NCBI GenBank assembly: GCA_965637545.1
Contig: OZ281496.1
Location: forward strand, 124,001 to 188,000
Direction of reading: 5' to 3'
From: Phallusia mammillata
Taxonomy: Eukaryota
Length of the DNA stretch: 64,000 bases
Part shown: in pieces, positions 1-64,000 of the stretch
How positions within the stretch are numbered: the first letter of the stretch is position 1
Layout: every line of letters begins with the position of its first letter
Position numbers and translations under genes: made by a program
Notes under the pieces: model-generated
What the model saw: the letters and a program-made list of their open reading frames with translations, nothing else
What the model was told of the DNA's origin: nothing
The model's database searches: none

Positions 1-2087
1 AGAGAGTAGTTAATTATATTTTAATCTAACAGAAGTGTTATGCGCCCGTTTTAAAATTCAAACTACAGAAGTTTCTGGATAAACGTTGATTAAAACACTT
101 GTATGGTGGAGAAACATAGATACGCTTAAACCTTATCACCCTGATAGTAGAGAGGAACTTTCTATAAGTTGCTTATATTTGTTGCGTCGTGAGAAACAAA
201 CCCGAACCTCTACTGCGAGGTTTACGTCATTATAAAAGAGAGATGGGTGGAAAAGACGCCGCGTGCGTCGTGTGTAAAGCGCTGTTAAAACGCACGTGAC
301 CGATTGCATCATGCGCACGATGGTTAGCTTGTGTGACGTCACATTCTGCGCCCGAGATGTTCAATTCTATGCAACACAAAAGAGAGAAAGGTTTCACGAC
401 TTAGGTCAATAAAACAACCACAGTGACGTCATCTCCACTGACGGGGACTAAATCCGAACTTTGCGCGCCGTTACCATAGCAACCCGATAATCGCGTTGAA
501 ATAGTGAATTGATTCTGCGATCAATCGCTGTCTATATTTTTCATTGCGCTTCTGTCAGTGAGTTTTATTTTAGCTGAAGATTTTAGGTTTCGCAATATAA
601 AGAACGTCATTCAATCGTGTAAGTTTGAACATCGTTTTAGTATTTTGCACTTAGCAAGAAGTTGCAATCAGTACCTTGGTGTAAGTTCGCTTATAATTAT
701 ACAATATAATTTACCCTATTGTTACATCACAACGATAACGCCTCCATGTTTTCGGGCCAACCGCTATATCCAGATAATAATCAGGTCAATTATGCGTCCT
801 CCAAAATTTGTGGCAACCAACGAAAGTGAATGTATAAAAGCAAAAACAACTTCATTGCTGCTTATGCGTGAGCTTGCGCGTGTATGTTAATATACAACTA
901 AGCACTCAGTATCGATACTTGCTGGAAAATGTGGTATCGTTCCATCACTTTCGTTGTTACGATGCAAATGTTCTTATATTTGGACGTGCAACTTACCAGA
1001 GTCACGTCACAAGTTGTCGTGATATCACAATACGCTTGTGACGTAATCAACGCAGTGGACACTGGTTAGTGGCGGAAAAGTCTCGTTGTTCTGGGGAGAA
1101 ATATTAACTAATTTTAAGTGTTCAATTATGCATTGCAGTTTCGACAGGTAATTTGCGCAAATAGGTGGCCGCTATAATTCGATTCGCCGTTTCTATCACA
1201 AGGAAATCAATGTGACAATGAAATGAGTAGCGCTAAATGGGTTTTCCCCATGCGTTGTTTAAAAACAATTAGAATTTCGCGCGGCTTTGAGCAGCATTGG
1301 AACTTCAACATTGTAGGAGAGTGAAAAGCACAGTAATGTTGTTGCGAAGATTGCCGCTACCCGGCTGTTGCGACGCCAACCACGTGACAAACACGCGTTT
1401 GTGAACTAAATTATGCGAATACAGTTAAATATTTGTTAACAACAAACGCATATTGTTACCTCACAAAAGTTAGTTTGGCACTTCAACCTTTATACCCGGA
1501 TACCTACGATAATTAACGCGTTGGAGCAGCTTCTTGAAAGTTTCTGGCATGTTAGGACACCGTTATCAACAAGCTAAACTTTTAATACTAGTAATTCGTT
1601 GCATACAACTTACTGAGTAAATGGAATACACGTATAAAACGTAACAAACGACTTTGAAACGTAGTAAGGGATTATTAGAACATCTAGGCCAGACACGAGT
1701 GCGCCTTTAAAAATTAAATCATTTTTGTCAAGAGTTAATGCAATAAAAACTACATTTAAGTTGGGACTGCATCAGCTGCTATGGATGCCAATACAGACAA
1801 CGCACGGCGACGTATGTGATTTGCGAAGTGAGGTTTTCCCCTGTTCGCCGATGTTGGCAAGTTAGCGACTTAGCGTATCTGGTCCTTTTTTGCAAAGTGC
1901 ACTATGCTTACCGCGCGCAAACATGTGTTCATTGGCAATAGTAGCAAAAAAATGTTGTATCCATGGCGGCATATAATGCGGCAAGCCGAAAGCAGTCCGC
2001 CCTATCGGTATTAAGCAATATTTTGCTGCCGCAAGTTTCGGTGTTAGTGTATTTGCCACAAACAACGATTGTTTACATTCTCTGTAG

Positions 2088-5000
2088 TGCCACCTAGCGG
2101 ACCTTTCATCGACAACATGTTGGATGACGGGGTAACAGTGAATGCAGTGGCGGATCGAAATAACACATTCACATGTCGAGCTTATGGAGGAAAACCTGCA
2201 GCAAAACTTACTTGGTATAAAGGTAAAAGATTTTACGATTGTTTATGTCACAATACACATCTAATGTGTGTGATGTTGCTGCGAGTCATAATGTAACGCA
2301 GGGGTGTCAAACTCGTGGGGTTCGGGGGCCATATTGCAGTTCGGAAATTATGCCGAGGGCCGCATGTGATTTTTAATGTAGTTTTATACACTTAAACAAC
2401 CTTTTCGCTACTACGGCCGCATCGCAGATCCTTATTTCACCAACAGCCACCAATTACCTGCTGGTTTTTATTTTAAAATTACAGATCTAAAGAAATAGGT
2501 TTATATCACATATATATCATCTATTGGCGCCCCAAAAGCCCAGATTACTTTTCAACTTGATGCACAGTGTGAAGATCAGTTTTAATTGTTTGTTACGTCA
2601 TAATCTATATCAGGGCTACTCAATTAGTTTTGTCATAGGCCCAGATACAAAAGATAAAAATCAACGAGGGCCGGACACATCTGTCAGTAATGCAAATGTC
2701 TTAGCCATTTTTGGTTTTAACTAATCGCGGTCCAACTTAAACACATTTGTTCAAGCTGAATGTATGTCGGCAAAACAAAAGCTTGTATCAGGCACTAAAC
2801 GTTAACTTACTCTTTGCGAAAGTATATTGGCACAACATACAAAACACATTTTATCTAGTTTTGTAGGATCACAATGATTCAAAACTAAGTTTATTACGTC
2901 ACAGATAAAATTATGCGTAAGATTTTGGAAAGGCTTTTCGGGATAGCCTAGCTGTCGTAATCCCCCAAAAAATCGCGATGCGGACCCCAGTTTAAAAACT
3001 GCTGCTACATTTTAAAGATTAAGTAATTAACACACAATTGATAGTGTATGTAGCCGTAATCAAAAGACCGTCGAGGTCCACATCCAACGCCTCAAAGGTC
3101 CGGATGTGGACCGCGGTCCGCCATTTGATTACCCCTGATCTATATTGTGACGCTTGTGGTTCCCGTTTTTTCGCATTGTTTGCACACAAAAGGCCAACAA
3201 AATGTCTGACGCATATGTCTACTAGGCTGGTAATACTCTTTCCAGTCCCACAAAATCTGTTTAGAGCAGTTTAAAAATTAAAACTTTTTGGCAAAATAGT
3301 TTTAATTGCGTCACGACCGCCAGTACCTATATTTCTTCACGGCCGCAAAAATATCTGATACAATTGTTGTTGAGTGTTTGTGGGCAGCATTGGAGGGCTT
3401 TGTGGGCCGCATGCGGCCCGCGGGCCGTGAGTTTGACACCCCTGATGTAACGTATTTACTCGATTAAAAGAGTTATGCGCTCCCAGCAAAGTGTACACAT
3501 ATGCATTATTCCGCTTTATAAGTTTTGTGCGCATTTGTTAAACTTTTGACTTTTTGTCACTCGTGCGTAGTAAGTAGGAGATAGAACAAACCAACGCACA
3601 ATATTTGTTATCTCGATGCGCAGAAAGACGTCACAATGACGTCATAATAGACGTCAACCAATCCCTGTGTAAATGGGTTTTACTTGTTTTGCAACAATGA
3701 CAATTTTTCAGATGGAACCGAAATTATCGACAACGTGGAAAACCTTATCTCTGCTCCAGTCAAAAAACTCTATGACACTAGCTCCACCATGCGGATGACA
3801 CCATCAGCTGATGACGTCAATTCCACGTTTGCTTGCATCATGACAAGTGACGTCATGGACGGGATAAAATCGCTTCTGATGAAATTGAATATTCAAAGTG
3901 AGTTAAAAAAATTCAGACAAATAAAATAGAAATCGTAGCCAACAAATATGATGTTTGTGTCGATATCGGAACTGAACTATTTTTCTTGTTTCGAAACCCG
4001 ATATTTTTTTAGGAACTCCGATTGTGTTCGTCTCTCTGCCGCCCTCTATTGATGCGGGTGATGACGTCAGAGCGAAATGTCGAGCTACTGCCAAACTCCC
4101 TGTTGCGTCATACAGGTAAACGTCATCAAATACAGGGAATTCACCGACTTCTTGAAATAGATTCGCATAATTTGACGAAGAAGCACTTTTCTGATGTGTT
4201 GAAGTTGAACAACGAGTTAACACTGCCAACTTTACTCCAGGTGGTTTGTTGATGACCTGGTCCAGTCAGATGAACTTTCACCTACTTTTGACATCGAAAA
4301 CGTAGACAGGAGTTGGCATCACGTGATGTTGGGATGCCAGGCTCGTAATGAGGCGGGATTCTCCAAAGTCAGCCAAGTTCAAATCCAAGTCAAATGTAAG
4401 TAGAATGTGGTGAAATCCCTTAAACTGCACACAACACTTAACTTTGCAGATCCCCCGGTGTTTGTGAGGGGAACTCCCGACCAAACAGCTGAAATCAACG
4501 ACAACGTGACGCTGAGATGTGAGTGGGATTCGAACCCCCAATCTTTGGTTCGTTGGGTGAAAGTTGGCAGTGATGAGATTTACGGAACCGGAAGTTCGTT
4601 GTTTCTCACGGGAATCCAACAGGAAGACGCGGGAAGTTATAATTGCAAAGCAACGGCTGATGGGGTAAGTGTATTATTAACTGTGATATCAGAGCTTTAT
4701 AAACGTCTGAACAATTATAAAGCATGCCGCTTTTTACGTCTTTTTGTGCCTTTAATTTTGTCATTTTCATCATAAGAACAGATCCGTCTGTAGCGTTCCA
4801 AAGAACCTTATATATGGTCAACAATAATTCAAAAGCGCACAATTTTATACATACGTTCTTATCGCTGACGTTTTGCAAACACCACTGTGTCGAAGTGAGC
4901 TTAACAAAATGAAATTTTGTTTTAATTTGAGATTGGTGACAACCATGCCACGATCAAGTTGCACGTTAGGGGACCTCCCGTATTTTCGAGCCCTTCCACT

Positions 5001-7750
5001 CAACAAGCGACAGTAGGTGAAGATTCGGTGATAAGTTGTGAGCTGGCCAGTGTTCCGGGAATACAAGAAGTGGTAAGTTAACTAACCAATTTAAATGAGC
5101 AGGAATGGTAACTAGTCGATATTAGTACTGGTACAATTGGTAAAACTATTTGTTCATTCTTGCAGACTTGGACTTGGACGAATGGTGACACCACCTTCAA
5201 GTTGCATGGCAACGACACACTGACGTCATCGGGTGACGTAATCGAGCAGGAAGGTGACGTCAAATATCGCGGACTGTTCAGTGCCGGGGGAAAGTCAGCG
5301 TCTCTCCACGTGTTTGGCACAAACCAGCATGATCTTCACACCTATTCGTGCGAGGTTGCCAATGGTTACGGCGCCAATTCAATCGAAATCGTACTTGAAG
5401 AAGGTGGTTAGTGGCTAAAAAATACTCGATTTGTTCCGTGTAAAAAATGCCTTAAAAATGTGTTTGTCAGTCTGGCATAATGGCATGAACATTTATCGTT
5501 TAAATAAAGCATGTCGCTTTTTACGTCTATTTGGCCCGTTATGTTCGTCATTAAAATTATGAATAGATCCGTGTATAGTCAGAGCCAGGTCTAGTTTAGA
5601 ATTAAACTTATCATGACGTTTTGTGTTTTACGCTAAAAATTGCTTTGTGTTTTGATGTAACCATAGTTACAAGGTTTGAAACGATATTATGTGAAACTTA
5701 ATGTAATTTGCCACACATGCAAACTAAACGAATATGTTTTGGTTTTCAGGCAGCGCAGAAAGTGGAGAAGTTTTAATGTTGGTTGCAGGGATCGCTGCAG
5801 CCGTTGGCGGGATTCTATTATTCGTTATAATAGCAATTGTGTGCGTGCATTGTGTGAAGTCGAGGAGACAAAGAAAATCGACAACTTTTGACGAAGAGGG
5901 GTCAAAGGTGAGTTTCTATGTGCAGACAGAGATAGGACGGGTAGGACGTTCATCTGACTCATATACAAACATTTAAACCTGATCGGGATTCGTATTTGGA
6001 ACGGCATGGGTTCGAACCCCGTGAAAACATGCGTATACAGACATTTAAACCTGATCGGGATTCGAGCGTTCTGGGTTCGAATTCCGTGATTTTTATGGGG
6101 CATAAGCTCGTGTACTAACCATGTACAGCTGTTATTTTCTGGTTTAGGGCTGGGTTAAGTTTAAGCTACAACTTACACTCATGGATTGTATTTGTGAAGG
6201 GTCCTGATTTCTGTCATAGGGCAGTGGCCAATGGTTCATCCATTTCTAGTCATTAAACATTTTGTTCAGGCAATTTGCTAATATTGTGTTTGATTTAAAG
6301 CCCTGAATGTAGTTTACTTACTTTGCGATTTCGGGAAAGATTTAACGTGAAATTGTGTAATTTGTTTCAGAAATCAAAGCAGCAAAGCCGGATGTACAGC
6401 GATGAAGAGATGGTGCCAATCAACCATGACGAGTTCAACGTGAGGTTATCGCGCTCGTCACAAGTGGGCGGCGGAGAGTCGTCGGTGGATGGAATTGACG
6501 CCACCAAGCCGACGCCCACTTCCGGTCAGGGCGACGGCTATCACATAGAAGGTAAGTGAAAAAATCAGGCAAAATCTGTTAAATTTACTTAACTGAGAAC
6601 GTAACAGAATCAATATTTTGCCTAACTGGCACCAGCAGCAGTACCTTATTCATACAGAAAACTTAAGCATAGTTTAAACCAGAGGTGGGCAACCTTTTAA
6701 GCGATGCATGTCACTTTATTTGTTATTTCCATTTGCTGCACTCGTGTGTCAACGTTTTTCTAAAATTTAGAATCTAAATAATAGTGGTTCGTGCCAGCAG
6801 ATATCAATAATAAAGAGAAAGCTGAGTGTTTTGTGCATGTAAGTCTGAATTTTAAGACAATGACATGATAAAAACTATAAACAAGCAGTGTAACAGGTTA
6901 AATTGTTACTTCAATATAAACACGCAAATCGGTTGGCGTGCCATGAAAAACCACCTCGCGTGCCAACCTTAGGAGATACGTTTTGAAGGCAAAACCTTCC
7001 CAACTATACACAGCTGTCGTGTTGCCTGCTGCACCTACTGGACCTAGTGCATTTAAATAACAAGTTTTTGGGGCGTAAATTTTAATTAAATACAGTTTAT
7101 TTTCATTACAAAAACTGCTGACTTATAGTTTTGATCGAAAATCTCGTGATAATATTTTTCTTCAAGCAGAAGCCCATTCATGGAGTCGGACTGATCAACC
7201 TGGAAAAGGGTCATCCTCATCAACTTCCCCCACCAAGAGCTCCTCGCTCATCAACGGGTATCATCCCAGGTACTCCATGCATCCGCATCAGGAGGAAGAA
7301 CCGATGGAGTCAAATTATCCACCGACAGCATATAACGACCAATACCACACGATGCCGCCAACACGCTTCAACAGCGCAAGGTTTCAGACGCTCCAGCACG
7401 TGGTGTTTATGCGATCCAACCTTTGGAGTTTTACCCGGCGCTACTCTGACCCGCATTCGGGCTTCGGGCCGTCGCCAAACTTCGGCGGGAATCGAACCAC
7501 TCCACTCCCGTCAACAATCACCGGCAACGAGCTCTTCTACCAGCATCCAGGGGCGGGAGGTTCTTCACAATCCTCTCTTGGCAGAATCGAGCGAGGTTCA
7601 GCTTTGACCGCAAGCGCCGTTGCAGCACGAGCAATCGATCCTTACGAAAACTCTGCACGCATGAGTAACCTTTCGTCACGCCTCAGTCAATCTTCAAGGT
7701 CATCAGACTTCTTGCGACCTCTACAAGCGCGGATGGCCACGCACGTGTGA
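2088..7750 (+). CDS. KIRREL: Kin of IRRE / NEPH-family Ig-superfamily adhesion receptor, 5'-partial (Ig2-Ig5, TM, cytoplasmic tail; about 699 codons in window)
   Basis: In-frame GT-AG exons: 2088-2222, 3712-3897, 4013-4115, 4241-4395, 4450-4664, 4932-5072, 5166-5406, 5750-5907, 6371-6551, 7167-7750. Ig motifs include FTCRAYGGKPAAKLTWYKDG, VTLRCEWDSNP...DAGSYNCKA and YSCEVANGYG. TM segment is LVAGIAAAVGGILLFVIIAIVCV. The C-terminus RMATHV matches the RMQTHV PDZ-binding end of vertebrate KIRRELs. Signal peptide and Ig1 were not found in 1-2087. Confidence 0.88.
2299..3444. mobile_element. Non-autonomous hAT DNA transposon (outer element) in KIRREL intron
   Basis: Perfect 16-bp TIR CAGGGGTGTCAAACTC (2299-2314) / GAGTTTGACACCCCTG (3429-3444), with perfect 8-bp TSD ATGTAACG at 2291-2298 and 3445-3452. 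Confidence 0.92.
2611..3137. mobile_element. Non-autonomous hAT element nested inside 2299-3444
   Basis: Imperfect TIRs CAGGGCTACTCAA / TTGATTACCCCTG, with perfect 8-bp TSD ATCTATAT at 2603-2610 and 3138-3145. Confidence 0.88.
4721..5580 (+). repeat. Two diverged copies of an intronic repeat (about 4721-4795 and 5509-5580)
   Basis: Both read GCATG(C/T)CGCTTTTTACGTCT...GTCATT...AGATCCGT, in neighbouring KIRREL introns. Confidence 0.6.
5968..6090 (+). repeat. Short local duplication with tRNA B-box-like motifs (possible SINE remnant)
   Basis: ACATTTAAACCTGATCGGGATTCG occurs twice, each followed by GGGTTCGAACCCC or GGGTTCGAATTCC. Confidence 0.5.
6680..6970 (+). mobile_element. hAT MITE fragment, same family as 21459-21695
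   Basis: 5' end CAGAGGTGGGCAACCTTTTAAGC. It shares a long internal block (TTTTAAGACAATGAC...AAACAAGCAGTGTAACAGGTTAAATTGTTACT...GGTTGGCGTGCCATGAAAA) with 21459-21695. The 3' TIR is missing. Confidence 0.75.
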
Positions 7751-8181
7751 GCAGACTTTGCATGCCCCTGCAAATCAGCTTCGTCGTTCCCAATCAGCAG
7801 TCGAAGATCCGATCCGATGAGAGGAAAGTGAATTGTGAAAAATGTTTTTCCCATTGTTTTGTAATAATCATGTTCGCTATGTAGCAAAGCTATTGGATTG
7901 TGACTGAATTTTATGTAGATTGGTTTGAGAAAAGCTTAACAAGTGAAATTACACACAGAAAGACATAGATGACTTTTTGACAATTGTGTTGCATTAAGTG
8001 CCTTTGATGGTTTTGGCCACTTGGTCGAAAATTTGTTTGGTTCTTTTTCATTTTTTTGATTACTTAGTTGCTGCGTAGAATTTGTTTTTCTTTTTACTCG
8101 TTCATTTGTTTGAAAGCTCATTTTGTGCCGTGTAATGCTTTGCACTATGACTCAGCTTTTTTTGCTCTACGTACAAAACCA

Positions 8182-8187
8182 AATAAA
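8182..8187 (+). promoter_or_regulatory. Candidate polyadenylation signal for KIRREL
   Basis: AATAAA about 430 nt after the stop codon, following a T-rich 3' UTR. Confidence 0.45.
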
Positions 8188-11100
8188 CCGCTGTGCCATG
8201 TTGCTGATGACGTACAATGTTGAAAAAAACATAAAAATCACCGATCGTGCAACCCTGTCACTTGCGGCGCTAGAAGCGTAATTTGCACCGAAACCGAAAA
8301 AAGCAAATCACTAGAAACCTGTTCCGTTTTAAATCATAGCAAACGAACCATTATGATCTTTATGTCCCTATTATTCGATGGGCTCCCCTGTTTTGGTTGG
8401 TTGATTAATTATTAACTGTCAATTTGCTTCGTTAATGACGTTTCGTTTCAATTTCGTTTTTATTTTTCTGCACAAACCTTCTTTAATAAAAACACTGTAA
8501 CAGATATTTGTCTCGAGGAAAAACAAACAGTCCAGAACTTCATCACGTTTTCAAAACTCAACTTTCCACTGCAGAGTGTAGCAGAATGTCAGAGGAAAAG
8601 TAAAACACGATTATAAATGTGCTTTGCTACGACGGAGATATGTATTGTAGCTTTGTTTGTTTCATTTTTATCCACGGTGGGTGTGGGCAACGCCTGAATG
8701 TGTTAATGCTCAGCCGTCGAGTTGCCTGTTTTTATTGCAAGTCTGTTGATCATTTTTTATTTGATTTATTTGGGTTCAGGCAGTTAAATCCAACCCGGGT
8801 GGGATGGGTTGGAGCAATGCCGCTGAAGTTTCATGCTCAGGGTAACACAAGTAACCGAGATAGGATTACAACCCATGGCCTTGTGATCAAAAGGCGGTTG
8901 CACTAACCACTCGGACAATTTGGCGAATTGAGTCGTTCCGATAGAGAAGCATGAGTTTTTGACAACCAGAGTCGATTCGAGTCGTCTAATGGCGTCCAGC
9001 GTATTACGACGCAACAAACGCCACTTGACTAGGTTGTTTGAACTAGTATTAAATCATTTGAAACACAACAACATAATTGGTTCTACACATCAAAGTAATC
9101 AATTGCAACAAGATAAAGTGGCAAATTATACATTCACAAGTCACTAACAGAACGCAATGGGCTTGAACTTGAACAGACAAACTGGGTCAGAACGTTCTTT
9201 GTGCCATTCGCTTGATCTTAAACTTTTTTTGAAGTTCAAATATATCAAACTTATGTTACAAGACACAGAACACAGACGTTGTGGACCAAACAATATTGTA
9301 AACATTTGGGAGTTTTTATGAATGCCAGTCAACAGTAAAACAACTATAATATTTCATAAACCTGGTTTATGCTGTTTCGCGTTCTGTTCCAAGGTTTGCA
9401 CCAAACAAGTACAAGTTTCGTCCGAGCGAGGCTCTGTTAGCAAACACAATTGTTTGTCGGAGACTTGGTGAACTAGAAAACAAGATGTAAATCAAGTTAT
9501 TCTTCAATTTACGACAACTTTAAACGTTACGTTAATCTCTGTTTACATGGAAACAATCCTCTAAACAACTTGATACTGTTTATACTCCCACAAAACTTAT
9601 GGTGAGAAACGGTATGTATTTGGGTAAAATAACACGTTAAGTCTTCAATTGTTATGTTGAGAATAGCGTGCATGTCGTAAAGGTTTAATGTCGCTCATAT
9701 TATTGTGGCAAAATTGACGGTGGATAACGAAAAGGGTAAAGTCGAGAAATTAACCTACATTGTTTCCTTTCATCAGCTCCCTTGTCATCTTGTGATGGAA
9801 AGCAAATTAATCCATGTTTGAATCGTAGATGTCTTTAAACTTTAGCGACAGTTTCCAAACTGGTATCAACCCTCTTTAGTTGTTATATTGATGACGTTTG
9901 ACGCAGCAGTTTTTCCGCAACAAATATTTCCTATCCAAGTACGATAGTTAATGGAAACGCAGATTATTCATATGAACTGCAAAAATATCTGTAAGACAAA
10001 AAATTATAATCTTGTCAAAAAAAGTTACAAGGTCTGATGAGAAAGTCTGCAATCATAAACCCCATACAATCATGCAGCGGTTTTCAAACCCGGTATCATT
10101 ACTTAAAGAATTGCAACGCTTAACAATATTTGGTTGCATATGGACACCCGGATGTTGATTAACCTGATTCGAGACCGGTTTGAACCCGAAAAACTTTTTC
10201 GCGACTTACAACGACTTAGTTTAAACACGCGAGCATTTGCACTTATATAAGTTATAGTTTGTAAGAGAATTATTTGTGATTTATTTGATTTAAAGAGATT
10301 TGATTTGATTTGGGGAGATACAAAACGCAAACCTTCGTTATAAATTTTACAGACGCATATCTACGAAGTTATTTACCTGCATAGCAAAGAGAAAAGATGT
10401 CTAAAATTTCCTTGCTCTGCAAGCACTTACTTGTGAAAAAAACGGTTTAAGAATTATTTTCGCTGTGTTTGACTTCCTGAATCAGCCGAATGGCAATGAA
10501 ACTGTTTGAGTAGGCTGCCTTGTAGCAAACTCTCTGGTTAAAAACTCCCAGTTTTATCCTTTCTAACTTAACTTACAATTGGCTAGTAACTCTTAACTAT
10601 CTCAAATAGACTGGTGACCAAAACTCGTCCATTTACTAAGCAAGGCTTGTAGGCAATCAACAAGGCGACGCTTTGTGCTTTTCTGGAGCAAATGCCTCAA
10701 GCATCGAACAAACAGCAAGGTAGTTTACAGTTGTATGAAGTAAATGTATGTAGGCTAACCTTTATCAATGATGGATTGAATACAAGTTACCCTGATTAGA
10801 TTGGGGGCCGCACCGAGACAGGTTGCCAATACTGCGTTGCATTGCTAGAGCACAGAAAAAATAGCACCGGACACATTGATCTGCTCAAAGTGGAAAAGTT
10901 TAGCGTTCCAAGTGGAAAAGTTTAAACTTTAACAAAAATCAAAAGTTATTGCGAGACACAGGGCACGAGTTGCTGAAATTTGTACAAGTGTATTTTATTT
11001 CATCTACCGGGTAGGCCTACACACAAACACCAGTTAACTTCCTCCTTGAGAATTTGGATTCAAAGCACGATTTTAACCGTGAAGTATAGAGTTTCATTTT

Positions 11101-11191
11101 TTGTTTTTCCGCTTCGACCCTACTACCGCATTAACTTTTCTGTGCTGAAAACAAAATTAGACCCGTTGAAAAAAGTTCTAAACTAACTAAA

Positions 11192-11290
11192 GGCCCGTTT
11201 ACACTGTGCTTAGCGGCGCCTAACCTAACCTTACCTTGCGACCCCTTCCGTTTACACTACGATTTTCGGTGCGTACCTAAGTGTACTAAA
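11192..11290 (+). mobile_element. Possible PIF/Harbinger-type MITE end
   Basis: Starts GGCCCGTTTACACT after TAAA, with an internal CCGTTTACACT repeat. No partner TIR is seen before the gap. Confidence 0.4.
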
Positions 11291-11479
11291 TAACATACCC
11301 GATGTCATTTTTAGCTCACAGTGACTGTCGATGGCCATAAATCACCAGATAAATTTATTGTTACCTATTTTAGATTCGAAAAAGCTTTGTATGAATCTAA
11401 ATTAAATGATATTTTTGTCAGTAAACATGATTTTGCATCTCGTTAATCATACAGGATTGTTTAGGATGTTGTTGTATAG

Positions 11480-11679
11480 NNNNNNNNNNNNNNNNNNNNN
11501 NNNNNNNNNNNNNNNNNNNNNNNNNNNNNNNNNNNNNNNNNNNNNNNNNNNNNNNNNNNNNNNNNNNNNNNNNNNNNNNNNNNNNNNNNNNNNNNNNNNN
11601 NNNNNNNNNNNNNNNNNNNNNNNNNNNNNNNNNNNNNNNNNNNNNNNNNNNNNNNNNNNNNNNNNNNNNNNNNNNNNNN
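11480..11679. other. Assembly gap (200 N)
   Basis: A run of exactly 200 N, typical of a scaffolding placeholder; the true length is unknown. Confidence 0.99.
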
Positions 11680-13270
11680 TTTAGTGACAGTCAGGATATT
11701 GCTGATAGTATTCAGGCTTTTTTGTTGCTTATAATGCAACGTTTGTTAATTTGTTTTACCAAGTGACGAAATATGTAAATTCGGATTATGTTGTTCAGTT
11801 CCGACCAATATAACATTAACACGGAAACATTTGTGAAATAAACTGTTTGTGTGTTACAATTGGAAAGTGTGACATAACATGCGAACAAAGGCAGTTATTG
11901 TTTCATAACTAGCAATTGTTGTGTAAGAACAACCTGTTTGTGTTGTATAAGTCGTACAGAATTCTGTATGTAACTGGATTTCTAACGATGTTACACAGAA
12001 CTGGATGTTAAGTTGTTAACAGTGCTTGGCAAACATTAACGACCTATTTTCGTTTCGCACGCTTTACATTGTGAGTTTGTGTTTGTGACGACATAAACCC
12101 AATTGTCGACGTTACACTATTTCAATTATTCTCTCTTCATTCTTAGTTTATGTGGAATATTTATTAAAGTGGACTTTATATTAGACTAGTTATAGCCTAT
12201 CCTTATGCCTTACGCAATACTCCCTTTTTTGTATACGTTAGTTTTCGTTAACAATTTAGTTGTGTAACAGTAATGTGTAGTTTTTACATAAATTGTGGCG
12301 TAAGTTGTTGATTTTCGTGTTCGATTTTTGAGTGCTGGACTAAAAAGCACAGAAAAGAATTTACAGACGCGTTTTTTTGCTGTCAAACGGTAAAAGCGTA
12401 TGTTAAAAACCTTTGTGAGTCAGTTAAAATATGTTTGTTCGACAAAAACTGGAACATTTCGATGCTGTGCGGTTTTGTCAGAACGTGAAGCAAAAGTTTT
12501 GTCAACCAAACAAGTTAATCGGTTTGCAAAGCTATTTTAAGGCTGGCTTAGCACGGAATAACCACCAACATGCAGGCACGGTGTGACAGTGACGTCATAG
12601 ACCAATTTGTTGAAAAGTTTCAATTGTTTCGTCACAGTTGTGGAACTTGTGTGTTTGCGACTTTCACCACTGAAACAGATCGTGAATTGAGACCAGTGCG
12701 AATAAGTTTTATTGTTGCCAGAAATCAATTCCATCTTAACTTAAATTGGTGATATTTCAAGTTGGACGTTGAACATAAAACGCGCCAAAGCGCTTTAAAC
12801 GTAACAAAGCGTTTCATGTGTTACATCACAACGGCACAAGACGCAGTGTGTCGCATTTGATTAACAGATTTATAAAATTTAGTTGTAAGCGAAAGTTCTT
12901 GCCCGACTTAACAAGTTTGATTCAGGCAGAGTGAAATGATGAATGGCACAGCTGAGAAGTCGTGCCAAACACACTTAAGGGTCTCGGATACAATCAATTA
13001 GGTTGCCAGCTCCGTCCAAACTTGTCCCAGGGGGGAAAACATATCATTTAGTTGTTCCCCACGGATCCGATATAAACAACGAATTTCCGTCACTCAAATT
13101 GTGCATTGTTATGTCACTGTTAATGTTGTTACGGGATAAAGCTGTTATTGTAGATTTCGAATGTAAATTGTATTTTCTATGTTACGTCACAGTTTGTAGG
13201 CTTTTTGTGGCATTACACTTTTGACGTCACTATTGATGTGATTGTGACGTCATGAGCAAGGGATAATAAG

Positions 13271-16200
13271 ATGTACGAATACGAGCAAGAATTTTCTTTC
13301 TTCAAGCCAGAGCAGGTAGTGACGACGTGATATTCAAACAATATTTTAATGTATTGAATTTCAATTAAAAAACTAAAATATTTTGTTTAGATTGCTGCGA
13401 ATATGAACTCTGGCGGAAGTGACGTACCATCAAACAACCGGAAGCAATCAGACGATGCTTTGTCATTCGGTCAATAAATTTTGATTTTAATTTTGTTTTT
13501 GAAGTAAAAAAGCGTATTTTATGTTTCACCATCAAGCCTGTAGTTCTGTGCTTAGCTGTTACAAGTAGAAGCTAGTTATGTCAGTTTTAAACTTTCAAGG
13601 TCTTTAGAATATTATATTTATGGTCGGGCGTGATATTGATTTGGTGAAAGATTATTATTTGTTTTCGTCTCAACTAATTTCAGAAACTTTTTTAGATCTG
13701 TTGACGGATTTGAATCTTTTGAACGGAGAATTATTCCACGAAGGTAAACTGAACTGAAAATTAAAAACACAAAACAGACGTTAAAATTAGAATTGACTGA
13801 ATTAAGCTTCTATGTTCGAATTAGACAAATTGACAAAAATAATTGAAATTAGACAAATCTATATTCGGATTGGACAAATTGGTGTTAACGCGATAGAATG
13901 AAACACAAGCGCACATATTGCCATAAATAGTTGCTCTTATAACCGCCATTTATACATACAAAATAAATTTATACATATGCTTGAGGACGTGTTTTGTCGC
14001 ATTTCTGACTGCAATGCTACAAAACACGTTCTGTACCGCACAACATTATAATACACTATAAGTTAACTTCTGTGTTAAGTTTGTTTATCTGTTGCAGGAT
14101 GCGAACGGGATGGTGGAGACCAGTTCGTCCCTGAAGTCGAAAACTGTGAGTTTTGCTTTTTAAATGTTTGTTCGAATACCGAAGACCGCCATTTTTGTTG
14201 CTTGATATCAACAATGATCTGTGAAGCATCGTTTCATAAAATGAAATGTCCAACAACTTTAAATTACAAATTAAGACGCGTTTTTTCTCATTGTTTTGCT
14301 ATAACATATTTATCAATTTTCTACCAAGTAAAAAAATGGAATGTTGTTTCTTACAGATTTCGCAAAAATCTGGAGTCTGTAATTTTAGAATTTCATAATA
14401 GCGCGAATCGCGACGTTTTCCTGTTTTCGCGTTTGTGACAAAGTTATTTGTGACGTAACACTTACACTCGGTTTCAATTTTTCCGACAAAATTTAAGGTA
14501 TTTTCCGACATAGAGACATTACGTCACAATGGTGTTTATGGGTCACAGAAGGTCACATCCGCTGTATGGTATCGAGTTCCAGGCTCTTAGCATTCGGAAG
14601 CAAACTTGTTGGCAAATATTCGCCCGAACGCAATCGCCCGCATCGCTCGCAAGTCTGGCGATGTTGCGCGAAAAACTGCTGTGAAATATTTGAGTTTAAT
14701 GCGGGGGAAAAACTTCCACTATAATGTTGCGTTTAAATTTCCCTCGACTAAACTATATGGACGAAAATTACTAAATTAATTTGATGAAATGCTGTAAGAC
14801 CTACATGAAACCCAAAAATTTGAGTAAAACTGTAGATAAGTTCAAAAAAATCAGCCATGTTCAGTGAAAAGAAATATTTCACATTTTGATATGCCACATT
14901 GAATCGCATTTCCAACATTAAGTTTAATTTGAATCCAGTTGAAATGAGTTTGTAGAAAGATTGAAAAGATGAAATCGTCTCGCGTTTTGCGCGTCACAAT
15001 CTAATTCGAACTTTGCCTCGAGGCTTCTTTAATAAGTATACTGACGTCACACGTATAAATAAATGTGGGACTGTTTTTTTTTAGGTTTTGGCACTTTTTA
15101 GATTTAGTCCGTGAAATTTTTGCTTTTTGCAAGTCTGGATGTTATAAGTTAGGAATAACTGGTTTTACTCACCTGAACGGTTGATTGTGATGTAACAAAG
15201 CTCCTGTGCTGTCTTTGCAAAGTTGGTTTCGAATTCACGCATACCGGTGCAGGTTGCGCCAAGCGTTGTGAGTTTAGGGTTTTGACAAGTTTGATTGACG
15301 TGAAACGGAAGTGTTTGGCATCGGAGCGCTCACTCGAAGCTCAACCTTTGCGATTCGAAGAAAAACGCAAAATTGATAAAAGAGAAAGGCGTTCCTCCTC
15401 CTCTCACTCCTCCCGCTTTTTTATGAATGAGTTCCTTGTTTTCCTTGTTTCATTCACAAATTCGTCGGGTACGTTTTCGCTGTTGTTTGCCAAGGTGCGC
15501 TCGTGCACGACGCACACACACGCATTGCGAGCCCGTATGCAATGACTCATCGGGTCTGTCGCTGTACACCTTGATAATTTGCGAAAAAACTGCGATTTAA
15601 ATTAACCATCCCCACATCACCTTATTCACTTAATGTCAACTTCACCTTAATATGTTCGTCTGTGCTTTGCCTGATAAGTAATGACCACGAATGCTTGAAA
15701 CGTCCACAACTAGTTTCAAGATGGGTTGTTGACTGGTTTACACAATGCGAAACGTGTTATATGTTGGAACCGGTACGGTGGTCGTCAATATATTGTATGT
15801 CTACATGGGAATGGACAGTTGATGTGAAAAAACAAAAATCAAGAATCCCAAAAGTGCTGTTGGCATTTCAAAGTAACAAACCACTGTGTTACATCACAAT
15901 GGAAGTGGCAGGGTCGCCATCGACATGGACACCAAAATAAGGACAACTGAAAAATTAAATTTTCATTTGAAAATGGAAGGAACGTTTCGAACAAAACGAG
16001 CCATGACATATCACATGTCATATAATTTGCCAGAAACAATCTGTTCCAGCAACACCTTGTTTGTAGAAAATACTTCAGCACAGGTTTACTTTTACCTATA
16101 GCAGGGATTTGACTTAAGTTGTAAACAATTTAAACTTAAATGTTGAAAATAAGATAAAATAAGGACTCAAGTCAAAAACAATGACATTTATTTAGAAATA

Positions 16201-19200
16201 AGGACAAAATTTTTCCTAAGACATAGCCCTTCAAAATAAGGACGGTATGGCAGCCTTACATACATCCCAAAAAGTTATTTTCAAACAAACGGGAATTTGT
16301 AAAGCCACTTTGGCAGCAAAAAACTTGTCAAAATTTCGTTCGGCGATCTGAGCGGCCAATAAATATTGGCAGGACAGATTTGGATAATGCGGTTGAATGA
16401 CAATAATATCAGCACTTGACACAGATTACCGGAATTATTCAAATAATCCTATAAAATCGACAAATCAAAATCATATTTTATTTCCGTAATGCGGAAGAAC
16501 ATAAAAGCTCTTGGCTCTCATTTAATCCCATGCGTTAGAGGATTATCTCTAATCAACTTCAATTAATTGTTGGGCATTTTTTGATCGCTCTTGCTCGGGA
16601 TTTGGGGTTCGTCCATTTCACAGCAAAGCAGTGTCAGGGCTGTACACGAGTTTTTATGTTTTAGAGTTTTTGATTCGTTGAGACTGAAGATTTGTTTTGC
16701 TTAGCAGGAGGTTGTAAAACGCGGAAATATTTGTGGCTAAATATAGTTTCCAATGAATATATCGGAAAATCTATTTTCAGCATATTTATTCCGCTGCGCG
16801 ATAAATGAGCTATGTTGTGTGTGATGAGAACATTTGGTAGGTTTCCAGTTTTGTTTTTATAAATTCGAACGTAAATTGATTCGATTTCGGTTGCAAAGTG
16901 GTTTTTTATTTTGTGTTGAAGCAAAAATGCAAATTTCTCAAAGTAATTGGAAAGCATGAAAAGTTCATGAAACTCAAATCATCCATCTGTAACCCATAAT
17001 TTACATTGCCGGTAGAGTAATTACAGGGTCAGCAGCGTCGCAGGTGGATTCGAGTTTACGTCACAATTACTTTTGTTTTCAGTGGTTCCGCTCGAGAACA
17101 ATTCGACGAAAGAATCAAAAGTTCCAGAATTCTCGCACCAAGCGCCCCCTAGTGGCGGGGAGGCCCTCTACCCCCCAGATTTCGCCTCTCCGTCTTCATC
17201 CACTGGAGGTGCTAAACAATGCATGCAGAGATGTCGTAATGCTTCTGGTGTCACTACTGATGACGAAAGAGTGCTGATGACGCCGGAATTGGGTCTGGAC
17301 CCTCTTGATGACATCACTGGGGTTTTCCCGGGGTTTAATGATGGGGTTAAGCAGGGGGAACCCCCAAACCCCGCCCCTCGATCTTACCCAACTTGTAATT
17401 CGAGTAAAGAATCGAAATCGTGGAATTCTGCTCAACTCGGGGATTACGTAAGACACAATTATGACGTAACAACGCCTTACAATGCCCGGTTTCATCGAGA
17501 TTCGAACGAAGGCGTGTTTTTCAATGATGACGTATACGCATGGTACCAACAACATGACGTCACTCAACGCAACAGACAGTCTGACATCACGCCTACGTCA
17601 TACCCACGTCAACAAGCTCACTGCCAGCAATCGATGTATTATGACGGAAGTGGGGTGATGTCGGCCCCTCCCTACCCCTCTGCTGACCGGAAGGGGATTC
17701 CCCAGGTAGAACCCCCGCCCCTCACCCACTATCCCGCTCCCACCCAACCAAAACCCACCAACGAGTATTGCCATGGTTACGACCAACGTCTGCGAAACGC
17801 AAGTTGTCCGGAAGCGTTGGAATCTCACGGTTTCTATGACAACGTCCCCCCGACTCCCCAACCCCAACACGGACCCTGTTTCCCCTCCCCATCGCTGGTG
17901 GTTCCCCAAAACCCCTCCTGCACCCCGCGAACCCCGGTCAAAAAGCCCCACGAAGTCCCAGACCGAAGCAACGACGATTTCAACTTCCGGCTTCCGGCTC
18001 CACGCGGAATTCTCACGAGAAAAAAATCAGAAGGTGCGTTATTGTCATTTAACAACCTATTTGTTTGTGACGTTTTGGGTTCCACAAACTAGTTGATGAA
18101 AACAACAAGTTTGTTGTAATTATTGATTGAAATACTTCAGTGAGTCATAAACATAATTTAACGATTTCCGAAACGATTGTTTTGGTCATAAACCTCAGTT
18201 GTAATTGTCGTGTGAATTAGAACAAAGACGCGATAAAATACGTAACAATGTTGTTTGTTTGTGACGTCGTAACACGAAAAATTTGTTACAGATCAGTTGC
18301 CTAGGAACCGACCTAATGATCACGTGACTCAGGGAAACAGCCAATCAGCAACCAGGTAAATAATATTTAAAATATAAATATAACTAGAAGGGTGGCTTAG
18401 CACATATTGCCCTTGCACATACACTATAGCATATTTTGAAACATTAATATATTTCCTACACTTATTTATATTGGGTCCTATATTAGCCATCGTCTTTTAT
18501 AACCTTGGTTGTTTCTGCAAGCAAAAACTCATGGGTCCCCACACATGCAAAGTTGTAGATAATGCATTTCATTAGAAAACAATGAGTAAGTAGGATAACT
18601 AATTGAGGTTCAACACACACAAACTTAAACGAAGGAAACCACAATGACTCAATCAATAGTACTGCAAAATTTCAGTCCAATCTGCCAACGTTTAAAATTT
18701 CAACCACTAGAGGTGTTTTGAGCAACAACCGTTAATGTTTCTGACATAACATAACTATATCTACCATCTGTTAAGTTTCAGCCACATCCATCAAGCATTT
18801 GATGGCAAAACGAGTCAGACAAACTTCGGGGGAAAAAACATTTTAGGGGGCTAGCAGGGTAAATACTGGGGTTATCAACAAAAACAAAGTGGGATGCACA
18901 TCTACATAACTACATCTACCATCTGTGTAAATTTCATCCAAATCCATCAAACATTTGATAAACTTTGGGGAGAAAAAAAAATGAAAGAAAAAACAAAAGA
19001 AAAAAAAAGAAAAAAAACAAAAAAAAAACAAAAAAAAAGAAATAAAAAAAAACAATTTGAGTAAAATCAATATGTGTCCCCTTCAGGGAAGGGGACCCAT
19101 AATGAGTACGAGGGTCGTCCCGGTTAAAATATTTCGTGAATATTAAAATGTTTGTCCGCACATCACACGAGTAGCTGCTGACGTGGTTCGAGTGAAACTC

Positions 19201-22200
19201 CGCTAATAAGAGTTGACTCGCTTATAAAAACTCGGACACTCTTATCCAAACCCGGCGAGTCGCGAAACAAGTGGAAGAATAATTTGCGCCTTCGATTGTT
19301 GACCGCACAATGGCACTCCTACATTGCACAATGCTACCATATATGTCGTCACAAAGCCCATTGTGTTTGTTGCGGTGACGCGTAACAGCGGTCACGCCTC
19401 ACTGAGTTTCGAAGTGCCTGTTTTCGGAAGTTTTTCATTAGTTCGTTCCGCATGAATGGCGCGCTGAATTCGCCAGCTATTCAAAGCTTCGCCTCAAACA
19501 TTGAAATTGGTTTTCGTGCCAAAATAATTTGCGTATAAATCAGGACTTACACGTTTCACGAGCCACAAATAAATCTGTGTCATCTGCATTTAATATCTTT
19601 CAACAAATTATAGTGTCTTTAAATATCAGTGACTTTGTCTTTTACGTAACTTAGTTTTAAGTGAATCTTAGTACAGTGGTTCTTAACTGGTTTTCGAAAC
19701 AACAAACATGATGGCTTGAATTATATTCCTTTATAACAGAATCCTGACTAGTAAACAACTGACAGTTAACAATAAATGACTAAATTTGTATATGCCGTTT
19801 TATACTGAATATTCAATAAATTATACGCAACTAATTCCGGTTCATCACCAAATGTAATTAACGTCCTGTAGACCAGTGTTTCCCAACCTATGGGTCGCGA
19901 CCCAAAGTTGGGTCGCCTGAACATTCTGTTAGGTCGCTTGTTTTCGAATATGAGCATCTACTTTTTGATTTCGCCTTGTAGCGTTATTTTTATATATTTC
20001 CCAAGGCTTTAAGTTGTTGCCCAACAATAATTTCATCACAACTTGTCGTGATAGTGGTTAAAACTGTTTGTGACGTCATAAAGTGATGTGTTAGCTCACA
20101 GTTAAGCGTTGTCTGGCTAATAATTCTTCGATTCAGCTCGAAGTCCTGGTTAAATGAAAATGTTTGGTCGAAAACAACAACACTATTTGTTCGTTATGAG
20201 GTTGTTGATTTGCTACACTTGCGTAGTAATTTTTGAAAAGCTTTCCCAATTTACAGACAAAAATTCAACTAAAATAGCATGTTTATGGGTCGCGAGAAAC
20301 CACTAAACAAAATTTTGATAAGTATTTGGGTCGCGTCAAAAAACGGTTGGGAACCACTGCTGTAGACCATCTAAAAAGTCATCATGGACCACTAGTTGAG
20401 AACCGCTAGATTAGTATAATATGCGTTCCAATGCCAAGTGAATCTTTCAATATGACTCCTACTCCAAAAAGTTCACCGAAACTTGGTTTAAACTGCAGTT
20501 CACAATGAATTTGTCGATTTATTCAGAGGAAGACCGCGATCCGACAGTTTCGCCGATTTCCACGTCCAAGTTCGCGTACGACCTGTGACGTCACAAAGCC
20601 TTATGCGTTCCGCGTCGCTGGAACGCGATTCGACAATTACGTCACGGTATTACCAGGGAAAAGGGGAAGCCCCCCACCAAACAGTGACTCGACAAAACTC
20701 GGCCCCAGTACTTCCGGCCCAAACCCCAGTAAAACAGGTGAAATTTTGGTGATGTTTCAAAAACGGCTGAAATTTTACGAGTTTTTTTTGCTTCGCAGGA
20801 AAAATTTAAGATCCCGGCCAGCTCTCTGGTGCCGCCTGGCGTTCGTATTAAGGCAGAACCGAAGGAGGAAGGTAAATATTGTTTCTATTGTTTCCGCCGT
20901 GGGTTTGCGTTTACAACCAAACTAACATAAAAAATTATTCACGTTAAAAAGGTTTTTTTACCCAGTTTTGGTCACAAAAAGTTTGTACAATTTTATGCAA
21001 AACGCAAATTATTTTTTACAGACCCTACGTCATCAGTTCCGTATTATGGAGTGACGTCACAAAGAGATTTTGACAAGGTATGAGTTTGTGGCTTGAATAA
21101 CATTGTGACAATCCCTTTTATGACGTCACTATTACACAGAATCCGGACCAATCAACGTGTGATGACGTCACAAGCCCACATCCGGGATACCACGGTGGGG
21201 TTCCGGGTTTCGAACCGGATCCTGGGTTCCGAATCCCCCACATAAAGTCACAACCTCCGGATCCGTATTTGGAAGAAACTTTTGTCGTGGAATCAGAAAT
21301 TCCGCAACAGTCAGCTGAAATCAGGTGCGAAATTTGTTACTGCTCGTCCACGCAAAGCCCTCTACTGACATCATGTGGCCAGTCTGTTGTACCTTCTGGT
21401 CGGGTAAACGTTTGTGGCTGAAATAAATGTCTAAAAAGGCAATACATTAGGATTAGGGCATGGTTCGGCAACCTTTTAAGCGGCGCGTGCGAATTCGCTT
21501 GTTATTTCCATGTGTTAATGACTTACACACATTTAATACTGGTTTGTGTATTTAAGGCTGGATTTTAAGACAATGACACGATAAAAAAAAACTGAAAACA
21601 AGCAGTGTAACAGGTTAAATTGTTACTCCAATTTAAACACGCAAATCGGTTGGCGTGCCATGAAAACCCCCTCGTGCCAGGGATTGCGGTCCCTGCATTA
21701 GCATTAAAAATTAGACAAGGGATTTCAACTTATTTAAAACACGACCAACCCTCAACTGAATTTTTGAAAGACAAAACCGACTGGAAACACGCAATAAATA
21801 GATAAGAAACCGTACGAAAGGGTAAAAACCTGAAGCAAAGGTTAATGTGATAGAAATACAACCGCATCTTTCTTCAGGGAGGGAGGCGGAGGTTACGGAA
21901 GACGAGGAAGTTTACAACTTTGGCAATTCCTCGTCTCACTCCTGGAAGATCCCGCGAACAACCAACAGGTCATCGCATGGACCGGAAGAGGACTCGAATT
22001 CAAACTGGTTGAACCGGAAGAGGTATGACGTCACTGGTGATGACATAACAATCTTTTTTATAATGAGTTTTGATAACTTCAAATGAGTCACAATGTTTTC
22101 TTCAAAACTTTGTTCTCCGATATTTTACGTCATTCGGTTCAAGCTACACTGATGACGTAATGAGGTTTATAGCAACCGTGTTTTTGTGCGTTGCAGGTTG

Positions 22201-22734
22201 CCAGGCGGTGGGGAGTCCAGAAAAATCGCCCTGCTATGAATTACGACAAACTCAGTCGGTCGCTGCGTTATTATTACGAGAAGGGAATCATGCAAAAGGT
22301 TTGATAGAAATCCTACTTGTAACATTATTTTGATTTAACTCCAATATTTATTTATCCGGTAGGTGGCAGGAGAGAGATACGTGTACAAATTCGTGTGTGA
22401 ACCGGAAGTCCTGTTTTCAATGTCGGGTTCACTCAACCATGAAAGGAATCCCCATTATCCCCTCCAGGGATTTCCCCGGCACCCCTACTTTCACGGCGCT
22501 TACCCCCCGTCCATGTATTTCCAGCGGCATTACCCCTCAGCCCCCCATTGTTATCAGGGTTATTCCCCCAACCCCCATCATTACCCCCACCCGAGAATGA
22601 GAAGGGGTTTCCCCCCGATGGACGAGTTCGCAGGGGGGTTCCCCTTGCGTAGACCCCAATCTGTTGCGTCACAATCAGAAACCCCACAAGCGGGCCACAG
22701 TGGAAACAGCGCCACCTTGCAGCAAAACAAGTGA
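13271..22734 (+). CDS. ETV1/4/5: PEA3-subfamily ETS transcription factor (ETV1/4/5 co-orthologue), 792 aa, 13 coding exons
   Basis: Exons: 13271-13315, 13391-13469, 13696-13743, 14098-14145, 17083-18033, 18292-18355, 20527-20737, 20799-20871, 21022-21077, 21140-21324, 21878-22022, 22197-22298, 22363-22734 (2379 nt, phases consistent). ETS domain [18 protein letters not shown]...[65 protein letters not shown] is PEA3-diagnostic. N-terminal DLLTDLNLL...DQFVPE resembles the PEA3 acidic domain. Confidence 0.93.
15909..16258 (+). mobile_element. Diverged MITE, same family as 37517-37810
   Basis: Ends CAGGGTCGCCAT / ATGGCAGCCTTA, with AAGGAC subterminal repeats. The internal sequence aligns with 37517-37810. 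Confidence 0.72.
18381..19103 (+). mobile_element. Helentron/DINE-1-like non-autonomous element
   Basis: Begins TAACTAGA. Subterminal inverted pair GCACATATTG (18400) / CAATATGTGT (19069). Two internal core repeats of about 55 nt (ACATAACTA.ATCTACCATCTG...CCATCAA.CATTTGAT), an A-rich microsatellite at about 18975-19055, and a 3' hairpin GTCCCTTC-AGG-GAAGGGGAC before ATAAT. Confidence 0.6.
19674..20408. mobile_element. Non-autonomous hAT element (outer) in ETV intron
   Basis: TIRs CAGTGGTTCTTAACT / AGTTGAGAACCGCTA, with degenerate TSD TCTTAGTA / GATTAGTA. Confidence 0.75.
19874..20359. mobile_element. Non-autonomous hAT element nested inside 19674-20408
   Basis: TIRs CAGTGTTTCCCAACC / GGTTGGGAACCACTG, perfect 8-bp TSD CTGTAGAC (19866-19873 and 20360-20367), and GGGTCGC subterminal motifs. 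Confidence 0.92.
21459..21695 (+). mobile_element. hAT MITE, same family as 6680-6970
   Basis: TIRs CATGGTTCGGCAACC / GGATTGCGGTCCCTG, degenerate TSD GATTAGGG / CATTAGCA, and shared internal block with 6680-6970. Confidence 0.75.
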
Positions 22735-23306
22735 ATGAATAGGAACCGCTAGATGGCGTAACACGACCCATCTGTGTCAGGATCGGGTATTTTAGCTTTT
22801 TTACATGGTTCGACCCTTTCTTGGAATTTGTGAAACATTGAGTCCCGTTTTTATGGGGGAGGGGTTAAGATGGTCGGACCCGAAATAGAAATCCAGAGCT
22901 GTACAGTATTACAGGTTGTTTTCGCTAAAGTTTCACATTCTTAGATTTTGTGCCAAGTTTCACGATTTTAATGAAAGTTTGTAATTAACGTTAAAATATT
23001 TTTGCACATATATTTTCTGGATGATTTTGCTGCTTTTTACAACAGCTGCAAAAATATTTTGTTTCATTCGAGAAATAAACTCGAGTGTCGAACATTCACG
23101 AGTTCAAGTGAAAATAAAGTTTTGCCAATTGTTTATTTTCGATGAGAATGTTGCGTGCTTCTGAAATTAAGAAAACTTATTTTCAGTATTTTTTCGTCTC
23201 GCTGCCATCTCGCATTTGTATTGTTTGTAATAAATGACGCGCGATCCTGTTCAGTTGTTTAAATGTTGTAAAACATTTCGAAAGAAAATCTGCTTGAAGC
23301 AGTTCA

Positions 23307-23455
23307 CAGGGATGGCAGTGCGGTACGGTACGTACTGTGTTGACCGTACCACAGGTCTCGTAGCGAAAAGCATACACCGTACCAAATTTCAAAAGCTGAA
23401 ACGCACCGCCGTGCCGTACTTGGGCTACGGTACTATGTTTGTGTACAGTACCTTA
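23307..23455 (+). mobile_element. Truncated MITE with CGGTAC/GTACCG subterminal repeats
   Basis: Starts CAGGGATGGCAGTGCGGTACGGTACG, with multiple GTACC/CGTAC motifs. No second TIR. Confidence 0.55.
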
Positions 23456-24829
23456 AAAAACAAATCATATATATTTAGCCCAAGTTTACGATGGGTATCT
23501 AAGTGAGTGGTGTCTACGCAAGCTACTCTGTTAGCAGCATATCGGTTTAATATCAAAACCTTGTGCAAACCATGTTACATGTTTAACTATGGCGGTAGAA
23601 AGAGTTTTTAATGGGAATTATCACATGTAAAATATCGACTTGAATGTTAATGGAACGATTCTCATCTCTCACCCCTTTGTGAGCAAAATTTAATTTGTTA
23701 TGTACCTTTCCTGAACGAACGATCCATTGCAACTGCTGAATCTCTGCGAACGTCACATGCGCTTTTTTGATGACGTCATCAACATCTTTGGGACTTGGTT
23801 TAGATCAGAACCTGATAGAGAAGAGCTCACCGTTTTAGCGCTTTTATAGATTGAACGTATTCTTTAGCAGTTGTATTCTCGTTCCAATAATGATGAACAT
23901 AAACTTCAAAAACGAAAACGGTTATTTTTTAAGTCAAGTGGCGATGTTAAAACACAGTACGCATGAAACTTACGATTCAAGCGACTACTTTATTTAAGAG
24001 ATGGATAAACTCACAAAAATTGACAAAATATGTCAGTCGAGACTGTTAAAAAATATTTATTTAATTAAATTGAAGTTATCTCCAATTAATAACAAAAGGT
24101 AAAACTGTGTATTTTTACAATTGAATAGTTTTAGAATTTTTGAAACCTTCAGCTAAATTGCAAAGTTGACCGAACCAGTGTGAATATTCGAAGATAAAAT
24201 CCTACGATTCCAAATTACTTTGTCAAAAATCGTTAAAACTGCCTCACCCCACAAAATGTTTTGTTTTTGATTGAAATCAATTTAAAATTAAGGTTTGTTA
24301 TTTATTTAGATTGAAACTATGTTAACATACGCAAAGTGATGAAAGTGATATGAAATCTGTTGTATATTAGTGTAGTCTAGTTTGTTTCGCGTTTTTTTTA
24401 GCTTGTGGTCCTTCGTATTTCTGTATTCAGAAAAAGATGTTTAATTTTTACTGAAAAACTTGTTGTTTTCAACCAGTCCATGCAATTGTGCTGCAAAGGT
24501 TTTTGACGGAAAGTTTAAGAATCGAAAAAGTATAGAACGTTTTAGAATTGAAAGTACAAAAGAGAAAATATTCTACAAATAAACTCATCTCAGAATTTAG
24601 ATTAGTTGGAATTTGGAAACATGGATTGTTGACGTTTGTTGTGTTTATTAAGCAAACTCATCAGGTTTTGAAAAACAGTCAGTTGGTATAGTGATACCCT
24701 GAATAGAAATTTTAATATATTTTGTTTAACGGTGATCAATTTATTTGCGGATTATTTGTAAGTTATTATGCATGCCATCATTTGAAGACTGAAACAGCTA
24801 AATGGGAATGTCATACAAAGTTAAGTGTA

Positions 24830-30596
<5,767 letters not shown>

Positions 30597-30637
30597 CTCA
30601 TCAAGAAAACATGTGTTTGATGAAAAGGTGTATTCGC

Positions 30638-30643
30638 AATAAA
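30638..30643 (+). promoter_or_regulatory. Candidate polyadenylation signal for ANKRD11
   Basis: AATAAA 41 nt after the stop codon. Confidence 0.45.
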
Positions 30644-32828
30644 GTTTCTTACTGCTTCGTTATTGTGTCTAAATACAAGACATTTTCCTATTTGCCTGTT
30701 GTTTTGATGAAAGCTTGTACTTTTGATATTTTTGTACATAAGATTGGGTTTAGCCCGTTAGGCAACAAACAAGCTCATGAATTGATCGAAGTTTAATATT
30801 AAAAAAATCCTTGTTTCTTTACATAGGGTATACAGACAAATAAATTGCCGATCACCATGAACTGCTATATTAATTAAATGTTTGTTTTGCGTACTTATTA
30901 ATAATCTAGGGCTAGGCCGACAAACAACAAACTAATGCAACGTATTTATTGAAATACGTTGGGCATAAATATTTTAAACCATCAATGCTTATTTATCGTG
31001 GGTAGCTATAGTTGGCCACCATACCCTCATTTCTAATTAAACATTTAAGCTAAACAGCATTGAAACGTGCACAAAATGCGTACTTGTCATAAATCTAGGC
31101 AGATAAACCGGTAAAATATCGCGGTTGAAAAGAAAAAGGCAAATTGCCCTCAGGCATTCAACCAGAGGTCTATGTCGTCACAGTGCGCATTGTTCATGGA
31201 TTTGTGATGTGCTGTTTAGAGTTTGAATCAAAACTTACTGAATCATGACGTTAGTAATTCAGCGTGGTAAGTCAGGTTCCAGGTTTTTACGAAATTACTT
31301 TCAGTGGTAAAGTTAGCCGAATGAAATAATATAAATGTGGTGTAAATGCATAATGTGAGGAAATGTTTTATGTGTCGGCCATATTGAGTCGCAGGGCTAA
31401 TATTTATGTTGTTGTGCTTCAAATTTTACGGCGGCAGGTACCGTATTTACTTGATTGTAATCCGCATGCTGTGATGTTAGATACTTGTGTTTGATAACAT
31501 TTCTTTCTGTTGCCGCATACAATACAACTATATGTAAACATATGTTAGTTACGCAAATAATTCTACCCAGCAGAGCGTATTTCGACGTGTAAAGCCAACA
31601 TGCAAAATACTTTTGAACCTAACAGAAATCAAAAAGCAGGGGCGTAGAAATAATATTGCTATGATATTAAAATGTAAGCTGTACAAACCTTAGGGCAAAA
31701 AACTTTATAAAGCGCTGCTTACATTTGAATAAATACGGTGTGTTTGACTTGACAAAATGTGAAATCGATGCCCCAACCCTGTAATACTGGTGCACAAATC
31801 TTATGAAATGTTATATGACGCAGAATGTGACATTGCATCACCACCACATGACGTCACCACCATATGACGAAATTTCGTAAAACCTTTGCAAATTTAAACT
31901 TTTGCAACGAAAACACCGCATCTGGTATACATGCACCAAACAAAGTAACAATTAGTTAAGCTTGTTTGCAGTTAAGTGGCTGTACACGTCACTTTTGGTT
32001 ATGTTTGTTTATGTGGATAATTGATTACACGTGCTACTTTAATTACTGCTCTCTCCTATGGTCGGGTAAATGTTACTATAGTCCACGTAATTATATCTAA
32101 TGTTACTCTTTTTATACGTGCGACAGCCATGTTGTGAACTCAAATTTCAAAATCTGATGTTTAGGTCTATGGTGATTATAAGCGAAATTGACAAGTGCTT
32201 TTAACTAACGAAAGAGGCAACGTACCTCAGTAAACAATAAACCGATTTTGTAGTACTACGTTCTACTTGTGAAACCACCCATTAAAACAAACAATTGTTA
32301 AGTAAGGTTACAGTACATAGTATTTTGCAAGTTTACTCACTGTTTTCCAATAACATATCTGGTGTTTTCAACAAAGTTTACTTGATTATTTCCACCTTAA
32401 ACTCTTGACATATAAATCCACAAGTTTGAACAGCAACCTTGAAAACACTGTTACTGCTTTTCAATACAATTCGCTGTCATAAACAATCTGACTGACACAA
32501 ATTGAAACACAGAACCTTGAACGAACGCAGAGTGATGAAAAAAGCATGATAACAACAGGACAACGGTCGACTGCACCAGTTGTGCCTGTAGCACGGTTTT
32601 CAACAACACTGCGAACAAATGCGCACGAAAGCTGATTTGTTTTCACGCCCGAAGCATTGCTAAACTGAAGAAACAATTAACACCTACAATTGTTTTGATG
32701 TGCATAAAGAAATTTACTATAAAGAAAACAGGCATCAAAATTATTTCTTTGCGCTTATTGTGTAAACCTTCTATTTTTAGGTGCGTGTATATTTATTGTT
32801 TGTTTATTTTCTTTGCAGAAATTAGAAA

Positions 32829-34261
32829 ATGTCATCAAATACAAAAGTTCCACATGTATTAAGTAAAGTCCTTATTTTGTTGTCGTTCTGTGTGGGAATC
32901 TACATTTACATCATGGAGTAAGTTTTTTTCATATTTAGTGGAAAAAAGTCGCTCGATTTAAAACTGTTTTTTTGCAGACGGGGCATTTTCACTTTTTCAA
33001 AGTGCATTAAAACTACGCCGCCTAGTGAAACTTTGGAAGAAAATCAAAGCAACTTGGTCGCTAAGCAACCGGAAGTGTAAGCACGTGACTATTTTGATGA
33101 TTTCTATGTTTAAGTCATATTTTCTGTGGTTTCAGGCCGAGTTCTGCGGAAAAGTTTTCGGTTCAATTTTCCGACGAAACTTCTCATTATCACAACAGGG
33201 GAAGTCCCAGCAAATACGTGCAGGAGCCAAGCGACGAATTTTGCAAAAGTAAGAAAACATCGATTAATCTTTGTAAGTTTTATGTTAACCGCGTTGTTTT
33301 GCAGACGTTGATCTTCTCATAATGATCAAAAGTTCCAGAAATCATTCAAAGCAGCGTGACGTCATCAGGAACACGTGGACCAGCGTTCACAACGTTTTAA
33401 ACAAAACGGTGAGATTTTATCAAATGCTGATTAAATTTTTTTTATAAGTTTTCTTTTGTGTTTATTTTTAGATCCGCGCAATATTTTTGCTCGGAGTTTA
33501 TAATCCGGATCACCAGAGCGATTCTCTCGCCGCCGAACTTAAAACGCGACAGGATTTGCTGGTCGGGGATTTTGTTGATAGTTACGAAAATCTCACGCTT
33601 AAATCTTCGATGGGACTCCGCTGGTTTGCTGAGTCATGTAGGTGAGTCAGCACTATTTGTGAAGGGGATTTACATTTGTGACGAAACATTGGGCGATTGT
33701 TGCGTACAGATATCCCACTTACGTCATACTGGGTGATGACGACACAATTATGTCATTGACGCAAATCGGTCGTAGCTATCTCATTCGCTCATCAGCCGAA
33801 AACGTGTTGCATTGTGGGGATAAAGTAATCAGGAATGCCAGGGTAGGTCTTTCACCTGTCAATCATTTATCCCGTCTCACTAACTGACCGGTTACCAGGT
33901 GAAACGGAAAGGTCGTTGGAGCATTTCAAGTGACATCTACCCCAACGTAAGGTACCCTCCCTACTGCAACGGACCATGCTTCATCATGTCGCGTGACGTC
34001 ACCGTCGCCATTAGCAACCAACTGATGACGTCACCGATGGACATTACAGTCGACGATGCGTTGCTGACAGGCATTGTACGAGATAAAGTACGTCACTGTT
34101 GTGTATTGTCACGAAAATTATAGAAATCATACAATCGTCCATTTCAGATCGGTTTGCAATTAGGGACTATCCCGCGGGGATTTTGCCGACATCTCACAAA
34201 TTCTCCACTCATCATTGATAAAATATTAAACGCATGGACGAACTCGAAGCCGGACACGTGA
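32829..34261 (+). CDS. Beta-1,3-galactosyl/GlcNAc-transferase family (GT31) type II membrane glycosyltransferase, 336 aa, 8 exons
   Basis: Exons: 32829-32917, 32978-33076, 33136-33248, 33305-33408, 33472-33641, 33710-33842, 33899-34087, 34148-34261 (1011 nt). Signal anchor VLILLSFCVGIYIYIM. GT31 motifs LLIMIKSS...RDVIRNTW, GDFVDSYENLTLKSSMGLRW, DxD motif GDDDT, YPPYCNGPCFIMSRDV and VDDALLTG. Confidence 0.9.
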
Positions 34262-34468
34262 TGGAAAACATAAATCCCCGAAAAGATAACCTAAGCGACC
34301 ACTTGGCGGCGGAAGAGAGCATAGATTTGGGAAAAAGGCGGATCGAAGACAGAAAAGGGCGAAATAAATACAAATATTGTAAGGAACGACAACAAACAAT
34401 TATCTTCCGCGATGGAACAAACGGAACAGTTCCTTGTTGACATAAAAAATTCATAAATAAAAATCATT

Positions 34469-37400
34469 TCACGTCAAATTAACTCGAAGTAACGGACTCT
34501 CTGGCGACTCCGTGCGGGTGCGCATGTTGTATGTCGTCACTGTGACGTCATAGAAAGGATACGTCAGTCGACGCACGACCCTGAAAATAAATCACGTGTA
34601 AAAGTTTGCGACAGAAATTCGACATATATTGTTGTACTTACGCTTTATTGTTACGTAACAATCGTATCGACCGGCTGACAATCTGAGTTCCAGCTCTGTA
34701 GAAACGAAGATTAAATCGGACGAATCGCGAAGCAACACCCGATATTCGAACAGATGACCATTCAAGTGTGACCGTGTTTGTAGTCGACGCAGTTTTCCGC
34801 AAACCGGTGGGTGGCGCTAAAGCGTCAGTTGGACCTTGGAACAAAAATGAGTCGTTAACCCTCGCGTTAGGCGGGAAGCCCTTAAAACTTCGCGGCGTTT
34901 CGATTGAATTGAGTGCGAGAATTATAAGAAAGACACGGCTGGCCAGAATGAACTGGAGCGAAATATAGAAGCGCTCGACGACAAAATTAGTCGAACCAAC
35001 GGTGCTCCTCTTGATCCAAACGCTCCAGTAAAATTAACGCAATTAATAAGTAGTTTGGATGGACTCGTAGAAAACAAAAGAAGCGATATTTAGATAGGAC
35101 CTGTTGGGCCGAAAGAGGTGAAAAAACACAAAATATTTTAGAAAAACGTCACGTTAAAAAATAAATAAATCAACCGTCTTAAAAGCGGTGACCAGGTCAA
35201 TACGGACCAAAAATCAATATTATCAGAGCTATCGCGATTTTTTGAAGACCTGTACAAAAGACTCTTACTTAGCCAATTTCAAACAATGAAATTAAGTTTG
35301 CCATTACCACAACGCCTGAAAATAAGTCACCGGGCCTCGACAAATTAAACGGAAATAATAGGCAAACATTGCACTTATATTTCGGACACGACCGTTAAGG
35401 TGATGAAGCAGGTCGCTCTTAATACACCTTATTCAATAAGTGGTTCATAACCTTTATTTTTCCTTGCTGCACCCCTTTCAAATCACCAACCAATTTTCGC
35501 CCCCCCGTTCAAATCACCAACCAATTTTCGCACCCCTTCCGTTTTTGTATTTATATAGAATAGACCTAACCAAACTTAATCATTCAGCATCGCCGCACCC
35601 CCTAGGAACAGTTCTTGCACCCCTTGGGGGTACGTGCACCCATGGTTAAGAATCCCTGCCTTATTGGCTCTAAAACGTAAACGAACTAATATAAAATTAA
35701 ACGGTTTTCACGACCCCACTTGGAATTGCAGTCAGAAACAGCTTGCAAAGTTTCAGTTTGTTCATATAAGCGAAACGGAAATAACAAGCTAACATAATAC
35801 TTATTTTCGAGTGCTCGACCGTTAACGCGATAAATTCCTCTTAATATAACGAATTAGTTCCTCTTAATACACCTTATTGACTCTAAAACGTAAACAAACT
35901 GAGATAAAATTAAACGGCTTTCACGATCCAATTTGGAATTGCAGCCAACCGATCTTGCGAAGTTTCAGTTTGTTCAGAATATCGAAGTGCATTCAACACA
36001 AATAATCTTCAGACCTTCAAAGTAAAGTGGGCTGGCCTTTAGTCCCACGTGTCGCTGCTAGCGTTTTCATTCTCGCCCGTCTTTCTATTAGATTTTCTCA
36101 CATATCAGGTTCACTCACTTTGTGTGACGATTTGAGCGGTCGGTCTGACAAAAACCGGACGCTGTTTTGTTGCAACGACTTGGCGGAAAGAAATCCCCGT
36201 TCCCGACGTCACTGGGCTTGCAGTGATGATGTAATCGGTGTTGGGGGATAGTGACGTAAATGCGACGACTTTGTGTTGAGGTTTGATCAGTTTCAGTTGA
36301 AGAACCTGAAATATTTGGCAATTAAGATTTCTTTCAAGACGCCAAAATCGCTTTTCCTTAGTGACGTCATATTACCCGATTGTTTCCCGGTGTCCTGATC
36401 TCGAATTTCAGAGTTCCGACGCCTTTCGGGAATTTGTTGATCGCCAGTGACACGTGACTACTGCCTAGTGATGTCACAGTGACGTTGATGGTCGATTCTC
36501 GGGCCGGGAGCGTTCTCACGATGATTTTCCCAACAACACCAGGTATGACGTCACCGCGCAGAGTGGCCGGTCTCACTGTGACGTCATAGTTGGTAGAAGG
36601 TTGGAGGTGAGAGATGAAAACTGATCTTCCTCCTCTCAGTCCCTCGAACACAGGAGTCGAACTGTCTCCGTCCAACTTCGTCACAACCAGTTTGAATCTG
36701 CGACAATCGATTTTTTACTCACTATTAAGCAGCATTGTGACGTCACAAGTACCTGTGTACGTTCTGGAATCCGACCCACATGACCTTGAATCCGGTGGAG
36801 GTCACGCCGCTAGGTGGGGCAAACGTGGAGAGAATCCTTTCATCGGTGAGCGCGCTCCCTACGTGTATCACAACCGGGGATTCCTGCAGTAAAATCATAC
36901 GCAGTCGTTGCCTTAACAACGGGAGCAGAAGCGACTTCGCTTTCACCACTGTGACGTCATTCATCTGTGACGTCACGACCACGGATAGCGATTGTGAGAG
37001 TCGCTCGCTTAACGAGTTGATCGTATCGTTTGTTGCGTCCCGAGATTCTTTCAGGAGTTTTATTTCGCGAGCGATTGAAACAATGCTTTCGAACGCGACC
37101 CCTTCTGTGGAACGCTTTCGTCGCCCGATCACCTTCTTCGGTCCTCCTAGAATGTGACGTAACAATCTCACTCTTGTTTATTTTGTTACGTAACAATCAC
37201 TGTATTTTTTGACGTAATAATTACACCATTCTGCATTTCTGTGTTCACTCACCAGAATTCCTTGTAATGGTCGATTGGACGGCGTTGCTTATTTGTTGAA
37301 TGTGTTCTAGAACTCTGGTTCGGAATTCCAGGTCCTCCCCACTTACAAACCCTCCTCTGTTTAGTCGCTCATCGTCGCCCTCTCGTGGTGAGCTGAAGTG

Positions 37401-40400
37401 AAATTTACAGTTGAACGGTTCAGTTTTTCAAGTGTAAAAGGCAACGCTTTGTGTAACATATAAGCGCAGAATCAGTCAAATCTGGACCATTCAACCGTTA
37501 TCCAATGATGTTTTTGCAGGGTTGCCGTCGACATGGACGCCGAAAAAAGGGACAACCGAAAAAATAGATTTTTTGAACAAATCGTATAAACATACGGGCC
37601 TTGACATGCCATGTTTTTTGCCAGGAACAATCTGTTTCAGCAACTCCTTGTTCGTAGAAAATACTTTATGCATCTCACAACAGCTCAAGTCTAGGTTTAC
37701 TTTTACTTGTAGCAGGGATTTGACTTGTAAATGTTGAAAATAAGAGAAAATAAGGATTCAAGTCAAAAACAAGGACAAATCTTAGAAAAAAGGACGGTAT
37801 GGCAACTTTGTGAATATGGTATTATGCACAAATCTAATTTGATTTCGTTACTGTTTATTTATTCCCGCAATAAACAAACACCATGCATCCATTGTAGTTG
37901 TGTTTAACTTTCAAACTTACTCTGGAATTGTTTGTATTGTTTCCAGGAAAGCTGTAACAACTGATTCGAGAATTCCGGTTGTCGGATCGCCCGTTGCCGT
38001 GACAATGCTTCGCGCGAACGGAAGAAACGGGGCTAGAATAAAAAATGTTGATATTTCATAAATTAATTCCATATATGAGTGATTTCTGGGCGTATGAGCA
38101 TCGACCCAGCTTGTTTAGTTTAGCTAATTGTGTTTCTACAATAGCTAGAATGTTTTTATGGATAAGTTTATTGATACATTGTTTTTGTAACACTTTTGCA
38201 ATTAAAGAGAGGAGATATGTTCTGATAATAACCAATGCTACTTGCACAGGAGCTCACACCACAGATTTGGGAATTTCCGATAAGTGGCGCAACGGAGCAT
38301 TGGCGTTCGTAATGGCAGTTGCGCTGAGTTAGCAGCTGTTGCCATCACAAACACAAACGTCTATGCTACGTTACGCTACCTATCGGAAATTCCAAAACCT
38401 GAGCCGTGAGTTTCTGTGTTAGTAGCTCTACCAATAAATAAGGGGTAAAAGGGGAATTCCCTGGTTCTCACCTGTTTTCACCGCGACCCAATCCCCAACA
38501 GTCAACGTAGTCGAATCGCTGCTAACCGCGTTCACTGTGACGTTATAATCAGTTCCAGCCGCGAGATCCTTCAATCGGTACTGTGACGTCACAAACATAT
38601 ATATTAGATGTTAGGTGCATAATGGTCTGTGACGTCAAAAACAAATTTCGATTGTTACCTCATTTGTTGAAATCCCGTTGATTCTGCGCACCATGCTGTT
38701 GCCAATAGCAACGACGAGCATGTATGATCTCGCGAACGGGGTCGGTGTCCACGTGACAAGGAATCCTGATGACGTAATCTGACTGATCATGATGCCACTT
38801 ACGTTATTCGCGTTCGGGTAAGCTGTAAGATAAGTTCAAGGTTAAAAACCTTTAAGTAAGCACGTGCTAACATAGAAAACATACGAATGGTGACCGGAAC
38901 AGCGGATGAGGGGGCGGATTCGAAATATCGTCCAATAGAAACAACAGACAACATGTAACGATTTCTGTAGCCAAGACCCTTTATCACGTATGGTGGTGTT
39001 GCGTTGCTGAAATCAACATAAAAATTACAAAATCTTCAAGTAAATATTTCAACCAAATTCTCACTTTTTGTATTTTTGTTTTATTTTCTTTTATTATTTT
39101 CTAATTTTTTTATATTTTTTTTAATTTTTAGTTCTCACTTGTAAACAAAAATTCTTCCACTTTTGCTGTTTTGCGCCCTCACGCGGTAACCAATGGCGCG
39201 TAACGCCGGCTCCCACGTCACCGTGACGTCATTGGGAGTGACGTGAAGAATTTGGAAATCCCCGGGAACACCGGGAACCAACCGACCTGCGTAATAATGA
39301 CGTCAATTGTCTTGTTAATGACGTAACAATGTGGTTGAGTGTGCGTCATAATACCGATTATTGCATCAAGGCAATGAATTTATTGCGGTATATGTTTGCA
39401 AGATTGATTAGAACTTTTTACATATAAACAAAATATTTATATGCAGGTAAACTTGTGTTAATTCAGCAAACGTGATTAATTATTTTCGTGTTAGTATAAA
39501 TTTTCTCATATTAAAGTTTTAAATTATTCTTTTTCTCGTTAAACAACATAGCAGATAATTTATCTTGGTTGGAATTAGCAGCAAGCATTGTTTCGTCACA
39601 ATAAACAGCTTTGATTGCACAAGAGAAGAAAAAGTGAAATAATTGCAAATTTACAATTATTTGCAAACGAAAGAGCCGCCGTTATTCTATAGCTCTCAAA
39701 CATTTTAATGGCGTGGTTTAAAACCATGACAAGTATACCATGGAATTTAGGCATTTTAATTATCTCGTGAATCCAGTAATTTGCCAACTTAGCAATGCAG
39801 CGAAAGCATTGAGTGATTTGACAGGGAAAGTATAGAGAAGAAGCAAGTAAAGCTATAAGAGAAAACGCAACAAAGCAATACAAAGCTGAACAATTGATGT
39901 CAAATTTGTTTGTTTGTTTTTCAATTTACCTCGTAAAATTTCTCTTTCGGTGCGTTCTGGAATGTTATCATGACGTAATTATCGATATTATGACGTACAC
40001 AAACATATCAATGAATCGGTTTTAGAATCGATTACGTCACCAACTCACGTGTTCGGGTTTTAACTACGTCACTTTCACGTGACCTGTCTCCTTCGCGTCC
40101 CACTGCTACGAATGTGACGTCATAAACGGTGTTTTGTTGCAGCTCGGTGATGAGTGTTGGAGTGAGCGCGCTGACTTGGCTGCGAGATGTTTCAAATATT
40201 TCAGTTGTTTGAGATAAGTATTTCCAGCAAAAATAAATATTTTAGATATAGAGTGAAACTAAAATTTAAATGAAACAGGTTTTAAACCGCTTTAACCCCA
40301 AAAGTGTGAAATATTTCGAAAATAAGGCGACACAAAGAAACAGGTGTAAGGCAGCGTTGACGTCACAAGAAAAATCTAGCCTGCGGTGGGATTCGGACCC

Positions 40401-43400
40401 ACGACAGGAGTCTTTCCGGGACTCGAGCTCTACCAACTAAGTCTCACAGGTTCAATGGTACACCCGCCGAAAGTCGAATCACAAACATTACTGGGAAACT
40501 TTGCTAAACTTTTGGCCTTTAATTAACTCAATTTAAAATAAATATTTTCAACCAATCTTACCCGACGCGTTTGGGAATCTGTCTTCGGGTTTTCACCTGG
40601 ATCTCATAAGACACTGCATGTGGAATCGGCCGTAACGTCACAACGAACGAATCATGCGTCACAGAGCCTATTGTCATCAACGGGGTGACCACGTGACGCG
40701 GCATCACCGGAGAAGGAAAACCTGGAGACAAAAATGAAATTATTCTGATGGAATTTCACAAATAATAATACGCGCGTTCTTTCTTGTTGGCAACGGACAA
40801 TTCTCCGATTGGCCCATAAAGAATCCAATAACACAAGGCTTAGTTTATTTTATGTAACTTTTCATTGTATGTCTGCGCTCTTACGCGCTTTTCACTGTTC
40901 AAGTGTTTATCGCATTTTGTGTTTATATGCGTGTTTATGTTTTTAGTTTGACGGGAATCAATCAGAGCTTTTTAGTGTTATGCTAGTCATATCAGCCACT
41001 GTGTTGTTGTCGCTTGTTTCATCTGCCTTCAACCCGTCCATTTTCGGGTTCGGGCCGGGCCGATTCGGGTTCGGGCCGGGTTTCGGGCTTCAATTTCGGG
41101 CGCGTTTGCAACTCTGGTGCGACTTTCGCCAATAAACAACGACACCGGAGTCACAAATAACAGCTTAACACTTACGAGGAATCACTGTGATTGATCGACT
41201 TGCTCGAGATTTTTCAAATTTCCCAACTGACGTCACTGTTATGACGTAACTGGCACGATGACGTAAATCGGTGACGTTTGTAGTTGTTCCCTTCACGTTT
41301 CTGGAAACACAAAGAAACATCAACAAACGTATTTAAGGTTCACACAACATCGAGAATACCTGATTGTTTGGACAGAGTCCGTTTCGCTGTTCAGCACTGT
41401 GACGTCATAAGACAAAGCTCGCAAAGCGCGAGACCACACGATGATCACGTGGTTTGATCTGATTCGCGTCGCGCGAAGTCCGGTCGGGATTCGGGGAGGA
41501 AATGGTTCTGTTGAGAAAGTTGGGGCAATATGGATTTGTTAAATGTGCAACCTGGTGAGGGGGCAGGGGGATGAAAAATATTTGCTGCGATTTTTACACA
41601 CAAAGTTTATGTTTGTTTGTGATACATGGGCATAACTCGATTTGTCGCCAAACAAGTTTGTATTATATATTTTTCTTTTATCTGATTCCAACCTATTTCA
41701 GTTGAGATCAATTAATTTGTAACTGGGATCAGTCCTTGATCATTGATGCAGACAAGCGATCATGGCACACTCATACAAAAATCACACTACTCCAGTCCCA
41801 TTGAAGGCGCCCCATCCAACCTACTTGTTCGAATTCGCGATGGCGGCGAACTTTCTTCTGTTGTTGCTCCCGAAGCCCCTACAGCTTTCATTGTGACGTT
41901 ATAATGGGTGTCGGCGAACAATAGATCGATTTCCAACGAGGTTTCAGTTTGACCCCTACAAGGTCAACATATGACGTTAGATGACGTAACAAACATATAC
42001 GAACACTGAATCGCGTTCTTACTTGACCGTGTATTCTTTATCCCCTCTGTCGGAACGCAGTATTATGACGTAACTAACGGCGTTTGTGATCTGGGGCCAT
42101 CTAGCGACGAGACTGGTTTGTGTGGTGTTTTGGATGGTTAATAATGGTTCTCTGGTGGTTGGAAGAACTGGTGCTAGGGAATCTATAAAAACAATGATTG
42201 ATTACTGCCTGTGAACTGTGTGCAGTGGGACCACAAGTCAACAGATGCTTAGTAGAAGAGACGGAGACTTAGTATGAGAGACGAAACAGTTGCTTATAGC
42301 AACAGACTAAAATCTATGACAGGTCTGAAGTCATCCACTGTTACTACCTAAGTAGTTAAGCAATACTTAATTAATAGGCATCATCAGTATCCAAACACTA
42401 AAGAATCTTGGACAAGTTAAACTATCAACCACTAACAAGCTTTACAAAAATATGCTGAAAGTAAATTTGAATTGGCCGTCTGTTTGCGCAGTCAAAATAC
42501 AGCAAAACTCATCTTGTTAGTTCTTTACAGTTTAACTTGTTCAAGGTTCTTTACCGCTGTTTGTTTTTAGATACTAATGATGCCTATTATCTAGGTGAAA
42601 TATATATATATCTAAACATAAAAAACGGTGGATGACTTCAAAAAGTCTGTCAGTCTGTTGTCTACGCGACTCTTGTCTCCATCTCTCGAGTCTCTGGTGA
42701 TTCGGGATTTATTAGTTCTCACCAGGGTTGCCAGGTAGTGACGATTAGATTCGGACAATATTTGTCTGAAAATCGGACATTTTAGGACAAAAAAAAACTA
42801 GAGCGTATAATTGCTAACAAGGCATCAATATCGAGGTGCCAACAGCCATTTTTGTGCGCTTACGTTTCCTACACTCATAAGCGCGAGTTTTAGAAAAATG
42901 CAAAGGGGTTGACGTAAAACATGACAAACTTCCCATGTTTGACAAAAAAACGACATGTTTAAAATAATATTTAGTCGGCAATTGCAAACACGTTGCTGTA
43001 GCGTTTATCATTGGTTTTAGCAACGTTTAAAAAATGTTTTGTCAAGTTGTTGCTTCAAATCACCTTAGATAACCATCTGTTACAATACATTTGAATTGTA
43101 CACAACAATGGCCAGACATTCACTGGTAGGCAATTATGTGTTTAACGTCATAAACAAGGCACTAACCAAAACAAGTTGCAGTTTTAAGCCACGTTTTGTC
43201 GTTAAAGAGATTTGCAACCTTCAAAAAATAGGATTTTCGGACATATAACAAAATTCGGTCATATTAGGACAAAAAACTAAATGTCCTAATGATTTTTAGG
43301 CGTCGGACACAGCATGTGAAATTAGGCCAATTTATCGTTTTTTGTCCGAATTTTAGGCCACCTGGCAACCCTGGTTCTCAGTCTGTAGATAATCGCCTGT

Positions 43401-46400
43401 TGCATAATTTTACCCGTGACATCACACTTACATGTTTGTTGCGTCAGAGATTGACTTCGTTTACTTTCGAATCCATCTGAGTTTATCGCGGTAACTTCGA
43501 AAGTATAGTTGACCCCGGGCTTAAGGTCACCGATTATGACGCTGTTTGACGTCACAGTGTGTTTTGTTTCAAATTCAGTTCCGGCCTTGCGTTTGTCGCT
43601 AACTGTACTGATGACGTAAACATGATACGTCTCAGCTCCTGCAATAAGATCCAACAATTCAGCAATACTGTAAATTTTCTCACAATGATAGCAGTAATAT
43701 GTGGTGATGTATATTAACATAATTTGTAATGTTAAATGTTTTACACTAATGGACCCGTATAGGACGTTGAAACGTCGGTACAAAAATACATCAGCCAGAA
43801 GAGTTCTGCAAACTTGATATTATGCCTGGCAGCAATAGCTTATATAAAACGACCAGAGGGGGCGCTACAGCTGGGGTTGGGAATCCCTGGTGTAACTGGT
43901 GATAATCTACATGTGAGATGAAATAAACCATAATTTTGATGAGTTTTTGAGATTTTACTAACACACAAGAATGTGGCATATGACCTAGCGTATAACGCCA
44001 AATAACTTTTGTCACTTCAGTCAGTGGTCGGCAACCGCCGGTCCGGGGCCCGGTACCGGTCCGCGAGGAGTTCGTTACCGGGCCGTATAATTTTTCATGT
44101 TAAATGCTATAAAACATTTTGTCCATGTATCCCGGGCATGATAAACTAATTTAAGCGTTTTTATAGCTATATATTTGTAGTTTTTTGAAGACCGGTCCGC
44201 GATAAAATTTTAGTTTCAAAACCGGTCCGCATTGCAAAAAAGGTTGCCGACCCCTGACTTAAGTAACTGGTGACAAAGTAAATGTGAGAAGAAATAATAC
44301 ACAATTCACAAGTTTGAAACCTCTAACAGCGTTCCATGATAATCCGATGGCGGTTTCGTTGATTCGTTCGCTCACAAGCTTCGTTGGTGCAGAAGGACCT
44401 GCAATGATTCATACGTAACAATCACACATGATCACCAGCTCGCAACATGCGTGACAAAGTTCCTTACGTGTTCTGACAAGCAGTGACGTCACTCTGGTGC
44501 TTTTTATGCCTTCATGCGTAACGGAGGTCACGTGTACTTGGTAGAGGGTTCCTGATTGGATGTTTCCAATTAGCGCTGACGTGGCGTTCGTGTTCACCAC
44601 AAACGACTTCCCGCCTCTTTTCTGCTCTGTAACCGTGACGTCATATGACGAAGCACCTACAGAAAGTAAGTATTTCAAAATATGAATAACAATAATTCTA
44701 AACATAACAACTTTAAGTTGCAATAACACACGTTAGCACTTGGTAAAACATTTTTCTTTTACAAACGTTGGTGCGTAAACCATTGGTTAAAACAGGTGAC
44801 AAATAAAAACCTGCATTATTTGATAACTTATTTATTGAGTTGTTCATTTAAAACAGTGGAAACTTTTTTATTGTCGGGGCCAAATGGTATTTTTTTAAGT
44901 GTGTAGAGAGCCGCAAAACAACGAAACCTTCAGAAAATCACTACAGATTATGACTTTAAAAGCTAAAATAGCAATGTTTGGTGGTTTTCTGAGGTCTGGT
45001 GCGAGCCGCAAAATAAGTAGTTGGGAGCCGCATGCGGCCCCGAAAACCGAGTTTGAGAACCACTGTTTTAAAAGGTACTTTGTCTCATCTTACCTTTGAC
45101 AGCATCCCATACTATCTCGACCGAATCCTCATTAACTCGTGTTGCAACAGCGACCTTTGGTGGTAGAGGAGCTGCAAGAAGTTTTAAATATTAGATAAAC
45201 AAAAATCATTGCGATAAAATGAAACATACTGACGTTTTGACAACAATATTTTGATTCCCAGCAACTACAACCAAAAATGGACGAATTATGAAAAACAACA
45301 ACATATTTCATGTTTGGAAGCATTTTTGAACATATCAGTCAATAAAATAATCTTATAATAATTTCAAAATTGTAACAACTTAACTATATTTATTTACACT
45401 TGACTTTTATAACAACAGTTTGTGTTTTAACCTGTTCGCTGCTGCTTCACCACAGTTTTACTGATTCGGTTCTGAACGTTGATCGATTTCACTTCAACTG
45501 AATACAAAGTCCCAGGTTCAAGTCCAACCACCGACATTCTAGTGGTTCGAACCTTTTGTGACGTCACTACGTTGCTTCCGTCACGAACTATGACGTCATA
45601 AGTAACAGCTCCTAAAGAACAAAGGTTTAGAAGCCGATAATTGTTGTTTCTTTATTGTAGTTTTACCTTTCATCTCTTCCCACTGAAGTACAAACGATTG
45701 TGACGTCACCAATGACGTAGTAACCTCGTTTGGCGGGAGAGGAACTAAACATAATCACGTGACCGAATGACGTAAAGCAAACAGATTCGATGTTTACTCA
45801 CCCGTGACCGCAACAACTTCGCGGCTCCACGAAGGACTCCGACGTCCCTTGGGGTCAACCGAGGTCACCCGGAATCTGTACCTCGTGCCTGCAACAAGAC
45901 CGGTGACGTCATCGTGTACGTCATCAGACGGGAAAGTGATGCTCGCTCCGTCGACATCGGGAAGAACTTGAAGTAGGTAGGATGAGGCGCCTGCATAAAA
46001 TGTTTTCTATTTGAATAAGTTTTTGAACAATGCGTGTAGTGAATAACGAGGTTTTGATAAATTGTTTTCATACTTTCTTATTTTGATAAATATAACTTTT
46101 TAAATATTTTTCTATTCGAATAAGTTTTACAGTAAAGCTTACCTTCCACTGTGTCCCAGCTCAGACTCACAGCACTTGTTGTGACGTCATTTATCTCAAT
46201 AGTGTCTGGAGCATCAATCACTGTGAAAATATGTAACAATTGTCGACATTTATATTTTTTAAGGCATTGTAGTTTTTATATGTTTAACTCATTTGTAAGA
46301 ATGTATCATTTATCATTCATGCTAAACACACATCATCACGAAGTCTTACGTGTCATTTTTGTGATGCTTTCACTGTTTCTGCTCATATGACCGTCTGGTG

Positions 46401-49400
46401 ATACCGCTATCACCGTGAATCTATATTCCGTGACAGGATTTAGCTTCCCAAATACGATCATGGGAGTTTTGGTGGTGACATTAGTGATAAGTGATTCATC
46501 AATTTCGTGATACATGACAATATATGAATCCGCTCCTACATAACAATGATTAAGTGTTTATAAAAATATTTTAGTCAATTTTTAAAGATTTTTGAACAAA
46601 CCTTTTTCTTTGTTCCAACGCAAAGTCAGGGATGATTTTGTGACTTCGGAGATTGCCAAGTTTTGAGGAGAATTCGGTGCTAAAAAAATAAATAAATGAA
46701 TTGTTGTCATAAATATCTTTGCCACTAAGGTAGATATGCTCGACTATTACCATTAGGAGACTACAAGGCAACGCGATGAAACAAAGCATGACGATAAAAA
46801 CAACGTTGATATTCTTGACATCTCAGCGTGATTTACATTTAAAATGCCAACGTCAGCTTTGTGCTGTCGCGTTAGCCTTTCTTTATTTCGATGACACGCG
46901 TTTGTTACCAGTTTGTTGCGTCACAATTGGACTTCCGGTTTGGGAAATTCTTTCTTGATCTCCGACAGAAAACACTCGAATGTTGTAACGCGTCCCAGCA
47001 GAAAGTCCATTTATTCCGATGTTATTATTCGTTGCATCCAAACTCCGAGTCATAGCAACATTCTCGCTGTTTGTGACGTTGACAATATACGACCTTGCAC
47101 CGAAAGCAACCGACCATTCCACGTTAATCGATTGTGACGTCACAGTTGTGACGCGAAGCGAGGAAGGCGGAAGAGGGACTGAAGTAAATCAAAATATTAG
47201 AATCACGTGAGTAACTTTCATGTGATCATGAGATTCACCTGTTTGTGTTTGAACTTCATGTGAACCAATACTCGTGATATTTTTGTGACCAACAGATTTC
47301 ACCGTGAATATGTAAATCGTTCCAGGATACAATTCATTGATCACAATAGATGTTTGTGACGTCAAAATGGACAGGGTGTCTTTTAAGTGAGACTTAACAG
47401 AAACCAAATAACGAATCGAACCTTTAAAATAATAATAATCAGATAAGATATATTTTAAGCTTGGCATTCCGAGAAATTGGTAAAGGTATTAACACACGAA
47501 CTCACACTACAAAAAGTTTGCTAAATACCGATAGATGGCGTAAAGAGCGCAGTTATTTCAATTAACAGTGAGACTGGGGTAGGGTGGGGGACTAAATTTA
47601 ACACAAAGAACTGGGTAATTAGGTCGATTATAATTATTACGAAACCTTAGATTAGGCCAACCCTAATAGTCCTAACTGTCCGCATTTTTTTTTTATTTTT
47701 TTTTTATTTTATTTTATTTTTTTTTTTTTTATTGATAAATAATAAAAAGAGCGAAAAACGGTAACAAACTACATCACACTTCAGTACATAACAGGCGACA
47801 CCACTTTTTGCGGTAAGCAAGAAAGTTTCCACGTTTTTTTGATACATGACATTCTGATACACGTACTGAGTTAAGGAAGCATACAAATCTAAATACCGTC
47901 GGTTTATTTTCACTATATTTGCATTGGTAAATGACATATCTGGCACATAACAACATACAGTTCACCAATTTATCGCCGGATCCACCATTGTGGACACCAA
48001 AAAGTAAGTTCACGGGAGGTAACGTCAGTGGGACTCGGGTTCTAGCACTAATCCATGCACAGACGTTTTCCCAATACAACTGTCCGCATTTTTTACATAA
48101 ATTGCATTTAAAATATTAGCGTTGCGCCACCTACCGAAAATTAGCAAATATGTGGTGTGAGTTCCTGTGTTAGTAGCTCTACCCTGAGAATCATACACTT
48201 TACCTGTGACGTCAGTGAAGGTTAACTGAAGTGACGTTGAAGTGATGTCATTAACAGTTAATTCTTGAGGTGGGAGTGGGACTAAAAAGTAACAAAAGTT
48301 AGAATAAGAATATTATCTCGTTGAAGATATGTTTACCTGTTTGTTGCGTCACAACGGCGAAATCGTCTTTGTTTATTCTTTGTTTTTCTCCGTATGTGAA
48401 AACCTGGAATCGATAAACTCTCCCCGCCTTAAGGTCGTCTATTGTCGCTTCGTTTGTCGCAAAGTCAATGCTCATTATGACGTCATTAGAGTCTTCTAAG
48501 GTGACGTCGACTAAGTAGGAGGTTGCGCCTGAAATTTTTTAGAGGATTATTTAAAATCTACACAAATATTTTAATTTTGATTTTAATGTAAACAGCAGTA
48601 ATCTTTATATTTATTTAGGAAAAGCAATTTAATGACAAGACTTAGTTTGATATTTTATTTACCAACTACGTCCGTCCACTCCAATGCAACCAAACTTGTT
48701 GTGACAGTTTGAACAGAAATCGACGCCGGAGACGAAGGAACTGGAAAATATTTGATGTTGAAACCAAACAAAATCACCCAACAAGTTCCATGTTACCTGT
48801 CTGTTCCATCAACTCATGTGATTGAGCGCTCGTGAGGTTTTCGTGACCGACTGCTTTCACCGTGAATCGGTACGTGATACCTGGCATCAGTTTATTAATG
48901 ACAATCGCTGTGTCTGACGTAATAATCGATGACAATGGCGTATTGTTTGATGTGTATTCGATAACATAGAAATTCGCGCCTGCAAACAATGGAAAAGTTC
49001 CGAAATCAGCTGAAACTTTGAACCGACCGAAAACTCAAACCTTTCACTTTGTTCCATGACGTAGTAATTGAAGAAGATGTGACGTCATCAACTATGAAAT
49101 CCTCGGGTGGATTTGGAACTGAAAAGTGAATTTACAACGATTATTTAAAAATGTAAAACGAACAGAAAACTTCGGTACAAACCTGTTTGTTGTGCAACAA
49201 AGGCATTTTCTTCCTCATTTGCGCGACCAGAATGACCGATTGTTAACACAGTAAAGTTGTAGAACTTTCCTGAATCGAGTCCGCTGATTGTTACAAAACT
49301 GTTCGAACTGTTTACTGTCATTATGACGTCACTGGTACTTTGAAATCTGACTTTTATGACGTAAGAAATCGCCCCTGAATAGGAAAAAAACATTACAAGG

Positions 49401-52400
49401 TTTTTTAGATAATGCACAATTCCACAACACAAGTAGTTTTGTAATAATTACCTCTAACGTCATCCCATGATAACGTCACTGAGGAGTTTGTGACGTCATC
49501 CACTTTCGGGATTCCAGCGATGTTTGGAACTGAGGTAATAAAAGTGTTTTGGTTTAATTAATAAACAATGGATAACTGTGACATCACAGAGCTAGCTGAC
49601 AGAGCTTTGTTACAAAACAAACAAACAAACTCGTAAGTGAAATTAAAATTGAGTGAAAGTAAAATTACAAATTCATGAAGGCTGGACCAAATATCGTAGA
49701 AAGTGGAAAATTACGTTTGGTAAACTACACTTGACTACAATAAAAATCAAAGAAGAATAAACTGTACAAATATAATTCGCTGTAATCATTGATCAACATG
49801 CACATGCCATGGCATTGTTAAACTTACCTCAAACCCTGTAATAAGCTTTCTGAGCATGCCATGCAAGTTTACATGCATAAAAATTAACCTTGTAAAAATA
49901 AAACAATAATAAGTTTAAAAAAGCTAAAAAACAAACAAAATAAAGAAACGGTAAAAAGAATCAGTTGAAAGGTAACACAGAAATCGTATTTTACCTGTGG
50001 TTTCTTCAACTTGCAAACTCGCTTCGCTCATCCGACTTTCCTCACCAATACTTTTCACAACAAACCAATATCTCGTTCCACTAGATAATGACGTCACTTC
50101 AAGACGTGTCAACGTCGTTTCCATGGTGTTCGTGACGTCATCATCAACGGTTCCGTATTCGAGTCGATATTTAATGGCTCCTGCAACGAAAATTAATTCA
50201 AACAGTTGGACATTACGACTCTTTCTGGATTAAATAGAAAAACAATCAACTTACCAGATACGTCATTCCATTGTACGATAACGGATGATGTAGTTACATC
50301 TGTTATAATGACGTTACCAGGGGCAAGTGGTACTGCAAAAAAAATGATCTGGTGTTAATTAATATGTTTGTGAATGAGTTGAGTTGGTGGTAACAAGTTA
50401 ATCAGTGTCAACTTAACTATCAGGAAATATCAAGTAGTTGTTGATCTCACTGTTGAATTTCTTTGTTTTTTTTCAATTCAATTTTTTTTATTTTTTTTTG
50501 TACCTGTATAAATTCTTTGTTTTGACGTCATAAATGGATTGCTTCGATTTTTTGTTCCGACTGATGTCACAGCTACGTCATATCCTGTTCCTGGTTGCAA
50601 ATTCGAGATTCGAGCGGAAGTACTGTGGACAAGCAGTAGTTGCTCCATGACGTCATCACTGGTGACGTAGACCTTGTACATTTCCGCACCTGATAATTTT
50701 AAAGTCAAGTTAAAAAACAAATTACGTGATGACGTCAATTTTGAAAAACTACCTTTTACGTCATTCCATGTGACGTAGAAAGATGTTGTAGTGACGTCAT
50801 TTATAGTAGGAATATCAGGAAGCGATGGAACTGAAAACAATATTAATGAAAACTCAAATTACTTTTCCGTAGTTAAAAACACTGAACCACGAGAGTTGAT
50901 CGCAACACAAATGAATGGACAAATAGAAATCTTATTTTACCTGTGGTTTCTTCAACTTGCAAACTCGCTTCGCTCATCCGACTTTCCTCGCCAATACTTT
51001 TCACAACAAACCAATATCTCGTTCCACTAGATAATGACGTCACTTCAAGACGTGTCAACGACGTTTCCATGGTGTTTGTGACGTCATCATCAACGTTTCC
51101 ATATTCAAGTCGATATTGGGCAGCCCCTGAAATAATGCCGCAAAAGTTGTAAGTCGGTTCTCGCGGAAATATCCCAGTTCAAACTGCTTTTTCTGCCTCT
51201 TAACGAACATTTAAAGCAGGGGTTCTTAAACTTTTGCGGTCGTACCCCACTTTACACTATTTATTTAATCTCACGTCCTCCCTAAATAAATATTAGCATC
51301 GATAAAATCAATCAGAAGGATACGTCTTTGAATCAGATGCACTGAAAGTAATGGCAATCTCCAATGCAAAATTGCGAACAAATAGAGAATTTACGGGAAA
51401 GAAAAGAAGCCAGGGTTAAGACATCATAACTTACCAATGACGTCACTCCAACGTAATACAACTGATGACGTGGTGACATTTGTTATGATGACGTTGTCAG
51501 GAGCAAGAGGAACTGAAAACAACAATAAACTTGTTTACAATGCTATTAACCAGTGGTAACTTAGTGTTGAGTAATTAACTAACCAGTGGATTATTAACTA
51601 ACCAGTGTTGGATTATTAACTAACCAGTGGATTATTAACTAACCAGTGTTAGATTATAAACTAACCAGTGGGTAATTAACTACCCAGTGGATTATTAACT
51701 AACCAGTGGATTATTAACTAACCAGTGGATAATTAACTAACCAGTGGATAATTAACTAACCAGTGGATTATTAACCAACCAGTGTTGCATTATTAACTAA
51801 CCAGTTCTGCATTATTAACTAAGGATTGAATCATTAACTAACCAGTTTGTATTTGTATTTTTTCACTTCCTCTCTCATTTCTTCTGTCTTTGATTCCAAT
51901 AGAGAAAACAACAAAATCGTACCACGTGCCTGGGTTTAAACCAATCACAACCGCCTGAGCTGGAATTGTTTCCAAAACTTGTCGCGTATCTTCCGTCCCA
52001 TTGGTCCGATAAATCACGTGATATTTTTCCGCGCCTGGAATATTCAAGTTTTAAATCAAACTTAACCAAAACATTTCATTTCTAAGCAAACCTTGGACTG
52101 GTTTCCAACGCAACAGAACTGACGTGGTTGTGACGTCATCAAAGTTTACTCCTGAGGTAGCCGCCGGTCCTGTGACGTCATCAACCAAATTAGTAATGAC
52201 GTAAATATGACGTAACTAATTTCAACTTACGGGTTGTTTCACGTGTTTGAACACTTGCGGCGCTGTGACGCCCAGAAACCCCAACTGACGTCACGGTTAT
52301 GACGTAAGTAGTTCCGGGAATTAGGTTTTTGAGCACTGATGATGTCACATTGGAGGTTTGGTTGTAAATTGTGACGTTGTCGTTTGTCGCAAAATACCGG

Positions 52401-55400
52401 ATGACGTAATCAGTTGCACCTGGTGACGAAACAAAACAATTATTAAAACCATTTAAACAAAAACGAAACGAAATAACTCACCTCGTACATTTGTCCAAAA
52501 CAAATTAAGGGATTTTGTGTTTATTTGTGAGATTTCTATCTTTCGAGGTGGCAGAGGAACTGAACAAAATATTAAATGTTTTAAGTTTCACCGAGAAAAC
52601 TTACTGAACCTACTTCACCTGTTTGAACTTGAACGTGAACTTCAGGGTCAGAATTAACCACACCCAAATCTCCAATAGAAATCACACGGAACTTGTACCA
52701 GCTTCCTGGCCTCAAAGCAGTCGCAGTTGAGGTCGTTGAAGCTGTTTTCGGGGTTTTGAAAGTTTCGTTTGAAGATAAAGTTACTTGGAGTTCGTAAAGG
52801 TTGGCACCTGATGTAAAAGTTTAAAGAAACAAACATGACAGCTACTTAAATTTTAAGTGATTGCAATTTTAACGGGTTGAATAAGTTTAATACTTTGCAA
52901 GATATAAAAGCGTAATACTATTCTTGGTAGCATTTCCTCAAGGGTAAAATTTATTACAAACTGGTTGCCACTTACCTACGACCGGTTGCCAGGCAACGGA
53001 GATACTTGTTGTTGTGACCTTGCCCAATGAAATGACCTTCACAGCCTCTGGTACTGAAAATAAATCAGGTTTACTCCACAATATCGCAACATTACAAGCA
53101 GAAAGACTCACAAGTTGCAATCGACAACTCTTCGCTTTTCCCGCTCTCAACTTTCCCGCCAAAACCAACAGAACTGACGGAAATACCGTGTTCCCTTCCC
53201 GCTTCCAGGAAATTCAACCTGTGTGACGTAACGTTCACTGTTACGTAGGCAGTGACGTCAGTGAGCGCGTTGACGTAAGCGAGTTTGTAGCTGGAAGCCC
53301 CAAAAACTTCGTTCCACGACACCGACATGGAATCGGTGGTTACCATGACAACGGAGACGTCAGAGGGAATTTCGGGAACTGCAAAATATTTTCATGGTTA
53401 GTCAGACTTTATTTGTGACATCACAATGATCTTTGTCACCTGTTTGTTGATGAACAATCGGGCTTCCTCCTAGACTTTCGCGGTTTTTCGAATCCACAGC
53501 AAATACTTTGAAACCATAAACTGAACCGGGATTCAAATTATCGATGGAAACATCGTTTGTGGGTGAATGTTGTTTACTGGTTTCGTTCAAACTCGATATT
53601 TCTACCAAGTATTCAAGCGCTCCTACAAACAACAAGTGTTAGTACGTGATGAATAACGTTGCTGTCATGTTATTCTGCCTTATAGGGTTGTGTAGATATT
53701 GTTCAAGAATTGCCACAGCATACGAATAATATCTTATATTAAAAAAAATGTTTTACAATATATTTTCAAAATCACGAAAAAGTTTTCACCTTTGACCTCT
53801 GCCCATTGGAGTGTGACGGTTGTAGAAGTGACGTCAGTGACAGTTGGCGCGAGCGGATTTTGAGGAACTAAAAATAGAAAAAAACAGAAATATTCGATTC
53901 GTGAGAATTTCCGGACGTTGATTTGGTCAAATGCTCTTTGCAGACCTTGCAAGTTAAGATAACTGATAACATCTACAATTTAGTTGGCAGCAATCTAAAC
54001 TGGCTTTTATGTTGTTATTTCCTCCAATTTTTAAAATGTTGCGTTTTGACAAATCTTATTTTACCTGTGGTTTCTTCAACTTGCAAACTCGCTTCGCTCA
54101 TCCGACTTTCCTCGCCAATACTTTTCACAACAAACCAATATCTCGTTCCACTAGATAATGACGTCACTTCAAGACGTGTCAACGACGTTTCCATGGTGTT
54201 TGTGACGTCATCATCAACGTTTCCATATTCAAGTCGATATTGGGCAGCCCCTGAAATAATGCCGCAAAAGTTGTAAGTCGGTTCTCGCGGAAATATCCCA
54301 GTTCAAACTGCTTTTTCTGCCTCTTAACGAACATTTAAAGCAGGGGTTCTTAAACTTTTGCGGTCGTACCCCACTTTACACTATTTATTTAATCTCACGT
54401 CCTCCCTAAATAAATATTAGCATCGATAAAATCAATCAGAAGGATACGTCTTTGAATCAGATGCACTGAAAGTAATGGCAATCTCCAATGCAAAATTGCG
54501 AACAAATAGAGAATTTACGGGAAAGAAAAGAAGCCAGGGTTAAGACATCATAACTTACCAATGACGTCACTCCAACGTAATACAACTGATGACGTGGTGA
54601 CATTTGTTATGATGACGTTGTCAGGAGCAAGAGGAACTGAAAACAACAATAAACTTGTTTACAATGCTATTAACCAGTGGTAACTTAGTGTTGAGTAATT
54701 AACTAACCAGTGGATTATTAACTAACCAGTGTTGGATTATTAACTAACCAGTGGATTATTAACTAACCAGTGGATTATTAACTAACCAGTGTTAGATTAT
54801 AAACTAACCAGTGGATTATTAACTAACCAGTGGATTATTAACTAACCAGTGGATAATTAACTAACCAGTGGATAATTAACTAACCAGTGGATTATTAACC
54901 AACCAGTGTTGCATTATTAACTAACCAGTGCTGCATTATTAACTAAGGATTGAATCATTAACTAACCAGTTTGTATTTGTATTTTTTCACTTCCTCTCTC
55001 ATTTCTTCTGTCTTTGATTCCAATAGAGAAAACAACAAAATCGTACCACGTGCCTGGGTTTAAACCAATCACAACCGCCTGAGCTGGAATTGTTTCCAAA
55101 ACTTGTCGCGTATCTTCCGTCCCATTGGTCCGATAAATCACGTGATATTTTTCCGCGCCTGGAATATTCAAGTTTTAAATCAAACTTAACCAAAACATTT
55201 CATTTCTAAGCAAACCTTGGACTGGTTTCCAACGCAACAGAACTGACGTGGTTGTGACGTCATCAAAGTTTACTCCTGAGGTAGCCGCCGGTCCTGTGAC
55301 GTTATCAACCAAATTAGTAATGACGTAAATATGACGTAACTAATTTCAACTTACGGGTTGTTTCACGTGTTTGAACACTTGCGGCGCTGTGACGCCCAGA

Positions 55401-58400
55401 AACCCCAACTGACGTCACGGTTATGACGTAAGTAGTTCCGGGAATTAGGTTTTTGAGCACTGATGATGTCACATTGGAGGTTTGGTTGTAAATTGTGACG
55501 TTGTCGTTTGTCGCAAAATACCGGATGACGTAATCAGTTGCACCTGGTGACGAAACAAAACAATTATTAAAACCATTTAAACAAAAACGAAACGAAATAA
55601 CTCACCTCGTACATTTGTCCAAAACAAATTAAGGGATTTTGTGTTTATTTGTGAGATTTCTATCTTTCGAGGTGGCAGAGGAACTGAACAAAATATTAAA
55701 TGTTTTAAGTTTCACCGAGAAAACTTACTGAACCTACTTCACCTGTTTGAACTTGAACGTGAACTTCAGGGTCAGAATTAACCACACCCAAATCTCCAAC
55801 AGAAATCACACGGAACTTGTACCAGCTTCCTGGCCTCAAAGCAGTCGCAGTTGAGGTCGTTGAAGCTGTTTTCGGGGTTTTGAAAGTTTCGTTTGAAGAT
55901 AAAGTTACTTGGAGTTCGTAAAGGTTGGCACCTGATGTAAAAGTTTAAAGAAACAAACATGACAGCTACTTAAATTTTAAGTGATTGCAATTTTAACGGG
56001 TTGAATAAGTTTAATACTTTGCAAGATATAAAAGCGTAATACTATTCTTGGTAGCATTTCCTCAAGGGTAAAATTTATTACAAACTGGTTGCCACTTACC
56101 TACGACCGGTTGCCAGGCAACGGAGATACTTGTTGTTGTGACCTTGCCCAATGAAATGACCTTCACAGCCTCTGGTACTGAAAATAAATCAGGTTTACTC
56201 CACAATATCGCAACATTACAAGCAGAAAGACTCACAAGTTGCAATCGACAACTCTTCGCTTTTCCCGCTCTCAACTTTCCCGCCAAAACCAACAGAACTG
56301 ACGGAAATACCGTGTTCCCTTCCCGCTTCCAGGAAATTCAACCTGTGTGACGTAACGTTCACTGTTACGTAGGCAGTGACGTCAGTGAGCGCGTTGACGT
56401 AAGCGAGTTTGTAGCTGGAAGCCCCAAAAACTTCGTTCCACGACACCGACATGGAATCGGTGGTTACCATGACAACGGAGACGTCAGAGGGAATTTCGGG
56501 AACTGCAAAATATTTTCATGGTTGGTCAGACTTTATTTGTGACATCACAATGATCTTTGTCACCTGTTTGTTGATGAACAATCGGGCTTCCTCCTAGACT
56601 TTCGCGGTTTTTCGAATCCACAGCAAATACTTTGAAACCATAAACTGAACCGGGATTCAAATTATCGATGGAAACATCGTTTGTGGGTGAATGTTGTTTA
56701 CTGGTTTCGTTCAAACTCGATATTTCTACCAAGTATTCAAGCGCTCCTACAAACAACAAGTGTTAGTACGTGATGAATAACGTTGCTGTCATGTTATTCT
56801 GCCTTATAGGGTTGTGTAGATATTGTTCAAGAATTGCCACAGCATACGAATAATATCTTATATTAAAAAAAAATGTTTTACAATATATTTTCAAAATCAC
56901 GAAAAAGTTTTCACCTTTGACCTCTGCCCATTGGAGTGTGACGGTTGTAGAAGTGACGTCAGTGACAGTTGGCGCGAGCGGATTTTGAGGAACTAAAAAT
57001 AGAAAAAAACAGAAATATTCGATTCGTGAGAATTTCCGGACGTTGATTTGGTCAAATGCTCTTTGCAGACCTTGCAAGTTAAGATAACTGATAACATCTA
57101 CAATTTAGTTGGCAGCAATCTAAACTGGCTTTTATGTTGTTATTTCCTCCAATTTTTAAAATGTTGCGTTTTGACAAATCTTATTTTACCTGTGGTTTCT
57201 TCAACTTGCAAACTCGCTTCGCTCATCCGACTTTCCTCGCCAATACTTTTCACAACAAACCAATATCTCGTTCCACTAGATAATGACGTCACTTCAAGAC
57301 GCGTCAACGACGTTTCCATGGTGTTTGTGACGTCATCGTCAACGTTTCCATATTCAAGTCGATATTGGGCAGCCCCTGAAATAATGCCGCAAAAGTTGTA
57401 AGTCGGTTCTCGCGGAAATATCCCAGTTCAAACTGCTTTTTCTGCCTCTTAACGAACATTTAAAGCAGGGGTTCTTAAACTTTTGCGGTCGTACCCCACT
57501 TTACACTATTTATTTAATCTCACGTCCTCCCTAAATAAATATTAGCATCGATAAAATCAATCAGAAGGATACGTCTTTGAATCAGATGCACTGAAAGTAA
57601 TGGCAATCTCCAATGCAAAATTGCGAACAAATAGAGAATTTACGGGAAAGAAAAGAAGCCAGGGTTAAGACATCATAACTTACCAATGACGTCACTCCAA
57701 CGTAATACAACTGATGACGTGGTGACATTTGTTATGATGACGTTGTCAGGAGCAAGAGGAACTGAAAACAACAATAAACTTGTTTACAATGCTATTAACC
57801 AGTGGTAACTTAGTGTTGAGTAATTTACTAACCAGTGGATTATTAACTAACCAGTGTTGGATTATTAACTAACCAGTGGATTATTAACTAACCAGTGGAT
57901 TATTAACTAACCAGTGTTAGATTATAAACTAACCAGTGGATTATTAACTAACCAGTGGATTATTAACTAACCAGTGGATAATTAACTAACCAGTGGATAA
58001 TTAACTAACCAGTGGATTATTAACCAACCAGTGTTGCATTATTAACTAACCAGTGCTGCATTATTAACTAAGGATTGAATCATTAACTAACCAGTTTGTA
58101 TTTGTATTTTTTCACTTCCTCTCTCATTTCTTCTGTCTTTGATTCCAATAGAGAAAACAACAAAATCGTACCACGTGCCTGGGTTTAAACCAATCACAAC
58201 CGCCTGAGCTGGAATTGTTTCCAAAACTTGTCGCGTATCTTCCGTCCCATTGGTCCGATAAATCACGTGATATTTTTCCGCGCCTGGAATATTCAAGTTT
58301 TAAATCAAACTTAACCAAAACATTTCATTTCTAAGCAAACCTTGGACTGGTTTCCAACGCAACAGAACTGACGTGGTTGTGACGTCATCAAAGTTTACTC

Positions 58401-61400
58401 CTGAGGTAGCCGCCGGTCCTGTGACGTTATCAACCAAATTAGTAATGACGTAAATATGACGTAACTAATTTCAACTTACGGGTTGTTTCACGTGTTTGAA
58501 CACTTGCGGCGCTGTGACGCCCAGAAACCCCAACTGACGTCACGGTTATGACGTAAGTAGTTCCGGGAATTAGGTTTTTGAGCACTGATGATGTCACATT
58601 GGAGGTTTGGTTGTAAATTGTGACGTTGTCGTTTGTCGCAAAATACCGGATGACGTAATCAGTTGCACCTGGTGACGAAACAAAACAATTATTAAAACCA
58701 TTTAAACAAAAACGAAACGAAATAACTCACCTCGTACATTTGTCCAAAACAAATTAAGGGATTTTGTGTTTATTTGTGAGATTTCTATCTTTCGAGGTGG
58801 CAGAGGAACTGAACAAAATATTAAATGTTTTAAGTTTCACCGAGAAAACTTACTGAACCTACTTCACCTGTTTGAACTTGAACGTGAACTTCAGGGTCAG
58901 AATTAACCACACCCAAATCTCCAACAGAAATCACACGGAACTTGTACCAGCTTCCTGGCCTCAAAGCAGTCGCAGTTGAGGTCGTTGAAGCTGTTTTCGG
59001 GGTTTTGAAAGTTTCGTTTGAAGATAAAGTTACTTGGAGTTCGTAAAGGTTGGCACCTGATGTAAAAGTTTAAAGAAACAAACATGACAGCTACTTAAAT
59101 TTTAAGTGATTGCAATTTTAACGGGTTGAATAAGTTTAATACTTTGCAAGATATAAAAGCGTAATACTATTCTTGGTAGCATTTCCTCAAGGGTAAAATT
59201 TATTACAAACTGGTTGCCACTTACCTACGACCGGTTGCCAGGCAACGGAGATACTTGTTGTTGTGACCTTGCCCAATGAAATGACCTTCACAGCCTCTGG
59301 TACTGAAAATAAATCAGGTTTACTCCACAATATCGCAACATTACAAGCAGAAAGACTCACAAGTTGCAATCGACAACTCTTCGCTTTTCCCGCTCTCAAC
59401 TTTCCCGCCAAAACCAACAGAACTGACGGAAATACCGTGTTCCCTTCCCGCTTCCAGGAAATTCAACCTGTGTGACGTAACGTTCACTGTTACGTAGGCA
59501 GTGACGTCAGTGAGCGCGTTGACGTAAGCGAGTTTGTAGCTGGAAGCCCCAAAAACTTCGTTCCACGACACCGACATGGAATCGGTGGTTACCATGACAA
59601 CGGAGACGTCAGAGGGAATTTCGGGAACTGCAAAATATTTTCATGGTTGGTCAGACTTTATTTGTGACATCACAATGATCTTTGTCACCTGTTTGTTGAT
59701 GAACAATCGGGCTTCCTCCTAGACTTTCGCGGTTTTTCGAATCCACAGCAAATACTTTGAAACCATAAACTGAACCGGGATTCAAATTATCGATGGAAAC
59801 ATCGTTTGTGGGTGAATGTTGTTTACTGGTTTCGTTCAAACTGGATATTTCTACCAAGTATTCAAGCGCTCCTACAAACAACAAGTGTTATAACGTGATG
59901 AATAACTTTGTTGTCATGTTATTCTGATTTTGTTTCAAAGGTTGTTTATTTTTATTTGTTCAAGAATTATCAAAGTAAGAGAATAGTTTCTAATACTAAA
60001 AAACTGTTTCTACAATTTATTTTCAAAATATGGAGAGAAAAGTAATTTCACCTTTGACCTCTGCCCATTGGAGTGTGACGGTTGTAGAAGTGACGTCAGT
60101 GACAGTTGGCGCGAGCGGATTTTGAGGAACTAAAAAAATAAAAAAATAAAATATTCGATTCACCATAATTTCGAGACTTACTTGTTGATTCGGAGAAAAC
60201 TTCGCTTCGTTCGCTGCGTTGACCGCCTTCACCAACCGTTGTGATAGTGACGTCATATAGCGTTCCAGAACTGAGGTTTGCGATCACAACTCGCGTGTCT
60301 GACGTCACTATGGTATCCGGCAGGAATATGTCATCATCTTGTGACGTTACAATCACTTCGTACGTAGAAGCTCCTGCGATTGGTGACGTAATTAAGTTTT
60401 AACTTGGGGTGGTGTGATTTCTATGTTACCTTTTACGTTTTCCCAATCCAAAGCAAAACTTGAATCGCTGGTTTCCGACACAGAAATATTTCGCACAGAT
60501 TCAACCACTGAAAAAGAAAGCAGAGAATTTAATATTTATTCGATAAATTGCGTTAACGAACTTGAATTCCCGATTTTTTAATAAGCAACCTGTTTGTGTC
60601 AGGGAATATGTTTAATACATAAGACTTCTCACTGCCAGCAACCAAAAACGGGTAGAGCTACTAACACAGGATCTCATAATAGAAAAGGGTCAGGCGCGCC
60701 GGAGCTCCAGCGTTTTTTACAAAAACTGCATTTGAAATATTTCCGTTGTGCCACCTACCGGAATTTAGCAAACCTGTTTGGTGTGAGTTCTTGTGTTAGC
60801 AGCTCTACCCTAAAAATGTGGGTGGAGCTACTAACACCATACCTCTCGCGACACCCAAAAGTCCCTAATTTTCGACAAGTGGCGCAAAGAGCAGTTTTTT
60901 ACATTTGAAACGTTATATCTCCTAAAATGCTGACGGTTAGGGCTATTGGGGTCGGGGTAAGGTATTAGCATTTAAAAATTCACTAAAACTAACCCCAAAA
61001 TTTAGTTTCTAATGTAAAAATTGTATAAACTTATTTCCCAACCCAACCCCTCTTCAGCCGCTAAATAAATAATCCAGCTCTTTACGCTCCCTTGTGAAAG
61101 TGAAACTCCCGTGAAGCATGGTGTTAATAGCTCTACCAAAAATCTCCTAAACTCTGAACTCACCAGTTTGAAACGTCACAACTCCGCTCGTCCCCGGACT
61201 CGTCCGGTTCCGCACCCCCACTGACGTCATAGTGACGTCATACCACGTTCCAGCTGTGAGTCCCGTGATCTCGCTTGAAGGGCGTTCGGCGGTCAAAGTC
61301 ATAATGTCACCTTCTTCACTTTCAACAAATACTTCGTAATAAACAGCTCCTGTGACGACAACGTCGGTTAGTGACGTCAGATAAACTTCGAGTTGCAAAA

Positions 61401-63822
61401 TTTTGGCAAACCTTTCTGTTTATTCCATTTGATGCTTGCAGCATTTAGTTCAACAGAAGTCACAGTAGCATTGCTTGGGACATCAGGCCCTAAGAACAAA
61501 TAATTGGATTTCAAAACTAGTTTAAGCGAATAGTTCCAACTTACCTTTTGCACTTGCCAGAAAACAAACGCAAAAATGACCCAAAAGTTTTATTCACACA
61601 AGTTTAGTAAAACCAGTAAAAGAAAATACAGAAGTTGGTAAAAATTCAATTCGAATTTTGTACTTACTTCATGAGAGCAACAGTAAAAATACGACTTCCG
61701 TATATTTAATCTTCATTCCGACCTTTTCTTCTTTGCAGGTGGAAGTAGTGTTACGTCACAATGCAGACTTTTGTTACGTCACCACGTTACGTCACCGGAG
61801 CAAACTTTTATTCTCAGCAAATCATGCAAACAATTGTTGTGTTGTGACGTCATAAGTGTCGTGAAACGATGTGAATTTTTTGGATGGAAAGGAAATGTGA
61901 AAACACAACTTATGAATAAGGACATTGGGCTAATTATTGAAGAAATCTACAGATTTCATGCAGGGGTTTCAGTCACGCCTCATGCAAGCATCAGTGATAA
62001 TTACATTTTGTCCCAATTGATTGAAGGTTATTTTGAGATTTTGGGGTCGCTATAGTGTTGTTGTTATACAGTTTTATGCGACAATAGTTGGTTCGTCCAG
62101 TTTCAAGCAACATTGTCAGGGGTGATATTTTCAGTGATATTAACTTACACAAAATATGAACTTATATTTCGTGTGAACTTTAGAAAATAATGAAACAATT
62201 GTGAAAATTAAACAGCAAATTTGTGTTAAAAGTTTGGTGCAAAACAGCAAAGTTTTGTCAGTTAGTGAACACCCCCCCTTCTTGCTCCCCCGTGCACACA
62301 GCAGCGCCACCAAGTGTTTCTAGCTTTGCAACAACTCACTGGTCGTCTCGCGAACCACGTGACTTTCCGCGCTTGACTGGTTTTCCTCTCCGACCGCCGT
62401 CACATAGAAATCGTATGCAGTGCCAGCACTCAACGATTCGATGGAAATAAATGTTTCACTCGTTGTGAGAATTACTTCGTTTTCGTCAGGATCGACGCTG
62501 CGGACCCGGATATTGTAGGACTGTGCCCCTGTGGATGGATATACCGGTTTGCAGACAGGAGTTTGGGTGGAAATGATGAATTTTTTTGCAAACTTAATTC
62601 AGGCCAACTAATGATGTAGCCAACTGTGGTAATAGTTCAGATATAAATCACATTTTGATGAACTATTGATTAAAACTTTTTTCAATTGCTATTGTAAGAA
62701 GTAATAAATTATGTTTAGTATAACAAACCTATGACAGATTTCCACCAGAGGCCGATCGACGAAACGTTGACTTCGGTAACAACAACATCAGTTGGCGTTG
62801 ATGGGACTAAACAAAATAATAGTTAAACAAACGCCAACACAAGCACATAGCCTCACAGCCACAAAAAAACACATAGCCAGAAAAACGCACAGACACGCGG
62901 CCACACAACCGCACAAACACAGAAACGCACAGACACACAGACACACGGCCACACAACCGCACAAACACAGAAACGCACAGAGACACAGCCACACAAACAC
63001 ACGATCGCACAAACATACAGCCGCACAAACACAGAATCGCACAAACGCACAGCTACACAAAGAAGTTAAACGCACAGCAACACAGCTACACGAACACACA
63101 CACAGCCCCGTCAAACGTACAAACGAATAAACATACACAACACACAAACCTTCCAACCTGTTTGTTTTCTCGCTGTATCGCTTCCATTCCGGTTTATGCG
63201 GTCTTTCACGCCAACTGAATAAATCACAAACTCGTGCCATGTGCCAGCTGGCAGGTTCTCAACTGTGACACCTGTGACTGCCCCGCTGCCACTTTCCACA
63301 CTCATGTTGACAATCCCCTCATTGTTTTCGATTGTCACCACATAGTTCTCGGCTCCTTTTTGCGCGTTCCATTCTAATTCGACTGTGTTGGTTGTTACGT
63401 CACTGACAGTTACAGAACTTGGTCTGGAAGGAACTAGAACACAAAAACAATAATCAAATGTTTCGTTTACAAAGTAGATTATGACGTCACTTACGAGTTG
63501 TTTCGCTTATTGCTTGTGACGTCACACCAGTAAGATTTACGAGGCCAACAGCGGTCACGGTAAACCTGTAGTTACTTCCAGACATAAGACTTGTCAAAGT
63601 CATAAACGTTTTTTCTGTTGTAGAACTTGTGACGTCATCATTTTCATTATAAACATTAATGACGTAATAAACGGCACCTGTAAGCATAGTTTGCATTAAA
63701 CATCGGGATATCAAACAAACACAATCATAGGTGAGATTACAAACCGTTGACGTCATCCCATGACAAAGTTAATGACGTAGTAGTGACATCACTACTCTGA
63801 AAGTTTCGAGGAGACGCTGGAG
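34469..63822 (-). CDS. Giant FN3-repeat protein, probably secreted extracellular matrix; 5'-partial, 83 exons, about 4,070 aa and 43 FN3 domains in window, no TM segment
   Basis: Exons 5' to 3': 63822-63745, 63677-63495, 63433-63158, 62806-62729, 62528-62340, 61489-61412, 61349-61164, 60507-60430, 60373-60182. Then an 11-exon unit three times; copy 3 is 60129-60052, 59871-59689, 59627-59361, 59302-59225, 59056-58868, 58808-58731, 58668-58480, 58418-58341, 58283-58092, 57761-57684, 57375-57190, and copies 2 and 1 span 56992-54065 and 53867-50941. Then 50830-50753, 50689-50504, 50332-50255, 50180-49995, 49529-49452, 49374-49183, 49118-49041, 48979-48797, 48740-48663, 48528-48337, 48281-48204, 47421-47239, 47178-46909, 46679-46602, 46535-46350, 46220-46143, 45990-45802, 45744-45667, 45611-45432, 45171-45094, 44656-44468, 44398-44321, 43638-43432, 42182-42023, 41955-41825, 41507-41360, 41300-41176, 40721-40562, 40179-40049, 39956-39930, 39286-39139, 39006-38885, 38822-38659, 38580-38472, 38032-37921, 37392-37253, 37146-36753, 36697-36376, 36305-36119, 34834-34642, 34580-34469 (TGA). 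All are GT-AG and frame-consistent (12212 nt). FN3 signature P..P..V..VT.TS..V.W..V.GA..Y.V...L.PGT.Y.F.V.SVG. Confidence 0.9.
34919..35275 (+). mobile_element. Degenerate L1/Tx1 non-LTR retrotransposon ORF2 fragment (linker between endonuclease and RT)
   Basis: Translations in shifting frames with stops give ELERNIEALDDKIS, WAERGEKTQNILEKRHVKK and INRLKSGDQVNTDQKSILSELSRFFEDLYK. These match the L1/Tx1 W...GEK.TKYF..LEK / DQ..IL....FY..LY motifs. Confidence 0.7.
35435..35980 (+). repeat. hAT remnant (3' end GGTTAAGAATCCCTG at 35658) followed by two diverged direct repeats of about 110 bp (35659-35768 and 35872-35980)
   Basis: CCTTATTG.CTCTAAAACGTAAAC...AAAATTAAACGG.TTTCACGA...TTGGAATTGCAG...AAGTTTCAGTTTGTTCA is present twice. 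Confidence 0.65.
37517..37810 (+). mobile_element. Diverged MITE, same family as 15909-16258
   Basis: Ends CAGGGTTGCCGT / ATGGCAACTTTG, with shared internal blocks (GTAGAAAATACTT, TAGCAGGGATTTGACTT, AAGGACGGTATGGCA). Confidence 0.72.
38231..38432. mobile_element. MITE of the GGTAGAGCTACTAACAC-TIR family
   Basis: Right end GTGAGTTTCTGTGTTAGTAGCTCTACC, degenerate left end GCTACTTGCACAGGAGCTCACACC. Confidence 0.65.
40380..40450 (-). ncRNA. tRNA-like cloverleaf (tRNA-derived SINE head or tRNA pseudogene)
   Basis: Minus strand CCTGTGAGACTTAGTTGGTAGAGCTCGAGTCCCGGAAAGACTCCTGTCGTGGGTCCGAATCCCACCGCAGG. It has an A-box, a B-box variant, anticodon stem GAGTC/GACTC with loop CCGGAAA, T stem GTGGG/CCCAC, acceptor CCTGTG/CGCAGG and a downstream TTTTT. 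Confidence 0.55.
41031..41116 (-). mobile_element. MITE end with (CCCGAA/GGCCCG)n subterminal repeats
   Basis: Minus strand CAGAGTTGCAAACGCGCCCGAAA followed by CCCGGCCCGAACCCGAA repeats; truncated. Confidence 0.55.
42257..42686. mobile_element. Fold-back (long inverted repeat) element
   Basis: AGAGACGGAGAC / GTCTCCATCTCT ends; GAAGTCATCCACTGTT pairs with AACGGTGGATGACTTC; TAATAGGCATCATCAGTATC...GGACAAGTTAAACT pairs with AGTTTAACTTGTTC...GATACTAATGATGCCTATTA. Confidence 0.7.
42723..43373. mobile_element. Non-autonomous hAT element (CAGGGTTGCCAGG family)
   Basis: Perfect 14-bp TIR CAGGGTTGCCAGGT / ACCTGGCAACCCTG, TSD GTTCTCAC / GTTCTCAG (7/8), and GGACA/TGTCC subterminal repeats. Confidence 0.88.
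44022..44256. mobile_element. hAT MITE
   Basis: TIRs CAGTGGTCGGCAACC / GGTTGCCGACCCCTG, TSD ACTTCAGT / ACTTAAGT (7/8), and ACCGGTCCGC subterminal motifs. Confidence 0.88.
44854..45065. mobile_element. hAT MITE with degenerate left end
   Basis: Right end GAGCCGCATGCGGCCCC...GTTTGAGAACCACTG, left end CAGTGGAAACT, TSD ATTTAAAA / TTTTAAAA. Confidence 0.72.
47479..48183. mobile_element. GGTAGAGCTACTAACAC-TIR MITE interrupted by an L1/Tx1 insertion
   Basis: Left end GGTAAAGGTATTAACACACGAACTCACAC and right end GTGTGAGTTCCTGTGTTAGTAGCTCTACC. Confidence 0.78.
47691..48077 (-). mobile_element. 5'-truncated L1/Tx1 retrotransposon copy (ORF2 C-terminus plus A-rich tail)
   Basis: ORF 47774-48079 (YWENVCAWI...LLFG...LVNCMLLCARYVIYQCK...KKWCRLL) matches L1/Tx1 ORF2 C-termini. 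An (AAAAT)n/polyA tail lies at about 47691-47735. Perfect 17-bp TSD AACTGTCCGCATTTTTT at 47674-47690 and 48078-48094. Confidence 0.85.
51576..51843. repeat. Intronic minisatellite, 19-21-bp unit ACTAACCAGTGGATTATTA, about 12 units (copy 1)
   Basis: Direct tandem repeats ending at the exon boundary 51843. Confidence 0.95.
54700..54967. repeat. Same minisatellite (copy 2)
   Basis: About 12 units; the order of variant units differs from copy 1. Confidence 0.95.
57825..58092. repeat. Same minisatellite (copy 3)
   Basis: About 12 units; nearly identical to copy 2. Confidence 0.95.
60650..60810. mobile_element. MITE of the GGTAGAGCTACTAACAC-TIR family
   Basis: GGGTAGAGCTACTAACACAGGATCTCA / TGAGTTCTTGTGTTAGCAGCTCTACCC. 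Confidence 0.82.
60821..61137. mobile_element. Second MITE with the same TIR but a different interior, 10 bp from the first
   Basis: GGTGGAGCTACTAACACCAT / ATGGTGTTAATAGCTCTACC. Confidence 0.8.
62830..63150. repeat. AC-rich low-complexity minisatellite
   Basis: CACACAACCGCACAAACACAGAAACGCACAGACAC units, in the intron between exons 63158 and 62806. Confidence 0.9.
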
Positions 63823-64000
63823 CTGTAATATAAATTAGAAAGTAAAATTATGTCGACAAGCCGTGGCTGCCAGGCATGATATCAAGTTTATAGAGCTCTT
63901 CTGGCAAATGTAATTTTATTCCAACGTTTCGACATCCTATGCAGGTCGCATTCATCAGGGTAAATAACACTGAATGTACGTAGTACAGTGCACGATAAAC

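What the first reader, a model, noticed from the sequence alone, without database searches (positions are those of the whole stretch)
36550..36558. RGD at the same position as the fibronectin FNIII-10 integrin loop
FN3 domain 41 reads PSTNYDVTVRPATLRGDVIPG. Fibronectin FNIII-10 reads [21 protein letters not shown]. The spacing from the conserved F-strand Tyr to RGD is identical (10 residues), which places RGD in the F-G loop that integrins bind (established for fibronectin). It is the first domain after the furin site, so cleavage could release or expose an integrin ligand (inference). Caveat: its codons CGC GGT GAC GTC A overlap the over-represented TGACGTCA motif, so it could be a by-product.
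Basis: partly seen in the sequence, partly recalled or inferred. Interest (0 to 1): 0.78.

Follow-up and report, generated by a model that had tools for sequence, protein, structure and literature searches.

The report
RGD loop in ascidian matrix giant
A sea-squirt gene for a giant secreted matrix protein really does carry an RGD tripeptide in the same loop that integrins bind in human fibronectin. The motif is kept in only one close relative, so it is an untested candidate adhesion site of a well-known kind.

Summary
On the minus strand, 36558-36550 reads CGC GGT GAC (RGD), in the context NYDVTVRPATLRGDVIPG.

**What the gene is**
- It belongs to Phallusia mammillata: a 5021-aa protein with a signal peptide, one VWA domain, 48 FN3 domains, a helical spacer with RRKR, then 3 FN3 domains and a stop.
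- It has no transmembrane segment and no phosphatase domain, although it is named "RPTP eta-like".
- Spliced contigs from three studies show it is transcribed and confirm the exons.

**Where the RGD sits**
- AlphaFold2 (pLDDT 93) puts it in the F-G loop.
- HMMER aligns it without gaps onto the RGD of human fibronectin FN10.

**Conservation**
- A colinear orthologue from an unnamed ascidian (JGI metagenome contigs, about 54% identity) keeps RGDVI with three synonymous changes and no TGACGTCA. The motif by-product caveat is therefore weakened.
- Clavelina (PENQ) and Ciona (ISGI) lack RGD, although the loop flanks are conserved.

**Chance**
- About one RGD is expected anywhere in the protein.
- About 0.05 is expected in an F-G loop.

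**Verdict**
This is a lineage-restricted candidate integrin site, about 45% likely to be functional. The furin-exposure idea is untested, though the RRKR is conserved in 3 of 4 species. It is a new member of a known kind, of modest interest. The scan has not noted this on other DNA.

The parts
36550..36558 (-). RGD codons (CGC GGT GAC), P0001 residues 4798-4800
36546..36553 (.). Copy of the palindrome TGACGTCA overlapping Gly(T)-Asp-Val-Ile(A)
36376..36697 (-). Exon encoding strands C to G of FN3 no. 49 (with the RGD) and the first half of FN3 no. 50
   Evidence: splice joints; splice dinucleotides and translation
36753..37146 (-). Exon encoding the RRKR site, three predicted helices of the spacer, and strands A-B of FN3 no. 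49. FN3 no. 49 as a whole spans 36820-36753 plus 36697-36505.
37112..37123 (-). RRKR dibasic (furin-type) site, P0001 4628-4631, followed by Ser
37253..38032 (-). Two exons (37921-38032 and 37253-37392) encoding the first two predicted helices of the spacer
36119..36305 (-). Exon with the second half of FN3 no. 50
34469..34834 (-). Last two coding exons (34642-34834 and 34580 down to the stop codon at 34471-34469). They encode FN3 no. 51 and the C-terminus ...LLRVNLT. No transmembrane or cytoplasmic part follows.
38472..64000 (-). Upstream FN3 exons of the same gene, which runs off the window's upper end

Best explanation
The RGD is a real, expressed tripeptide in the F-G loop of the 49th of 51 FN3 domains of a giant secreted protein of the ascidian Phallusia mammillata. 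The protein has a signal peptide, one VWA domain, 48 FN3 domains, a five-helix spacer with an RRKR site, and three more FN3 domains. I take it as a lineage-restricted candidate cell-adhesion site that would work like the fibronectin FN10 and tenascin-C FN3-3 loops. In that model the protein is laid down in extracellular matrix, and the loop presents RGD to the ascidian RGD-clade (PS2-type) integrin. Shown here: the sequence, the exon structure, transcription, the FN3 fold, loop membership, the register shared with FN10, the secreted architecture, and retention of RGDVI in one orthologue despite synonymous divergence. Inferred only: integrin binding, and any role of cleavage at RRKR. The motif is not an ancestral feature of this protein family, because Ciona and Clavelina lack it.
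For: RGD is in a loop between strands F and G of a confident FN3 model. The FN3 fold is confirmed by Foldseek (TM 0.70-0.77) and by VIA-align (Z 10.9, rmsd 2.5 A over 90 residues onto FN10 in 6xay). HMMER aligns RGD on the RGD of FN10 without gaps. The protein is secreted: it has an N-terminal hydrophobic leader, no other hydrophobic stretch, a VWA domain plus FN3 domains, and no phosphatase family in its Pfam list. It is transcribed and spliced in runs of three studies, and no difference from the window was listed at the RGD in the three spliced runs laid or in the unspliced DNA-type run X11. The colinear orthologue on JGI contigs (53-54% identity) keeps RPANIRGDVIEG with codons CGC GGT GAT GTT ATT, against CGC GGT GAC GTC ATA in the window. 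That is three synonymous and no replacement changes. The other RGD of the protein, in a C-C' loop at 4115, is not kept in that species. The chance expectation of RGD in an F-G loop of this protein is about 0.05. Ciona has one alpha integrin in the RGD-binding PS2 clade (PMC1145181). Ciona fibronectin lacks RGD (PMC5006582). RGD in F-G loops is the accepted marker of putative integrin sites in tunicate and lancelet tenascins (PMC11401434).
Against: The tripeptide is replaced by ENQ in Clavelina lepadiformis and by SGI in Ciona intestinalis, where the four loop-tip residues read PENQ and ISGI against LRGD. The loop flanks RPAT and IIPG..G[KR] are nevertheless conserved, so RGD occupies the variable tip of the loop. 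Only one RGD-bearing orthologue was found. At about 54-58% identity, three residues match by chance roughly one time in five. Basic residue then Gly or Asn at +10/+11 is the consensus of this protein's F-G loops, so only the Asp is unusual. The Asp-Val is exactly what the genome-wide TGACGTCA bias favours. The finding is post hoc: a genome with very many FN3 domains should hold a few chance RGDs in F-G loops. The loop is followed by a conserved hydrophobic stretch and is modelled with high confidence, unlike a floppy protruding loop. Side-chain exposure was not computed. No binding data exist.
Confidence: 0.45

Rival explanations
1. The RGD is an incidental tripeptide. The F-G loop tip is a tolerant position, and it happens to spell RGD in the Phallusia lineage. 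It is retained in one relative through shared ancestry and ordinary structural constraint, and it has no adhesion function.
For: About one RGD is expected in 5021 aa. The loop consensus already supplies a basic residue and Gly. RGD is not conserved in Ciona or Clavelina although the flanks are. F-G loops of neighbouring domains are about as well conserved between Phallusia and the JGI ascidian, for example REGDRSRES against REGDKSEES.
Against: The position-specific chance is only about 0.05 for this protein. RGDVI is the invariant core of the loop between the two closest species, while the residues on both sides changed and three codons changed synonymously. The other RGD of the protein was not retained.
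Confidence: 0.4
2. The RGD is a by-product of the TGACGTCA bias. The DNA palindrome, favoured for its own reasons throughout this genome, imposed Asp-Val here, and RGD is a side effect.
For: There are 92 copies in 64 kb. Of 34 in-frame Asp-Val pairs, 26 are encoded GAC GTC, and Asp-Val is about 2.3 times over-represented. The RGD overlaps one copy.
Against: The orthologue encodes the same RGDVI as GGT GAT GTT ATT, without the motif, on a contig with only 3 copies in 19.7 kb. The amino acids are therefore kept where the motif is not. In Phallusia the motif can be reached from that reading by synonymous changes alone. Arg and most of the Gly codon are outside the motif. An ancestral motif that decayed at its CpG in the other species cannot be excluded.
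Confidence: 0.07
3. The RGD is a cleavage-activated ligand. Convertase cleavage at RRKR releases a C-terminal fragment of about 390 residues (three helices plus three FN3 domains), and only then does its RGD become available to integrins.
For: RRKR followed by Ser fits the R-X-K/R-R convertase consensus. It sits in a low-pLDDT loop between helices 2 and 3. It is kept as RRKR in Clavelina and RKRR in the JGI ascidian. The F-G loop of an FN3 domain lies at its N-terminal pole, which faces the preceding spacer (general FN3 topology, established knowledge).
Against: There is no evidence of cleavage. The site is conserved in Clavelina, which has no RGD, so its role does not depend on RGD. About 95 residues of spacer would stay attached after cleavage. 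The inter-domain geometry of the model is unreliable (pTM 0.49).
Confidence: 0.08

Closest known systems
Human fibronectin, tenth type III module (FN10), RGD loop
   Same: It has the FN3 fold and RGD in the F-G loop at the same distance from the F-strand Tyr (Arg at +10). The F-G loop length is nearly the same. FN10 chains are the best PDB sequence hits, with RGD on RGD, and the structural match is Z 10.9. Both proteins are secreted matrix proteins.
   Different: This protein has no FN1 or FN2 modules and no PHSRN-type synergy site in a preceding FN3. The preceding element is a helical spacer. RGD is followed by a hydrophobic VIPGVVG rather than SPASS. Sequence similarity is marginal (E 0.005-0.1) and partly due to the RGD itself. 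Integrin binding is untested.
Tenascin-C third FN3 module, and tunicate or lancelet tenascins with RGD/RGE/KGD in F-G loops (PMC11401434)
   Same: RGD sits in an F-G loop of one FN3 domain within a long FN3 array of a chordate matrix protein. The motif comes and goes between related species. For example, P. mammillata tenascin has RGD and Ciona tenascin has RGE.
   Different: This protein has no tenascin assembly domain, no EGF repeats and no fibrinogen globe. In tenascin-C the Arg is at +8 from the Tyr, not +10.
VWA plus FN3 matrix proteins (collagens XII, XIV, XX and VII; WARP)
   Same: It has an N-terminal VWA domain followed by FN3 repeats and is secreted. Collagen XX FN3 is among the fold hits.
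   Different: No collagen triple helix or TSPN domain appears in the Pfam list. It has 51 FN3 domains and a helical spacer with a dibasic site.
R3-type receptor tyrosine phosphatases (PTPRJ/eta), the name given in the database
   Same: The FN3 repeats resemble DEP-1 FN3 families (weak Pfam hits).
   Different: It has no phosphatase domain, no transmembrane segment, and it ends in an FN3 domain. The database name is misleading.

Membership tests
RGD-type integrin-binding FN3 module (FN10 / tenascin-C FN3-3 kind) | FN3 beta-sandwich fold | tested here: met
   AF2 pLDDT 93.2 with seven strands; Foldseek TM 0.70-0.77 to FN3 domains; VIA-align Z 10-11.4
RGD-type integrin-binding FN3 module (FN10 / tenascin-C FN3-3 kind) | RGD located in the F-G loop | tested here: met
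   Domain residues 75-77 lie between F (64-72) and G (84-89). The placement is the same in the larger model. HMMER aligns it on the FN10 RGD.
RGD-type integrin-binding FN3 module (FN10 / tenascin-C FN3-3 kind) | Protein is extracellular | tested here: met
   Hydrophobic N-terminal leader, no other hydrophobic segment, VWA plus FN3 only. This is a prediction, not an experiment.
RGD-type integrin-binding FN3 module (FN10 / tenascin-C FN3-3 kind) | Side chains of Arg and Asp are solvent-exposed | not testable with these tools
Only loop membership is known.
RGD-type integrin-binding FN3 module (FN10 / tenascin-C FN3-3 kind) | RGD-dependent binding of an integrin or RGD-dependent cell adhesion | not testable with these tools
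   Needs a bench assay. A PS2-clade alpha integrin exists in Ciona (PMC1145181).
RGD-type integrin-binding FN3 module (FN10 / tenascin-C FN3-3 kind) | Motif retained in orthologues | tested here: inconclusive
   Kept in the JGI ascidian orthologue. Absent in Clavelina and Ciona.
Fibronectin | FN1 and FN2 modules flanking the FN3 core | tested here: not met
   The Pfam list of P0001 has no FN1 or FN2 family. The N-terminus is VWA.
Tenascin | EGF repeats and a C-terminal fibrinogen-related domain | tested here: not met
   The C-terminus is an FN3 domain. No such families appear.
Receptor tyrosine phosphatase, R3 type | Transmembrane segment and PTP catalytic domain | tested here: not met
   No PTP signature in six frames of the window. 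No PF00102. No hydrophobic segment. Transcript contigs end just past the stop codon.
Proprotein-convertase (furin-type) substrate | R-X-K/R-R motif in an accessible loop of a secretory protein | tested here: met
   RRKR followed by Ser at 4628-4632 lies in a stretch with pLDDT under 50 between helices. It is kept in 3 of 4 species.
Proprotein-convertase (furin-type) substrate | Actual cleavage | not testable with these tools
   Needs protein analysis.

The most novel reading that the evidence does not exclude
An ascidian-specific giant VWA-FN3 matrix protein is cut by a convertase in a helical hinge. Cleavage yields a C-terminal three-FN3 fragment whose FN10-like RGD loop is the main RGD ligand of the single PS2-type integrin in the Phallusia lineage. 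This would supply an adhesive function that ascidian fibronectin, which has no RGD in Ciona, does not provide. It would be an independent, convergent invention of the fibronectin cell-binding loop.
Probability: 0.1. Interest if true: 0.6.

Novelty: new member of a known kind. Interest (0 to 1): 0.3.

Why it matters
If the loop binds an integrin, it would be an independent origin of the fibronectin-type cell-binding loop in the sister group of vertebrates, in a protein no one has studied. It would also name a ligand for the ascidian RGD-clade integrin, whose matrix partners are unknown. Ciona fibronectin has no RGD. Phallusia embryos are transparent and easy to manipulate, so the test is feasible. 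If it does not bind, the case is a reminder that RGD in an FN3 loop of a 51-domain protein is close to what chance and loop consensus allow. Separately, the database name "RPTP eta-like" should be corrected: this is a secreted VWA-FN3 protein.

Tried and rejected
- The word-index protein search gave no further orthologues. It was run with the RGD exon alone, with the full protein restricted to the C-terminal region (only the query's own entry was found), and with a 1522-aa C-terminal slice.
- Metagenome scans: an alignment of four species was too divergent to make patterns. The Phallusia protein alone found nothing. A three-species alignment recovered only the same JGI ascidian, on three contigs. 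One of those contigs ends before the RGD exon.
- Pfam on single exon translations misses fn3, because the domain is split over two exons. This was resolved with the deposited protein.
- A weak hit of the RRKR exon to paramyxovirus Fusion_gly F0 (E 0.012, 14 bits against a cut-off of 29.8) was rejected as below threshold.
- I considered a SEA-like or Notch-HD-like fold for the spacer, because of SLSVVV and a dibasic site in a loop. The model is all-helical, so I dropped it. The spacer alone was not searched for fold matches (one search was filled by FN3 hits).
- I looked for a receptor phosphatase downstream and found none.
- A literature search for the accession numbers and the JGI sample id found nothing.
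- The species of the JGI contigs could not be named.

Full report
**Observation**

The stretch 36550-36558 is read on the minus strand as CGC GGT GAC, which is Arg-Gly-Asp. One of the window's 92 copies of TGACGTCA lies at 36546-36553. It covers the last base of the Gly codon, Asp, Val and the first base of Ile.

**Gene model and expression**

Contigs of three runs from three studies are spliced on this stretch, while a DNA run is not. Every skipped piece has GT..AG ends on the minus strand. After adjusting for the tool's stated cut offsets, all eleven exons have canonical splice sites and give one open frame.
- The RGD exon is 36376-36697.
- The preceding exon is 36753-37146, and the shared codon AG|A gives Arg.
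- The frame ends at ...LLRVNLT with a stop at 34471-34469. Two of the spliced contigs extend about 250 nt beyond the lower edge of the stretch laid (34400).
- At the RGD codons no difference from the window was listed in any of the four runs. One variant in the exon (36603 G>C, Gln to Glu) is seen in one run.

**Identity of the protein**

An exhaustive HMMER search with the exon translation found a 5021-aa protein whose C-terminal part is identical to my spliced translation. It is CAB3265300.1 / A0A6F9DQI9 of Phallusia mammillata, named "receptor-type tyrosine-protein phosphatase eta-like".

That name is not borne out.
- Pfam finds a VWA domain at 42-206 and then FN3 repeats.
- The precomputed Pfam list has no phosphatase, collagen, EGF, fibrinogen, FN1 or FN2 family.
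- There is a hydrophobic leader, followed by NERRKRD, and no other hydrophobic stretch.
- An iterated HMM counts 51 FN3 domains: 48, then a gap at about 4530-4725, then 3.

The RGD (4798-4800) is therefore in FN3 number 49. The protein reads as a secreted matrix giant.

**Structure**

AlphaFold2 was run on residues 4724-4817, with three orthologous rows and 21 paralogous FN3 domains. It gives mean pLDDT 93.2 and the seven-strand FN3 pattern. Strand F is at 64-72, RGD at 75-77, a single bridge residue at 78, and strand G at 84-89.
- Foldseek returns only FN3 domains, including FN10-derived monobodies (TM 0.70-0.77).
- VIA-align on the larger model aligns 90 residues onto FN10 in 6xay at Z 10.9, rmsd 2.5 A.
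- A PDB sequence search ranks human FN10 chains first (E 0.005 to 0.1). It aligns ISHLQPSTNYDVTVRPATLRGDV on [23 protein letters not shown] without a gap. The three identities of RGD contribute to that ranking.

**The spacer and the dibasic site**

The 190 residues before FN3 49 are predicted as five helices (pLDDT mostly 73-90). RRKR (4628-4631; window 37123-37112) lies in a stretch with pLDDT below 50 between helices 2 and 3. The pTM is only 0.49, so the packing of the spacer against the FN3 domain is unknown. Cleavage would leave three helices, about 95 residues, attached in front of the RGD domain.

**Orthologues**

Four species could be compared.
- Clavelina lepadiformis XP_076820779.1 (5778 aa) and Ciona intestinalis XP_078481437.1 (3607 aa) share the C-terminal architecture. 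They are 38% and 27% identical over the spacer plus FN3 49.
- A 61-aa fragment led to JGI metagenome contigs (samples 3300001463 and 3300001539, plus a third contig). These carry a colinear orthologous gene of an unnamed ascidian, 53-54% identical.

The loop reads as follows in each species:

| Species | F-G loop |
|---|---|
| Phallusia | RPATLRGDVIPGVVGK |
| JGI ascidian | RPANIRGDVIEGIVGK |
| Clavelina | RPATPENQIIPNVAGR |
| Ciona | HPSTISGIIIPGAVGR |

The flanks are conserved in all four, and the tip varies. RGD is shared only by the two closest species. In the JGI ascidian the codons are CGC GGT GAT GTT ATT, against CGC GGT GAC GTC ATA. That is three synonymous differences and no replacement, and no TGACGTCA. 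The residues on both sides of RGDVI differ between these two species. The protein's other RGD (4115, in a C-C' loop) is not retained there. The dibasic site is RRKR, RKRR and RRKR in Phallusia, the JGI ascidian and Clavelina, and is absent in Ciona.

**Chance**

From composition, 0.8-1.0 RGD is expected in 5021 residues, and 2 are present. Clavelina and Ciona have none.

In this protein's F-G loops, Gly is common at +11 (27%), a basic residue is frequent nearby, and Asp at +12 is rare (5%). Summed over registers, the expectation of RGD in an F-G loop is about 0.001 per domain, or 0.05 per 51 domains. That is low for this one protein. It is not low for a genome-wide, after-the-fact reading.

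**The TGACGTCA caveat**

The bias is real and strong in this gene.
- 26 of 34 in-frame Asp-Val pairs are GAC GTC, where codon usage predicts about 19%.
- 25 of those are full motif copies.
- Asp-Val is about 2.3 times more frequent than expected.

The motif therefore does shape proteins here. At this site, however, the orthologue keeps the same five residues without the motif. The amino acids are thus maintained independently of it, and in Phallusia the motif can be reached by synonymous changes. I cannot exclude that the common ancestor had the motif and the other lineage lost it by CpG decay.

**Background from papers**
- Ciona has eleven alpha integrins, one of them in the RGD-binding PS2 clade (PMC1145181).
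- Ciona fibronectin has no canonical RGD (PMC5006582).
- RGD, RGE or KGD in F-G loops is used as the sign of putative integrin sites in tunicate and lancelet tenascins. P. mammillata tenascin has one RGD where Ciona has RGE (PMC11401434).

Turnover of such motifs between related species is therefore usual and does not by itself exclude function. No paper mentions this protein.

**Verdict**

- Placement, fold, secretion, expression and the upstream dibasic site all hold.
- The by-product caveat is weakened.
- Conservation is split: one close relative has RGD and two distant ones do not.
- Binding and cleavage-dependent exposure are untested.

I rate the readings as follows: functional adhesion site about 0.45; incidental tripeptide about 0.40; cleavage-gated version about 0.08; motif by-product about 0.07. 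The feature is a new member of a well-known kind, and interest is modest.

Noticed in passing
window 321-63790 (whole window): TGACGTCA occurs 92 times in 64 kb. At least 41 copies lie in codons of this gene: 25 read x-Asp-Val-x and 16 read x-Thr-Ser. Of 34 Asp-Val pairs, 26 are encoded GAC GTC, and Asp-Val is about 2.3 times over-represented. The motif therefore imprints the protein sequence. The orthologous contig of another ascidian has only 3 copies in 19.7 kb. No paper on this was found.
   Followed up: partly
window 36820-38032, minus strand (P0001 4536-4725): The 190-residue spacer between FN3 48 and FN3 49 is predicted as five helices, with RRKR in a disordered loop. It matches no Pfam family. 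Its fold was not searched on its own.
   Followed up: partly
P0001 residues 1-40 (outside the window): A second dibasic site follows directly after the signal peptide (NERRKRDVT). It is matched by SRSKRNA in Clavelina, which suggests an N-terminal propeptide.
   Followed up: no
P0001 as a whole (CAB3265300.1): The database name 'receptor-type tyrosine-protein phosphatase eta-like' is misleading. The protein has no phosphatase domain and no transmembrane segment. It has a VWA domain and 51 FN3 domains and ends in an FN3 domain.
   Followed up: yes
window about 42022-42201, minus strand (P0001 4115-4117): A second RGD (LRSDRGDKEY) lies in the C-C' region of FN3 44. It is not kept in the JGI ascidian, which reads LRGGGLIDKRE.
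   Followed up: yes
window 40035-40241, minus strand: The F-G loop of an upstream domain reads GREGDRSRES, a near-RGD (REGD). It is kept as GREGDKSEES in the JGI ascidian.
   Followed up: no
window 36603: A G>C difference (Gln to Glu, six residues before the Tyr of strand F) appears in the contig of one RNA run. It is probably a polymorphism.
   Followed up: no
The deposited protein may not carry the same number of cassettes as this assembly.
   Followed up: no
window 17073-18092 and 26922-28724, plus strand: There are two long open frames on the other strand, downstream of the gene's end. One is Ser/Pro-rich and one is Lys/Ser/Glu-rich, both of low complexity, with no Pfam match. They are probably other genes.
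   Followed up: partly
window about 11470-11680: A run of 200 N marks an assembly gap. It was left untouched.
   Followed up: no
L001/L002/L004 (JGI contigs JGI24021J15306_10000589, JGI24022J15233_10001493, Ga0210059_1020672): Host DNA of an unnamed ascidian sits in three metagenome samples. In that species an intron follows FN3 49 directly, whereas in Phallusia the exon runs on into FN3 50.
   Followed up: partly

What the first reader, a model, noticed from the sequence alone, without database searches (positions are those of the whole stretch)
34469..63822. Giant FN3 polymer protein: at least 43 domains, no membrane anchor
Hand-spliced exons give about 4,070 aa of almost pure FN3 repeats ending in a stop, with no TM segment and none of the fibrinogen-like, FN1, collagen or phosphatase domains that end tenascins, fibronectin, FACIT collagens or RPTPs. 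The gene continues past the window end, so it is larger still. A rod of more than 40 FN3 domains suggests a long structural or adhesive filament, for example tunic or larval attachment matrix if this is an ascidian (inference). I do not recognise a named gene with this architecture.
Basis: partly seen in the sequence, partly recalled or inferred. Interest (0 to 1): 0.8.

Follow-up and report, generated by a model that had tools for sequence, protein, structure and literature searches.

The report
Giant secreted sea-squirt FN3 matrix protein
This stretch holds the last two thirds of one very large sea-squirt (Phallusia mammillata) gene for a secreted, anchor-less matrix protein: one VWA domain, then 50 to 70 FN3 domains in a row. 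The sequence is already public under a misleading "phosphatase-like" name, and no paper found here describes it.

Summary
On the minus strand, 82 phase-compatible exons (63822 to the stop at 34471-34469) give 4,060 aa with exactly 43 FN3 domains, no cysteine and no membrane-like segment. Transcript-like contigs from three studies confirm all 11 splice junctions laid, in the 3' 6 kb.

The gene is not unknown as a sequence. It matches Phallusia mammillata CAB3265300.1 (5,021 aa), auto-named "receptor-type tyrosine-protein phosphatase eta-like". That name is wrong: there is no membrane segment and no phosphatase domain.

Full architecture:
- signal peptide, then an RxKR site
- a VWA domain (nearest solved relative: collagen VI alpha-3)
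- 48 FN3 domains
- three final FN3 domains

Same-plan orthologues exist in Clavelina (5,778 aa) and Ciona (3,607 aa plus a VWA-bearing gene call just upstream). Both are labelled "uncharacterized". No paper was found.

New point: 22 of the 43 window domains (61489-49995), including three nearly identical 3.1-kb six-domain cassettes, are absent from the deposited protein, which joins domain 3 directly to domain 26. Whether they are spliced in is untested. The ends of the protein match 1:1 between species, while the middle expanded separately in each lineage. Any tunic or adhesion role is speculation.

The parts
34148..63822 (-). In-window part of the gene: 82 exons, 43 FN3 domains, 4,060 codons plus the 3'UTR. 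The 5' third of the gene lies beyond position 64000.
   Evidence: Exon model. The 3' part is confirmed by spliced contigs. It matches P0001 at 100% over domains 1-3 and 26-43.
62340..63822 (-). FN3 domains 1-3 of the window model, equal to residues 2912-3178 of the deposited protein.
   Evidence: 100% identity over 267 aa.
49995..61489 (-). FN3 domains 4-25: 22 domains in 41 phase-1 exons with intact reading frames and canonical AG/GT sites, but absent from the deposited protein, which joins domain 3 to domain 26.
   Evidence: They score 52-75 bits against an HMM trained only on deposited domains. Domains 4-9 and 24 are at most 42% identical to any deposited domain.
50927..60161 (-). Tandem array of 2.96 copies of a 3,124-bp unit. 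Each unit carries six FN3 domains (11 exons). Identity is 98-99% overall and near 99.9% away from the array edge.
   Evidence: Self-BLAST and exon/intron difference counts.
43432..49529 (-). FN3 domains 26-35. Nine are split into a 78-bp exon plus a 180-207-bp exon; domain 30 is a single exon. All introns are phase 1.
   Evidence: 100% identical to P0001.
38472..42182 (-). FN3 domains 36-40, more divergent, with a different position of the intron inside the domain.
   Evidence: Junctions from 40180 downstream are seen in contigs.
36815..38032 (-). Non-FN3 module of about 200 aa in three exons (38032-37921, 37392-37253, 5' part of 37146-36753). It is predicted as a bundle of five helices.
   Evidence: No Pfam family. 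AlphaFold2 gives a core pLDDT of 75-93. No fold match in the PDB. The module is conserved in Clavelina, Ciona and two fragments.
37112..37123 (-). Codons for RRKR (model residues 3667-3670), a furin-type site lying in or at the edge of a low-confidence loop between helices 2 and 3 of the module.
   Evidence: RRKR is kept in Clavelina, is RKRR in fragment P0002, and is absent in Ciona.
34472..36814 (-). The last three FN3 domains (41-43), divergent from the rest. Domain 41 carries an RGD in its F-G loop.
   Evidence: The three domains match 1:1 with Clavelina and Ciona. The RGD itself is not conserved.
34469..34471 (-). Stop codon (TGA).
34148..34468 (-). 3'UTR. Two contigs end at about 34148. 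Other contigs run on into the convergent plus-strand neighbour gene.
   Evidence: No AATAAA signal was found.

Best explanation
This is the 3' two thirds of a single Phallusia mammillata gene for a giant secreted extracellular-matrix glycoprotein that belongs to an ascidian-restricted family.

Shown: the plan is signal peptide, RxKR site, one VWA domain with a degenerate metal site, a long uninterrupted row of FN3 domains (48 in the deposited form, up to 70 if all window exons are used), a roughly 200-aa helical module with an exposed RRKR site, and three divergent C-terminal FN3 domains. There is no membrane anchor, enzyme domain or collagen sequence. The only cysteines are in the signal peptide and the VWA domain.

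Shown: nearly every FN3 domain is coded by one or two phase-1 exons, so any domain can be duplicated, lost or skipped without breaking the frame. The two ends of the protein are conserved domain for domain between ascidians. The middle grew separately in each lineage by tandem cassette duplication, most recently by a three-fold copy of a six-domain unit in this genome.

Inferred: it works as a long flexible rod or tether in the matrix, about 180-250 nm if each FN3 spans 3.5 nm. The VWA head would dock to another matrix component or to itself. The FN3 row would set length and give elasticity. A furin-type convertase would cut the rod inside the helical module. Tissue and binding partners are unknown.
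For: - FN3 identity and count.
- No cysteine, no hydrophobic segment, 54 N-glycosylation sequons.
- Spliced contigs from three studies confirm 11 junctions and a transcript end near 34148.
- The linker exon finds the 5,021-aa self protein at 100%, plus Clavelina (42%) and Ciona (29%) giants and nothing convincing outside ascidians among 1.84 billion representatives.
- VWA in Phallusia and Clavelina, and in the gene call just upstream of the Ciona gene.
- Nearest solved VWA is collagen VI alpha-3 (E = 3.6e-33).
- Signal peptide, conserved RxKR and four conserved VWA cysteines.
- No non-FN3 gap of 25 aa or more apart from the N-terminus and the linker.
- No Gly-X-Y runs.
- Helical module with RRKR in or at the edge of a low-confidence loop.
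- Conserved ends and lineage-specific middle.
Against: - Nothing here shows where or when the protein is made, that it is secreted, or that it is cleaved. The function is inferred from domain content only.
- The signal peptide and VWA domain lie outside the window. They are tied to it only through the deposited protein, whose origin (cDNA or gene model) I could not check.
- 22 of the 43 window domains are missing from that protein.
- The linker model rests on five sequences (mean pLDDT 63).
- The runs used are only guessed to be RNA. The spliced contigs and the match between their word share (0.28-0.33) and the exon fraction (0.32) argue that they are.
Confidence: 0.78

Rival explanations
1. 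Only about half of the window domains are really part of the protein. On this view domains 4-25 (61489-49995) are skipped exons, a copy-number variant not present in all animals, or partly an assembly duplication. The true product would be the 5,021-aa, 51-domain form.
For: The deposited protein joins domain 3 to domain 26 exactly at the exon borders, with a codon that spans the junction. The three cassettes are near 99.9% identical away from the edge, which fits a very young duplication or an assembly problem. No protein matching cassette domain 7 was found in the word search, though that blank is weak.
Against: All 41 exons are open, phase-compatible and have AG/GT borders. Domains 4-9 and 24 are old, unique sequences, at most 42% identical to any other domain, yet still score as good FN3 domains. 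That is hard to explain without coding constraint. There is no N gap in the region. The older gene set may simply have lacked this repeat-rich stretch. Two contigs stop exactly 30 nt (k-1) upstream of domain 26, as expected if the exon joined there has more than one continuation (my arithmetic).
Confidence: 0.3
2. It is the outer part of a receptor tyrosine phosphatase of the R3 type (PTPRJ/eta), as the database name says.
For: The automatic name. Weak Pfam hits to the Dep-1 (PTPRJ) FN3 families. The FN3 domains carry the W-4-G-3-Y type B-C loop that resembles R3 receptors (compare PMC5336234).
Against: The stop codon is followed by a 3'UTR, and contigs end at about 34148. There is no hydrophobic segment or PTP domain in the Phallusia, Clavelina or Ciona proteins. 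The next gene lies on the opposite strand. An N-terminal VWA domain is not a feature of R3 receptors.
Confidence: 0.02
3. It is a collagen-less descendant of a FACIT/collagen VI-type gene, meaning the non-collagenous VWA-FN3 arm of a collagen XII/XIV/VI-like ancestor that lost its triple helix and expanded its FN3 row.
For: A VWA domain followed by FN3 domains is the signature of the collagen XII/XIV/XX/VII arms and of WARP (established knowledge; PMC3308698). The best solved match of the VWA domain is collagen VI alpha-3.
Against: No TSPN domain and no Gly-X-Y run in any of the three species. No hit to short VWA-FN3 proteins in the word search. VWA plus FN3 could have been joined independently by exon shuffling. 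No phylogeny was made.
Confidence: 0.12

Closest known systems
Collagen XII / XIV / XX non-collagenous arms and WARP (VWA1)
   Same: Secreted matrix proteins in which VWA domains are followed by rows of FN3 domains. They form rod-like arms that bridge other matrix components.
   Different: This protein has one VWA domain and 50-70 FN3 domains. It has no TSPN domain and no collagen triple helix. It carries a helical furin-site module near the C-terminus, and its only cysteines beyond the signal peptide are four in the VWA domain. No sequence-level orthology was found.
Tenascins, especially tenascin-X with about 30 FN3 domains
   Same: A long FN3 row coded by phase-1 exons, with alternatively spliced or lineage-variable FN3 numbers, and an elastic matrix role.
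   Different: No N-terminal assembly domain, EGF repeats or fibrinogen globe. Phallusia has a separate true tenascin, CAB3267154 (PMC11401434).
R3 receptor tyrosine phosphatases (PTPRJ/eta, PTPRB, PTPRQ)
   Same: FN3 domains of a similar sequence type, which is the source of the automatic database name.
   Different: No membrane segment and no phosphatase domain. There is a VWA head, and the FN3 count is several times larger.
Ascidian orthologues: Clavelina lepadiformis LOC143466065 (XP_076820779.1) and Ciona intestinalis LOC100178140 (XP_078481437.1)
   Same: Same plan. The helical module is 42% and 29% identical. The C-terminal FN3 domains match 1:1 (the last 13 or so in Clavelina, the last 9 in Ciona), and the first 15 also match 1:1 in Clavelina.
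   Different: The number and sequence of the middle FN3 domains differ. Ciona lacks the RRKR site, and its annotation splits off the VWA-bearing 5' part as a separate gene. The RGD is found in Phallusia only.

Membership tests
R3 receptor tyrosine phosphatase (PTPRJ/eta-like, the database name) | A single transmembrane helix after the FN3 row | tested here: not met
   The best 19-residue hydropathy outside the signal peptide is 1.26 in the window model. No TM-like segment follows the FN3 row in P0001 or P0003; the top Ciona segments (1.75-1.8) are internal FN3 strand sequences. Transcript contigs show the stop and a 3'UTR.
R3 receptor tyrosine phosphatase (PTPRJ/eta-like, the database name) | Cytoplasmic PTP catalytic domain (PF00102) | tested here: not met
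   No PF00102 hit in any C-terminal exon or in the C-terminal 580-600 residues of the orthologues.
Tenascin | EGF-like repeats and a C-terminal fibrinogen-related domain | tested here: not met
   There is no cysteine in the 4,060 window residues, and the only non-FN3 stretches are the VWA head and the helical module.
Fibronectin | FN1 and FN2 modules | tested here: not met
   No such Pfam hits and no cysteines outside the N-terminal 218 residues.
FACIT collagens (XII, XIV, XX) | VWA domains combined with FN3 rows | tested here: met
   PF00092 at residues 42-206 of P0001 and 49-214 of P0003, followed by FN3 domains.
FACIT collagens (XII, XIV, XX) | TSPN domain and Gly-X-Y triple-helical segments | tested here: not met
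   No run of four or more Gly-X-Y triplets in P0001, P0003, P0004 or the full model. No TSPN or LamG hit.
WARP / VWA1 | Orthology of the VWA plus first FN3 domains to the 445-aa VWA1 protein | tested here: inconclusive
   A word-based search with residues 1-400 found nothing at E <= 1e-8 among proteins of 220-700 aa. That tool can miss distant relatives.
Ascidian giant VWA-FN3 family (defined here) | The conserved helical module between the FN3 row and the last three FN3 domains | tested here: met
   phmmer E-values are 2e-71 (self), 5.5e-17 (Clavelina) and 5.8e-08 (Ciona), plus two fragments. Alignment A1.

The most novel reading that the evidence does not exclude
Ascidians have their own class of cysteine-free, furin-processed matrix filament with fixed ends (a VWA head plus 15 FN3 domains, and a 13-FN3 tail with a helical hinge) and a length-adjustable middle. 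In this animal the middle would be actively expanding by six-domain cassettes. Through 41 frame-neutral exons it could be spliced into isoforms of 5,000 to 7,000 residues. That would make it one of the longest uninterrupted FN3 rows known and a candidate tether of the ascidian-specific tunic or larval matrix.
Probability: 0.25. Interest if true: 0.65.

Novelty: new variant of a known kind. Interest (0 to 1): 0.45.

Why it matters
It corrects a misleading public name: this is not a phosphatase receptor. It defines a conserved ascidian-only family of very large matrix proteins built from familiar parts in an unfamiliar plan. It also gives a clean example of a protein whose ends are fixed while its middle grows by recent cassette duplication. 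It offers a concrete uncharacterized candidate for work on tunicate-specific matrices such as the tunic, larval attachment or the notochord sheath. It is still a descriptive result. No function, tissue or partner is known, and FN3/VWA matrix proteins as a class are well understood.

Tried and rejected
- Word-based protein searches gave little. Residues 3100-5021 of P0001 returned only distant FN3 proteins at 22-26% identity. Cassette domain 7 returned nothing (after a frame slip). Residues 1-400 returned nothing. Because of the length window and word filter, these blanks say little.
- The helical module has no Pfam family. Its weak hit to paramyxovirus fusion protein F0 (E = 0.01, below cut-off) I take as chance similarity of a basic site followed by a heptad-like helix.
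- The module found no PDB fold match and no ESM Atlas look-alike.
- Exon-versus-intron conservation among the cassettes looked like selection (4 versus 49 differences). Nearly all intron differences sit at the array edge, 59750-60161, so I do not use it as evidence of constraint.
- The RGD as a conserved integrin site is rejected. It is absent in Clavelina and Ciona.
- The Rfam tRNA hit in an intron was not confirmed by ARAGORN.
- Paper searches by accession and by domain terms found no description of the family.

Full report
**What is there**

The window is eukaryotic DNA with about 40% G+C. From 63822 down to 34469 the minus strand carries a very regular series of short open exons. Single exons hit Pfam fn3, for example 46886-47188 at E = 2.5e-9.

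I listed every AG..GT interval that is open in phase 1 and scored each with an HMM built from the window's own domains. I then chained them and fixed a few borders by hand. From 63822 to 43432 there are 35 FN3 domains. Thirty are split into a 78-bp exon and a 180-207-bp exon; five are single exons. All introns are phase 1 (one search shows one example base by base).

The complete in-window model has 82 exons and 4,060 codons, and it ends at a TGA at 34471-34469. An HMM scan finds exactly 43 FN3 domains, spaced one residue apart over most of the length. There is one 200-residue gap between domains 40 and 41. The model has no cysteine, 54 N-glycosylation sequons and no hydrophobic stretch.

**Transcript support**

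Six small runs hold 0.28-0.33 of the sampled words of 34300-44200. By my count the exons make up 0.32 of that stretch, which fits RNA. I laid four runs from three studies on 34200-40199. Their contigs show 11 joints with GT..AG ends on the minus strand.

These joints define the exons 40180-40049, 39286-39139, 39006-38885, 38822-38659, 38580-38472, 38032-37921, 37392-37253, 37146-36753, 36697-36376, 36305-36119, 34834-34642 and 34580 onward. A loose end links 40180 to 40563. Two contigs of 5.9 and 6.1 kb end about 52 nt below 34200. Translation through these exons stays open up to the stop.

The runs are only guessed to be RNA, and contigs cannot show strand or expression level.

**Identity**

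I used the exon 37144-36755, which is non-FN3 and therefore specific, to search 1.84 billion representative proteins. Six hits came back:
- P0001: 5,021 aa, 100% identical.
- P0003: 5,778 aa, 42% identical.
- P0004: 3,607 aa, 29% identical.
- Two short fragments.
- One fungal protein that I take as noise.

The sources name these proteins as follows:
- P0001 is Phallusia mammillata CAB3265300.1 / A0A6F9DQI9, "receptor-type tyrosine-protein phosphatase eta-like".
- P0003 is Clavelina lepadiformis XP_076820779.1, "uncharacterized protein LOC143466065 isoform X5".
- P0004 is Ciona intestinalis XP_078481437.1, "uncharacterized protein LOC100178140".

Earlier notes of this scan had already guessed a sea squirt.

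**Whole architecture**

P0001 starts with a hydrophobic signal sequence, then RRKR, then a VWA domain at residues 42-206. Clavelina has the same layout with RSKR. The four VWA cysteines are conserved, and both species have E-x-S-x-x in place of the D-x-S-x-S metal-binding motif.

In Ciona the VWA and first FN3 domains are annotated as a separate gene that ends 350 bp upstream of P0004 on the same strand. This is most likely one gene split by the annotation.

Outside the N-terminal 223-228 residues and the roughly 200-residue module, neither P0001 nor P0003 has any non-FN3 stretch of 25 residues or more. None of the proteins has a run of four Gly-X-Y triplets.

The best solved relative of the VWA domain is collagen VI alpha-3 (E = 3.6e-33). 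The FN3 domains are generic; their best matches are titin, fibronectin, LAR-type phosphatases and tenascin.

**The helical module**

The module aligns across all five sequences, with a conserved core AFESL.SIARE.K.LK. AlphaFold2 on this shallow alignment predicts five helices with a core pLDDT of 75-93. RRKR lies in or at the edge of a low-confidence loop between helices 2 and 3.

Foldseek finds no PDB match. RRKR is kept in Clavelina, is RKRR in a fragment from another species, and is missing in Ciona.

**What the deposited protein leaves out**

Window domains 1-3 equal P0001 residues 2912-3178, and domains 26-43 equal residues 3180-5021, both at 100%. Residue 3179 is the codon formed by joining the last base of exon 62528-62340 to the first two bases of exon 49529-49452. 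The deposited form therefore skips 61489-49995, which is 22 domains.

Of these, domains 4-9 and 24 are unique, at most 42% identical to any deposited domain. Domains 10, 11 and 25 resemble deposited domains 22-23, which lie 5' of the window, at 81-98% identity.

Inside this region a 3,124-bp six-domain unit is present 2.96 times, at 50927-60161. Away from the array edge the copies differ at only a handful of positions. Most differences lie in introns at 59750-60161.

All skipped exons are open and correctly bounded. They score 52-75 bits on an HMM trained without them.

Two contigs stop exactly 30 nt upstream of domain 26. That is what a k = 31 graph gives when the exon joined there has two continuations (my arithmetic). 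It is compatible with alternative splicing or with the repeat, and it does not decide between them.

With all exons used, the protein would have 73 FN3 domains, 6,971 aa and 763 kDa. The deposited form is 551 kDa.

**Evolution**

I scored best matches domain by domain between species.
- Phallusia domains 1-15 pair 1:1 and in order with Clavelina domains 1-15.
- The last 13 or so Phallusia domains pair in order with the last 13 of Clavelina, and the last 9 pair with Ciona.
- The middle shows no such order.
- Clavelina has its own younger repeats in the middle, at 50-73% identity. Ciona has none.

So the ends are fixed and the middle is remodelled separately in each lineage.

**Function**

Function is inferred only. 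The domain content points to a secreted, glycosylated, flexible rod with a docking head and a convertase-sensitive hinge.

The RGD in the F-G loop of domain 41 is at the fibronectin-like position but is not conserved. I therefore do not build on it.

I found no paper on this family. The Phallusia tenascin described in PMC11401434 is a different protein. The R3 phosphatase survey PMC5336234 describes Ciona genes that do have phosphatase domains.

**Verdict**

This is a real, correctly counted giant FN3 protein without an anchor. Its sequence is already public under a wrong name, and the family is uncharacterized. It is of moderate interest, mainly for its architecture and its expanding middle.

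Noticed in passing
window 36951, 37692, 38580: In all four runs some contigs match the window up to these points and then continue for 255 or more letters that are not found anywhere in the window. They could come from paralogous genes or from alternative splicing to exons elsewhere.
   Followed up: partly
window 51563-51853, 54687-54977, 57812-58102: An intronic minisatellite with offsets of about 19-20 and 41 bp, at 84-90% identity, present once in each cassette copy.
   Followed up: no
window 40378-40451 (-): Rfam tRNA hit at the gathering score (29.2 versus 29 bits), inside an intron of the gene. ARAGORN finds no tRNA there.
   Followed up: yes
window 33431-34120 (+): A convergent neighbour gene whose open frames look like a beta-1,3-galactosyltransferase (recognised by eye, not tested). 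Contigs of two runs continue from the FN3 gene's 3'UTR into it, so the two 3' ends probably overlap.
   Followed up: partly
window 35400-35800: High contig depth inside the 1.28-kb intron, with short loose ends. It is probably a transcribed repeat or mobile-element fragment, not part of the gene.
   Followed up: no
window 62780-63258: An intronic low-complexity repeat that gives long open frames rich in His, Thr and Gln on one strand and Cys and Val on the other. It is not coding for this gene.
   Followed up: no
window 4404-5408, 22363-22731, 25587-28721 (+): Other plus-strand genes recognised by eye only: Ig-like exons, an ETS-domain-like exon, and ankyrin repeats followed by a long Ser/Lys-rich exon.
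   Followed up: no
L001:1-9651 and 10001-45589: In the Ciona intestinalis assembly the VWA-bearing 5' part and the 3,607-aa FN3 part are annotated as two adjacent same-strand genes only 350 bp apart. This is most likely one gene split by the annotation.
   Followed up: partly
window 36755-37144 (-): The segment from the RRKR site into the following helix gives a sub-threshold Pfam hit to paramyxovirus fusion glycoprotein F0 (E = 0.01, 14.7 bits against a cut-off of 29.8), aligned at the F0 cleavage-site region. I take it as chance.
   Followed up: partly

What the first reader, a model, noticed from the sequence alone, without database searches (positions are those of the whole stretch)
50927..60135. 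Three near-identical 3.12-kb six-domain cassettes inside the gene
An 11-exon, phase-1-bounded unit is repeated three times with introns almost identical, adding 532 aa per copy. The copies are distinguishable: ATT versus GTT (I/V) at 52677 versus 55801, a 1-nt A-run indel near 56870, and a different minisatellite unit order. This implies ongoing unequal crossing-over and possibly copy-number (protein-length) polymorphism among individuals.
Basis: seen in the sequence. Interest (0 to 1): 0.72.

Follow-up and report, generated by a model that had tools for sequence, protein, structure and literature searches.

The report
Tripled six-domain cassette in sea-squirt gene
A giant secreted matrix-protein gene of the sea squirt Phallusia mammillata carries three almost identical 3.1-kb, 11-exon blocks in a row, each adding six fibronectin-type domains; this is a real but ordinary way for repeat proteins to grow, and whether the copy number varies between animals could not be tested here.

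Summary
Window 50927-60161 (minus-strand gene) holds three tandem copies, period 3124/3125 nt, of an 11-exon unit. All exons are phase 1 with AG/GT sites, and each copy codes 1596 nt = 532 aa = six FN3 domains. Copies differ by 3-4 SNVs each (99.85-99.9%), a minisatellite re-ordering and one 1-nt indel.

Corrections:
- The third copy is near-identical only up to 59890.
- Its first intron is 72-88% identical, yet its first exon is 100% identical.

The gene is Phallusia mammillata CAB3265300.1, misnamed "PTP eta-like". It has a signal peptide, a VWA domain and at least 67 FN3 domains, with no transmembrane segment and no phosphatase domain.

Unequal crossing-over or gene conversion is supported only indirectly, by:
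- the mosaic middle copy;
- the diverged array edge and junction;
- conversion-like identical patches in older paralogous exons.

The only public cDNA-derived protein joins exon 62528-62340 directly to exon 49529-49452. That skips 41 exons, including the whole array.

This is a known kind (nebulin and titin triplicate regions, LPA KIV-2). The scan has already noted similar young multi-exon tandem cassettes in other genes of this genome.

The parts
57176..60161 (-). Cassette copy c3, first in the gene. Exons: A1 60129-60052, A2 59871-59689, B 59627-59361, C1 59302-59225, C2 59056-58868, D1 58808-58731, D2 58668-58480, E1 58418-58341, E2 58283-58092, F1 57761-57684, F2 57375-57190.
   Evidence: It is near-identical to c2 for 57176-59890, with 4 SNVs. 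The head 59891-60161 is diverged except for exon A1. It carries 3 private synonymous changes, at 59843, 57338 and 57302.
54051..57175 (-). Cassette copy c2, the middle copy. Exons: A1 56992-56915, A2 56746-56564, B 56502-56236, C1 56177-56100, C2 55931-55743, D1 55683-55606, D2 55543-55355, E1 55293-55216, E2 55158-54967, F1 54636-54559, F2 54250-54065.
   Evidence: It has no private SNV, only a 1-nt A-run indel at 56865. It matches c1 at 54177, 54213, 54701 and 56718, and matches c3 at 54772-54930, 55303, 55800 and 56524.
50927..54050 (-). Cassette copy c1, last in the gene. Exons: A1 53867-53790, A2 53622-53440, B 53378-53112, C1 53053-52976, C2 52807-52619, D1 52559-52482, D2 52419-52231, E1 52169-52092, E2 52034-51843, F1 51512-51435, F2 51126-50941.
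   Evidence: All exons have AG/GT sites and are phase 1, giving 1596 nt = 532 aa. Pfam fn3 hits were obtained exon by exon. Codon ATT (Ile) at 52676-52674 is GTT (Val) in c2 and c3.
53868..54064 (-). Junction intron F2(c2)->A1(c1), 197 nt. An identical second copy lies at 56993-57189. It consists of 14 nt of F2 flank, 150 nt of junction-specific sequence (53901-54050) and 33 nt of A1 flank.
   Evidence: One search shows the two junctions are 100% identical. The 150-nt piece is not derived from exon P2 or from any other exon flank. Of it, 76 nt (53918-53993) are 89% identical to an intron on C5.
51574..51846 (-). Minisatellite with a 19-22-nt unit that begins at the E2 donor site, inside the E2-F1 intron. 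It is also present at 54698-54977 and 57823-58102.
   Evidence: TRF. The unit order differs in c1 relative to c2 and c3.
51208..51394 (.). Short interspersed repeat inside the F1-F2 intron. It is present in all three copies (+3124 and +6249) and in more than 40 other places in the genome.
   Evidence: unit positions 282-468 match at 84-93% on contigs C1-C8. It is absent from the older paralogue's intron.
60182..60373 (-). Exon P2, the second half of the FN3 domain just upstream of the array. It is followed by a 52-nt intron before A1 of c3.
50753..50830 (-). Exon G1, the first exon after the array. The F2(c1)->G1 intron is 110 nt. Near-identity among the copies stops 14 nt into that intron, at 50927.
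49995..50180 (-). Exon H2, an older F2-type exon 95-97% identical to the cassette F2 exons while its introns are unrelated. A fifth copy lies outside the window at G000:C3:191519-191704.
62340..62528 (-). Exon whose donor is joined directly to exon 49529-49452 in the public protein CAB3265300.1.
   Evidence: The last exon base A plus TT gives Ile, exactly as in the protein.
49452..49529 (-). Acceptor exon of that join. The 41 exons between the two (O, P, 3 cassettes, G, H; 5850 coding nt = 1950 aa) are absent from the public protein.

Best explanation
This is a genuine intragenic tandem triplication. A 3.12-kb genomic block of 11 phase-1 exons, encoding six FN3 domains, stands three times head to tail. 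It lies inside the gene for a giant secreted VWA + FN3-array protein of Phallusia mammillata.

Every exon in this part of the gene is phase 1-1. Any whole-exon or whole-cassette gain or loss therefore keeps the reading frame. Each copy adds 532 aa, so the array contributes 18 of the at least 67 FN3 domains.

The array was most likely founded by a non-homologous duplication that left 150 nt of foreign filler in the junction intron. It has since been expanded and kept about 99.9% uniform by unequal crossing-over and gene conversion between the copies. The outer edge, which is the head of c3, escaped that homogenisation.

Shown here: the anatomy, the copy differences, the gene identity, and the intact frames and splice sites. 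Inferred: the recombination history. Untested: copy number in other animals and inclusion of the cassettes in mRNA.
For: Repeat and period.

Base-by-base copy comparison.

Exon model:
- 33 exons have AG/GT sites, are phase 1, and total 1596 nt per copy.
- fn3 hits were found exon by exon.

Copy differences:
- Only 4 coding differences exist, 3 of them synonymous.
- Two of c3's private changes are derived relative to the two older F2-type exons.
- c2 has no private SNV and is a c1/c3 mosaic.

Junctions and edge:
- The two junction introns are 100% identical, so at least one later step was homologous.
- The 150-nt junction piece is unrelated to either flank. 76 nt of it are 89% identical to a C5 intron.
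- The c3 head intron is 72-88% identical against 99.9% for the interior.

Older paralogues show sharply bounded identical patches:
- about 120 nt at the 3' end of E2;
- a 58-nt identical run within the 95-97% identical F2-type exons, whose flanks are unrelated.

Gene identity: about 60 exons are 100% identical to CAB3265300.1 of P. mammillata.

Protein architecture: signal peptide, VWA, no transmembrane segment, no phosphatase domain.

Assembly context: there is no assembly gap within 39 kb and no second copy of the locus elsewhere in the assembly.
Against: - No reads were available, so the number three rests on the assembly alone.
- A mosaic middle copy without private SNVs is also what an assembler error between two real copies could produce. 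Its one private difference is a homopolymer length.
- The only independent sequence, CAB3265300.1, lacks the array.
- No public protein contains cassette domains A-D.
- The 100% identity of exon A1 in c3, between 72-91% flanks, needs an extra assumption: a short conversion tract or strong selection.
Confidence: 0.78

Rival explanations
1. Assembly artefact in copy number. The junction is real, so at least two copies exist, but the middle copy was created or mis-threaded by the assembler. Alternatively, the true number in this haplotype is not three.
For: c2 carries no private SNV and is a patchwork of c1 and c3 states. Its only private feature is a 1-nt homopolymer difference at 56865. No reads could be laid.
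Against: - c1 and c3 each carry distinct private variants.
- c1 has its own minisatellite arrangement.
- Both junction introns are complete and identical.
- There is no N gap nearby.
- A 9.2-kb array is short relative to modern long reads. This point is inference, because the sequencing technology of this assembly was not checked.
- An unequal crossover between two copies predicts the same mosaic.
Confidence: 0.12
2. Two simple, very recent duplication steps with no long-term homogenisation. On this view the diverged head of c3 and the filler divergence have other causes, for example a divergent allele captured at the edge, or a filler that belongs to a small repeat family.
For: Interior divergence is only about 0.1-0.15%. 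Ascidians are highly polymorphic, as stated in PMC7237864, so locally divergent intron haplotypes are conceivable.
Against: - 72-88% identity is confined to one intron, next to a 100% identical exon.
- The 76-nt junction segment is only 89% identical to its one other copy in the genome.
- Conversion-like patches in the older E/F paralogues show that non-allelic exchange does act in this gene.
Confidence: 0.2
3. The cassettes, and the whole O-to-H block 62339-49530, are normally not part of the mature mRNA. They would be skipped wholesale or be absent in many haplotypes, so the triplication would not change the main protein.
For: CAB3265300.1 joins the donor after 62340 to the acceptor at 49529 with the exact junction codon expected from splicing. 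No public protein holds domains A-D. Clavelina orthologue isoforms differ by whole FN3 blocks of 179 and 354 aa.
Against: - Domains A-D are old: they are 30-40% identical to every other domain in the gene. Yet they keep open frames, FN3 consensus and canonical splice sites.
- 3 of the 4 coding differences are synonymous.
- CAB3265300.1 itself contains a cassette-type F1 exon at 100% and a cassette-type start of F2. Cassette-type sequence therefore probably was in the RNA.
- That transcriptome covered only eggs to larvae (PMC7237864).
Confidence: 0.2

Closest known systems
Nebulin triplicate (TRI) region of human NEB
   Same: It is a multi-exon block repeated three times in tandem inside a giant modular structural-protein gene. 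The copies are highly identical and frame-preserving, and the region is described as prone to copy-number variation (PMC9109913).
   Different: NEB has eight exons per unit, encoding nebulin repeats of an intracellular muscle protein. Here there are 11 exons and six FN3 domains of a secreted protein in an ascidian. CNV has been demonstrated in NEB and not here.
Titin (TTN) intragenic segmental-duplication region
   Same: It is an intragenic block of domain-encoding exons present in near-identical tandem copies, with recurrent copy-number change reported (PMC9142044).
   Different: It is a sarcomeric protein and its CNV has been measured by array CGH and ddPCR. No such data exist for this locus.
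LPA kringle IV-2 repeat (from general knowledge, not checked in a paper here)
   Same: It is a tandem multi-exon unit with near-identical introns whose copy number sets protein length.
   Different: It has a two-exon, 5.5-kb unit with dozens of copies and well-documented human polymorphism.
Alternatively spliced FN3 block of tenascin-C (from general knowledge)
   Same: A run of FN3 domains, including the youngest and most similar ones, lies between constant FN3 domains and can be skipped as a block. All exons are phase-compatible.
   Different: This gene is not a tenascin. It has no EGF or fibrinogen domains (Pfam list), and the Phallusia tenascin is a different protein, CAB3267154 (PMC11401434). 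Skipping here rests on one cDNA-derived model.
Other young multi-exon tandem cassettes noted by this scan in the same genome (s1-403083, s1-405503, s1-392419, s1-399161)
   Same: They are in the same genome and are the same kind of event: head-to-tail copies of exon blocks with near-identical introns.
   Different: They are in different genes with different domain types. Some of them were reported by their follow-up agents as polymorphic, which I did not check.

Membership tests
Fibronectin type III domain (Pfam PF00041) | A profile match over the ~85-residue domain. | tested here: met
   Exon-by-exon scans:
- Cassette exon B, a whole domain, scores 24.5 bits against a cut-off of 25 (E 3e-5).
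- D2 scores 25.3.
- The other half-domain exons score 18.8-22.5.
- Neighbouring single-exon domains score 32-38 bits.

PF00041 is in the precomputed list for the gene's protein P0002. My own half-domain HMMs found 48 N-halves and 67 C-halves in register along the gene.
Receptor-type protein tyrosine phosphatase (R3: PTPRH/eta, PTPRB), the database name of the gene product | A transmembrane segment followed by a PTP catalytic domain (PF00102). | tested here: not met
   There is no PF00102 in the Pfam list of P0002 or in the C-terminal exons. P0002 has no hydrophobic 19-mer with KD >= 2.0. The name comes from FN3 similarity only.
Tenascin | EGF-like repeats plus a C-terminal fibrinogen-related domain. 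| tested here: not met
   Neither family is in the Pfam list of P0002. The P. mammillata tenascin is reported as CAB3267154 (PMC11401434).
FACIT-type collagens XII/XIV (VWA + FN3) | A collagen triple-helix region. | tested here: not met
   VWA is present. No collagen repeat family appears in the Pfam list of P0002.
Intragenic multi-exon tandem duplication ('triplicate region' kind) | At least two head-to-tail copies of a multi-exon block with near-identical introns. | tested here: met
   The interior is 99.85-99.9% identical, introns included.
Intragenic multi-exon tandem duplication ('triplicate region' kind) | The copies preserve the reading frame and splice signals. | tested here: met
   All 33 exons have AG/GT sites and are phase 1, giving 1596 nt per copy.
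Intragenic multi-exon tandem duplication ('triplicate region' kind) | Copy number varies between individuals. | not testable with these tools
Intragenic multi-exon tandem duplication ('triplicate region' kind) | The copies are included in the mRNA. | tested here: inconclusive
   CAB3265300.1 skips the block but carries a cassette-type F1 exon and a cassette-type start of F2. No public protein holds domains A-D.

The most novel reading that the evidence does not exclude
The triplicated cassettes lie inside a 12.8-kb, 41-exon, 22-FN3 'variable region' (62339-49530) that is spliced out as a block in embryonic or larval mRNA and included elsewhere. This would resemble the alternatively spliced FN3 block of tenascin-C. 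Relaxed constraint on that region would let cassette number drift by unequal crossing-over, so protein length would vary both by splicing and between animals.
Probability: 0.3. Interest if true: 0.5.

Novelty: new member of a known kind. Interest (0 to 1): 0.3.

Why it matters
The locus is a clean example of how giant modular matrix proteins lengthen. All exons share one phase, so whole cassettes can be gained, lost or skipped without breaking the frame.

If copy number proves variable, the locus would offer an invertebrate-chordate counterpart to the nebulin and titin triplicate regions. It would also be a marker of non-allelic recombination in a highly polymorphic species.

It has practical value for annotation:
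- The public protein for this gene is misnamed as a tyrosine phosphatase.
- That protein lacks 1950 residues encoded in the genome.
- It contains a chimeric domain.

Tried and rejected
- **The search for homologous proteins** with exon B (99 aa) found nothing, because the length window excludes the giant proteins.
- **Typed peptide letters.** I rebuilt the step from coordinates.
- **Spliced models.** Searches were done exon by exon by reference or with database protein ids. The joined cassette was translated only inside local scripts, to check length and frame.
- **Origin of the 150-nt junction piece.** I tested whether it is a decayed copy of exon P2 or of another exon flank. It is not: score 15 against a shuffle mean of 16.1.
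- **NAHR deletion.** I tested whether the introns after 62340 and before 49529 share homology that could drive an NAHR deletion. They do not.
- **Placing the skipped block on the Clavelina orthologue.** Two equally good diagonals appeared, so the result is uninformative.
- **Orthologue repeats.** I looked for near-identical internal repeats in the orthologues and found none.
- **Literature.** No paper in the library names the gene's accessions.
- **Tenascin, collagen XII/XIV and receptor phosphatase.** These identities were considered and rejected (see the membership tests).
Full report
**1. Observation**

The repeat finder, an offset-identity scan and self-BLAST all show a head-to-tail repeat of period 3124 nt (copy 1 to copy 2) and 3125 nt (copy 2 to copy 3), starting at 50927. 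A three-way alignment gives the copies:
- c1: 50927-54050
- c2: 54051-57175
- c3: 57176-~60161

The only N run in the window is at 11480-11679, far from the array. The rest of the assembly holds no second copy of the unit.

**2. Anatomy of the unit**

The gene is on the minus strand. I chose splice sites by frame continuity and consensus. This gives 11 exons per copy: A1, A2, B, C1, C2, D1, D2, E1, E2, F1 and F2.
- Their lengths are 78/183/267/78/189/78/189/78/192/78/186 nt.
- Every exon is flanked by AG and GT, and every exon is phase 1.
- The total is 1596 nt = 532 aa.
- The same sites are intact in c2 and c3.
- Five domains are split into a 78-nt first-half exon and a ~186-nt second-half exon. 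Domain B is a single exon.
- Pfam scans, run exon by exon by reference, give fn3 as the top hit for all six exons scanned.

The joined translation was made only in a local script, to check length and frame.

**3. Differences between the copies**

c1 versus c2:
- Outside the minisatellite there are 3 SNVs, at 52179, 52676 and 53400.
- There is a 1-nt A-run indel at 56865.
- Inside the minisatellite there is a shifted unit order at 51649-51683 and one SNV at 51806.

c2 versus c3, up to 59890:
- There are 4 SNVs, at c1-equivalent positions 51053, 51089, 51577 and 53594.

Only four differences are coding. One is Ile (c1) versus Val (c2 and c3) in exon C2. The other three are synonymous changes private to c3.

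The two older F2-type exons serve as outgroups. They show that c3's two F2 changes are derived.

c2 has no private SNV. It equals c1 at its head, c3 in its middle, and c1 at the three sites where c3 differs near its tail. This is what one unequal crossover between a c3-like and a c1-like copy would give, followed by a few mutations in c3. A mis-threaded assembly of two copies would look the same, so this pattern cannot decide on its own.

**4. Edges and junction**

At the low-coordinate end, near-identity stops 14 nt into the intron after F2 (50927). The two older F2-type exons share those same 14-16 nt.

The cassette-to-cassette intron is 197 nt and 100% identical at both junctions. It consists of:
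- those 14 nt of F2 flank;
- 150 nt found nowhere in either flank;
- 33 nt shared with the 52-nt intron in front of A1 of c3.

The 150-nt piece is not a decayed copy of exon P2 or of any other exon flank. Of it, 76 nt are 89% identical to an intron on contig C5.

At the high-coordinate end, c3 compares with c1 as follows:
- 91% identical in the 33 nt before A1;
- 100% in exon A1;
- 72% in the first 107 nt of the A1-A2 intron;
- 88% in the last 60 nt of that intron;
- about 99.9% from there on.

So the founding event looks non-homologous, with filler DNA, and not very recent. The uniform interior looks secondarily homogenised.

**5. The gene**

A single-exon query (exon B, 88 aa) against the 1.84-billion representative library returned P0002 among its best hits. 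P0002 is CAB3265300.1 / A0A6F9DQI9, [quoted passage not shown], 5021 aa.
- About 60 exons, from extended coordinate ~85.8 kb (locus L003) down to window 34472, match it at 100%, in order. This fixes both the species and the gene.
- It has a signal-peptide-like N-terminus, a VWA domain and then FN3 domains.
- It has no hydrophobic segment, and no phosphatase, EGF, fibrinogen or collagen family in its Pfam list.
- My half-domain HMMs count 67 second-half exons along the gene.

The database name is therefore a misnomer. This is a giant secreted VWA + FN3-array protein.

The orthologues are Clavelina lepadiformis LOC143466065 (isoforms of 5603-6305 aa) and Ciona intestinalis LOC100178140 (3607 aa). 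None of them has near-identical internal repeats.

**6. What the public protein says about the array**

P0002 passes from exon 62528-62340 directly to exon 49529-49452.
- The junction codon is Ile. This is what the last base A of the first exon plus TT of the second gives.
- The genomic neighbour exon H2 would give Val.
- Skipped are domains O and P, the three cassettes, and domains G and H. That is 41 exons, 5850 nt and 1950 aa. The full-inclusion protein would be about 6970 aa.

P0002 probably comes from the embryo-to-larva de novo transcriptome of Sladitschek et al. That work used Velvet/Oases with 31-mers and built consensus in peptide space (PMC7237864). This link is my inference.

A de Bruijn artefact cannot easily create that exact exon-exon join. 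A real skip isoform, or a deletion allele, is therefore likely. The two introns share no homology that would favour an NAHR deletion.

P0002's F' domain is a chimera. It has a cassette-type F1 exon at 100%, a cassette-type start of F2, and then the upstream paralogue's F2. The paralogues share 58- to 62-nt identical runs, so a k=31 path switch explains the chimera. It also implies that cassette-type F exons were present in the RNA.

Clavelina isoforms differ by whole FN3 blocks of 179 and 354 aa. Block skipping is thus plausible for this gene family.

**7. Older exchanges in the same gene**

Five F2-type exons are 95-97% identical while their introns are unrelated. They are the three cassette copies, H2 at 50180-49995, and one at extended 67704-67519.

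E2 and its upstream paralogue are 87% identical overall. Their last ~120 nt are identical, and the identity runs on into the intron.

These sharply bounded patches are the usual signature of short gene-conversion tracts. They support the view that non-allelic exchange is active in this gene.

**8. Verdict**

The mechanism, unequal crossing-over with homogenisation, is the best reading but remains inferred. Copy-number polymorphism is untested.

**9. What could not be done**

**10. Comparison with known cases**

This is a new member of a well-known kind:
- the NEB triplicate region (PMC9109913) and the TTN segmental-duplication region (PMC9142044), both;
- LPA KIV-2, from general knowledge.

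The scan has already recorded comparable cassettes in other genes of this genome. The one feature worth following up is that the array lies in a block the only cDNA-derived model skips.

Noticed in passing
window 62340 -> 49529 (minus strand): The only public protein of this gene (CAB3265300.1) joins these two exons directly and omits 41 exons (1950 aa). The junction codon fits true splicing.
   Followed up: partly
window 49995-50180, 50941-51126 (+3124, +6249) and L001:3519-3704: Five F2-type exons are 95-97% identical, with a core that is nearly invariant, while their introns are unrelated. E2 and its upstream paralogue (L001 about 4056-4245) share an identical ~120-nt 3' end. These look like gene-conversion patches.
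   Followed up: partly
P0002 residues 2196-2282: The public protein's F' domain is a chimera of the cassette-type F1 and start of F2 with the upstream paralogue's F2 end. It is probably a k-mer path switch in the transcript assembly, or else a converted allele.
   Followed up: partly
window 51574-51846, 54698-54977, 57823-58102: A minisatellite begins exactly at the E2 donor site. On the coding strand its 19-22-nt unit contains a GGTTAGT donor-like motif, giving about 14 tandem donor look-alikes. Another first-stage note, s1-382316, covers this.
   Followed up: no
window 51208-51394 (and +3124, +6249): A short interspersed repeat of about 190 nt lies in the F1-F2 intron. More than 40 copies at 84-93% occur on contigs C1-C8. 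It is absent from the older paralogue's intron.
   Followed up: no
window 53918-53993 and L004:2055-2130: 76 nt of the junction-specific intron piece are 89% identical to an intron of a coiled-coil-like gene on contig C5. This may be templated filler or a rare small repeat.
   Followed up: partly
whole gene, L003:1736-1837 down to window 34472: The database name 'receptor-type tyrosine-protein phosphatase eta-like' is a misnomer. The protein has a signal peptide, VWA and at least 67 FN3 domains, with no transmembrane segment and no phosphatase domain.
   Followed up: yes
P0168, P0169, P0167 (Clavelina lepadiformis orthologue): The annotated isoforms differ by whole FN3 blocks: 179 aa deleted at 3262, and 354 and 179 aa inserted at 3619 and 3822.
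   Followed up: partly
window 62888-63098: A CA-rich compound tandem repeat with 8/16/32/48-nt periods lies inside an intron of the gene.
   Followed up: no
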